This document shows positions 1-64,000 of a DNA stretch of 64,000 nucleotides, piece after piece (position 1 is the first letter of the stretch; every line of letters begins with the position of its first letter). The DNA lies in NCBI RefSeq assembly GCF_964204645.1, contig NC_134036.1, positions 3,286,001 through 3,350,000 of the forward strand, written 5' to 3'. The position numbers and the translations under genes are program-made. The notes under the pieces are model-generated. The model saw only the letters and a program-made list of their open reading frames with translations, made no database searches and had not been told where the DNA came from. Source of the stretch: Tubulanus polymorphus (Eukaryota > Animalia > Nemertea).

Positions 1-497
1 TAAGGACAAGACATAGAATTAGAAAGCCCTGAAAAACCTGCATTATGAAGTTAAGATTGACAGAGGATTTTAATGTTTGGGATTTTATTGAGCTGAAACG
101 TCAAAATCTTCCATTGGTACTGTCGAGATTTTTTTCTTCAATTGAATTAGATAGTTACTTATCCTCGGAAAACTAACTTCTCTTAACCATTTACATTTTA
201 GAGGCTTTCTAGAATAATCTGATTTTGTGAATGGAAAGATGACTAGTTGAACAGACGGATGACTTTTAGTTGAAAGTGTCATTCGAACTGTACCATGCGC
301 TGATCTATTTCTCATTCGAATACAGAATGTTTATAGAATTATTAGTTTTTTTTAGTTCTTTCTTCACAACAAAATGTATCCTTCCGTTATCATCTAGATT
401 CAGAATACAGGACGCTTTTGAAAAAAGATCTTTATATGATAGCCATACTTCCTCGAATTGCTTTAATATTTGCTTCGAATTCTCCGTAAAATTTCAG

Positions 498-680
498 ACG
501 GTAAAATTGACTTCGCCACATTCCTCGAACTGCTGTACGAACACTCGAAAATTGAGAGCGCCGAGAAAGAGATCGTAGCCGCGTTCGAAGCGACGGACAC
601 CGCCAAACGCGGATACGTGACGTCATCCGAGTTCAGACATATACTCACCAGTTTCGGAGAAAAACTGACCAAAAAAGAAG
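498..680 (+). CDS. CALML4: Calmodulin-like protein 4, internal coding exon (EF-hand region); upstream exons not found in the window
   Basis: Acceptor atttcAG (496-497), donor GAAG|GTacat (681). Translation DGKIDFATFLELLYEHSKIESAEKEIVAAFEATDTAKRGYVTSSEFRHILTSFGEKLTKKE follows the calmodulin fold and, from memory, CALML4 (GELDFSTFL...KGYVMASDLRSKLTSLGEKLTHKE). ORF 470..925 is this exon read through into the intron. Confidence 0.88.
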
Positions 681-800
681 GTACATTTTTTCGAAGCAAA
701 TTAAAACGAGTTGTAGATGAGTGTGTTGGGATCAATTGTTTAGGAGTTGGTAAAAAATACCAGATGGATAAACACCGCATTAACAATGAACTTTTCACTA

Positions 801-966
801 CAGTCAACCCCAGACATACCGCCCTCCCATATACCGCCACCTCCGCTTACCACCAGGTTTTCTCAATGTACATCTTTATACAAATCCAGTCAAACACCCC
901 CCTCCCATATACCGCCATACTCTAAACCGCCAAAATGGTTGTGGGCGGTATATCGGGGGTTTACTG
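801..966. mobile_element. Tc1/mariner (pogo/Tigger-like) MITE in the CALML4 intron
   Basis: 23-bp terminal inverted repeats CAGTCAACCCCAGACATACCGCC / GGCGGTATATCGGGGGTTTACTG (3 mismatches), TA on both sides (799-800, 967-968), internal direct repeat CCCTCCCATATACCGCCA. Confidence 0.8.
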
Positions 967-1299
967 TATGTCAACTATCCAATGGTGAACCCACTTTAAA
1001 CCATAGCAATAAAGTTTTCATTGTCTCTATGCGTCAACTATCTACTAGCCAACTCTTACCAACTGCAGCCCCTGTTGTCGAAGACTAGTAGAAACTGTGT
1101 AGGTTTAAACTAGATTTTATTAGAAATCAAGCTACTAGTAGTGAAGGGTAGTAAAAAAATTACGACTGCAGAGTTAAAAGCTTGGGGTTTTATGCTGAAT
1201 GGTGGGGCATTTTTACGAATAAGATGAGGAATTTGAGAAGTTTGGTAAATGAAATGCCGGCCTCAAAATAATGTTGTTCACATTTTTTTTTTGTTGCAG

Positions 1300-1397
1300 T
1301 CGACTCGATGCTGAAAGAAGCCGGAGTGCCACCTGGCGGCAAAGTGAAGTACATAGATCTGATAAAGACAATGATGACCCCGGTGCCGGATTATTAA
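1300..1397 (+). CDS. CALML4: Calmodulin-like protein 4, last coding exon
   Basis: Polypyrimidine tract plus tgcAG (1298-1299). The phase-1 join G|TC gives VDSMLKEAGVPPGGKVKYIDLIKTMMTPVPDY* (TAA 1395-1397), resembling the CALML4 C-terminus (VDDLFREADIEPNGKVKYDEFIHKITLPGRDY). Confidence 0.88.
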
Positions 1398-2129
1398 ACT
1401 CAACGAATGAATCGTCGGCTGAGACGAACTGCTGTTATTTAAATGGTCGAAAAATATTTAAAGATTGTTTATTTTGCAGTATTTGATACAGTTCTGCTTT
1501 AAACAACAAACTACTACACTAATATACTGATCGTTGTAAAAATGCTGAAAATATTTACTATAAAACCCTCCAGAAAAAAATTGCTGTCTCGCCGAAAACA
1601 AAAGGGATATGATCCAGCGAAGTTTGATTGAAGATTCTATTTACTATCATGTCAAGCTAAAGTAATTTAATGCGATTCAGCCTTTAATGAATGGATGATC
1701 GATATTTTATTGTGAATCGAATCAGGATTAAGTAAGACTTACCGAAAAGACGATTATACGTTTGTTGTTCGTTCGAAAGTCTGAAATTTCGTTGAGTCAT
1801 TTTTAAGCGCGCGCTGAAATGAACCATATGCAAACCATACGTGAAAGTACCGTCCTAAATTATCATCATTGTCCATACAAATTTTCCAAATACGCTGTTG
1901 AAGGTTCGAAATCTTCAATAGCTAATCATATTAAATATTCTATTTTGAAATATATATTTCTCACTTGAAATGATCTTTAAACTTTGAAATGTATTTCTCG
2001 GTATTTTTGCCGAGGGTATTTATTTCTAGCTGTGTGAATACATATCGCTTTGTTTTATCGACACTATTGCTACACGTGTTTATTGTGACACATTTTTATA
2101 TACAACAAAAGCATATATATTCTATCGGA

Positions 2130-2135
2130 AATAAA
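2130..2135 (+). terminator. Candidate polyadenylation signal of CALML4
   Basis: AATAAA ~730 nt after the stop codon, followed by GT/T-rich sequence (tgtgtttcacattcttttgt). Confidence 0.5.
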
Positions 2136-2475
2136 ATTCTGTCTCTTGGAAATAGATCAATGTGTTTCACATTCTTTTGTGGGTTCATAATTATTGAGGT
2201 CGGTCCTATTCTTGTTTTCATCACTTAGAGGAGAGAGATTATGGTCAAGAGAGTATGGTGAAGAGAGTATGGTCATCTCAATGCAAAAGGTCCATATAGT
2301 TGAATACCACAGGGGCTCGTATAGGAGTTGTTAATCTATTAATCCTAAATGTATTTATTAAATAACTTATTTTAGACGCAGGGATTAACAGATTATCACT
2401 TTTTCAGTATTTTAACTATTAATCGACAAGCCGCATTAAGTACTAACTAGGCTATGAATTTTCTCAGAAAATCGC

Positions 2476-2481
2476 AAAAAA
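2476..2481 (-). terminator. Pol III terminator of the RNase P RNA gene
   Basis: TTTTTT on the minus strand a few nt after the 3' strand of P1. Confidence 0.8.
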
Positions 2482-2484
2482 TTA

Positions 2485-2770
2485 TCTTGGCGAGAGAGTA
2501 GTCTGAATTGGGTTATGGTCCAAATACTGGCCATCTTGCGAATTGCACTCCAATGGCTAACCACAGGCCGCTTTCAATCTATCGGCTACCTCAGACGCAT
2601 CAACGCCGCCGCAGCAGCGCATCTCATGCTCGGTGAGCCGCAGAGTTGTTTCTAGTGACCTGCCCGCGTGTTACAGCAGCCCCCGTCTAGAGGGTCGAGT
2701 GGCTTCAGTCTCAGACCTTCCCAAGGGAACGATTCTCCTTCGCTCCCCTAAAGCAAGCTTCACACCAAGG
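2485..2770 (-). ncRNA. RPPH1: Nuclear RNase P RNA (H1/RPR)
   Basis: Minus strand has TCCCTTGGGAAGGTCTGAGACT (CR-I, around 2710-2721) and CATAACCCAATTCAGACTACTCTC (CR-V, around 2494-2517). Both match human H1 RNA as recalled and pair to form P4. The ends CTTGGTGTGA / TCTCGCCAAG form P1. Followed by T6. Exact ends uncertain by a few nt. Confidence 0.95.
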
Positions 2771-2796
2771 CACACTTAGGCTAAATATCGAAAGCC

Positions 2797-2807
2797 TTAT
2801 AAATATA
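2797..2807 (-). promoter_or_regulatory. TATA box of a type-3 Pol III promoter (RNase P RNA)
   Basis: TATATTTATAA on the minus strand about 27-37 nt upstream of the P1 5' strand. A PSE could not be identified with confidence. Confidence 0.6.
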
Positions 2808-3012
2808 CCCATACATTTATAGCCCTAAGTCGATTGGTGGTTTTAAAAATTTTTATTTATTGGATCCGAAGGTTGGTCATTCTTTGATCGTTAGTTTTGG
2901 CAAGAACTCGGAAATTGTTATTAAAATCATTAGCCGCACGGATAAAGGAACAACAGGTACCAACTGAATGAGTTCGGAAATAACTGCTGTAATGAGCCTA
3001 GTATCAGCTGAT

Positions 3013-3030
3013 GCTCACAGATGGCAGCAC
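3013..3030 (+). promoter_or_regulatory. CTCF-like motif
   Basis: GCTCACAGATGGCAGCAC resembles the CTCF core (CAGATGGCAGC) and lies ~240 bp upstream of a Pol III gene. Motif match only. Confidence 0.3.
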
Positions 3031-3421
3031 ATGTCAGTTGAAGTGAATGGGTCGAAATTTATAAGAACCAGTCCACAAACAGACTCTTTTTACATGAAAT
3101 ATACAGTCAACCACATGTATTAATGCTGGAAAAATATTTTGAGTCAAATAGGAAAAATTATCTACAATAATTTAATGCTAATTGTAATAATAACAATTAA
3201 CATAAAATATATCATATTTTCATTAGCATTAAAAAATCTGTCTTCCTCATTAAACTCATCTAATATCACCAACTTGTGGTGGAAAACCTACCTTGTGGCT
3301 GGAAATCCTTCTGGTGTTATCTTTGAGGCGTTTCGCCTCGTTCGAGATAATTATGGTACTGTCCGCATTTGTCTTGACTACATTCCTTCAAGAGAACGAT
3401 TAAAAACTTTCTTTGGTTGAG

Positions 3422-3474
3422 CAGGGGGAGGGGGGTCACGACCCCTGCTGAACCCCCCTCTGGATCCACACCTG
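3422..3474 (-). mobile_element. Probable end fragment of a non-autonomous DNA transposon
   Basis: Minus strand CAGGTGTGGATCCAGAGGGGGGTTCAGCAGGGGTCGTGACCCCC resembles the CAGGGGCGGATCCAG-type termini of common invertebrate MITEs. No partner TIR or TSD found. Confidence 0.35.
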
Positions 3475-4174
3475 GAAGTTTTAGTAAGTAACCCGACTGA
3501 CTGCGGTTTTGTCTGAACTCGATCGGTCTCTCGTGATTCGAGATTCTCTGGATCAGCAGCAATTAAAATCGGTGATATCATCTTATATTTGTTTGCCAAA
3601 CAATATGCCGTAGGCCAGAGACATACTTCGGCGGTTTAACCTTAACATTTTCTCCCTCCTGGAAAAAATCGTTAGTCCGACTCCAGGTTTCGGGCTACCG
3701 CCTGGCCATCAAGTCAGTGTCAACAAATTTGGGTCAAGATTTTTCTAAAATTTTGATGTTTTTAATGGAAATTGAAAATTCCAGTCTCGAATGATAATCT
3801 CTTATTCTTCGTACCGGCGGGAACCTTCATAAGATCAAGTGCCCTTTTTGTTAACCCCTACAAGGCTCCTTTACACACGGGTCCGACGCAATATTTAACC
3901 CCAATCGCCATCTACTAATACTTAGTACAGTAGGTATGATGAAAAAAAGTTTTACTATTTAAAAGCATTGAACTGAGTGCTTCGCGCATTAAAATACGGA
4001 CAGAGACAATATTCTGAATTATGAACGCGTTTTAGTGAACCCTCAATTGCCGCAGTAGGTCTCCGGATAAAAAATGAGCCTAGAAAACTTTACTGTAAAC
4101 GTTAAAACCAATTTGAATACTCTTAAAATTATGTTTATCGGTTTTCTGATTTTTTTTGCGGATTAATTAATTAC

Positions 4175-4450
4175 AGCGGGCGGGTTTTTTATTTGATTTG
4201 CAATCAGCTGACCACGCGGTGTCAATCATATCGGGCTGTTTAAAATAACAATGGCTGCTGATTGAATAGCACCTGTTCTGGATTGGACAGCGGATATCGG
4301 CATCGTAAACGGTCTGGTCAGCTTATTGGACACATAAAATGTGCCCCTATAGACTGGTCAGCTCATTGGCACCGGATACTTCATGGATCGGTGATTGAAG
4401 GTTTCCTCGCGACCGGCGCCGCAAATCACTGACAAATTCTTTCGCGGCTT
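4175..4450 (+). promoter_or_regulatory. CpG-rich Pol II promoter-like region
   Basis: GC box GGGCGG (4178-4183) and three inverted CCAAT boxes (ATTGG at 4282, 4325, 4365; 40-43 bp spacing) upstream of a consensus splice donor AAG|GTAAGT at 4639. Confidence 0.5.
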
Positions 4451-4503
4451 CCAACCCAACCGGGAAAGGAGTGAAGTGAAGAGGGTGGAGGAAGACCGAG
4501 ACA

Positions 4504-4609
4504 GAGCCGAGCCGAGCCGAGCCGAGCCGAGCCGAGCCGAGCCGAGCCGAGCCGAGCCGAGCAGAGACGAGAAGATTGGAGTCCCGAATGAGTGGAGTGG
4601 AGTGGAGTG
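4504..4609 (+). repeat. (GAGCC)11.8 and (GAGTG)4 pentanucleotide microsatellites
   Basis: Perfect GAGCC units 4504-4562 and GAGTG units 4590-4609. These explain the repetitive ORFs at 4358-4634. Confidence 0.97.
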
Positions 4610-4694
4610 TGTGGCACGTGGCACGACACGATAAAAAGGTAAGTTTTTACTTACTAACTATTCTCATCTCTAAAATTATTCAGGCCTAATAACC

Positions 4695-4971
4695 CCGGCC
4701 CGTGCCAAGCTTTTCTGAGCCGGGGCCTTTTTTTTCACCGTAAAAAGGGGCATTTTCTTATTGAAAAAAGGGATACCTGTATGAATCATTTGACAATTCC
4801 TTTCATTCCCCCCCCCAAAAAAAATGAAAACTGTTAGAAAACTGTAGGCCCTATTCAAATTTTAAAAAATCTGGACCCAAATTTTTTTAAACCAACCTTT
4901 TGAAGGGCTCTTTGAAAATTTTAGGGGGTTCATTCACTAGCCTGAAGCCCTTCCCCCTTGGCTCGGGCCTG
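4695..4971. mobile_element. Degenerate MITE (possibly hAT-type)
   Basis: 15-bp imperfect inverted ends CCGGCCCGTGCCAAG / CTTGGCTCGGGCCTG (2 mismatches) around homopolymer-rich internal sequence. No clean TSD. Confidence 0.5.
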
Positions 4972-6446
4972 TTAATCCCATCCCTATTATTTCAAATTTA
5001 TAGGCCTAAATAATGGAGTCACGCTTAATTACCATAGCTATCAAAAAGCTGGCTGAAACATTGGATTAAAAAGGCCCGCTTATAAATGGAAAAATTTTAG
5101 ATACCGGGTACATCGCATATGACTTGACGCTATACTCACCGCACCCCCCAGTGGGATTTAATGAAATGTTTGATTCAGACTTCGAATTCAATAAGCGATT
5201 CGGGGTAGAACGAAATGTTGGATTCAGACGCACGGTTTTCTCTTTGTGATTTGATTCATCGCCATGACGATCACATAATTGCAACAATGTCATCTCGAAG
5301 GTACGTTTGACACAACTTTTTTCTTCGATTTCGAAATTTTTGAAATTTGATGAAAATATTTTTTTATCTTACAAATAGGTCAGTGTTCCATTTTTGATAT
5401 GATTGAACACCTTACTTAAAACTGGGCCTAAATTCGTTGCCAGTTTAAACCATTCTTTAACTGGCAAGTTAATTTCGCTGTCTAGTTATTTCTATTAAAT
5501 TGGCCTTCTCTTATTTTTTTATTCTTTTCAGTAATTATCGCATTCTTCTGTTGGAAGGATTCGAACCTGTTGGCATTGAGACTCGCCACATTACTGGTAA
5601 AACGCCATCTGGTGGATAGATGGTGCATGGGCGACGCTGTCTGGACGGCTGGTGTTGAAATACTGCATAATTCATCAATTCCTTTATTTGACAAAATAAA
5701 ATATTCATTTTCACTGAAATCATTCTCGTCGTTTCTTCGATTTTAAACAAAATAAAAATATGTATTTTTCGTAAATTCTTGAGGTTTTTTCTGAAAAAGG
5801 ATTTTCGTTCTCTCTCTCTCTAGTTTCAATTATGAAATAAATATATATTTATTGTAAAATGTTGTTGTTTTCTTCCCCCTGAAAACCCCCGTGTGTTTCC
5901 AAAACCCGAGTGATAAAAAAAGGTTTCAATTATTTATTGAGAAAATAAGAAAATGCGCGCGTCATTTTGAGATCACAAAGAGAAAGTTTCGACATAAATG
6001 GGCATTATCATTATTTACTATATTAGATGCCTTATTCAGTAAAATACGTAATGATGATAGTTACTGGGTGGTAAAATTTAGTAGAATAACAGTATAGACA
6101 TTTTAATCAAATTTTCTTAAGTTAAATTTGAAATCGAGACACCAATCGAGACATTTAGATGTCTATTTTACTCGATATTTTTTTTCCCTTTCGACGCGGA
6201 ATTTTTGGCATCCAGGGTACTCCGAAAATTGTAGTCTATTGTTAGATATTCCAAAGTTATATTTTCGTCTGAATTCTATTGAACTTTGCCACAAAATTGT
6301 TAAAATCCTAAAATAATGGGATGTTTTACTTTGCTGACATTGGTCATGTTCATTAGAATTTGATCGATTCATTGATTTGATGATTATCAGAGAACAAATA
6401 TAAATTCATAATTAGTTATATATACATAATACATGACAATCATCAG

Positions 6447-6584
6447 GGGCCAGTTGCATAGTCATGGCTTAGACTTAAGACCAGTCTAAGACCAACTTAG
6501 TTCTATAACTAATCTAACAATTTAAGACCAGTCTTAAGATTTAAGACGACTTTTGGACTTAAGTCACGACTATGCAACTGGCCC
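6447..6584. mobile_element. PIF/Harbinger-type MITE, copy 1
   Basis: Perfect 17-bp TIR GGGCCAGTTGCATAGTC and 3-bp CAG duplication on both sides (6444-6446, 6585-6587). CWG target duplications are known for animal Harbingers. Confidence 0.85.
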
Positions 6585-6742
6585 CAGGACCTCAGAAATC
6601 AGCTTGTTTTTATGGTGACTGAATTACGGAACTCGAGGGATTTTTTATTCCGGGTTAACAGTGGGTTAATTTGTTAAGAGTAGAATATCCAGCGATTAAG
6701 GTGGAAAACTCTATAAAACGATTAATTTGACAAGTCTACCAG

Positions 6743-6879
6743 AGGCCAGTTGCATAGTCATGGCTTAGACTTAAGACCAGTCTCTAAGACCAACTTATAG
6801 TTCTTAAGCCTACCTAACAATTAAAGTCCCAAGATTTTAGACAACTTTTGGACTTAAGTCGCGACTGTGCAACTGGGCC
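6743..6879. mobile_element. PIF/Harbinger-type MITE, copy 2 of the same family
   Basis: Same internal sequence, slightly decayed TIRs (AGGCCAGTTGCATAGTC / GACTGTGCAACTGGGCC), CAG at 6740-6742 and 6880-6882. Flanks differ from copy 1. Confidence 0.8.
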
Positions 6880-9275
6880 CAGGCTCTTAAGTAGCTTGAT
6901 ATTCAAACGATATTCTCCATTAGATATCCAATCATCCCATATTGAAAGATTTTTTGATACGTGTGTACATTCCAAAGCATAGGTTAGCAAATTTTAAAGG
7001 ATATATTTAACCAATTTTTTGGTAACTGTTTCGTTAAAGAGTTACTTCACAAACTGTCAGTGGTGCAGAAAACGCATCATTTGAATTTGTGTCTTACTTT
7101 CTTACTTACTTTCTTCGCACAATTCAATTGTGTCGCTTTGAAAATTCAATTGTCGACCAATAGAAGTAGGGCAGACATCCCATTCAATATATTCTATAGG
7201 TGCATGTATGTCACCAGAGGTATTGTTATATAGCAATTGTGAAGCCTCTCCCAAGGACTATTCATTGTCATTCTTTGAATCTTTGATTTTCAGAGAATCT
7301 TTGATCCATATTTTTCAAAACCCGTATAAGGACTTCGAGCCTAATATACTTGCAGTGCTGGCCATTGTGATTGTAAAGACACTGGATATATGGACACTGG
7401 ATTCTTTAGTTTCAACTCTACCCTCAGCAGTTGACCATGCTGACTTTCCAGTGTCTGTTATGCCGCCTGTTTCTGGCCCAGGTTTAACTTGTATCTGGTT
7501 TTAAGGATTACTGAAAACCTTTAAAAAATAAAAACCTTGTCGGTTAATACTTTGTTGTTGAACCTGTCACAGCTCCATGTCTAACCCATATTCCTTCGAA
7601 CTGCTCCCACGCTGCCCTCTGCCTCGCTTCGGTGCGTCCTGTCGATTGCGCACCCTCTACGGGGCCGAATACAGATCTACTTCATTCTTACTACTCGCGC
7701 TCTCGACTATCTCGCGGATAACCCGCCCCTCCTCACCGCGCAAACGCAACACACGGACCCGCTTCCTCTTTTGGAACGACGTTATTCTCATCTGCAAGAA
7801 AAAAAAACAACGTTGTCAGATAATGAGTAAAAAAGATTAGAAATAACATTACCAAATTATATATGAACTGGTTTAAAGCAGTTATCACTTTAAAGGGGTG
7901 GTTCATTTTCAAGTTCTTTCAATTTAGTGACTGTCCTATCTAAGGAACTTGCTTTTTTGATCCGATTTCACAAGAATTAATTCAGCCGTGAAACACTAGA
8001 TATCAGACAATCCATTCAACAAAAAATGATTGTCCATGATTTTAGTGAATGTTTTGAGGGCTCCTGATTACAGAATAACTTTTTACACCCTCTCAAGCAA
8101 CAATTTACAAATTATTAAAAGGTCGAGTGGTCACTTCAAGTGTTTTGGCGAGTATAAACTAATATTTTTCACAGCCTTTGCCTTTGAAGATATTCGGTAG
8201 ATTTTAACGCTTACCTAGCGCATATCCCCCGGGAAGGTTCTCCCTTGCAGACGGACGAAGAACCTTGAAGCCGCCGGGTGCGGCTGCCTTGGTTTACGCG
8301 GCTGTGCTGCTCCTGGTGCTGCTCCAGGTGGTACTCCAGGTGGTCCTGGTGGTTGGGCCGAGGAGGCCGCCGAAAGAGCTTAACGAGACAGACCACCTCG
8401 GCTGACGGACCACCCTCACAATTATCCAAAAATGGAGATACTGTAAAATAAAGAAAAATAACATCTAAAAATAACATGAAATTTTTTCCCAAAATCTTTC
8501 ATTAGATATATTGTCCCTTCTATTTGACTGTTGAATTTGATAGGGTGTCCCTTTCTTTACCCACCTGTAGCAAAACAGGGATTTGATTTTGAAATCATGA
8601 AGTACAGATATAATCTGATAAATATTCTAGTTTTTAACAGTAGTGGAAAAAACGTTTCAAGATCAGTGGTCAACTAATCCTTCAAAAACCTCATTGTGGA
8701 ATCAATTGTAGAATTTAGAATTAATCTCTTCATTTTAGTGACTGCCTTATGTTAGGAACTTGCGTTTTGATCCGATTTAAAAACATTGATAAGTTAAATA
8801 GATAATTGATAAAATACTTGTGATTGTTGTAAACAATATTGATAAAACCTCTCTGGGTGAGGTTTTGTATCTAATACTTGGAATAAAGAATTTCATCAGT
8901 CCGTATAAGAGTTAGATATATTTGTGTTCTGCTCTGCACCATCTCTCCTCCCGCTCCCTCGGTGTCTCCATTCATGATTTAATTCTACTATGCGTCGTCT
9001 ACCGCGTGGTCCTCATCGCTTAATACTTTGATGTTAAACCTGTGTCTGGCCCAAGTCTAACCTGTATCTGGTTTGTAAGGATGTCCGTAAATCTTGGAAA
9101 GTATAAAAACCTTGTTGGTTATTACTATGATTCAAATCTAAGAAGTTTAATGTCTTGGCTCCGGGATTAACTTATATGAAACTGACCCCTACAGGTGATT
9201 ATCACTGATAATAATCGGTCGTAGAAGAATTGAATATAAACCAGAAGAAAATTATAAATATTGATAAATACTTAC

Positions 9276-9438
9276 GGAATTCAAACAAGAATTCCCGCAT
9301 AAACTCGATCGAAGTAGAGCCCTCTCTTATTGTATTCCTTAATACAATCGGGGAACAACTTCGAGTGCCCTGCGCCGTCGACTGGTAGCCCAGTGGGACT
9401 TCTCTCTTGTAATTGTACTGTCATCATCGCTCGAAGCG
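9276..9438 (-). pseudogene. Fused exon 2+3 variant lacking the intervening intron
   Basis: Same acceptor as exon 2 and same donor as exon 3, but GCGATGATGA joins directly to CAGTACAATTACAAG. This module produces the repeated MFYLHQLF... ORF. Confidence 0.6.
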
Positions 9439-9807
9439 CTGAAAATATAGAAATCAATTGAAATTCATTATTAGTAATCAATATAAACAACTGGTGTAAA
9501 TAAAACACTTGAAAATCAGATCAATTCAGGTAAAATTTACGGACGCCAAACGTGGCGATCTGCGCGTCGGTGGCGCCACATTCTTTGTTTTTTTAGCTTT
9601 TGGCATCTAAAAAGAAAAAAAAAGAAAAACTCCAGCCTCTTTACCATACTCGAATATGCTCCAGGTAAAACATCTATCTGGTTTAAAGGATTACCTTACA
9701 TCTACCTTGTGGAATCAATTGTAAGGAAAATCCAGACTACCCACATCCTCCTTCGCGTCATTTGAGATTGTTGTAAACAATATTGATAAAACCTCAATAT
9801 TCAATGT

Positions 9808-10544
9808 TTTATTGTATTTGAATGTATTTATAAAAGCTGATTGGTTACTGTGGCTACAGTCTTATCAAAGTTGAATAGACAAATAAAATACAATATGATA
9901 CATTTTTATGATACTCTCTGCATTGATCGAAATGATGGAAAAAGATTCAATACAAGAATTCAAATCTTAACTTGATCTATCATTAAGCCTTGAAAACCTA
10001 AAGTTCTATTCGAATCCACCAACAGATGGGAGGACACTCGGCCATTGTTGACCATTGCCACGGCGTCAAACTCTGAACCAGCACCTGCGGTTGGGTGCGC
10101 CAACTTTGCATTGAGAGTGCTGGTACTGACTCGAGGTGATTGCGGAGGAAATGGTACATCTGGCCTCACGGGGTAGGAGGATCAAAAATATCCTCCATCG
10201 GTGGTAACTCAGGAGAGTCCGGACAACCCTCATCCTCGGGAATCTCGCCCTCCTGCCGCTGCCGCTCCAACTCCTCTCCTCCATCTCGCCTCCATCTGTC
10301 GAGCTCCGCAAGCTCTTGCCGCCGAATTTCAGCCTCCACTCTCGCACACTCTATCTCCTGCTCCAGTATCCTCTTCGGTGCGTCCTGTTCATGGCGCGCC
10401 CTCTGCGGGGTCGAATACAGATCCACTTCGTTCTCGCTACTCGCTACTCGCGCTCTACAGCATCTCGCGGATTACCCGCCCTTCCTCACCATGCAAACGC
10501 AATACATGGACCCGCTTCCTCTTCTGAAAGGAAGTAATCCTCAT
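9808..10544 (-). pseudogene. Array gene, terminal exon 5 with 3' region (representative copy; others start at 7791, 12823, ~16513, ~18738, ~61065)
   Basis: Acceptor ttttttcttgcAG, then MRITSFQKRKRVHVLRLHGEEGRVIREML* (IVE instead of ML* in the 7791 and 61065 copies), then ...VDLYSTPQRARHEQDAPKRILEQEIECARVEAEIRRQELAELDRWRR...PPMEDIFDPPTP* (stop 10166-10168). Minus-strand AATAAA at 9808-9813. Confidence 0.65.
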
Positions 10545-10970
10545 CTGCAAGAAAAAAAAACAACGTGAGATAAAGAGTAAAAAAGATTAGAAATAACATT
10601 ACAAAATCATAATTATATATGAAATTGTTTAAAGCAGTTATCATTTAAAGGGGCTGATTCCTTTTCAAGGCCTTTCAATTTAGTGACTGCCTTATCTTAG
10701 GAACTTGCTTTTTGATCCGATTTAAATACATTGATAATTTAAATAGATAATTAATAGAATACTTGAGATTTACTTAGACCTTGCATAAGTAAAAACCTTG
10801 TTGGTTAATACTATGTTTTGAATCTAAGAACATTAAAAAACCTGTCTCTGGCCCAGGTTTAACTTGTTTCTGCTTTTAAGGATGACTGAAAACCCTGAAA
10901 AAGTAAAAACCTCGTCAAATAATACTATGATGGTTGATTGTAAGCTGATTGGTTACTGTGGCTACATTCT

Positions 10971-11105
10971 GAACTGCTGCATCATCGTCACTTCTCCTTC
11001 ACTTCTACTCGCGCTCTACACCATCTCGCGAATAACTCACCCCTCCTGACCGCACAAACACGTGGCATGGACATGCTTCCTCTTCTGGAAAGAGGTTATT
11101 TTTAA
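10971..11105 (-). pseudogene. Diverged, truncated paralogue of the start of exon 5 (present in most monomers)
   Basis: tttttttctggcAG then LKITSFQKRKHVHATCLCGQEG*VIREMV*SASRSEGEV, alignable to MRITSFQKRKRVRVLRLRGEEGRVIREIVESASS. Confidence 0.7.
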
Positions 11106-11171
11106 CTGCCAGAAAAAAACGTCCTCTTCCCTGTTGCTTTGTAAACAATATTGATAAAACCTCTCTAGGTG

Positions 11172-11362
11172 ACCGGTTTAACTTGTATCTGGTTTTAAGG
11201 ATTACTGAAAACCTTGAAAAAGTAAAAACCTCATCGCTTAATACTTTGATGTTAAACCTGGTTCTGGCCCAGGTCTAACGTGTATCTGGTTTCTAAGGAT
11301 GTCCGTAAATCTTGAAAAGTAAAAAAACCTTGTTGGTTATTACTATGATTCAAATCTAAGAA
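11172..11362. repeat. Old ~97-bp sub-repeat inside the monomers
   Basis: GGTTTAACTTGTATCTGGTTTTAAGGATTACTGAAAACCTTGAAAAAGTAAAAACCT (11175) is followed ~97 bp later by GGTCTAACGTGTATCTGGTTTCTAAGGATGTCCGTAAATCTTGAAAAGTAAAAAAACCT. Further diverged units at ~10790-10935 and 7466-7565. Confidence 0.8.
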
Positions 11363-13245
11363 GGTTAATGTCTTGGCTCCGGGATAAACCTATATGAAAC
11401 TGACCCCTACAGGTGATTATCGATGATAATAATCGGTCGTAGGATAGAATATAAAACAGAAGAAAATTATAAATATTGATAAATACTTACGGAAGCCCTC
11501 TCTTATTGTATCCCATAATCAATCTGGGAACAACTTGGAGTGACCGGCACCGTCGACTGGTAGCCCAGGGGAGGCTTCCCTCTTGTAATTGTACTGTAAA
11601 ATAGGAAGGACTAAAATAGGAAGGACATTCAATAAGAATACGAATAGCAATTATTTCAATAATTTGTGAAAAATTTATTTACACTTAATAATCATCATCG
11701 CTCGAAGCGCTGAAAATATAGAAATCAATTGAAATTCATTATTAGTAATCAATATAAACAACTGGTGTAAATAAAACACTTGAAAATCAGATCAATTCAG
11801 GTAAAACTTACGGACGCCAAACGTGGCGATCTGCGCGTCGGCAGCGCCACATGCCGCGTTTTCTTTTTAGCTTTTGGCATCTAAAAGGAAAAAAAAAAGA
11901 AACTCCAGCCTGTTTACCATATACTCGAATATGCTCCAGGTAAAACATCTATCTGGTTTAAAGGATTACCTTACACCTTCCTAGTGGAATCAATTGTAAG
12001 GAAAATCCAGACTACCCACATCCTCCTTCGAGATCTCACTTGAGATTGTTGTAAACAATATTGATAAAACCTCAATATTCAATGTTTTATTGTATTTGAA
12101 TGTATTTATAAAAGCTGATTGGTTACCGTGGCTACAGTCTTATCAAAGTTGAATAGACAAATAAAATACAATATGATACATTTTTATGATACTCTCTGCA
12201 TTGTTCGAAATGATGGAAAAAGATTCGATACAAGAATTCAAATCTTAACTTGATCTACAGTCAGCCTTGAAGATCTAAAGCTCTATTCAAATCCACCAAC
12301 AAATGGGCACATGTATGTGACCGGTGGACAGTCGACCATTGTTGACCATTGCCACGGCTTCAAACTCTGAACCAGCACCTGCGGTTGGGTGCGCCAACTT
12401 TGCATTGAGAGTGCTGGTACTGACTCGAGGTGATTGCGGAGGAAATGGTACATCTGGCCTCACGGGGTAGGAGGATCAAAAATATCCTCCATCGGTGGTA
12501 ACTCAGAGAGTCCGGACGACCTCATCCTCAGGAATCTCGCCCTCCTGCCGCTGCCGCTCCAAATCCTCTCGCCTCCATCTGTCGAGCTCCGCAAGCTCCC
12601 GTCGCCGAATTTCGATCTCCACTCTTGCACGCTCTATCTCCTGCTCCAGTCTCCTCTTCGGTGCGTCCTGTTCATGGCGCGCCCTCTGCGGGGTCGAATA
12701 CAGATCCACTTCGTTCTCGCTACTACTCGCGCTCTACAGCATCTCGCGGATTACCCGCCCTTCGTCACCATGCAAACGCAATACATGGACCCGCTTCCTC
12801 TTTTGGAAGGAAGTAATCCTCATCTGCAAGAAAAAAACAACGTCAGATAAAGAGTAAAAAAGATTAGAGATAACATTACAAAATCATAATTATATATGAA
12901 CTGGTTTAAAGCAGTTATCATTTTAAAGGGGTGGTTCCTTTTCAAGTTCTTTCAATTTAGTGACTGTCCTATCTTGCTTTTTGATCCGATTTCATAAGAA
13001 TTAATTCAGCCGTGAAACACTAGATATCAGACAATCCATTCAACAAAAAATGATTGTCCACGATTTTAGTGAATGTTTTGAGGGCTCCTGATTACAGAAT
13101 AACTTTTTACACCCTCTCAAGCAACAATTTACCAATTATTATTGCTAAAAGGTCGAGTGGTCACTTCGAGTGTTTTGGCGAGGCAATGACTAATATTTTT
13201 CGCAGCCTTTGCCTTTGAAGATATTCGGTAGATTTTAACGCTTAC

Positions 13246-13471
13246 CTCGTGCATATCCCCCGGAAAGGTTCTCCCTTGCAGACGGACGGAGAACCTTGAA
13301 GCCGCCGGGTGCGGCTGCCTTGGTTCACGTGGCTGTGCTGCTCCTGGTGCTGCTCCAGGTGGTGCTCCAGGTGGTCCTGGTGGTTGGGCCGAGGAGGCCG
13401 CCGAAAGAGCTTAACAAGACAGACCACCTCGGCTGACGGACCACCCTCACAATTATCCAAAAATGGAGATA
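13246..13471 (-). pseudogene. Array gene, exon 4 (representative copy; others at 8215-8440, ~19160, ~24530, ~30450, ~35820, ~41735, ~47075, ~49435, ~54500)
   Basis: Acceptor tttctttattttacAG, donor GAG|GTAAGC, 226 nt and GC-rich. Phase-1 entry reads LSPFLDNCEGGPSAEVVCLVKLFRR; one frameshift is needed to reach PPGPPGAPPGAAPGAAQPREPRQPHPAASRFSVRLQGRTFPGDMHE with phase-0 exit. Confidence 0.65.
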
Positions 13472-15139
13472 CTGTAAAATAAAGAAAAATAACATCTAAA
13501 AATAACAAATGTTTCATTAGATATATTGTCCCTTCTATTTGACTGTTGAATTTGATAGGGTGTCCCTTCCTTTACCCACCTGTAGCAAAACAGGGATTTG
13601 ATTTTGAAATCATGAAGTACAGATATAATCTGATAAATATTCTAGTTTTTAACAGTAGTGGAAAAAACGTTTCAAGATCAGTGGTCAACTAATCCTTCAA
13701 AAATCTCATTGTGGAATCAATTGTAGAATTTAGAATTAATCTCTTCATTTTAGTGACTGCCTTATGTTAGGAACTTGCGTTTTGATCCGATTTAAATACA
13801 TTGGTAAGTTAAATAGATAATTAATAGAATACTTGAGATTTACTTAGACCTTGCATAAGTAAAAACCTTGTTGGTTAATACTATGTTTCGAATCTAAGAA
13901 CATTAAAAAACCTGTCTCTGGCCCAGGTTTAACTTGTTTCTGCTTTTAAGGATGACTGAAAACCCTGAAAAAGTAAAAACCTCGTCAAATAATACTATGA
14001 TGGTTGATTGTAAGCTGATTGGTTACTGTGGTTACATTCTGAACTGCTGCATCATCGTCACTTCTTCACTTCTACTCGCGCTCTACACCATCTCGCGAAT
14101 AACTCACCCCTCCTGACCGCACAAACACGTGGCATGGACATGCTTCCTCTTCTGGAACGAGGTTAATTTTTAACTGCAAGAAAAAAACGTCCTCTTCCCT
14201 GTTGCTTTGTAAACAATATTAATAAAACCTCTCTAGGTGACAGGTTTAACTTGTATCTGGTTTTAAGGATGACTGAAAACCTTGAAAAATTAAAAACCTC
14301 ATCGCTTAATACTTTGATGTTAACTGGTTTCTAAGGATGTCCGTAAATCTTGGAAAGTAAAAAAACCTTGTCGGTTATTACTATGATTCGAATCTAAGAA
14401 GGTTAATGTCTTGGCTCCGGGATAAACCTATATGAAACTGACCCCTACAGGTGATTATCGATGATAATAATTTGTTGTAGAATTGAATATAAAACAGAAG
14501 AAAATTATAAATATTGATAAATACTTAAGGAATTCAAACAAGAATTCCCGCATAAACTCGATCGAAGTAGAGCCCTCTCTTATTGTATCCCTTAATACAA
14601 TCGGGGAACAACTTCGAGTGCCCTGCGCCGTCGACTGGTAGCCCAGTGGGACTTCTCTCTTGTAATTGTACTGTCATCATCGCTCGAAGCGCTGAAAACA
14701 TAGAAATCAATTGAAATTCATTATTAGTAATCAATATAAACAACTGGTGTAAATAAAACACTTGAAAATCAGATCAATTCAGGTATAACTTACGGACGCC
14801 AAACGTGGCGATCTGCACGTCGGCAGCGCCACATTCTTGGTTTTTTTTTTTTAGCTTTTGGCATCTAAAAAGTAAAAACCTCATCGCTTAATACTTTGAT
14901 GTAAACCTGGTTCTGGCCCAGGTCTAACCTGTATCTGGTTTCTAAGGATGTCCGTAAATCTTGAAAAGTAAAAAAACCTTGTTGGTTATTACTATGATTC
15001 AAATCTAAGAAGGTTACTGTCTTGGCTCCGGGATAAACCTATATGAAACTGACCCCTACAGGTGATTATCGATGATAATAATCGGTCGTAGAATAGAATA
15101 TAAAACAGAAGAAAATTATAAATATTGATTAATACTTAC

Positions 15140-15281
15140 GGAATTCAAACAAGAATTCCCGCATAACCTCGACCGAAGTAGAGCCCTCTCTTATTGCATC
15201 CCGTAATCAATCTGGGAACAACTTGGAGTGACCGGTACCGTCGACTGGTACCCCAGGGGGGGCTTCCCTCTTGTAATTGTA
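15140..15281 (-). pseudogene. Array gene, exon 3 (representative copy): YNYKREAPPGVPVDGTGHSKLFPD*LRDAIREGSTSVEVMREFLFEF
   Basis: Acceptor cctattttacAG, donor TTCC|GTAAGT, 142 nt, phase 0 in and phase 1 out, one internal TGA. Confidence 0.65.
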
Positions 15282-15357
15282 CTGTAAAATAGGAAGGACA
15301 TTCAATAAGAATACGAATAGCAATTATTTCAATAATTTGTAAAAAATTTATTTACAC

Positions 15358-15396
15358 TTCATAATCATCATCGCTTGTCGATTGTTCTGGAGAGCG
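15358..15396 (-). pseudogene. Array gene, exon 2 (representative copy): RSPEQSTSDDDYE
   Basis: Acceptor ttttcAG, 39 nt = 13 codons in frame with exon 1, weak donor GAA|GTGTAA. Flanking introns are 102 and 76 nt. Confidence 0.55.
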
Positions 15397-15498
15397 CTGA
15401 AAACATAAAAATCAATTGAAATTCATTATTAGTAATCAATATAAACAACTGGTGTAAATAAAACACTTGAAAATCAGATCAATTCAGGTAAAACTTAC

Positions 15499-15567
15499 GG
15501 ACGCCAAACGTGGCGATCTGCGCGTCGGCAGCGCCACATGCCTCGTTTTCTTTTTAGCTTTTGGCAT
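15499..15567 (-). pseudogene. Array gene, exon 1 (representative copy): MPKAKKKTRHVALPTRRSPRLAS
   Basis: Long pyrimidine tract + AG directly before ATG, 69 nt = 23 codons, donor TCC|GTAAGT, phase 0. Another copy at 9541-9606 has 22 codons. Confidence 0.7.
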
Positions 15568-18500
15568 CTAAAAGGAAAAAAAAAAGAAAAACTCCAGCCT
15601 GTTTACCATACTCGAATATGCTCCAGGTAAAACATCTATCTGGTTTAAAGGATTACCTTACACCTTCCTTGTGGAATCAATTGTAAGGAAAATCCAGACT
15701 ACCCACATCCTCCTTCGAGATCTCACTTGAGATTGTTGTAAACAATATTGATAAAACCTCAATATTCAATGTTTTATTGTATTTGAATGTATTTATAAAA
15801 GCTGATTGGTTACTGTGGCTACAGTCTTATCAAAGTTGAATAGACAAATAGAATACAATATGATACATTTTTATGATACTCTCTGCATTGATCGAAATGA
15901 TGGAAAAAGATTCAATACAAGAATTCAAATCTAAACTTGATCTATCATTAAGCCTTGAAAATCTAAAGTTCTATTCGAATCCACCAACAGATGGGCACAT
16001 GTATGTGACCGGTGGACACTCGGCCATTGTTGACCATTGCCACGGCGTCAAACTCTGAACCAGCACCTGCGGTTGGGTGCGCCAACTTTGCATTGAGAGT
16101 GCTGGTACTGACTCGAGGTGATTGCGGAGGAAATGGTACATCTGGCCTCACGGGGTAGGAGGATAAAAAATATCCTCCATCGGTGGTAACTCAGGAGAGT
16201 CCGGACAACCCTCATCCTCGGGAATCTCGCCCTCCTGCCGCTGCTGCTCCAACTCCTCTCGCCTCCATCTGTCGAGCTCCGCAAGCTCTCGCCGCCGAAT
16301 TTCAGCCTCCACTCTCGCACACTATATCTCCTGCTCCAGTATCCTGTTCGGTGCGTCCTGTTCATGGCGCGCCCTCTGCGGGGTCGAATACAGATCCACT
16401 TCGTTCTCGTTACTACTCGCGCTCTACAGCATCTCGCGGATTACCCGCCATTCCTCACCGCGCAAACACAACACACGGACCCGCTTCCTCTTCTGAAAAG
16501 AGGTAATCCTCATCTGCAAGAAAAAACTGACGTGAGATAAAGAGTAAAAAAGATTAGAAATAATATTACAAAATCATAATTATATATGAAATTGTTTAAA
16601 GCAGTTATCATTTAAAAGGGCTGATTCCTTTTCAAGGCCTTTCAATTAAGTGACTGCCTTATCTTAGGAACTTGCTTTTTGATCCGATTTAAATACATTG
16701 ATAATTTAAATAGATAATTAATAGAATACTTGAGATTTACTTAGACCTCGCATAAGTAAAAACCTTGTTGGTTAATACTATGTTTTGAATCTAAGAACAT
16801 TAAAAAACCTGTCTCTGGCCCAGGTTTAACTTGTTTCTGCTTTTAAGGATGACTGAAAACCCTGAAAAAGTAAAAACCTCGTCAAATAATACTATGATGG
16901 TTGATTGTAAGCTGATTGGTTACTGTGGCTACATTCTGAACTGCTGCATCATCGTCACTTCTCCTTCACTTCTACTCGCGCTCTACACTATCTCGCGAAT
17001 AACTCACCCCTCCTGACCGCACAAACACGTGGCATGGACATGCTTCCTCTTCTGGAACGAGGTTATTTTTTAACTGCAAGAAAAAAACGTCCTCTTCCCT
17101 GTTGCTTTGTAAACAATATTAATAAAACCTCTCTAGGTGACAGGTTTAACTTGTATCTGGTTTTAAGGATTACTGAAAACCTTGAAAAAATAAAAACCTC
17201 ATCGCTTAATACTTTGATGTTAAATCTGTGTCTGGCCCAGGTCTAACCTGTATCTGGTTTCTAAGGATGTCCGTAAATCTTGGAAAGTAAAAAAACCTTG
17301 TCGCTTATTACTATGATACGAATCTAAGAAGGTTAATGTCTTGGCTCCGGGATAAACCTATATGAAACTGACCCCTACAGGTGATTATCGATGATAATAA
17401 TCGGTCGTAGAATATAATATAAAACAGAAGAAAATTATAAATATTGATAAATACTTATGGAATTCAAACAAGAATTCCCGCATAAACTCGATCGAAGTAG
17501 AGCCCTCTCTTATTGTATCCCTTAATACAATCGGGGAACAACTTCGACTGCCCTGCGCCGTCGACTGGTAGCCCGGTGGGACTTCTCTCTTGTAATTGTA
17601 CTGTCATCATCGCTCGAAGCGCTGCAAATATAGAAATCAATTGAAATTCATTATTAGTAATCAATATAAACAACTGGTGTAAATAAAACACTTGAAAATC
17701 AGATCAATTCAGGTAAAACTTACAGACGCCAAACGTGGCGATCTGCGCGTCGGTGGCGCCACATTCTTTGTTTTTGTTTTTAGCTTTTGGCATCTAAAAA
17801 GAAAAAAAAAGAAAAACTCCAGCCTGTTTACCATATACTCGAATATACTCCAGGTAAAACATCTATCTGGTTTAAAGGATTACCTTACACCTTCCTTGTG
17901 GAATCAATTGTAAGGAAAATCCAGACTACCCACATCCTCATTCGAGATCTCACTTGAGATTGTTGTAAACAATATTGGTAAAACCTCAATATTCAATGTT
18001 TTATTGTATTTGAATGTATTTATAAAAGCTGATTGGTTATTGTGGCTACAGTCTTATCAAAGTTGAAAAGACAAATAAAATACAATATTATACATTTTTA
18101 TGATACTCTCTGCATTGTTCGAAATGATGGAAAAAGATTCAATACAAGAATTCAAATCTTAACTTGATCTATCATTAAGCCTTGAAAATCTAAAGCTCTA
18201 TTCGAATCCACCAACAGATGGGCACATGTATGTGACCGGTGGACAGTCGACCATTGTTGACCATTGCCACGGCTTCAAACTCTGAACCAGCACCTGCGGT
18301 TGGGTGCGCCAACTTTGCATTGAGAGTGCTGGTACTGACTCGAGGTGATTGCGGAGGAAATGGTACATCTGGCCTCACGGGGTAGGAGGATCAAAAATAT
18401 CCTCCATCGGTGGTAACTCAGAGAGTCCGGACGACCCTCATCCTCAGGAATCTCGCCCTCCTGCCGCTGCCGCTCCAAATCCTCTCGCCTCCATCTGTCG

Positions 18501-21500
18501 AGCTCCGCAAGCTCCCGTCGCCGAATTTCGATCTCCACTCTTGCACGCTCTATCTCCTGCTCCAGTCTCCTCTTCGGTGCGTCCTGTTCATGGCGCGCCC
18601 TCTGCGGGGTCGAATACAGATCCACTTCGTTCTCGCTACTACTCGCGCTCTACAGCATCTCGCGGATTACCCGCCCTTCCTCACCATGCAAACGCAATAC
18701 ATGGACCCGCTTCCTCTTTTGGAAGGAAGTAATCCTCATCTGCAAGAAAAAAACAACGTCAGATAAAGAGTAAAAAAGATTAGAGATAACATTACAAAAT
18801 CATAATTATATATGAACTGGTTTAAAGCAGTTATCATTTTAAAGGGGTGGTTCCTTTTCAAGTTCTTTCAATTTAGTGACTGTCCTATCTTGCTTTTTGA
18901 TCCGATTTCATAAGAATTAATTCAGCCGTGAAACACTAGATATCAGACAATCCATTCAACAAAAAATGATTGTCCACGATTTTAGTGAATGTTTTGAGGG
19001 CTCCTGATTACAGAATAACTTTTTACACCCTCTCAAGCAACAATTTACCAATTATTATTGCTAAAAGGTCGAGTGGTCACTTCGAGTGTTTTGGCGAGGC
19101 AATGACTAATATTTTTCGCAGCCTTTGCCTTTGAAGATATTCGGTAGATTTTAACGCTTACCTCGTGCATATCCCCTGGGAAGGTTCTCCCTTGCAGACG
19201 GACGGAGAACCTTGAAGCCGCCGGGTGCGGCTGCCTTGGTTCGCGCGGCTGTGCTGCTCCTGGTGCTGCTCCAGGTGGTGCTCCAGGTCGTCCTGGTGGT
19301 TGGGCCGAGGAGGCCGCCGAAAGAACTTAACAAGACAGACCACCTCGGCTGACGGACCACCCTCACAATTATCCAAAAATGGAGATACTGTAAAATAAAG
19401 AAACATCTAAAAATAACAAATGTTTCATTAGATATATTGTCCCTTCTATTTGACTGTTGAATTTGATAGGGTGTCCCTTCCTTTACCCACCTGTAGCAAA
19501 ACAGGGATTTGATTTTGAAATCATGAAGTACAGATATAATCTGATAAATATTCTAGTTTTTAACAGTAGTGGAAAAAACGTTTCAAGATCAGTGGTCAAC
19601 TAATCCTTCAAAAATCTCATTGTGGAATCAATTGTAGAATTTAGAATTAATCTCTTCATTTTAGTGACTGCCTTATGTTAGGAACTTGCGTTTTGATCCG
19701 ATTTAAATACATTGGTAAGTTAAATAGATAATTAATAGAATACTTGAGATTTACTTAGACCTTGCATAAGTAAAAACCTTGTTGGTTAATACTATGTTTT
19801 GAATCTAAGAACATTAAAAAACCTGTCTCTGGCCCAGGTTTAACTTGTTTCTGCTTTTAAGGATGACTGAAAACCTTGAAAAAGTAAAAACCTCGTCAAA
19901 TAATACTATGATGGTTGATTGTAAGCTGATTGGTTACTGTGGTTACATTCTGAACTGCTGCATCATCATCACTTCTTCACTTCTACTCGCGCTCTACACC
20001 ATCTCGCGAATAACTCACCCCTCCTGACCATGCAAACACGTGGCATGGACATGCTTCCTCTTCTGAAACGAGGTTATTTTTTAACTGCAAGAAAAAAACG
20101 TCCTCTTCCCTGTTGCTTTGTAAACAATATTGATAAAACCTCTCTAGGTGACCGGTTTAACTTGTATCTGGTTTTAAGGATGACTGAAAACCTTGAAAAA
20201 TTAAAAACCTCATCGCTTAATACTTTGATGTTAACTGGTTTCTAAGGATGTCCGTAAATCTTGGAAAGTAAAAAAACCTTGTCGGTTATTACTATGATTC
20301 GAATCTAAGAAGGTTAATGTCTTGGCTCCGGGATAAACCTATATGAAACTGACCCCTACAGGTGATTATCGATGATAATAATCGGTCGTAGAATAGAATA
20401 TAAAACAGAAGAAAATTATAAATATTGATAAATACTTATGGAATTCAAACAAGAATTCCCGCATAACCTCGATCGAAGTAGAGCCCTCTCTTATTGTATC
20501 CCTTAATACAATCGGGGAACAACTTCGAGTGCCCTGCGCCGTCGACTGGTAGCCCAGTGGGACTTCTCTCTTGTAATTGTACTGTCATCATCGCTCGAAG
20601 CGCTGAAAATATAGAAATCAATTGAAATTCATTATTAGTAATCAATATAAACAACTGGTGTAAATAAAACACTTGAAAATCAGATCAATTCAGGTATAAC
20701 TTACGGACGCCAAACGTGGCGATCTGCGCGTCGGCAGCGCCACATTCTTGGTTTTTTTTTTTAGCTTTTGGCATCTAAAAAGTAAAAACCTCATCGCTTA
20801 ATACTTTGATGTTAAACCTGGTTCTGGCCCAGGTCTAACCTGTATCTGGTTTCTAAGGATGTCCGTAAATCTTGAAAAGTAAAAAACCTTGTTGGTTATT
20901 ACTATGATTCGAATCTAAGAAGGTTAATGTCTTGGCTCCGGGATAAACCTATATGAAACTGACCCCTACAGGTGATTATCGATGATAATAATCGGTAGTA
21001 GAATAGAATATAAAACAGAAGAAAATTATAAATATTGATAAATACTTACGGAATTCAAACCAGAATTCCCGCATAACCTCGACCGAAGTAGAGCCCTCTC
21101 TTATTGTATCCCGTAATCAATCTGGGAACAACTTGGAGTGACCGGTACCCCAGGGGGGGCTTCCCTCTTGTAATTGTACTATAAAATAGGAAGGACATTC
21201 AATAAGAATACGAATAGCAATTATTTCAATAATTTGTAAAAAATTTATTTACACTTCATAATCATCATCGCTTGTCGATTGTTCTGGAGAGCGCTGGAAA
21301 CATAAAAATCAATTGAAATTCATTATTAGTAATCAATATAAACAACTGGTGTAAATAAAACACTTGAAAATCAGATCAATTCAGGTATAACTTACGGACG
21401 CCAAACGTGGCGATCTGCGCGTCGGCAGCGCCACATTCTTCGTTTTCTTTTTAGCTTTTGGCATCTAAAAAGAAAAAAAAAAGAAAAACTCCAGCCTGTT

Positions 21501-24500
21501 TACCATATACTCGAATATACTCCAGGTAAAACATCTATCTGGTTTAAAGGATAACCTTACACCTTCCTTGTGGAATCAATTGTAAGGAAAATCCAGACTA
21601 CCCACATCCTCATTCGAGATCTCACTTGAGATTGTTGTAAACAATATTGATAAAACCTCAATATTCAATGTTTTATTGTATTTGAATGTATTTATAAAAG
21701 CTGATTGGTTACTGTGGCTACAGTCTTATCAAAGTTGAATAGACAAATAAAATACAATATGATACATTTTTATGATACTCTCTGCATTGTTCGAAATGAT
21801 GGAAAAACAACGTGAGATAAAGAGTAAAAAAGATTAGAAATAACATTACAAAATCATAATTATATATGAAATTGTTTAAAGCAGTTATCATTTAAAGGGG
21901 CTGATTCCTTTTCAAGGCCTTTCAATTTAGTGACTGCCTTATCTTAGGAACTTGCTTTTTGATCCGATTCAAATACATTGATAATTTAAATAGATAATTA
22001 ATAGAATACTTGAGATTTACTTAGACCTTGCATAAGTAAAAACCTTGTTGGTTAATACTATGTTTTGAATCTAAGAAGTTTAATAAACCTGTCTCTGGCC
22101 CAGGTTTAACTTGTTTCTGCTTTTAAGGATGACTGAAAACCTTGAAAAAGTAAAAACCTCGTCAAATAATACTGTGATGATTGATTGTAAGCTGATTGGT
22201 TACTGTGGTTACATTCTGAACTGTTGCATCATCGTCACTTCTCCTTCCCTTCTACTCGCGCTCTACACTATCTCGCGAATAACTCACCCCTCCTGACCAT
22301 GCAAACACGTGGCATGGACATGCTTCCTCTTCTGGAAGGAGGTTATTTTTAACTGCCAGAAAAAAACGTCCTCTTCCCTGTTGCTTTGTAAACAATATTG
22401 ATAAAACCTCTCTAGGTGACCGGTTTAACTTGTATCTGGTTTTAAGGATTACTGAAAACCTTGAAAAAGTAAAAACCTCATCGCTTAATACTTTGATGTT
22501 AAACCTGGTTCTGGCCCAGGTCTAACGTGTATCTGGTTTCTAAGGATGTCCGTAAATCTTGAAAAGTAAAAAAACCTTGTTGGTTATTACTATGATTCAA
22601 ATCTAAGAAGGTTAATGTCTTGGCTCCGGGATAAACCTATATGAAACTGACCCCTACAGGTGATTATCGATGATAATAATCGGTCGTAGAATAGAATATA
22701 AAACAGAAGAAAATTATAGATATTGATAAATACTTACGGAATTCAAACAAGAATTCCCGCATAACCTTGACCGAAGTAGAGCCCTCTCTTATTGTATCCC
22801 ATAATCAATCTGGGAACAACTTGGAGTGACCGGCACCGTCGACTGGTAGCCCAGGGGAGGCTTCCCTCTTGTAATTGTACTGTAAAATAGGAAGGACTAA
22901 AATAGGAAGGACATTCAATAAGAATACGAATAGCAATTATTTCAATAATTTGTGAAAAATTTATTTACACTTAATAATCATCATCGCTCGAAGCGCTGAA
23001 AATATAGAAATCAATTGAAATTCATTATTAGTAATCAATATAAACAACTGGTGTAAATAAAACACTTGAAAATCAGATCAATTCAGGTAAAACTTACGGA
23101 CGCCAAACGTGGCGATCTGCGCGTCGGCAGCGCCACATGCCGCGTTTTCTTTTTAGCTTTTGGCATCTAAAAGGAAAAAAAAAAGAAACTCCAGCCTGTT
23201 TACCATATACTCGAATATGCTCCAGGTAAAACATCTATCTGGTTTAAAGGATTACCTTACACCTTCCTAGTGGAATCAATTGTAAGGAAAATCCAGACTA
23301 CCCACATCCTCCTTCGAGATCTCACTTGAGATTGTTGTAAACAATATTGATAAAACCTCAATATTCAATGTTTTATTGTATTTGAATGTATTTATAAAAG
23401 CTGATTGGTTACCGTGGCTACAGTCTTATCAAAGTTGAATAGACAAATAAAATACAATATGATACATTTTTATGATACTCTCTGCATTGTTCGAAATGAT
23501 GGAAAAAGATTCGATACAAGAATTCAAATCTTAACTTGATCTACAGTCAGCCTTGAAGATCTAAAGCTCTATTCAAATCCACCAACAAATGGGCACATGT
23601 ATGTGACCGGTGGACAGTCGACCATTGTTGACCATTGCCACGGCTTCAAACTCTGAACCAGCACCTGCGGTTGGGTGCGCCAACTTTGCATTGAGAGTGC
23701 TGGTACTGACTCGAGGTGATTGCGGAGGAAATGGTACATCTGGCCTCACGGGGTAGGAGGATCAAAAATATCCTCCATCGGTGGTAACTCAGAGAGTCCG
23801 GACGACCTCATCCTCAGGAATCTCGCCCTCCTGCCGCTGCCGCTCCAAATCCTCTCGCCTCCATCTGTCGAGCTCCGCAAGCTCCCGTCGCCGAATTTCG
23901 ATCTCCACTCTTGCACGCTCTATCTCCTGCTCCAGTCTCCTCTTCGGTGCGTCCTGTTCATGGCGCGCCCTCTGCGGGGTCGAATACAGATCCACTTCGT
24001 TCTCGCTACTACTCGCGCTCTACAGCATCTCGCGGATTACCCGCCCTTCGTCACCATGCAAACGCAATACATGGACCCGCTTCCTCTTTTGGAAGGAAGT
24101 AATCCTCATCTGCAAGAAAAAAACAACGTCAGATAAAGAGTAAAAAAGATTAGAGATAACATTACAAAATCATAATTATATATGAACTGGTTTAAAGCAG
24201 TTATCATTTTAAAGGGGTGGTTCCTTTTCAAGTTCTTTCAATTTAGTGACTGTCCTATCTTGCTTTTTGATCCGATTTCATAAGAATTAATTCAGCCGTG
24301 AAACACTAGATATCAGACAATCCATTCAACAAAAAATGATTGTCCACGATTTTAGTGAATGTTTTGAGGGCTCCTGATTACAGAATAACTTTTTACACCC
24401 TCTCAAGCAACAATTTACCAATTATTATTGCTAAAAGGTCGAGTGGTCACTTCGAGTGTTTTGGCGAGGCAATGACTAATATTTTTCGCAGCCTTTGCCT

Positions 24501-27500
24501 TTGAAGATATTCGGTAGATTTTAACGCTTACCTCGTGCATATCCCCCGGAAAGGTTCTCCCTTGCAGACGGACGGAGAACCTTGAAGCCGCCGGGTGCGG
24601 CTGCCTTGGTTCACGTGGCTGTGCTGCTCCTGGTGCTGCTCCAGGTGGTGCTCCAGGTGGTCCTGGTGGTTGGGCCGAGGAGGCCGCCGAAAGAGCTTAA
24701 CAAGACAGACCACCTCGGCTGACGGACCACCCTCACAATTATCCAAAAATGGAGATACTGTAAAATAAAGAAAAATAACATCTAAAAATAACAAATGTTT
24801 CATTAGATATATTGTCCCTTCTATTTGACTGTTGAATTTGATAGGGTGTCCCTTCCTTTACCCACCTGTAGCAAAACAGGGATTTGATTTTGAAATCATG
24901 AAGTACAGATATAATCTGATAAATATTCTAGTTTTTAACAGTAGTGGAAAAAACGTTTCAAGATCAGTGGTCAACTAATCCTTCAAAAATCTCATTGTGG
25001 AATCAATTGTAGAATTTAGAATTAATCTCTTCATTTTAGTGACTGCCTTATGTTAGGAACTTGCGTTTTGATCCGATTTAAATACATTGGTAAGTTAAAT
25101 AGATAATTAATAGAATACTTGAGATTTACTTAGACCTTGCATAAGTAAAAACCTTGTTGGTTAATACTATGTTTCGAATCTAAGAACATTAAAAAACCTG
25201 TCTCTGGCCCAGGTTTAACTTGTTTCTGCTTTTAAGGATGACTGAAAACCCTGAAAAAGTAAAAACCTCGTCAAATAATACTATGATGGTTGATTGTAAG
25301 CTGATTGGTTACTGTGGTTACATTCTGAACTGCTGCATCATCGTCACTTCTTCACTTCTACTCGCGCTCTACACCATCTCGCGAATAACTCACCCCTCCT
25401 GACCGCACAAACACGTGGCATGGACATGCTTCCTCTTCTGGAACGAGGTTAATTTTTAACTGCAAGAAAAAAACGTCCTCTTCCCTGTTGCTTTGTAAAC
25501 AATATTAATAAAACCTCTCTAGGTGACAGGTTTAACTTGTATCTGGTTTTAAGGATGACTGAAAACCTTGAAAAATTAAAAACCTCATCGCTTAATACTT
25601 TGATGTTAACTGGTTTCTAAGGATGTCCGTAAATCTTGGAAAGTAAAAAAACCTTGTCGGTTATTACTATGATTCGAATCTAAGAAGGTTAATGTCTTGG
25701 CTCCGGGATAAACCTATATGAAACTGACCCCTACAGGTGATTATCGATGATAATAATTTGTTGTAGAATTGAATATAAAACAGAAGAAAATTATAAATAT
25801 TGATAAATACTTAAGGAATTCAAACAAGAATTCCCGCATAAACTCGATCGAAGTAGAGCCCTCTCTTATTGTATCCCTTAATACAATCGGGGAACAACTT
25901 CGAGTGCCCTGCGCCGTCGACTGGTAGCCCAGTGGGACTTCTCTCTTGTAATTGTACTGTCATCATCGCTCGAAGCGCTGAAAACATAGAAATCAATTGA
26001 AATTCATTATTAGTAATCAATATAAACAACTGGTGTAAATAAAACACTTGAAAATCAGATCAATTCAGGTATAACTTACGGACGCCAAACGTGGCGATCT
26101 GCACGTCGGCAGCGCCACATTCTTGGTTTTTTTTTTTTAGCTTTTGGCATCTAAAAAGTAAAAACCTCATCGCTTAATACTTTGATGTAAACCTGGTTCT
26201 GGCCCAGGTCTAACCTGTATCTGGTTTCTAAGGATGTCCGTAAATCTTGAAAAGTAAAAAAACCTTGTTGGTTATTACTATGATTCAAATCTAAGAAGGT
26301 TACTGTCTTGGCTCCGGGATAAACCTATATGAAACTGACCCCTACAGGTGATTATCGATGATAATAATCGGTCGTAGAATAGAATATAAAACAGAAGAAA
26401 ATTATAAATATTGATTAATACTTACGGAATTCAAACAAGAATTCCCGCATAACCTCGACCGAAGTAGAGCCCTCTCTTATTGCATCCCGTAATCAATCTG
26501 GGAACAACTTGGAGTGACCGGTACCGTCGACTGGTACCCCAGGGGGGGCTTCCCTCTTGTAATTGTACTGTAAAATAGGAAGGACATTCAATAAGAATAC
26601 GAATAGCAATTATTTCAATAATTTGTAAAAAATTTATTTACACTTCATAATCATCATCGCTTGTCGATTGTTCTGGAGAGCGCTGAAAACATAAAAATCA
26701 ATTGAAATTCATTATTAGTAATCAATATAAACAACTGGTGTAAATAAAACACTTGAAAATCAGATCAATTCAGGTAAAACTTACGGACGCCAAACGTGGC
26801 GATCTGCGCGTCGGCAGCGCCACATGCCTCGTTTTCTTTTTAGCTTTTGGCATCTAAAAGGAAAAAAAAAAGAAAAACTCCAGCCTGTTTACCATACTCG
26901 AATATGCTCCAGGTAAAACATCTATCTGGTTTAAAGGATTACCTTACACCTTCCTTGTGGAATCAATTGTAAGGAAAATCCAGACTACCCACATCCTCCT
27001 TCGAGATCTCACTTGAGATTGTTGTAAACAATATTGATAAAACCTCAATATTCAATGTTTTATTGTATTTGAATGTATTTATAAAAGCTGATTGGTTACT
27101 GTGGCTACAGTCTTATCAAAGTTGAATAGACAAATAGAATACAATATGATACATTTTTATGATACTCTCTGCATTGATCGAAATGATGGAAAAAGATTCA
27201 ATACAAGAATTCAAATCTAAACTTGATCTATCATTAAGCCTTGAAAATCTAAAGTTCTATTCGAATCCACCAACAGATGGGCACATGTATGTGACCGGTG
27301 GACAGTCGACCATTGTTGACCATTGCCACGGCGTCAAACTCTGAACCAGCACCTGCGGTTGGGTGCGCCAACTTTGCATTGAGAGTGCTGGTACTGACTC
27401 GAGGTGATTGCGGAGGAAATGGTACATCTGGCCTCACGGGGTAGGAGGATAAAAAATATCCTCCATCGGTGGTAACTCAGGAGAGTCCGGACAACCCTCA

Positions 27501-30500
27501 TCCTCGGGAATCTCGCCCTCCTGCCGCTGCTGCTCCAACTCCTCTCGCCTCCATCTGTCGAGCTCCGCAAGCTCTCGCCGCCGAATTTCAGCCTCCACTC
27601 TCGCACACTATATCTCCTGCTCCAGTATCCTGTTCGGTGCGTCCTGTTCATGGCGCGCCCTCTGCGGGGTCGAATACAGATCCACTTCGTTCTCGTTACT
27701 ACTCGCGCTCTACAGCATCTCGCGGATTACCCGCCATTCCTCACCGCGCAAACACAACACACGGACCCGCTTCCTCTTCTGAAAAGAGGTAATCCTCATC
27801 TGCAAGAAAAAACTGACGTGAGATAAAGAGTAAAAAAGATTAGAAATAATATTACAAAATCATAATTATATATGAAATTGTTTAAAGCAGTTATCATTTA
27901 AAAGGGCTGATTCCTTTTCAAGGCCTTTCAATTAAGTGACTGCCTTATCTTAGGAACTTGCTTTTTGATCCGATTTAAATACATTGATAATTTAAATAGA
28001 TAATTAATAGAATACTTGAGATTTACTTAGACCTCGCATAAGTAAAAACCTTGTTGGTTAATACTATGTTTTGAATCTAAGAACATTAAAAAACCTGTCT
28101 CTGGCCCAGGTTTAACTTGTTTCTGCTTTTAAGGATGACTGAAAACCCTGAAAAAGTAAAAACCTCGTCAAATAATACTATGATGGTTGATTGTAAGCTG
28201 ATTGGTTACTGTGGCTACATTCTGAACTGCTGCATCATCGTCACTTCTCCTTCACTTCTACTCGCGCTCTACACTATCTCGCGAATAACTCACCCCTCCT
28301 GACCGCACAAACACGTGGCATGGACATGCTTCCTCTTCTGGAACGAGGTTATTTTTTAACTGCAAGAAAAAAACGTCCTCTTCCCTGTTGCTTTGTAAAC
28401 AATATTAATAAAACCTCTCTAGGTGACAGGTTTAACTTGTATCTGGTTTTAAGGATTACTGAAAACCTTGAAAAAATAAAAACCTCATCGCTTAATACTT
28501 TGATGTTAAATCTGTGTCTGGCCCAGGTCTAACCTGTATCTGGTTTCTAAGGATGTCCGTAAATCTTGGAAAGTAAAAAAACCTTGTCGCTTATTACTAT
28601 GATACGAATCTAAGAAGGTTAATGTCTTGGCTCCGGGATAAACCTATATGAAACTGACCCCTACAGGTGATTATCGATGATAATAATCGGTCGTAGAATA
28701 TAATATAAAACAGAAGAAAATTATAAATATTGATAAATACTTATGGAATTCAAACAAGAATTCCCGCATAAACTCGATCGAAGTAGAGCCCTCTCTTATT
28801 GTATCCCTTAATACAATCGGGGAACAACTTCGACTGCCCTGCGCCGTCGACTGGTAGCCCGGTGGGACTTCTCTCTTGTAATTGTACTGTCATCATCGCT
28901 CGAAGCGCTGCAAATATAGAAATCAATTGAAATTCATTATTAGTAATCAATATAAACAACTGGTGTAAATAAAACACTTGAAAATCAGATCAATTCAGGT
29001 AAAACTTACAGACGCCAAACGTGGCGATCTGCGCGTCGGTGGCGCCACATTCTTTGTTTTTGTTTTTAGCTTTTGGCATCTAAAAAGAAAAAAAAAGAAA
29101 AACTCCAGCCTGTTTACCATATACTCGAATATACTCCAGGTAAAACATCTATCTGGTTTAAAGGATTACCTTACACCTTCCTTGTGGAATCAATTGTAAG
29201 GAAAATCCAGACTACCCACATCCTCATTCGAGATCTCACTTGAGATTGTTGTAAACAATATTGGTAAAACCTCAATATTCAATGTTTTATTGTATTTGAA
29301 TGTATTTATAAAAGCTGATTGGTTATTGTGGCTACAGTCTTATCAAAGTTGAAAAGACAAATAAAATACAATATTATACATTTTTATGATACTCTCTGCA
29401 TTGTTCGAAATGATGGAAAAAGATTCAATACAAGAATTCAAATCTTAACTTGATCTATCATTAAGCCTTGAAAATCTAAAGCTCTATTCGAATCCACCAA
29501 CAGATGGGCACATGTATGTGACCGGTGGACAGTCGACCATTGTTGACCATTGCCACGGCTTCAAACTCTGAACCAGCACCTGCGGTTGGGTGCGCCAACT
29601 TTGCATTGAGAGTGCTGGTACTGACTCGAGGTGATTGCGGAGGAAATGGTACATCTGGCCTCACGGGGTAGGAGGATCAAAAATATCCTCCATCGGTGGT
29701 AACTCAGAGAGTCCGGACGACCCTCATCCTCAGGAATCTCGCCCTCCTGCCGCTGCCGCTCCAAATCCTCTCGCCTCCATCTGTCGAGCTCCGCAAGCTC
29801 CCGTCGCCGAATTTCGATCTCCACTCTTGCACGCTCTATCTCCTGCTCCAGTCTCCTCTTCGGTGCGTCCTGTTCATGGCGCGCCCTCTGCGGGGTCGAA
29901 TACAGATCCACTTCGTTCTCGCTACTACTCGCGCTCTACAGCATCTCGCGGATTACCCGCCCTTCCTCACCATGCAAACGCAATACATGGACCCGCTTCC
30001 TCTTTTGGAAGGAAGTAATCCTCATCTGCAAGAAAAAAACAACGTCAGATAAAGAGTAAAAAAGATTAGAGATAACATTACAAAATCATAATTATATATG
30101 AACTGGTTTAAAGCAGTTATCATTTTAAAGGGGTGGTTCCTTTTCAAGTTCTTTCAATTTAGTGACTGTCCTATCTTGCTTTTTGATCCGATTTCATAAG
30201 AATTAATTCAGCCGTGAAACACTAGATATCAGACAATCCATTCAACAAAAAATGATTGTCCACGATTTTAGTGAATGTTTTGAGGGCTCCTGATTACAGA
30301 ATAACTTTTTACACCCTCTCAAGCAACAATTTACCAATTATTATTGCTAAAAGGTCGAGTGGTCACTTCGAGTGTTTTGGCGAGGCAATGACTAATATTT
30401 TTCGCAGCCTTTGCCTTTGAAGATATTCGGTAGATTTTAACGCTTACCTCGTGCATATCCCCTGGGAAGGTTCTCCCTTGCAGACGGACGGAGAACCTTG

Positions 30501-33500
30501 AAGCCGCCGGGTGCGGCTGCCTTGGTTCGCGCGGCTGTGCTGCTCCTGGTGCTGCTCCAGGTGGTGCTCCAGGTCGTCCTGGTGGTTGGGCCGAGGAGGC
30601 CGCCGAAAGAACTTAACAAGACAGACCACCTCGGCTGACGGACCACCCTCACAATTATCCAAAAATGGAGATACTGTAAAATAAAGAAACATCTAAAAAT
30701 AACAAATGTTTCATTAGATATATTGTCCCTTCTATTTGACTGTTGAATTTGATAGGGTGTCCCTTCCTTTACCCACCTGTAGCAAAACAGGGATTTGATT
30801 TTGAAATCATGAAGTACAGATATAATCTGATAAATATTCTAGTTTTTAACAGTAGTGGAAAAAACGTTTCAAGATCAGTGGTCAACTAATCCTTCAAAAA
30901 TCTCATTGTGGAATCAATTGTAGAATTTAGAATTAATCTCTTCATTTTAGTGACTGCCTTATGTTAGGAACTTGCGTTTTGATCCGATTTAAATACATTG
31001 GTAAGTTAAATAGATAATTAATAGAATACTTGAGATTTACTTAGACCTTGCATAAGTAAAAACCTTGTTGGTTAATACTATGTTTTGAATCTAAGAACAT
31101 TAAAAAACCTGTCTCTGGCCCAGGTTTAACTTGTTTCTGCTTTTAAGGATGACTGAAAACCTTGAAAAAGTAAAAACCTCGTCAAATAATACTATGATGG
31201 TTGATTGTAAGCTGATTGGTTACTGTGGTTACATTCTGAACTGCTGCATCATCATCACTTCTTCACTTCTACTCGCGCTCTACACCATCTCGCGAATAAC
31301 TCACCCCTCCTGACCATGCAAACACGTGGCATGGACATGCTTCCTCTTCTGAAACGAGGTTATTTTTTAACTGCAAGAAAAAAACGTCCTCTTCCCTGTT
31401 GCTTTGTAAACAATATTGATAAAACCTCTCTAGGTGACCGGTTTAACTTGTATCTGGTTTTAAGGATGACTGAAAACCTTGAAAAATTAAAAACCTCATC
31501 GCTTAATACTTTGATGTTAACTGGTTTCTAAGGATGTCCGTAAATCTTGGAAAGTAAAAAAACCTTGTCGGTTATTACTATGATTCGAATCTAAGAAGGT
31601 TAATGTCTTGGCTCCGGGATAAACCTATATGAAACTGACCCCTACAGGTGATTATCGATGATAATAATCGGTCGTAGAATAGAATATAAAACAGAAGAAA
31701 ATTATAAATATTGATAAATACTTATGGAATTCAAACAAGAATTCCCGCATAACCTCGATCGAAGTAGAGCCCTCTCTTATTGTATCCCTTAATACAATCG
31801 GGGAACAACTTCGAGTGCCCTGCGCCGTCGACTGGTAGCCCAGTGGGACTTCTCTCTTGTAATTGTACTGTCATCATCGCTCGAAGCGCTGAAAATATAG
31901 AAATCAATTGAAATTCATTATTAGTAATCAATATAAACAACTGGTGTAAATAAAACACTTGAAAATCAGATCAATTCAGGTATAACTTACGGACGCCAAA
32001 CGTGGCGATCTGCGCGTCGGCAGCGCCACATTCTTGGTTTTTTTTTTTAGCTTTTGGCATCTAAAAAGTAAAAACCTCATCGCTTAATACTTTGATGTTA
32101 AACCTGGTTCTGGCCCAGGTCTAACCTGTATCTGGTTTCTAAGGATGTCCGTAAATCTTGAAAAGTAAAAAACCTTGTTGGTTATTACTATGATTCGAAT
32201 CTAAGAAGGTTAATGTCTTGGCTCCGGGATAAACCTATATGAAACTGACCCCTACAGGTGATTATCGATGATAATAATCGGTAGTAGAATAGAATATAAA
32301 ACAGAAGAAAATTATAAATATTGATAAATACTTACGGAATTCAAACCAGAATTCCCGCATAACCTCGACCGAAGTAGAGCCCTCTCTTATTGTATCCCGT
32401 AATCAATCTGGGAACAACTTGGAGTGACCGGTACCCCAGGGGGGGCTTCCCTCTTGTAATTGTACTATAAAATAGGAAGGACATTCAATAAGAATACGAA
32501 TAGCAATTATTTCAATAATTTGTAAAAAATTTATTTACACTTCATAATCATCATCGCTTGTCGATTGTTCTGGAGAGCGCTGGAAACATAAAAATCAATT
32601 GAAATTCATTATTAGTAATCAATATAAACAACTGGTGTAAATAAAACACTTGAAAATCAGATCAATTCAGGTATAACTTACGGACGCCAAACGTGGCGAT
32701 CTGCGCGTCGGCAGCGCCACATTCTTCGTTTTCTTTTTAGCTTTTGGCATCTAAAAAGAAAAAAAAAAGAAAAACTCCAGCCTGTTTACCATATACTCGA
32801 ATATACTCCAGGTAAAACATCTATCTGGTTTAAAGGATAACCTTACACCTTCCTTGTGGAATCAATTGTAAGGAAAATCCAGACTACCCACATCCTCATT
32901 CGAGATCTCACTTGAGATTGTTGTAAACAATATTGATAAAACCTCAATATTCAATGTTTTATTGTATTTGAATGTATTTATAAAAGCTGATTGGTTACTG
33001 TGGCTACAGTCTTATCAAAGTTGAATAGACAAATAAAATACAATATGATACATTTTTATGATACTCTCTGCATTGTTCGAAATGATGGAAAAACAACGTG
33101 AGATAAAGAGTAAAAAAGATTAGAAATAACATTACAAAATCATAATTATATATGAAATTGTTTAAAGCAGTTATCATTTAAAGGGGCTGATTCCTTTTCA
33201 AGGCCTTTCAATTTAGTGACTGCCTTATCTTAGGAACTTGCTTTTTGATCCGATTCAAATACATTGATAATTTAAATAGATAATTAATAGAATACTTGAG
33301 ATTTACTTAGACCTTGCATAAGTAAAAACCTTGTTGGTTAATACTATGTTTTGAATCTAAGAAGTTTAATAAACCTGTCTCTGGCCCAGGTTTAACTTGT
33401 TTCTGCTTTTAAGGATGACTGAAAACCTTGAAAAAGTAAAAACCTCGTCAAATAATACTGTGATGATTGATTGTAAGCTGATTGGTTACTGTGGTTACAT

Positions 33501-36500
33501 TCTGAACTGTTGCATCATCGTCACTTCTCCTTCCCTTCTACTCGCGCTCTACACTATCTCGCGAATAACTCACCCCTCCTGACCATGCAAACACGTGGCA
33601 TGGACATGCTTCCTCTTCTGGAAGGAGGTTATTTTTAACTGCCAGAAAAAAACGTCCTCTTCCCTGTTGCTTTGTAAACAATATTGATAAAACCTCTCTA
33701 GGTGACCGGTTTAACTTGTATCTGGTTTTAAGGATTACTGAAAACCTTGAAAAAGTAAAAACCTCATCGCTTAATACTTTGATGTTAAACCTGGTTCTGG
33801 CCCAGGTCTAACGTGTATCTGGTTTCTAAGGATGTCCGTAAATCTTGAAAAGTAAAAAAACCTTGTTGGTTATTACTATGATTCAAATCTAAGAAGGTTA
33901 ATGTCTTGGCTCCGGGATAAACCTATATGAAACTGACCCCTACAGGTGATTATCGATGATAATAATCGGTCGTAGAATAGAATATAAAACAGAAGAAAAT
34001 TATAGATATTGATAAATACTTACGGAATTCAAACAAGAATTCCCGCATAACCTCGACCGAAGTAGAGCCCTCTCTTATTGTATCCCATAATCAATCTGGG
34101 AACAACTTGGAGTGACCGGCACCGTCGACTGGTAGCCCAGGGGAGGCTTCCCTCTTGTAATTGTACTGTAAAATAGGAAGGACTAAAATAGGAAGGACAT
34201 TCAATAAGAATACGAATAGCAATTATTTCAATAATTTGTGAAAAATTTATTTACACTTAATAATCATCATCGCTCGAAGCGCTGAAAATATAGAAATCAA
34301 TTGAAATTCATTATTAGTAATCAATATAAACAACTGGTGTAAATAAAACACTTGAAAATCAGATCAATTCAGGTAAAACTTACGGACGCCAAACGTGGCG
34401 ATCTGCGCGTCGGCAGCGCCACATGCCGCGTTTTCTTTTTAGCTTTTGGCATCTAAAAGGAAAAAAAAAAGAAACTCCAGCCTGTTTACCATATACTCGA
34501 ATATGCTCCAGGTAAAACATCTATCTGGTTTAAAGGATTACCTTACACCTTCCTAGTGGAATCAATTGTAAGGAAAATCCAGACTACCCACATCCTCCTT
34601 CGAGATCTCACTTGAGATTGTTGTAAACAATATTGATAAAACCTCAATATTCAATGTTTTATTGTATTTGAATGTATTTATAAAAGCTGATTGGTTACCG
34701 TGGCTACAGTCTTATCAAAGTTGAATAGACAAATAAAATACAATATGATACATTTTTATGATACTCTCTGCATTGTTCGAAATGATGGAAAAAGATTCGA
34801 TACAAGAATTCAAATCTTAACTTGATCTACAGTCAGCCTTGAAGATCTAAAGCTCTATTCAAATCCACCAACAAATGGGCACATGTATGTGACCGGTGGA
34901 CAGTCGACCATTGTTGACCATTGCCACGGCTTCAAACTCTGAACCAGCACCTGCGGTTGGGTGCGCCAACTTTGCATTGAGAGTGCTGGTACTGACTCGA
35001 GGTGATTGCGGAGGAAATGGTACATCTGGCCTCACGGGGTAGGAGGATCAAAAATATCCTCCATCGGTGGTAACTCAGAGAGTCCGGACGACCTCATCCT
35101 CAGGAATCTCGCCCTCCTGCCGCTGCCGCTCCAAATCCTCTCGCCTCCATCTGTCGAGCTCCGCAAGCTCCCGTCGCCGAATTTCGATCTCCACTCTTGC
35201 ACGCTCTATCTCCTGCTCCAGTCTCCTCTTCGGTGCGTCCTGTTCATGGCGCGCCCTCTGCGGGGTCGAATACAGATCCACTTCGTTCTCGCTACTACTC
35301 GCGCTCTACAGCATCTCGCGGATTACCCGCCCTTCGTCACCATGCAAACGCAATACATGGACCCGCTTCCTCTTTTGGAAGGAAGTAATCCTCATCTGCA
35401 AGAAAAAAACAACGTCAGATAAAGAGTAAAAAAGATTAGAGATAACATTACAAAATCATAATTATATATGAACTGGTTTAAAGCAGTTATCATTTTAAAG
35501 GGGTGGTTCCTTTTCAAGTTCTTTCAATTTAGTGACTGTCCTATCTTGCTTTTTGATCCGATTTCATAAGAATTAATTCAGCCGTGAAACACTAGATATC
35601 AGACAATCCATTCAACAAAAAATGATTGTCCACGATTTTAGTGAATGTTTTGAGGGCTCCTGATTACAGAATAACTTTTTACACCCTCTCAAGCAACAAT
35701 TTACCAATTATTATTGCTAAAAGGTCGAGTGGTCACTTCGAGTGTTTTGGCGAGGCAATGACTAATATTTTTCGCAGCCTTTGCCTTTGAAGATATTCGG
35801 TAGATTTTAACGCTTACCTCGTGCATATCCCCCGGAAAGGTTCTCCCTTGCAGACGGACGGAGAACCTTGAAGCCGCCGGGTGCGGCTGCCTTGGTTCAC
35901 GTGGCTGTGCTGCTCCTGGTGCTGCTCCAGGTGGTGCTCCAGGTGGTCCTGGTGGTTGGGCCGAGGAGGCCGCCGAAAGAGCTTAACAAGACAGACCACC
36001 TCGGCTGACGGACCACCCTCACAATTATCCAAAAATGGAGATACTGTAAAATAAAGAAAAATAACATCTAAAAATAACAAATGTTTCATTAGATATATTG
36101 TCCCTTCTATTTGACTGTTGAATTTGATAGGGTGTCCCTTCCTTTACCCACCTGTAGCAAAACAGGGATTTGATTTTGAAATCATGAAGTACAGATATAA
36201 TCTGATAAATATTCTAGTTTTTAACAGTAGTGGAAAAAACGTTTCAAGATCAGTGGTCAACTAATCCTTCAAAAATCTCATTGTGGAATCAATTGTAGAA
36301 TTTAGAATTAATCTCTTCATTTTAGTGACTGCCTTATGTTAGGAACTTGCGTTTTGATCCGATTTAAATACATTGGTAAGTTAAATAGATAATTAATAGA
36401 ATACTTGAGATTTACTTAGACCTTGCATAAGTAAAAACCTTGTTGGTTAATACTATGTTTCGAATCTAAGAACATTAAAAAACCTGTCTCTGGCCCAGGT

Positions 36501-39500
36501 TTAACTTGTTTCTGCTTTTAAGGATGACTGAAAACCCTGAAAAAGTAAAAACCTCGTCAAATAATACTATGATGGTTGATTGTAAGCTGATTGGTTACTG
36601 TGGTTACATTCTGAACTGCTGCATCATCGTCACTTCTTCACTTCTACTCGCGCTCTACACCATCTCGCGAATAACTCACCCCTCCTGACCGCACAAACAC
36701 GTGGCATGGACATGCTTCCTCTTCTGGAACGAGGTTAATTTTTAACTGCAAGAAAAAAACGTCCTCTTCCCTGTTGCTTTGTAAACAATATTAATAAAAC
36801 CTCTCTAGGTGACAGGTTTAACTTGTATCTGGTTTTAAGGATGACTGAAAACCTTGAAAAATTAAAAACCTCATCGCTTAATACTTTGATGTTAACTGGT
36901 TTCTAAGGATGTCCGTAAATCTTGGAAAGTAAAAAAACCTTGTCGGTTATTACTATGATTCGAATCTAAGAAGGTTAATGTCTTGGCTCCGGGATAAACC
37001 TATATGAAACTGACCCCTACAGGTGATTATCGATGATAATAATTTGTTGTAGAATTGAATATAAAACAGAAGAAAATTATAAATATTGATAAATACTTAA
37101 GGAATTCAAACAAGAATTCCCGCATAAACTCGATCGAAGTAGAGCCCTCTCTTATTGTATCCCTTAATACAATCGGGGAACAACTTCGAGTGCCCTGCGC
37201 CGTCGACTGGTAGCCCAGTGGGACTTCTCTCTTGTAATTGTACTGTCATCATCGCTCGAAGCGCTGAAAACATAGAAATCAATTGAAATTCATTATTAGT
37301 AATCAATATAAACAACTGGTGTAAATAAAACACTTGAAAATCAGATCAATTCAGGTATAACTTACGGACGCCAAACGTGGCGATCTGCACGTCGGCAGCG
37401 CCACATTCTTGGTTTTTTTTTTTTAGCTTTTGGCATCTAAAAAGTAAAAACCTCATCGCTTAATACTTTGATGTAAACCTGGTTCTGGCCCAGGTCTAAC
37501 CTGTATCTGGTTTCTAAGGATGTCCGTAAATCTTGAAAAGTAAAAAAACCTTGTTGGTTATTACTATGATTCAAATCTAAGAAGGTTACTGTCTTGGCTC
37601 CGGGATAAACCTATATGAAACTGACCCCTACAGGTGATTATCGATGATAATAATCGGTCGTAGAATAGAATATAAAACAGAAGAAAATTATAAATATTGA
37701 TTAATACTTACGGAATTCAAACAAGAATTCCCGCATAACCTCGACCGAAGTAGAGCCCTCTCTTATTGCATCCCGTAATCAATCTGGGAACAACTTGGAG
37801 TGACCGGTACCGTCGACTGGTACCCCAGGGGGGGCTTCCCTCTTGTAATTGTACTGTAAAATAGGAAGGACATTCAATAAGAATACGAATAGCAATTATT
37901 TCAATAATTTGTAAAAAATTTATTTACACTTCATAATCATCATCGCTTGTCGATTGTTCTGGAGAGCGCTGAAAACATAAAAATCAATTGAAATTCATTA
38001 TTAGTAATCAATATAAACAACTGGTGTAAATAAAACACTTGAAAATCAGATTAATTCAGGTAAAACTTACGGACGCCAAACGTGGCGATCTGCGCGTCGG
38101 CAGCGCCACATGCCTCGTTTTCTTTTTAGCTTTTGGCATCTAAAAGGAAAAAAAAAAGAAAAACTCCAGCCTGTTTACCATACTCGAATATGCTCCAGGT
38201 AAAACATCTATCTGGTTTAAAGGATTACCTTACACCTTCCTTGTGGAATCAATTGTAAGGAAAATCCAGACTACCCACATCCTCCTTCGAGATCTCACTT
38301 GAGATTGTTGTAAACAATATTGATAAAACCTCAATATTCAATGTTTTATTGTATTTGAATGTATTTATAAAAGCTGATTGGTTACTGTGGCTACAGTCTT
38401 ATCAAAGTTGAATAGACAAATAGAATACAATATGATACATTTTTATGATACTCTCTGCATTGATCGAAATGATGGAAAAAGATTCAATACAAGAATTCAA
38501 ATCTAAACTTGATCTATCATTAAGCCTTGAAAATCTAAAGTTCTATTCGAATCCACCAACAGATGGGCACATGTATGTGACCGGTGGACACTCGGCCATT
38601 GTTGACCATTGCCACGGCGTCAAACTCTGAACCAGCACCTGCGGTTGGGTGCGCCAACTTTGCATTGAGAGTGCTGGTACTGACTCGAGGTGATTGCGGA
38701 GGAAATGGTACATCTGGCCTCACGGGGTAGGAGGATAAAAAATATCCTCCATCGGTGGTAACTCAGGAGAGTCCGGACAACCCTCATCCTCGGGAATCTC
38801 GCCCTCCTGCCGCTGCTGCTCCAACTCCTCTCGCCTCCATCTGTCGAGCTCCGCAAGCTCTCGCCGCCGAATTTCAGCCTCCACTCTCGCACACTATATC
38901 TCCTGCTCCAGTATCCTGTTCGGTGCGTCCTGTTCATGGCGCGCCCTCTGCGGGGTCGAATACAGATCCACTTCGTTCTCGTTACTACTCGCGCTCTACA
39001 GCATCTCGCGGATTACCCGCCATTCCTCACCGCGCAAACACAACACACGGACCCGCTTCCTCTTCTGAAAAGAGGTAATCCTCATCTGCAAGAAAAAACT
39101 GACGTGAGATAAAGAGTAAAAAAGATTAGAAATAATATTACAAAATCATAATTATATATGAAATTGTTTAAAGCAGTTATCATTTAAAAGGGCTGATTCC
39201 TTTTCAAGGCCTTTCAATTAAGTGACTGCCTTATCTTAGGAACTTGCTTTTTGATCCGATTTAAATACATTGATAATTTAAATAGATAATTAATAGAATA
39301 CTTGAGATTTACTTAGACCTCGCATAAGTAAAAACCTTGTTGGTTAATACTATGTTTTGAATCTAAGAACATTAAAAAACCTGTCTCTGGCCCAGGTTTA
39401 ACTTGTTTCTGCTTTTAAGGATGACTGAAAACCCTGAAAAAGTAAAAACCTCGTCAAATAATACTATGATGGTTGATTGTAAGCTGATTGGTTACTGTGG

Positions 39501-42500
39501 CTACATTCTGAACTGCTGCATCATCGTCACTTCTCCTTCACTTCTACTCGCGCTCTACACTATCTCGCGAATAACTCACCCCTCCTGACCGCACAAACAC
39601 GTGGCATGGACATGCTTCCTCTTCTGGAACGAGGTTATTTTTTAACTGCAAGAAAAAAACGTCCTCTTCCCTGTTGCTTTGTAAACAATATTAATAAAAC
39701 CTCTCTAGGTGACAGGTTTAACTTGTATCTGGTTTTAAGGATTACTGAAAACCTTGAAAAAATAAAAACCTCATCGCTTAATACTTTGATGTTAAATCTG
39801 TGTCTGGCCCAGGTCTAACCTGTATCTGGTTTCTAAGGATGTCCGTAAATCTTGGAAAGTAAAAAAACCTTGTCGCTTATTACTATGATACGAATCTAAG
39901 AAGGTTAATGTCTTGGCTCCGGGATAAACCTATATGAAACTGACCCCTACAGGTGATTATCGATGATAATAATCGGTCGTAGAATATAATATAAAACAGA
40001 AGAAAATTATAAATATTGATAAATACTTATGGAATTCAAACAAGAATTCCCGCATAAACTCGATCGAAGTAGAGCCCTCTCTTATTGTATCCCTTAATAC
40101 AATCGGGGAACAACTTCGACTGCCCTGCGCCGTCGACTGGTAGCCCGGTGGGACTTCTCTCTTGTAATTGTACTGTCATCATCGCTCGAAGCGCTGCAAA
40201 TATAGAAATCAATTGAAATTCATTATTAGTAATCAATATAAACAACTGGTGTAAATAAAACACTTGAAAATCAGATCAATTCAGGTAAAACTTACAGACG
40301 CCAAACGTGGCGATCTGCGCGTCGGTGGCGCCACATTCTTTGTTTTTGTTTTTAGCTTTTGGCATCTAAAAAGAAAAAAAAAGAAAAACTCCAGCCTGTT
40401 TACCATATACTCGAATATACTCCAGGTAAAACATCTATCTGGTTTAAAGGATTACCTTACACCTTCCTTGTGGAATCAATTGTAAGGAAAATCCAGACTA
40501 CCCACATCCTCATTCGAGATCTCACTTGAGATTGTTGTAAACAATATTGGTAAAACCTCAATATTCAATGTTTTATTGTATTTGAATGTATTTATAAAAG
40601 CTGATTGGTTATTGTGGCTACAGTCTTATCAAAGTTGAAAAGACAAATAAAATACAATATTATACATTTTTATGATACTCTCTGCATTGTTCGAAATGAT
40701 GGAAAAAGATTCAATACAAGAATTCAAATCTTAACTTGATCTATCATTAAGCCTTGAAAATCTAAAGCTCTATTCGAATCCACCAACAGATGGGCACATG
40801 TATGTGACCGGTGGACAGTCGACCATTGTTGACCATTGCCACGGCTTCAAACTCTGAACCAGCACCTGCGGTTGGGTGCGCCAACTTTGCATTGAGAGTG
40901 CTGGTACTGACTCGAGGTGATTGCGGAGGAAATGGTACATCTGGCCTCACGGGGTAGGAGGATCAAAAATATCCTCCATCGGTGGTAACTCAGAGAGTCC
41001 GGACGACCCTCATCCTCAGGAATCTCGCCCTCCTGCCGCTGCCGCTCCAAATCCTCTCGCCTCCATCTGTCGAGCTCCGCAAGCTCCCGTCGCCGAATTT
41101 CGATCTCCACTCTTGCACGCTCTATCTCCTGCTCCAGTCTCCTCTTCGGTGCGTCCTGTTCATGGCGCGCCCTCTGCGGGGTCGAATACAGATCCACTTC
41201 GTTCTCGCTACTACTCGCGCTCTACAGCATCTCGCGGATTACCCGCCCTTCCTCACCATGCAAACGCAATACATGGACCCGCTTCCTCTTTTGGAAGGAA
41301 GTAATCCTCATCTGCAAGAAAAAAACAACGTCAGATAAAGAGTAAAAAAGATTAGAGATAACATTACAAAATCATAATTATATATGAACTGGTTTAAAGC
41401 AGTTATCATTTTAAAGGGGTGGTTCCTTTTCAAGTTCTTTCAATTTAGTGACTGTCCTATCTTGCTTTTTGATCCGATTTCATAAGAATTAATTCAGCCG
41501 TGAAACACTAGATATCAGACAATCCATTCAACAAAAAATGATTGTCCACGATTTTAGTGAATGTTTTGAGGGCTCCTGATTACAGAATAACTTTTTACAC
41601 CCTCTCAAGCAACAATTTACCAATTATTATTGCTAAAAGGTCGAGTGGTCACTTCGAGTGTTTTGGCGAGGCAATGACTAATATTTTTCGCAGCCTTTGC
41701 CTTTGAAGATATTCGGTAGATTTTAACGCTTACCTCGTGCATATCCCCTGGGAAGGTTCTCCCTTGCAGACGGACGGAGAACCTTGAAGCCGCCGGGTGC
41801 GGCTGCCTTGGTTCGCGCGGCTGTGCTGCTCCTGGTGCTGCTCCAGGTGGTGCTCCAGGTCGTCCTGGTGGTTGGGCCGAGGAGGCCGCCGAAAGAACTT
41901 AACAAGACAGACCACCTCGGCTGACGGACCACCCTCACAATTATCCAAAAATGGAGATACTGTAAAATAAAGAAACATCTAAAAATAACAAATGTTTCAT
42001 TAGATATATTGTCCCTTCTATTTGACTGTTGAATTTGATAGGGTGTCCCTTCCTTTACCCACCTGTAGCAAAACAGGGATTTGATTTTGAAATCATGAAG
42101 TACAGATATAATCTGATAAATATTCTAGTTTTTAACAGTAGTGGAAAAAACGTTTCAAGATCAGTGGTCAACTAATCCTTCAAAAATCTCATTGTGGAAT
42201 CAATTGTAGAATTTAGAATTAATCTCTTCATTTTAGTGACTGCCTTATGTTAGGAACTTGCGTTTTGATCCGATTTAAATACATTGGTAAGTTAAATAGA
42301 TAATTAATAGAATACTTGAGATTTACTTAGACCTTGCATAAGTAAAAACCTTGTTGGTTAATACTATGTTTTGAATCTAAGAACATTAAAAAACCTGTCT
42401 CTGGCCCAGGTTTAACTTGTTTCTGCTTTTAAGGATGACTGAAAACCTTGAAAAAGTAAAAACCTCGTCAAATAATACTATGATGGTTGATTGTAAGCTG

Positions 42501-45500
42501 ATTGGTTACTGTGGTTACATTCTGAACTGCTGCATCATCATCACTTCTTCACTTCTACTCGCGCTCTACACCATCTCGCGAATAACTCACCCCTCCTGAC
42601 CATGCAAACACGTGGCATGGACATGCTTCCTCTTCTGAAACGAGGTTATTTTTTAACTGCAAGAAAAAAACGTCCTCTTCCCTGTTGCTTTGTAAACAAT
42701 ATTGATAAAACCTCTCTAGGTGACCGGTTTAACTTGTATCTGGTTTTAAGGATGACTGAAAACCTTGAAAAATTAAAAACCTCATCGCTTAATACTTTGA
42801 TGTTAACTGGTTTCTAAGGATGTCCGTAAATCTTGGAAAGTAAAAAAACCTTGTCGCTTATTACTATGATACGAATCTAAGAAGGTTAATGTCTTGGCTC
42901 CGGGATAAACCTATATGAAACTGACCCCTACAGGTGATTATCGATGATAATAATCGGTCGTAGAATAGAATATAAAACAGAAGAAAATTATAAATATTGA
43001 TAAATACTTATGGAATTCAAACAAGAATTCCCGCATAACCTCGATCGAAGTAGAGCCCTCTCTTATTGTATCCCTTAATACAATCGGGGAACAACTTCGA
43101 GTGCCCTGCGCCGTCGACTGGTAGCCCAGTGGGACTTCTCTCTTGTAATTGTACTGTCATCATCGCTCGAAGCGCTGAAAATATAGAAATCAATTGAAAT
43201 TCATTATTAGTAATCAATATAAACAACTGGTGTAAATAAAACACTTGAAAATCAGATCAATTCAGGTATAACTTACGGACGCCAAACGTGGCGATCTGCG
43301 CGTCGGCAGCGCCACATTCTTGGTTTTTTTTTTTAGCTTTTGGCATCTAAAAAGTAAAAACCTCATCGCTTAATACTTTGATGTTAAACCTGGTTCTGGC
43401 CCAGGTCTAACCTGTATCTGGTTTCTAAGGATGTCCGTAAATCTTGAAAAGTAAAAAACCTTGTTGGTTATTACTATGATTCGAATCTAAGAAGGTTAAT
43501 GTCTTGGCTCCGGGATAAACCTATATGAAACTGACCCCTACAGGTGATTATCGATGATAATAATCGGTAGTAGAATAGAATATAAAACAGAAGAAAATTA
43601 TAAATATTGATAAATACTTACGGAATTCAAACCAGAATTCCCGCATAACCTCGACCGAAGTAGAGCCCTCTCTTATTGTATCCCGTAATCAATCTGGGAA
43701 CAACTTGGAGTGACCGGTACCCCAGGGGGGGCTTCCCTCTTGTAATTGTACTATAAAATAGGAAGGACATTCAATAAGAATACGAATAGCAATTATTTCA
43801 ATAATTTGTAAAAAATTTATTTACACTTCATAATCATCATCGCTTGTCGATTGTTCTGGAGAGCGCTGGAAACATAAAAATCAATTGAAATTCATTATTA
43901 GTAATCAATATAAACAACTGGTGTAAATAAAACACTTGAAAATCAGATCAATTCAGGTATAACTTACGGACGCCAAACGTGGCGATCTGCGCGTCGGCAG
44001 CGCCACATTCTTCGTTTTCTTTTTAGCTTTTGGCATCTAAAAAGAAAAAAAAAAGAAAAACTCCAGCCTGTTTACCATATACTCGAATATACTCCAGGTA
44101 AAACATCTATCTGGTTTAAAGGATAACCTTACACCTTCCTTGTGGAATCAATTGTAAGGAAAATCCAGACTACCCACATCCTCATTCGAGATCTCACTTG
44201 AGATTGTTGTAAACAATATTGATAAAACCTCAATATTCAATGTTTTATTGTATTTGAATGTATTTATAAAAGCTGATTGGTTACTGTGGCTACAGTCTTA
44301 TCAAAGTTGAATAGACAAATAAAATACAATATGATACATTTTTATGATACTCTCTGCATTGTTCGAAATGATGGAAAAACAACGTGAGATAAAGAGTAAA
44401 AAAGATTAGAAATAACATTACAAAATCATAATTATATATGAAATTGTTTAAAGCAGTTATCATTTAAAGGGGCTGATTCCTTTTCAAGGCCTTTCAATTT
44501 AGTGACTGCCTTATCTTAGGAACTTGCTTTTTGATCCGATTCAAATACATTGATAATTTAAATAGATAATTAATAGAATACTTGAGATTTACTTAGACCT
44601 TGCATAAGTAAAAACCTTGTTGGTTAATACTATGTTTTGAATCTAAGAAGTTTAATAAACCTGTCTCTGGCCCAGGTTTAACTTGTTTCTGCTTTTAAGG
44701 ATGACTGAAAACCTTGAAAAAGTAAAAACCTCGTCAAATAATACTGTGATGATTGATTGTAAGCTGATTGGTTACTGTGGTTACATTCTGAACTGTTGCA
44801 TCATCGTCACTTCTCCTTCCCTTCTACTCGCGCTCTACACTATCTCGCGAATAACTCACCCCTCCTGACCATGCAAACACGTGGCATGGACATGCTTCCT
44901 CTTCTGGAAGGAGGTTATTTTTAACTGCCAGAAAAAAACGTCCTCTTCCCTGTTGCTTTGTAAACAATATTGATAAAACCTCTCTAGGTGACCGGTTTAA
45001 CTTGTATCTGGTTTTAAGGATTACTGAAAACCTTGAAAAAGTAAAAACCTCATCGCTTAATACTTTGATGTTAAACCTGGTTCTGGCCCAGGTCTAACGT
45101 GTATCTGGTTTCTAAGGATGTCCGTAAATCTTGAAAAGTAAAAAAACCTTGTTGGTTATTACTATGATTCAAATCTAAGAAGGTTAATGTCTTGGCTCCG
45201 GGATAAACCTATATGAAACTGACCCCTACAGGTGATTATCGATGATAATAATCGGTCGTAGAATAGAATATAAAACAGAAGAAAATTATAGATATTGATA
45301 AATACTTACGGAATTCAAACAAGAATTCCCGCATAACCTCGACCGAAGTAGAGCCCTCTCTTATTGTATCCCATAATCAATCTGGGAACAACTTGGAGTG
45401 ACCGGCACCGTCGACTGGTACCCCAGGGGAGGCTTCCCTCTTGTAATTGTACTGTAAAATAGGAAGGACATTCAATAAGAATACGAATAGCAATTATTTC

Positions 45501-48500
45501 AATAATTTGTGAAAAATTTATTTACACTTAATAATCATCATCGCTTGTCGATTGTTCTGGAGAGCGCTGGAAACATAAAAATCAATTGAAATTCATTATT
45601 AGTAATCAATATAAACAACTGGTGTAAATAAAACACTTGAAAATCAGATTAATTCAGGTAAAACTTACGGACACCAAACATGGCGATCTGCGCGTCGGCA
45701 GCGCCACATTCTTCGTTTTTTTTTTAGCTTTTGGCATCTAAAAAGAAAAAAAAAGAAACTCCAGCCTGTTTACCATATACTCGAATATACTCCAGGTAAA
45801 ACATCTATCTGGTTTAAAGTATTACCTTACACCTTCCTAGTCGAATCAATTGTAAGGAAAATCCAGACTACCCACATCCTCCATCGAGATCTCACTTGAG
45901 ATTGATGTAAACAATATTGATAAAACCTCAATATTCAATGTTTTATTGTATTTGAATGTATTTATAAAAGCTGATTGGTTACCGTGGCTACAGTCTTATC
46001 AAAGTTGAATAGACAAATAAAATACAATATGATACATTTTTATGATACTCTCTGCATTGTTCGAAATGATGGAAAAAGATTCGATACAAGAATTCAAATC
46101 TTAACTTGATCTACAGTCAGCCTTGAAGATCTAAAGCTCTATTCAAATCCACCAACAAATGGGCACATGTATGTGACCGGTGGACAGTCGACCATTGTTG
46201 ACCATTGCCACGGCTTCAAACTCTGAACCAGCACCTGCGGTTGGGTGCGCCAACTTTGCATTGAGAGTGCTGGTACTGACTCGAGGTGATTGCGGAGGAA
46301 ATGGTACATCTGGCCTCACGGGGTAGGAGGATCAAAAATATCCTCCATCGGTGGTAACTCAGAGAGTCCGGACGACCCTCATCCTCAGGAATCTCGCCCT
46401 CCTGCCGCTGCCGCTCCACAAGCTCCCGTCGCCGAATTTCGATCTCCACTCTTGCACGCTCTATCTCCTGCTCCAGTATCCTGTTCGGTGCGTCCTGTTC
46501 ATGGCGCGCCCTCTGCGGGGTCGAATACAGATCCACTTCGTTCTCGTTACTACTCGCGCTCTACAGCATCTCGCGGATTACCCGCCCTTTCTCACCATGC
46601 AAACGCAATACATGGACCCGCTTCCTCTTTTGGAAGGAAGTAATCCTCATCTGCAAGAAAAAAACAACGTCAGATAAAGAGTAAAAAAGATTAGAGATAA
46701 CATAACAAAATCATAATTATATATGAACTGGTTTAAAGCAGTTATCATTTTAAAGGGGTGGTTCCTTTTCAAACTCTTTCAATTTAGTGACTGTCCTATC
46801 TTGCTTTTTGATCCGATTTCATAAGAATTAATTCAGCCGTGAAACACTAGATATCAGACAATCCATTCAACAAAAAATGATTGTCCACGATTTTAGTGAA
46901 TGTTTTGAGGGCTCCTGATTACAGAATAACTTTTTACACCCTCTCAAGCAACAATTTACCAATTATTATTGCTAAAAGGTCGAGTGGTCACTTCGAGTGT
47001 TTTGGCGAGGCAATGACTAATATTTTTCGCAGCCTTTGCCTTTGAAGATATTCGGTAGATTTTAACGCTTACCTCGTGCATATCCCCCGGAAAGGTTCTC
47101 CCTTGCAGACGGACGGAGAACCTTGAAGCCGCCGGGTGCGGCTGCCTTGGTTCTCGCGGCTGTGCTGCTCCTGGTGCTGCTCCAGTTGGTGCTCCAGGTC
47201 GTCCTGGTGGTTGGGCCGAGGAGGCCGCCGAAAGAGCTTAACAAGACAGACCACCTCGGCTGACGGACCACCCTCAGAATTATCCAAAAATGGAGATACT
47301 GTAAAATAAAGAAAAATAACATCTAAAAATAACAAATGTTTCATTAGATGTATTGTCCCTTCTATTTGACTGTTGAATTTGATAGGGTGTCCCTTTCTTT
47401 ACCCACGAAATCATGAAGTACAGATATAATCTGATAAATATTCTAGTTTTTAACAGTAGTGGAAAAAACGTTTCAAGATCAGTGGTCAACTAATCCTTCA
47501 AAAATCTCATTGTGGAATCAATTGTAGAATTTAGAATTAATCTCTTCATTTTAGTGACTGCCTTATGTTAGGAACTTGCGTTTTGATCCGATTTAAATAC
47601 ATTGATAAGTTAAATAGATAATTGATAAAATATTTGTGATTGTTGTAAACAATATTGATAAAACCTCTCTGGGTGAAGATTTTGTATCTAATACTCGGAA
47701 TAAAGAATTTCAGTTATCAGTTAGCAGTTATCATTTTAAAGGTGTGGTTCCTTTTCAAGTTCTTTCAATTTAGTGACTGTCCTATCTTAGGAACTTGCTT
47801 TTTGATCCGATTTAAATACATTGATAATTTAAATAGATAATTAATAGAATACTTGAGATTTACTTAGACCTCGCATAAGTAAAAACCTTGTTGGTTAACA
47901 CTATGTTTTGAATCTAAGAAGTTTAATAAACCTGTCTCTGGCCCAGGTTTAACTTGTTTCTGGTTTTAAGGATGACTGAAAACCTTGAGAAAAAGTAAAA
48001 ACCTTGTCAAATAATACTGTGATGATTGATTGTAAGCTGATTGGTTACAGTGGTTACATTCTGAACTGTTGCATCATCGTCACTTCTCCTTCACTTCTAT
48101 TCGCGCTCTACACCATCTCGCGAATAACTCACCCCTCCTGACCATGCAAACACGTGGCATGGACATGCTTCCTCTTCTGAAACGAGGTTATTTTTAACTG
48201 CCAGAAAAAAACGTCCTCTTCCCTGTTGCTTTGTTAACAATATTAATAAAACATCTCTAGGTGACAGGTTTAACTTGTATCTGGTTTTAAGGATGACTGA
48301 AAACCTTGAAAAATTAAAAACCTCATCGCTTAATACTTTGATGTTAACTGGTTTCTAAGGATGTCCGTAAATCTTGGAAAGTAAAAAAACCTTGTCGCTT
48401 ATTACTATGATACGAATCTAAGAAGGTTAATGTCTTGGCTCCGGGATAAACCTATATGAAACTGACCCCTACAGGTGATTATCGATGATAATAATCGGTC

Positions 48501-51500
48501 GTAGAATATAATATAAAACAGAAGAAAATTATAAATATTGATAAATACTTATGGAATTCAAACAAGAATTCCCGCATAAACTCGATCGAAGTAGAGCCCT
48601 CTCTTATTGTATCCCTTAATACAATCGGGGAACAACTTCGACTGCCCTGCGCCGTCGACTGGTAGCCCGGTGGGACTTCTCTCTTGTAATTGTACTGTCA
48701 TCATCGCTCGAAGCGCTGCAAATATAGAAATCAATTGAAATTCATTATTAGTAATCAATATAAACAACTGGTGTAAATAAAACACTTGAAAATCAGATCA
48801 ATTCAGGTAAAACTTACAGACGCCAAACGTGGCGATCTGCGCGTCGGTGGCGCCACATTCTTTGTTTTTGTTTTTAGCTTTTGGCATCTAAAAAGAAAAA
48901 AAAAGAAAAACTCCAGCCTGTTTACCATATACTCGAATATACTCCAGGTAAAACATCTATCTGGTTTAAAGGATTACCTTACACCTTCCTTGTGGAATCA
49001 ATTGTAAGGAAAATCCAGACTACCCACATCCTCATTCGAGATCTCACTTGAGATTGTTGTAAACAATATTGGTAAAACCTCAATATTCAATGTTTTATTG
49101 TATTTGAATGTATTTATAAAATCTGATTGGTTATTGTGGCTACAGTCTTATCAAAGTTGAATAGACAAATAAAATACAATATGATACATTTTTATGATAC
49201 TCTCTGCATTGTTTGAAATGATCAAAAAAGATTCAATACAAGAATTCAAATCTTTAGTGAATTTTTTTGAGGGCTCCTGATTACAGAATAACTTTTTACA
49301 CCCTCTCAAGCAACAATTTACCAATTATTATTGCTAAAAGATCGAGTGGTCACTTCGAGTGTTTTGGCGAGGCAATGACTAATATTTTTCGCAGCCTTTG
49401 CCTTTGAAGATATTCGGTAGATTTTAACGCTTACCTAGCGCATATCCCCCGGGAAGGTTCTCCCTTGCAGACGGACGAAGAACCTTGAAGCCGCCGGGTG
49501 CGGCTGCCGTGGTTCTCGTGGCTGTGCTGGCTGCTGTGCCGCTGCAGCTGCTGCTCCAGGTGGTACTCCAGGTGGTCCTGGTGGTTGGGCCGAGGAGGCC
49601 GCCGAAAGAGCTTAACGAGACAGACCACCTCGGCTGACGGACCACCCTCACAATTATGGAGATACTGTAAAATAAAGAAAAATAACATCTAAAAATAACA
49701 TGAAATTTTTTCCCAAAATCTTTCATTAGATATATTGTCCCTTCTATTTGACTGTTGAATTTGATAGGGTGTCCCTTCCTTTACCCACCTGTAGCAAAAC
49801 AGGGATTTGATTTTGAAATCATGAAGTACAGATATAATCTGATAAATATTCTAGTTTTTAACAGTAGTGGAAAAAACGTTTCAAGATCAGTGGTCAACTA
49901 ATCCTTCAAAAACCTCATTGTGGAATCAATTGTAGAATTTAGAATTAATCTCTTCATTTTAGTGACTGCCTTATGTTAGGAACTTGCGTTTTGATCCGAT
50001 TTAAAAACATTGATAAGTTAAATAGATAATTGATAAAATACTTGTGATTGTTGTAAACAATATTGATAAAACCTCTCTGGGTGAAGTTTTGTATCTAATA
50101 CTTGGAATAAAGAATTTCATCAGTCCGTATAAGAGTTAGATATATTTGTGTTCTGCTCTGCACCATCTCTCCTCCCGCTCCCTCGGTGTCTCCATTCATG
50201 ATTTAATTCTACTATGCGTCGTCTACCGCGTGGTCCTCATCGCTTAATACTTTGATGTTAAACCTGTGTCTGGCCCAAGTCTAACCTGTATCTGGTTTGT
50301 AAGGATGTCCGTAAATCTTGGAAAGTATAAAAACCTTGTTGGTTATTACTATGATTCAAATCTAAGAAGTTTAATGTCTTGGCTCCGGGATTAACTTATA
50401 TGAAACTGACCCCTACAGGTGATTATCACTGATAATAATCGGTCGTAGAAGAATTGAATATAAACCAGAAGAAAATTATAAATATTGATAAATACTTACG
50501 GAATTCAAACAAGAATTCCCGCATAAACTCGATCGAAGTAGAGCCCTCTCTTATTGTATCCCTTAATACAATCGGGGAACAACTTAGAGTGCCCTGCGCC
50601 GTCGACTGGTAGCCCAGTGGGACTTCTCTCTTGTAATTGTACTGTCATCATCGCTCGAAGCGCTGAAAATATAGAAATCAATTGAAATTCATTATTAGTA
50701 ATCAATATAAACAACTGGTGTAAATAAAACACTTGAAAATCAGATCAATTCAGGTAAAACTTACGGACACCAAACATGGCGATCTGCGCGTCGGTGGCGC
50801 CACATTCTTGGTTTTTTTTTTAGCTTTTGGCATCTAAAAAGAAAAAAAAAAGAAAAACTCCAGCCTGTTTACCATATACTCGAATATACTCCAGGTAAAA
50901 CATCTATCTGGTTTAAAGGATTACCTTACACCTTCCTTGTGGAATCAATTGTAAGGAAAATCCAGACTACCCACATCCTCCTTCGAGATCTCACTTGAGA
51001 TTGTTGTAAACAATATTGGTAAAACCTCAATATTCAATGTTTTATTGTATTTGAATGTATTTATAAAAGCTGATTGGTTATTGTGGCTACAGTCTTATCA
51101 AAGTTGAAAAGACAAATAAAATACAATATGATACATTTTTATGATACTCTCTGCATTGTTCGAAATGATGGAAAAAGATTCAATACAAGAATTCAAATCT
51201 TAACTTGATCTATCATTAAGCCTTGAAAATCTAAAGCTCTATTTGAATCCACCAACAGATGGGCACATGTATGTGACCGGTGGACAGTCGACCATTGTTG
51301 ACCATTGCCACGGCTTCAAACTCTGAACCAGCACCTGCGGTTGGGTGCGCCAACTTTGCATTGAGAGTGCTGGTACTGACTCGAGGTGATTGCGGAGGAA
51401 ATGGTACATCTGGCCTCACGGGGTAGGAGGATCAAAAATATCCTCCATCGGTGGTAACTCAGAGAGTCCGGACGACCCTCATCCTCCGGAATCTCGCCCT

Positions 51501-54500
51501 CCAGCCGCTGCTGCTCCAACTCCTCTCGCCTTCATCTGTCGAGCTCGGCAAGCTCCCGCCGCCGAATTTCTGCCTCCACTCTTGCACACTCTATCTCCTA
51601 CTCCAGTCTCCTCTTCGGTGCGTCCTGTTCATGGCGCGCCCTCTGCGGGGTCGAATACAGATCCACTTCGTTCTCGTTACTACTCGCGCTCTACAGCATC
51701 TCGCGGATAACCCGCCCCTCCTCACCGCGCAAACGCAACACACGGACCCGCTTCCTCTTCTGAAAAGAGGTAATCCTCATCTGCAAGAAAAAACTGACGT
51801 CAGATAAAGAGTAAAAAAGATTAGAAATAACATTACAAAATCATAATTATATATGAAATTGTTTAAAGCAGTTATCATTTAAAGGGGTGGTTCCTTTTCA
51901 AGGCCTTTCAATTTAGTGACTGCCTTATCTTAGGAACTTGCTTCTTGATCCGATTCAAATACATTGATAATTTAAATAGATAATTAATAGAATACTTGAG
52001 ATTTACTTAGACCTCGCATAAGCAAAAACCTTGTTGGTTAATACTATGTTTTGAATCTAAGAAGTTTAATAAACCTGTCTCTGGCCCAGGTTTAACTTGT
52101 TTCTGGTTTTAAGGATGACTGAAAACCTTGAAAAAGTAAAAACCTCGTCAAATAATACTATGATGATTGATTGTAAGCTGATTGGTTACTGTGGTTACAT
52201 TCTGAACTGTTGCATCATCGTCACTTCTCCTTCACTTCTATTCGCGCTCTACACCATCTCGCGAATAACTCACCCCTCCTGACCGCACAAACACGTGGCA
52301 TGGACATGCTTCCTCTTCTGGAAAGAGGTTATTTTTAACTGCCAGAAAAAAACGTCCTGTTGCTTTGTAAACAATATTGATAAAACCTCTCTAGGTGACC
52401 GGTTTAACTTGTATCTGGTTTTAAGGATTACTGAAAACCTTGAAAAAGTAAAAACCTCATCGCTTAATACTTTGATGTTAAACCTGGTTCTGGCCCAGGT
52501 CTAACCTGTATCTGGTTTCTAAGGATGTCCGTAAATCTTGAAAAGTAAAAAAACCTTGTTGGTTATTACTATGATTCGAATCTAAGAAGGTTAATGTCTT
52601 GGCTCCGGGATAAACCTATATGAAACTGACCCCTACAGGTGATTATCGATGATAATAATCGGTCGTAGAATAGAATATAAAACAGAAGAAAATTATAAAT
52701 ATTGATAAATACTTACGGAATTCAAACAAGAATTCCCGCATAACCTCGACCGAAGTAGAGCCCTCTCTTATTGTATCCCGTAATCAATCTGGGAACAACT
52801 TGGAGTGACCGGTACCCCAGGGGGGGCTTCCCTCTTGTAATTATACTATAAAATAGGAAGGACATTCAATAAGAATACGAATAGCAATTATTTCAATAAT
52901 TTGTAAAAAATTTATTTACACTTCATAATCATCATCGCTGACCGATTGTTCTGGAGAGCGCTGGAAACATAAAAATCAATTGAAATTCATTATTAGTAAT
53001 CAATATAAACAACTGGTGTAAATAAAACACTTGAAAATCAGATCAATTCAGGTAAAACTTACGGACGCCAAACGTGGCGATCTGCGCGTCGGCAGCGCCA
53101 CATGCCGAGTTTTCTTTTTAGCTTTTGGCATCTAAAAGGAAAAAAAAAAGAAAAACTCCAGCCTGTTTACCATACTCGAATATGCTCCAGGTAAAACATC
53201 TATCTGGTTTAAAGGATTACCTTACACCTTCCTTGTGGAATCAATTGTAAGGAAAATCCAGACTACCCACATCCTCCTTCGAGATCTCACTTGAGATTGT
53301 TGTAAACAATATTGATAAAACCTCAATATTCAATGTTTTATTGTATTTGAATGTATTTATAAAAGCTGATTGGTTACTGTGGCTACAGTCTTATCAAAGT
53401 TGAATAGACAAATAGAATACAATATGATACATTTTTATGATACTCTCTGCATTGATCGAAATGATGGAAAACGATTCAATACAAGAATTCAAATCTAAAC
53501 TTGATCTATCATTAAGCCTTGAAGATCTAAAGCTCTATTCAAATCCACCAACAAATGGGCACATGTATGTGACCGGTGGACAGTCGACCATTGTTGACCA
53601 TTGCCACGGCTTCAAACTCTGAACCAGCACCTGCGGTTGGGTGCGCCAACTTTGCATTGAGAGTGCTGGTACTGACTCGAGGTGATTGCGGAGGAAATGG
53701 TACATCTGGCCTCACGGGGTAGGAGGATCAAAAATATCCTCCATCGGTGGTAACTCAGAGAGTCCGGACGACCCTCATCCTCAGGAATCTCGCCCTCCTG
53801 CCGCTGCCGCTCCAAATCCTCTCGCCTCCATCTGTCGAGCTCCGCAAGCTCCCGTCGCCGAATTTCGATCTCCACTCTTGCACGCTCTATCTCCTGCTCC
53901 AGTCTCCTCTTCGGTGCGTCCTGTTCATGGCACGCCCTCTGCGGGGTCGAATACAGATCCACTTCGTTCTCGCTACTACTCGCGCTCTACAGCATCTCGC
54001 GGATTACCCGCCCTTCCTCACCATGCAAACGCAATACATGGACCCGCTTCCTCTTTTGGAAGGAAGTAATCCTCATCTGCAAGAAAAAAACAACGTCAGA
54101 TAAAGAGTAAAAAAGATTAGAGATAACATTACAAAATCATAATTATATATGAACTGGTTTAAAGCAGTTATCATTTTAAAGGGGTGGTTCCTTTTCAAGT
54201 TCTTTCAATTTAGTGACTGTCCTATCTTGCTTTTTGATCCGATTTCATAAGAATTAATTCAGCCGTGAAACACTAGATATCAGACAATCCATTCAACAAA
54301 AAATGATTGTCCACGATTTTAGTGAATGTTTTGAGGGCTCCTGATTACAGAATAACTTTTTACACCCTCTCAAGCAACAATTTACCAATTATTATTGCTA
54401 AAAGGTCGAGTGGTCACTTCGAGTGTTTTGGCGAGGCAATGACTAATATTTTTCGCAGCCTTTGCCTTTGAAGATATTCGGTAGATTTTAACGCTTACCT

Positions 54501-55379
54501 CGTGCATATCCCCTGGGAAGGTTCTCCCTTGCAGACGGACGGAGAACCTTGAAGCCGCCGGGTGCGGCTGCCTTGGTTCGCGCGGCTGTGCTGCTCCTGG
54601 TGCTGCTCCAGGTGGTGCTCCAGGTCGTCCTGGTGGTTGGGCCGAGGAGGCCGCCGAAAGAACTTAACAAGACAGACCACCTCGGCTGACGGACCACCCT
54701 CAGAATTATCCAAAAATGGAGATACTGTAAAATAAAGAAACATCTAAAAATAACAAATGTTTCATTAGATATATTGTCCCTTCTATTTGACTGTTGAATT
54801 TGATAGGGTGTCCCTTCCTTTACCCACCTGTAGCAAAACAGGGATTTGATTTTGAAATCATGAAGTACAGATATAATCTGATAAATATTCTAGTTTTTAA
54901 CAGTAGTGGAAAAAACGTTTCAAGATCAGTGGTCAACTAATCCTTCAAAAATCTCATTGTGGAATCAATTGTAGAATTTAGAATTAATCTCTTCATTTTA
55001 GTGACTGCCTTATGTTAGGAACTTGCGTTTTGATCCGATTTAAATACATTGGTAAGTTAAATAGATAATTAATAGAATACTTGAGATTTACTTAGACCTT
55101 GCATAAGTAAAAACCTTGTTGGTTAATACTATGTTTTGAATCTAAGAACATTAAAAAACCTGTCTCTGGCCCAGGTTTAACTTGTTTCTGGTTTTAAGGA
55201 TGACTGAAAACCTTGAAAAAGTAAAAACCTCGTCAAATAATACTATGATGGTTGATTGTAAGCTGATTGGTTACTGTGGTTACATTCTGAACTGCTGCAT
55301 CATCATCACTTCTTCACTTCTACTCGCGCTCTACACCATCTCGCGAATAACTCACCCCTCCTGACCATGCAAACACGTG

Positions 55380-58300
55380 GCATGGACATGCTTCCTCTTC
55401 TGGAACGAGGTTATTTTTTAACTGCAAGAAAAAAACGTCCTCTTCCCTGTTGCTTTGTAAACAATATTAATAAAACATCTCTAGGTGACAGGTTTAACTT
55501 GTATCTGGTTTTAAGGATTACTGAAAACCTTGAAAAAGTAAAAACCTCATCGCTTAATACTTTGATGTTAAATCTGTGTCTGGCCCAGGTCTAACCTGTA
55601 TCTGGTTTGTAAGGATGTCCGTAAATCTTGAAAAGTAAAAAAACCTTGTTGGTTATTACTATGATTCGAATCTAAGAAGGTTAATGTCTTGGCTCCGGGA
55701 TAAACCTATATGAAACTGACCCCTACAGGTGATTATCGATGATAATAATTGGTCGTAGAATTGAATAGAAGAAAATTATAAATATTGATAAATACTTACG
55801 GAATTCAAACAAGAATTCCCGCATAAACTGGATCGAAGTAGAGCCCTCTCTTATTGTATCCCGTAATCAATCTGGGAACAACTTGGAGTGACCGGTACCC
55901 CAGGGGGGGCTTCCCTCTTGTAATTGTACTATAAAATAGGAAGGACATTCAATAAGAATACGAATAGCAATTATTTCAATAATTTGTAAAAAATTTATTT
56001 ACACTTCATAATCATCATCGCTTGTCGATTGTTCTGGAGAGCGCTGGAAACATAAAAATCAATTGAAATTCATTATTAGTAATCAATATAAACAACTGGT
56101 GTAAATAAAACACTTGAAAATCAGATCAATTCAGGTAAAACTTACGGACGCCAAACGTGGCGATCTGCGCGTCGGCGGCGCCACATGCCGCGTTTTCTTT
56201 TTAGCTTTTGGCATTTAAAAGGAAAAAAAAAGAAAAACTCCAGCCTGTTTACCATACTCGAATATGCTCCAGGTAAAACATCTATCTGGTTTAAAGGATT
56301 ACCTTACACCTTCCTTGTGGAATCAATTGTAAGGAAAATCCAGACTACCCACATCCTCCTTCGAGATCTCACTTGAGATTGTTGTAAACAATATTGATAA
56401 AACCTCAATATTCAATGTTTTATTGTATTTGAATGTATTTATAAAAGCTGATTGGTTACTGTGGCTACAGTCTTATCAAAGTTGAATAGACAAATAGAAT
56501 ACAATATGATACATTTTTATGATACTCTCTACATTGATCGAAATGATGGAAAAAGATTCAATACAAGAATTCAAATCTAAACTTGATCTATCATTAAGCC
56601 TTGAAAATCTAAAGTTCTATTCGAATCCACCAACAGATGGGCACATGTATGTGACCGGTGGACACTCGGCCATTGTTGACCATTGCCACGGCGTCAAACT
56701 CTGAACCAGCACCTGCGGTTGGGTGCACCAACTTTGCATTGAGAGTGCTGGTACTGACTCGAGGTGATTGCGGAGGAAATGGTACATCTGGCCTCACGGA
56801 GTAGGAGGATAAAAAATATCCTCCATCGGTGGTAACTCAGAGAGTCCGGACGACCCTCATCCTCCGGAATCTCGCCCTCCTGCCGCTGCCGCTCCAACTC
56901 CTCTCGCCTCCATCTGTCGAGCTCCGCAAGCTCTCGCCGCCGAATTTCAGCCTCCACTCTCGCACACTATATCTCCTGCTCCAGTATCCTGTTCGGTGCG
57001 TCCTGTTCATGGCGCGCCCTCTGCGGGGTCGAATACAGATCCACTTCGTTCTCGTTACTACTCGCGCTCTACAGCATCTCGCGGATTACCCGCCATTCCT
57101 CACCGCGCAAACACAACACACGGACCCGCTTCCTCTTCTGAAAAGAGGTAATCCTCATCTGCAAGAAAAAACTGACGTCAGATAAAGAGTAAAAAAGATT
57201 AGAAATAACATTACAAAATCATAATTATATATGAAATTGTTTAAAGCAGTTATCATTTAAAAGGGCTGATTCCTTTTCAAGGCCTTTCAATTTAGTGACT
57301 GCCTTATCTTAGGAACTTGCTTTTTGATCCGATTTAAATACATTGATAATTTAAATAGATAATTAATAGAATACTTGAGATTTACTTAGACCTCGCATAA
57401 GTAAAAACCTTGTTGGTTAATACTATGTTTTGAATCTAAGAACATTAAAAAACCTGTCTCTGGCCCAGGTTTAACTTGTTTCTGCTTTTAAGGATGACTG
57501 AAAACCCTGAAAAAGTAAAAACCTCATCAAATAATACTATGATGGTTGATTGTAAACTGATTGGTTACTGTGGCTACATTCTGAACTGCTGCATCATCGT
57601 CACTTCTCCTTCACTTCTACTCGCGCTCTACACTATCTCGCGAATAACTCACCCCTCCTGACCACGCAAACACGTGGCATGGACATGCTTCCTCTTCTGG
57701 AACGAGGTTATTTTTTAACTGCAAGAAAAAAACGTCCTCTTCCCTGTTGCTTTGTAAACAATATTAATAAAACATCTCTAGGTGACAGGTTTAACTTGTA
57801 TCTGGTTTTAAGGATTACTGAAAACCTTGAAAAAATAAAAACCTCATCGCTTAATACTTTGATGTTAAATCTGTGTCTGGCCCAGGTCTAACCTGTATCT
57901 TGTTTGTAAGGATGTCCGTAAATCTTGAAAAGTAAAAAAACCTTGTTGGTTATTACTATGATTCGAATCTAAGAAGGTTAATGTCTTGGCTCCGGGATAA
58001 ACCTATATGAAACTGACCCCTACAGGTGATTATCGATGATAATAATTGGTCGTAGAATTGAATAGAAGAAAATTATAAATATTGATAAATACTTACGGAA
58101 TTCAAACAAGAATTCCCGCATAAACTGGATCGAAGTAGAGCCCTCTCTTATTGTATCCCGTAATCAATCTGGGAACAACTTGGAGTGACCGGTACCCCAG
58201 GGGGGGCTTCCCTCTTGTAATTGTACTATAAAATAGGAAGGACATTCAATAAGAATACGAATAGCAATTATTTCAATAATTTGTAAAAAATTTATTTACA

Positions 58301-58840
58301 CTTCATAATCATCATCGCTTGTCGATTGTTCTGGAGAGCGCTGGAAACATAAAAATCAATTGAAATTCATTATTAGTAATCAATATAAACAACTGGTGTA
58401 AATAAAACACTTGAAAATCAGATCAATTCAGGTAAAACTTACGGACGCCAAACGTGGCGATCTGCGCGTCGGCGGCGCCACATGCCGCGTTTTCTTTTTA
58501 GCTTTTGGCATTTAAAAGGAAAAAAAAAGAAAAACTCCAGCCTGTTTACCATACTCGAATATGCTCCAGGTAAAACATCTATCTGGTTTAAAGGATTACC
58601 TTACACCTTCCTTGTGGAATCAAGCGTAAGGAAAATCCAGACTACCCACATCCTCCTTCGAGATCTCACTTGAGATTGTTGTAAACAATATAGATAAAAC
58701 CTCAATATTCAATGTTTTATTGTATTTGAATGTATTTATAAAAGCTGATTGGTTACCGTGGCTACGGTCTTATCAAAGTTGAATAGACAAATAAAATACA
58801 ATATGATACATTTTTAAGATACTCTCTGCATTGTTCGAAA
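55380..58840. repeat. Local 2,297-bp-period duplication in the distal array
   Basis: ORFs 56185 and 58482 are 2,297 apart and share private variants (GGCATTTAAAA, AAACTGGATCGAAG, GAATTGAATAGAAGAAAA, CGGCGGCGCCAC). Confidence 0.75.
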
Positions 58841-61800
58841 TGATGGAAAAACAACGTGAGATAAAGAGTAAAAAAGATTAGAAATAACATTACAAAATCA
58901 TAATTATATATGAAATTGTTTAAAGCAGTTATCATTTAAAGGGGCTGATTCCTTTTCAAGGCCTTTCAATTTAGTGACTGCCTTATCTTAGGAACTTGCT
59001 TCTTGATCCGATTCAAATACATTGATAATTTAAATAGATAATTAATAGAATACTTGAGATTTACTTAGACCTTGCATAAGTAAAAACCTTGTTGGTTAAT
59101 ACTATGTTTTGAATCTAAGAAGTTTAATAAACCTGTCTCTGGCCCAGGTTTAACTTGTTTCTGCTTTTAAGGATGACTGAAAACCTTGAAAAAGTAAAAA
59201 CCTCGTCAAATAATACTATGAATATTGATTGTAAGCTGATTGGTTACTGTGGTTACATTCTGAACTGTTGCATCATCGTCACTTCTCCTTCACTTCTACT
59301 CGCGCTCTACACCATCTCGCGAATAACTCACCCCTCCTGACCACGCAAACACGTAGCATGGACATGCTTCCTCTTCTGGAAAGAGGTTATTTTTAACTGC
59401 CAGAAAAAAAGTCCTCTTCCCTGTTGCTTTGTAAACAATATTGATAAAACCTCTCTAGGTGACCGGTTTAACTTGTATCTGGTTTTAAGGATTACTGAAA
59501 ACCTTGAAAAAGTAAAAACCTCATCGCTTAATACTTTGATGTTAAACCTGGTTCTGGCCCAGGTCTAACGTGTATCTGGTTTCTAAGGATGTCCGTAAAT
59601 CTTGAAAAGTAAAAAAACCTTGTTGGTTTATCCTATGATTCAAATCTAAGAAGGTTAATGTCTTGGCTCCGGGATTAACTTATATGAAACTGACCCCTAC
59701 AGGTGATTATCACTGATAATAATCGGTCATAGAAGAATTGAATATAAACCAGAAGAAAATTATAAATATTGATAAATACTTACGGAATTCAAACAAGAAT
59801 TCCCGCATAAACTCGATCGAAGTAGAGCCCTCTCTTATTGTATCCCTTAATACAATCGGGGAACAACTTAGAGTGCCCTGCGCCGTCGACTGGTTGCCCA
59901 GTGGGACTTCTCTCTTGTAATTGTACTGTCATCATCGCTCGAAGCGCTGAAAATATAGAAATCAATTGAAATTCCTTATTAGTAATCAATATAAACAACT
60001 GGTGTAAATAAAACACTTGAAAATCAGATCAATTCAGGTAAAACTTACGGACACCAAACGTGGCGATCTGCGCGTCGGTGGCGCCACATTTTTGGTTTTT
60101 TTTTTAGCTTTTGGCATCTAAAAAGACAAAAAAAAGAAAAACTCCAGCCTGTTTACCATATACTCGAATATACTCCAGGTAAAACATCTATCTGGTTTAA
60201 AGGATTACCTTACACCTTCCTTGTGGAATCAATTGTAAGGAAAATCCAGACTACCCACATCCTCCTTCGAGATCTCACTTGAGATTGTTGTAAACAATAT
60301 TGGTAAAACCTCAATATTCAATGTTTTATTGTATTTGAATGTATTTATAAAAGCTGATTGGTTATTGTGGCTACAGTCTTATCAAAGTTGAAAAGACAAA
60401 TAAAATACAATATGATACATTTTTATGATACTCTCTGCATTGTTCGAAATGATGGAAAAAGATTCAATACAAGAATTCAAATCTTAACTTGATCTATCAT
60501 TAAGCCTTGAAAATCTAAAGCTCTATTCAAATCCACCAACAGATGGGCACATGTATGTGACCGGTGGACAGTCGACCATTGTTGACCATTGCCACGGCTT
60601 CAAACTCTGAACCAGCACCTGCGGTTGGGTGCGCCAACTTTGCATTGAGAGTGCTGGTACTGACTCGAGGTGATTGCGGAGGAAATGGTACATCTGGCCT
60701 CACGGGGTAGGAGGATAAAAAATATCCTCCATCGGTGGTAACTCAGGAGAGTCCGGACAACCCTCATCCTCCGGAATCTCGCCCTCCTGCCGCTGCCGCT
60801 CCAACTCCTCTCGCCTCCATCTGTCGATCTCCGCAAGCTCCCGCCGCCGAATTTCTGCCTCCACTCTCTCACGCTCTATCTCCTACTCCAGTCTCCTCTT
60901 CTGTGCTTCCTGTTCATGGCGCGCCCTCTGCAGGGTCGAATACAGATCCACTTCGTTCTCGTTACTACTCGCGCTTTCGACTATCTCGCGGATAACCCGC
61001 CCCTCCTCACCGCGCAAACGCAACACACGGACCCGCTTCCTCTTTTGGAACGACGTTATTCTCATCTGCAAGAAAAAAAAACAACGTTGTCAGATAATGA
61101 GTAAAAAAGATTAAAAATAACATTACCAAATTATATATGAACTGGTTTAAAGCAGTTATCATTTTGAAGGGGTGGTTCCTTTTCAAGTTCTTTCAATTTA
61201 GTGACTGTCCTATCTTAGGAACTTGCTTTTTTGATCCGATTTAAATACATTGATAATTTAAATAGATAATTAATAGAATACTTGAGATTTACTTAGACCT
61301 CGCATAAGTAAAAACTTTGTTGGTTAATACTATGTTTTGAATCTAAGAAGTTTAATAAACCTGTCTCTGGCCCAGGTTTAACTTGTTTCTGGTTTAAAGG
61401 ATGACTGAAAACCTTGAAAAAGTAAAAACCTCGTCAAATAATACTATGAATATTGATTGTAAGCTGATTGGTTACTGTGGCTACATTCTGAACCGTTGCA
61501 TCATCGTCACTTCTCCTTCACTTCTACTCGCGCTCTACACCATCTCGCGAATAACTCACCCCTCCTGACCGCACAAACACGTAGCATGGACATGCTTCCT
61601 CTTCTGAAACGAGGTTATTTTTAACTGCCAGAAAAAAAACGTCCTCTTCCCTGTTGCTTTGTAAACAATATTGATAAAACCTCTCTAGGTGACCGGTTTA
61701 ACTTGTATCTGCTTTTAAGGATTACTGAAAACCTTGAAAAAGTAAAAACCTCAACGCTTAATACTTTGATGTTAAACCTGGTTCTGGCCCAGGTCTAACC

Positions 61801-64000
61801 TGTATCTGGTTTCTAAGGATGTCCGTAAATCTTGAAAAGTATAAAAACCTTGTTGGTTATTACTATGATTCAAATCTAAGAAGGTTAATGTCTTGGCTCC
61901 GGGATAAACCTATATGAAACTGACCCCTACAGGTGATTATCGATGATAATAATCGGTCGTAGAATAGAATATAAAACAGAAGAAAATTATAGATATTGAT
62001 AAATACTTACGGAATTCAAACAAGAATTCCCGCATAACCTCGACCGAAGTAGAGCCCTCTCTTATTGTATCCCATAATCAATCTGGGAACAACTTGGAGT
62101 GACCGGCACCGTCGACTGGTACCCCAGGGGAGGCTTCCCTCTTGTAATTGTACTGTAAAATAGGAAGGACATTCAATAAGAATACGAATAGCAATTATTT
62201 CAATAATTTGTGAAAAATTTATTTACACTTAATAATCATCATCGCTGAACGATTGTTCTGGAGAGCGCTGGAAACATAAAAATCAATTGAAATTCATTAT
62301 TAGTAATCAATATAAACAACTGGTGTAAATAAAACACTTGAAAATCAGATCAATTCAGGTAAAACTTACGGACACCAAACGTGGCGATCTGCGCGTCGGT
62401 GGCGCCACATGCCTAGTTTTCTTTTTAGCTTTTGGCATCTAAAAAGAAAAAAAAAAGAAAAACTCCAGCCTGTTTACCATATACTCGAATATACTCCAGG
62501 TAAAACATCTATCTGGTTTAAAGGATTACCTTACACCTTCCTTGTGGAATCAATTGTAAGGAAAGTCCAGACTACCCACATCCTCATTCGAGATCTCACT
62601 TGAGATTGTTGTAAACAATATAGATAAAACCTCAATATTCAATGTTTTATTGTATTTGAATGTATTTATAAAAGCTGATTGGTTACCGTGGCTACAGTCT
62701 TATCAAAGTTGAATAGACAAATAAAATACAATATGATACATTTTTATGATACTCTCTGCATTGTTCGAAATGATGGAAAAACAACGTGAGATAAAGAGTA
62801 AAAAAGATTAGAAATAACATTACAAAATCATAATTATATATGAAATTGTTTAAAGCAGTTATCATTTAAAAGGGCTGATTCCTTTTCAAGGCCTTTCAAT
62901 TTAGTGACTGCCTTATCTTAGGAACTTGCTTTTTGATCCGATTTAAATACATTGATAATTTAAATAGATAATTAATAGAATACTTGAGATTTACTTAGAC
63001 CTTGCATAAGTAAAAACCTTGTTGGTTAATACTGTTTTGAATCTAAGAACATTAAAAAACCTGTCTCTGGCCCAGGTTTAACTTGTTTCTGCTTTTAAGG
63101 ATGACTGAAAACCCTAAAAAAGTAAAAACCTCGTCAAATAATACTATGATGGTTGATTGTAAGCTGATTGGTTACTGTGGTTACATTCTACACTGCTGCA
63201 TCATCGTCACTTCTCCTTCACTTCTCCTTCACTTCTACTCGCGCTCTACACTATCTCGCGAATAACTCACCCCTCCTGACCGCACAAACACGTAGCATGG
63301 ACATGCTTCCTCTTCTGGAAAGAGGTTATTTTTAACTGCCAGAAAAAAACGTCCTCTTCCCTGTTGCTTTGTAAACAATATTAATAAAACCTCTCTAGGT
63401 GACCGGTTTAACTTGTATCTGGTTTTAAGGATTACTGAAAACCTTGACAAAATAAAAACCTCATCGCTTAATACTTTGATGTTAAATCTGTGTCTGGCCC
63501 AGGTCTAACCTGTATCTGGTTTGTAAGGATGTCCGTAAATCTTGAAAAGTAAAAAAACCTTGTTGGTTATTACTATGATTCAAATCTAAGACGGTTAATG
63601 TCTTGGCTCCGGGATAAACCTATATGAAACTGACCCCTACTGGTGATTATCGATGATAATAATTGGTCGTAGAATAGAATATAAAACAGAAGAAAATTAT
63701 AAATATTGATAAATACTTACGGAATTCAAACAAGAATTCCCGTATAAACTCTACCGAAGTAGAGCCCTCTCTTACAGTATCCCTTAATACAATCGGGTAA
63801 CAACTTTGAGTGACCGGTACCCCAGGGGGGACTTCTCTTTTCTGTTTGTAATCATCGTCGCTTGATTGTTCTGGAGAGCACTGAAAACATAGAAATCAAT
63901 TGAAATTCATTATAAGTAATCAATATAAACAACTGTTGTAAACTCAGGAGAGTCCAGACGACCCTCATCCTCGGGAATCTCGCCCTCCTACCGCTGCCGC

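Follow-up and report, generated by a model that had tools for sequence, protein, structure and literature searches.

A tandem array in the nemertean Tubulanus polymorphus, probably derived from a dead, lineage-specific gene with introns

INTRODUCTION

That a gene can turn into satellite-like DNA has precedents in flies and mammals. In Drosophila melanogaster, Stellate and Suppressor of Stellate [Su(Ste)] consist of intron-containing gene copies in head-to-tail arrays, many of them damaged and subject to unequal exchange. Their units of 1 to 3 kb go back to a casein kinase 2 beta-like parent, and small RNAs from one array silence the other. Human macrosatellites that bear genes include D4Z4 with DUX4, DYZ5 with TSPY, CT47, and RS447 with USP17. 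Most of their units hold one complete open reading frame, often intronless, and several are expressed.

Here, we describe an array in Tubulanus polymorphus that an earlier note had read as a satellite built from a five-exon gene. That observation is partly confirmed, with corrections. Our analysis covers a window of 64,000 nucleotides, the whole stretch of DNA presented above, together with its flanks and the 268-Mb assembly. We consider it likely that a lineage-specific host gene, now dead, was amplified in tandem at this one locus into a gene-derived macrosatellite.

RESULTS

Extent and architecture of the array

Self-BLAST and comparison with the flanks delimit a head-to-tail array of 56,937 bp at window positions 7466 to 64402 (Table 1). 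The earlier claim of more than 56 kb at 7466 to 64000 is thereby borne out, and the array proves 402 bases longer at its right end. An EF-hand gene lies to the left of the array, at window positions 470 to 925, and further genes lie to its right. All modules lie on the minus strand. The array has periods of 11,286 bp (5,912 plus 5,374 bp), along with shorter offsets of about 3.1 to 3.9 kb. Its core is formed by three 11,286-bp higher-order repeats that differ by 3 and 5 bases (99.96 to 99.97% identical), while the 5,912- and 5,374-bp subunits of the higher-order repeat are 97.8% alike over 4.2 kb and the units at the edges of the array are more diverged (92 to 96% alike). The first higher-order repeat contains six E1, two E2, six E3, four e5', two E4, and three E5 modules, where E1 to E5 are the exon-like islands and e5' is a truncated relative of E5.

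The typical order within a higher-order repeat is E1-E2-E3 / E1-E2'/E3 / e5' / E4 / E5 / E1-E3 / e5' / E5. The exon order 1-2-3-4-5 proposed earlier can be read as a composite, but it is not the rule in the units, most of which have extra partial cassettes interposed or are without E2 or E4. Only two copies (9606-7627 and 50833-49435) read E1-E3-E4 with nothing between, and of these only 9606-7627 runs on into E5, which is truncated there (7791-7627).

Table 1. Coordinates of the array and its component features. Positions are those of the window unless a flank or assembly coordinate is given.
Feature	Position	Strand	Basis or remark
Whole tandem array	7466..64000, running 402 bases past the window end to L011:402 = G000:C12:3350402	-	Self-BLAST; coverage by one higher-order repeat over window and flanks
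Higher-order repeat copy 1, 11,286 bp	11494..22779	-	Dimer of 5,912- and 5,374-bp subunits
Higher-order repeat copy 2	22780..34065	-	3 substitutions and 0 gaps versus copy 1
Higher-order repeat copy 3 and partial fourth copy	34066..46418 (copy 3 ends 45351)	-	Copy 3 versus copy 2: 5 substitutions
Terminal older copy, simplest layout	7627..9606	-	E1, fused E2'/E3, 836-nt interval, E4, truncated E5
98-bp element, one copy	7466..7566	-	Repeat and genome matches
E1 reference, 69 nt, MPKAKKKTRHVALPTRRSPRLAS	15499..15567	-	Acceptor AG abuts ATG; donor GTAAGT
E2 reference, 39 nt, RSPEQSTSDDDYE	15358..15396	-	Read from the sequence
E3 reference (class A), 142 nt	15140..15281	-	In-frame TGA at codon 25
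E4 reference, 226 nt; head in frame 2 = SPFLDNCEGGPSAEVVCLVKLFRRPP	13246..13471	-	Frame and substitution analysis
E5 reference (last exon)	12460..12823	-	TAG at codon 30; one-base deletions near the end
Least damaged E5	60700..61065	-	121 codons to PPTP-stop; single TAG at codon 61
E5 stop-free stretch, 92 codons up to the natural stop	10169..10444	-	Query for library search, ESM Atlas look-up, and fold
e5', truncated older copy of the E5 start, own acceptor	14066..14163	-	74-79% identity; about 17 copies
AATAAA, probable poly(A) signal	15773..15778	-	Putative; E5 stop about 370 nt before it, next E1 about 200 nt beyond it

Exon islands and splice borders

The array holds about 110 islands on the minus strand: 27 E1, 11 to 13 E2, 28 E3, 10 E4, 16 E5, and about 17 e5', the last of which are placed between E3 and E4 with a 98-bp element on either side. 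Nearly all have canonical AG and GT borders, and the exon positions in Table 1 (E5 beginning at 12823) agree with those first proposed for all five exons. E1 has an acceptor AG in 25 of 27 copies and a GTAAGT donor in 26 of 27, and both borders of E2 are canonical throughout (11/11). E3 retains its AG in 27 of 28 copies and its GT in 17 of 27. The acceptor of E4 is AG in all nine full-length matches and its donor is GTAAGC in 10/10, and all 16 copies of E5 begin after an AG. A pyrimidine tract and AG precede E1, which marks it as an internal-type exon, and an untranslated exon probably lay upstream of it.

Introns 1 to 4 are still present in the units. The fusion of E2 to E3 in the class B cassettes is a genomic deletion because the last CAG of the intron is retained. 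On these two grounds we rejected a processed pseudogene (retrocopy) as the source of the array.

Disabling lesions

Under the splice model, every unit in the array is disabled and no copy is intact. A stop or a frameshift occurs in 16 of 16 E5 copies, and each of the 27 E1-E3 cassettes is inactivated, whether through a frameshifted E1, the TGATGA of E2', or an E3 with a TGA or a shifted frame. Length changes of a poly-A run account for the frameshifts in E1 (10 of 27 copies). The class B cassettes keep an in-frame TGATGA. A 129-nt variant of E3 is frameshifted, while the class B variant (e.g., 14529-14670) is open in frame 0 and in 10 copies has AT or TT in place of its donor GT. E4 read without its frameshift meets a stop at bases 2 to 4 of E5. 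The TAG at codon 30 of E5 is common to most E5 copies and to the older e5' relics. In the three higher-order repeat copies, a 60-codon E1-E2-E3 frame is open as far as the TGA in E3.

The composite peptide assembled in the earlier note can be read across copies, but no single copy encodes it whole. Its TGA in E3 and its frameshift in E4 are real and are common to many or all copies, but the composite hid the TAG of E5. We found no intact parent gene in the 268-Mb assembly, which represents one haplotype.

Substitution pattern and coding past

A coding-type substitution pattern between copies had been set beforehand as a test, and it was found for E5 in the earlier note's frame only. Frame 0 carries 19 synonymous and 20 non-synonymous differences (expected synonymous fraction, 0.27; P = 0.0025), whereas the two remaining frames give 8:32 and 7:33. 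A similar synonymous trend is seen in E1 (6:6) and E3 (9:14). Counts by codon position are 13/11/25, and this third-position excess remains at A/T sites (7/41 versus 3/108). G/C sites are 15 to 22% variable, compared with about 3% for A/T sites at positions 1 and 2. The excess also remains in TAG-bearing E5 copies (10/8/19), which requires either gene conversion or that part of the signal reflects the faster decay of G/C sites.

In the tail of E4, the earlier note's frame is compatible with coding, and a compatible pattern holds for frames 0 and 1. Frame 2, the sole fully open E4 frame, was rejected as the tail's coding frame, with 0 synonymous and 13 non-synonymous differences. The opposite strand also has long open frames, which its base composition yields, and frame length alone is therefore weak evidence. 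Judged by the differences between its copies, the family is a formerly coding one.

Protein relatives and predicted fold

All protein searches were run exon by exon. Pfam gave no match for nine translated exon and open-frame pieces, and HMMER found no credible relative of the 92 E5 residues among 1.84 billion representative proteins; its single match, a 1,698-residue Ig-repeat protein, was judged spurious (six stretches, 26% identity). Word-indexed protein searches with the N-terminal 60 residues of E5 and the E4 open frame were blank, which is weak evidence because only proteins of similar length are visible to them. The ESM Atlas look-up of the 92-residue stretch returned no usable match, and the unit contains no tRNA or known RNA family (Rfam). 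Within the scope of Pfam, the 1.84 billion representatives, and the word-indexed searches, the protein has no recognizable kin; the earlier note had not recognized it either. The 92-residue stretch is predicted to fold into a single long helix (pLDDT up to 98) at residues 14 to 64 with disordered ends.

Restriction to one locus and the adjoining flank

Queries with the E5 peptide, the E4 peptide, and E1-E3 DNA matched the 268-Mb assembly only inside C12:3,293,000-3,354,000. All 40 scored genome matches of the whole 98-bp element fall within the same interval, and its 31-nt core has 41 matches in the window, one in an inverted copy in the flank, and none elsewhere in the genome. We therefore rejected a dispersed SINE or MITE as the identity of this element, all 42 core matches being confined to the array locus. 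The nine pieces searched against Pfam revealed no transposase, reverse transcriptase, or integrase in the unit, and the 268-Mb assembly holds no dispersed copies of it. The earlier note's alternative, in which a mobile element carried the unit as an accessory gene, is accordingly not supported.

The neighborhood has a single mobile element, an R2-like retrotransposon fragment whose insertion lies at the array's edge, outside the array itself. There, at L011:617-1336 (-), a reverse-transcriptase fragment and E4-like sequence share one open frame. The retrotransposon match is confined to residues 101 to 239 of this frame, at 95%, its counterpart being a frame of 1,278 codons on contig 7 in which a 1,139-residue stretch has zinc fingers and RVT_1. 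The E4-like sequence is not part of the retrotransposon, indicating that the fragment was inserted into an old gene copy, and we rejected the fusion frame as a mobile-element gene.

An old inverted copy adjoins the array at L011:2334-4400 (+), and its E4- and E5-like exons are about 70 to 77% identical to those of the array. It was rejected as the intact parent on account of its GTG start, stops in its E2/E3-like exon, and duplicated E4 pieces. One joint was seen in this copy: in run X4, a 57-nt contig links the E4-like exon, at its donor, to an acceptor that lies in the 98-bp element. The ends are GT..AG, 840 nt from each other, which suggests that at least one such splice site is used.

Transcription and variation in public contigs

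None of the junctions 15499/15396, 15358/15281, and 13246/12823 appears in the contigs of four runs, which cannot prove their absence; the contigs that cover predicted junctions are unspliced and come from runs of unrecorded type. Runs X6 and X7, both probable transcriptomes, have no contig on the stretch, which does not prove silence. Contigs of runs X2 and X4 contain joints and a copy absent from the assembly. The X4 contig points to a copy missing from this one-haplotype assembly, and the contigs of the two runs give no more than a hint of copy-number variation between individuals.

DISCUSSION

The array has the properties of a gene-derived macrosatellite. Units of at least 1 kb lie head to tail over tens of kilobases with a homogenized core and diverged edges, and the unit stems from a protein-coding gene by its exon-intron layout, canonical signals, and synonymous excess in one frame. 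That an orphan host gene was amplified into dozens of partial copies, as first suggested, is supported by the single locus, the lack of relatives, and the coding-type pattern of E5. The ancestor would have been a small, lineage-specific host gene with introns and five coding exons, probably preceded by an untranslated exon. Its protein of about 280 residues may have been basic and acidic, proline-rich, and ended by one long charged helix; it was perhaps nuclear, and disordered or coiled-coil. The gene would have duplicated in tandem at a single locus, and its copies may for a time have been under purifying selection. Shared disabling lesions and internal rearrangements would have followed, producing partial E1-E3 cassettes, the E2/E3 fusion, the loss of E4, and truncated E5 copies. 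Unequal crossing-over between units then presumably expanded this mosaic of dead copies, and the three 11.3-kb higher-order repeats would represent the latest step in this putative order of events. Diverged edges and an old inverted copy are the pattern expected of crossing-over with a homogenizing effect on the core.

The dead gene might instead have left a working locus, either a unidirectional precursor of small or long RNA that controls an unassembled intact copy, in a conflict of the Stellate/Su(Ste) type, or an ampliconic, lineage-specific family undergoing birth and death, with intact members in other haplotypes, which we regard as unlikely. If it did, the array would be a very young instance, in a spiralian, of a functional satellite arising from a gene. 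Its RNA form, for which we hold out similarly little expectation, would be a non-coding locus transcribed from one strand into a long, possibly spliced RNA or a small-RNA precursor like Su(Ste), with modules kept for processing. The single orientation over 57 kb, the largely intact splice signals, and the X4 joint in the inverted flank copy are what such a locus would show. However, intact two-base splice signals are expected at 5 to 7% divergence without selection, and no joint inside the array was seen in contigs. The exons are also no better conserved than the introns downstream of them, as substitution-only diversity is 0.054 versus 0.052 for E5, 0.039 versus 0.016 for E4, and 0.060 versus 0.034 for E3.

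It is quite improbable that the array is a living multicopy family, ampliconic, fast evolving, and possibly germline expressed, in which protein is still made from some of the copies, whether those at this locus or alleles missing from the assembly. The product might be the 60-codon frame ending at the TGA of E3, or might use frames other than those of the earlier note. This short frame, the synonymous excess in TAG-bearing E5 copies, higher-order repeats as nearly identical as those of young ampliconic families, and the X4 copy missing from the assembly are all compatible with such a family. Under the splice model, however, all E5 copies and all E1-E3 cassettes carry lesions, no copy has an intact frame across all exons, and ten E3 donors are destroyed; no contig contains a predicted junction, and the two probable transcriptomes have no contig of the array. 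An origin in a locally amplified transposon, with the five-exon unit as its passenger or accessory gene, is very improbable and already largely refuted, since the open frame shared by reverse transcriptase and E4-like sequence is retrotransposon only in part, the exons and the 98-bp element are absent from the rest of the genome, and the unit is without transposase, reverse transcriptase, or Pfam or Rfam matches.

As the probable remains of a dead host gene, the very recently amplified array offers a clean, datable example of a protein-coding gene becoming satellite-like DNA. An old relic in inverted orientation occurs here at the same locus as diverged units at the edges, subunits that have been rearranged, and a higher-order repeat in three copies that is only 3 to 5 mutations old. 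Loci of this sort can serve to study how unequal crossing-over and copy-number variation proceed and what becomes of lineage-specific genes. In gene prediction the locus is best masked, because its roughly 110 exon-like islands, whose splice signals are good, would otherwise produce many false models.

The locus shares with Stellate and Su(Ste) the conversion of a protein-coding gene with introns into satellite-like DNA at one locus. It differs in that its parent has no known relative, its unit is a rearranged mosaic of 5.4, 5.9, and 11.3 kb, and an RNA function is only a rival reading. Like the human macrosatellites, it consists of kilobase-scale units of genes or their relics, placed head to tail over tens of kilobases, with similar neighbors and diverged edges. 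Unlike them, each of its higher-order repeats contains 23 exons, some whole and some partial, that all come from a single multi-exon gene, and no intact frame.

A young higher-order repeat in the array

Self-comparison of the window (G000:C12:3286001-3350000, from a 268-Mb, 77-contig assembly) and comparison with its flanks (10 kb to the left and 30 kb to the right) confirm the tandem array reported in the earlier note. Within the window, which is ~38% G+C overall with richer islands inside the array, a 23.6-kb stretch recurs with an 11,286-bp offset. Blocks of 4.2 kb that are 97.8% alike recur with offsets of 5,912 and 5,374 bp, the sum of which is 11,286. One higher-order repeat covers all of positions 7466 to 64402; beyond these, its only match in the fetched flanks is an old-relic patch at L011:1370-4400 (L011 is the right flank, numbered from the first base past the window). 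Because coverage stops at 64402, the array measures 56,937 bp and ends 402 bases beyond the window. Alignments of the three full repeats are gap-free, with 3 substitutions between the first and second and 5 between the second and third; units toward either array edge are 92-96% alike. The higher-order repeat is very young.

Features located in the array, its flanks, and contig 7
Feature	Location	Strand	Description
Full higher-order repeat	window 11494-22779
Full higher-order repeat	window 22780-34065
Full higher-order repeat	window 34066-45351
EF-hand-like open frame	window 470-925	+	by eye calmodulin or myosin-light-chain type
Retrotransposon fragment	L011:372-1150	-	95% identical to contig-7 element
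Old inverted copy of whole gene layout	L011:2334-4400	+	E1-, E2/E3-, E4-, and E5-like exons with splice signals
R2-like non-LTR retrotransposon (L016)	G000:C7:7864620-7868036		1,278-codon open frame

The EF-hand-like frame in the unique left flank is an ordinary neighbor gene and a possible synteny anchor. The same flank holds a short, low-complexity tandem run (4358-4634) that translates as repeated SARLG in one direction and as AEPSR on the opposite strand.

Exon-like islands form a mosaic

A sensitive BLASTN search that used each of the five reference exons as a query bears out the exon-like islands: 27 E1, 11 full and 2 partial E2, 28 E3, 10 E4, and 16 long E5 matches, plus ~17 truncated, older E5 starts (e5'), all on the minus strand. 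Splice borders, as claimed, are canonical in nearly all islands. E1 is directly preceded by a long pyrimidine tract and AG and is therefore an internal-type exon; a donor-like GTGTAAGGTAAT ~90 nt upstream makes an untranslated first exon likely. AATAAA lies ~370 nt past the E5 stop and ~200 nt ahead of the next E1.

The proposed order 1-2-3-4-5 stands as a composite and fails as a rule for copies. In our module map, the higher-order repeat reads e5' / E1-E2-E3 / E1-E3 / e5' / E4 / E5 / E1-E3 / e5' / E5, then E1-E2-E3 / E1-E3 / e5' / E4 / E5 / E1-E3. Only the terminal copy 9606-7627 keeps the simplest layout, in which E1-E3-E4-E5 follow one another with an 836-nt interval and without an interposed relic; 50833-49435 is a partial second example. 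In these two copies, a segment of the E3-E4 interval (8861-9058 and 50085-50282, minus strand) resembles residues 33-104 of an open frame at L011:617-1336 (57% at the protein level, stops present); this older part of the unit has given way to e5' in the core repeats. A 98-bp element flanks the e5' relics on both sides and is private to the array locus, with 41 of the 42 genome matches to its 31-nt core falling in the window and 1 in the flanking relic. Class B cassettes, in which E2 is fused to E3, keep the last CAG of intron 2, indicating that the fusion arose by deletion in the genome and does not come from a cDNA.

Every copy is dead, and the gene was probably once coding

We sought an intact copy across the E1-E5 islands of the array and found none: every copy is dead. 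Changes in A-run length frameshift 10 of 27 E1 copies. Class A E3 carries an in-frame TGA in its 142-nt form and is frameshifted in its 129-nt form. Class B E3 has an open frame 0, but the E2' fused to it contains in-phase TGATGA, and 10 copies have AT or TT in place of the E3 donor. E4 measures 226 nt in all measurable copies, a length incompatible with entry in phase 1 and exit in phase 0; when it is read without a frameshift, a stop is reached at bases 2-4 of E5. The E4 frameshift noted earlier is common to every copy and therefore invisible as a lesion when copies are compared. All 16 E5 copies contain at least one stop: a TAG at codon 30 is shared by most, and in others a TAG falls at codon 61 or at codon 64. 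Six sequence types have lost the natural C terminus through one-base deletions. In the least damaged E5 (61065-60700), a single TAG interrupts 121 codons. Since several lesions are common to copies, much of the amplification copied a gene already broken.

Substitution patterns, for which each codon variant with a one-base change was compared with the majority codon, indicate that this gene was probably formerly coding. In the frame originally proposed, E5 shows a synonymous:nonsynonymous ratio of 19:20, against a neutral expectation of 27% synonymous (P = 0.0025), and the other two frames give 8:32 and 7:33. E1 (6:6) and E3 (9:14) lean the same way. Variable E5 sites number 13, 11, and 25 at codon positions 1, 2, and 3. 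G/C sites are far more variable than A/T sites, as neutral decay should produce in a genome rich in A+T. The excess at third positions is still present at A/T sites (7/41 versus 3/108). The E4 tail gives 6:7 in the proposed frame 1 versus 0:13 in frame 2, its only fully open frame, which favors the former and leads us to reject coding in frame 2. In agreement, the head and tail motifs of E4 share one frame in the old relic at L011:2959-3105. The third-position excess also persists in E5 copies bearing the codon-30 TAG (10/8/19); gene conversion or compositional decay may be the cause. Conservation is no higher in exons than in the introns downstream of them, and there is thus no sign of present constraint.

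The locus is single and its flank holds older relics

The earlier note's alternative, an accessory gene of a mobile element, is not borne out. An E5 peptide, an E4 peptide, a 521-nt DNA spanning E1-E3, and the 98-bp element match the genome only in C12:3.293-3.354 Mb. We thus reject the array unit as a mobile element: there are no dispersed copies, and the one reverse transcriptase piece is an insertion. That piece follows an E4-like head in the 239-codon frame at L011:617-1336 (minus strand), of which only residues 101-239 match a retrotransposon, at 95% to the contig-7 open frame; the latter has a 1,139-residue stretch with N-terminal zinc fingers and RVT_1. At the right edge of the array, this R2-like fragment has inserted into an old E4-like copy.

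The inverted relic lies head to head with the array and is older than it. It contains three to four partial E4 duplications, its E1 start is GTG, and stops are present.

RNA and contig evidence

Four runs of one study contain the array stretch, and further runs exist under the same species label. The comparison covered four runs (X2, X4, X6, and X7), all taken as contigs. The probable transcriptomes X6 and X7 yielded no contig on the stretch. X2 contigs cover 29 of 30 bins, introns included, and X4 has a few low-depth contigs, unspliced across introns 1 and 2 and reaching into intron 4. No contig joint was seen at any predicted junction in the four runs. A 57-nt X4 contig joins L011:3101 to L011:3942 (plus strand; G000:C12:3353101-3353942), removing 840 nt bounded by GT at the start and AG at the end. 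The joint uses the donor of the relic's E4-like exon and an acceptor within the 98-bp element private to the locus. Because this joint looks like a true splice, X4 probably contains RNA, and the inverted relic may be transcribed.

Another X4 contig (record 11), an unspliced E1-intron-E2-intron-E3, is ~94% like window 15279-15502, and its terminal 16 bases are absent from the entire assembly, hinting at an unassembled allele or extra array copy. Array structure probably varies in the X2 sample. One X2 contig skips 2,809 bp (13787/16597) with 12 other letters at the joint, and several loose ends, up to 255 letters, match neither the window nor the fetched flanks.

The protein and the origin of the array

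Searched exon by exon, the protein, unrecognized at first reading, has no recognizable relative in Pfam (nine translated pieces), two word-indexed protein searches, or an ESM Atlas look-up. When a stop-free E5 stretch of 92 residues was run in a full HMMER search against 1.84 billion representative proteins, the one match was an Ig-repeat protein, which we rejected as spurious. The predicted fold of this stretch has a single long helix at residues 14-64 (pLDDT up to 98) and disordered ends. From this helix, a basic N terminus, a KRKR motif, acidic patches, and the proline-rich E4, we infer a small, mostly disordered, and probably nuclear ancestral protein.

The original observation holds for the most part, and so does its main inference, that a lineage-specific host gene was amplified into dozens of partial copies and turned into a satellite. 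The homogenized core, diverged edges, and mosaic subunits suggest that amplification would have proceeded through repeated unequal crossing-over between tandem units. Such loci are already known, including Stellate/Su(Ste) in flies and gene-bearing macrosatellites in humans, and by analogy the array appears to be another case rather than a new kind.
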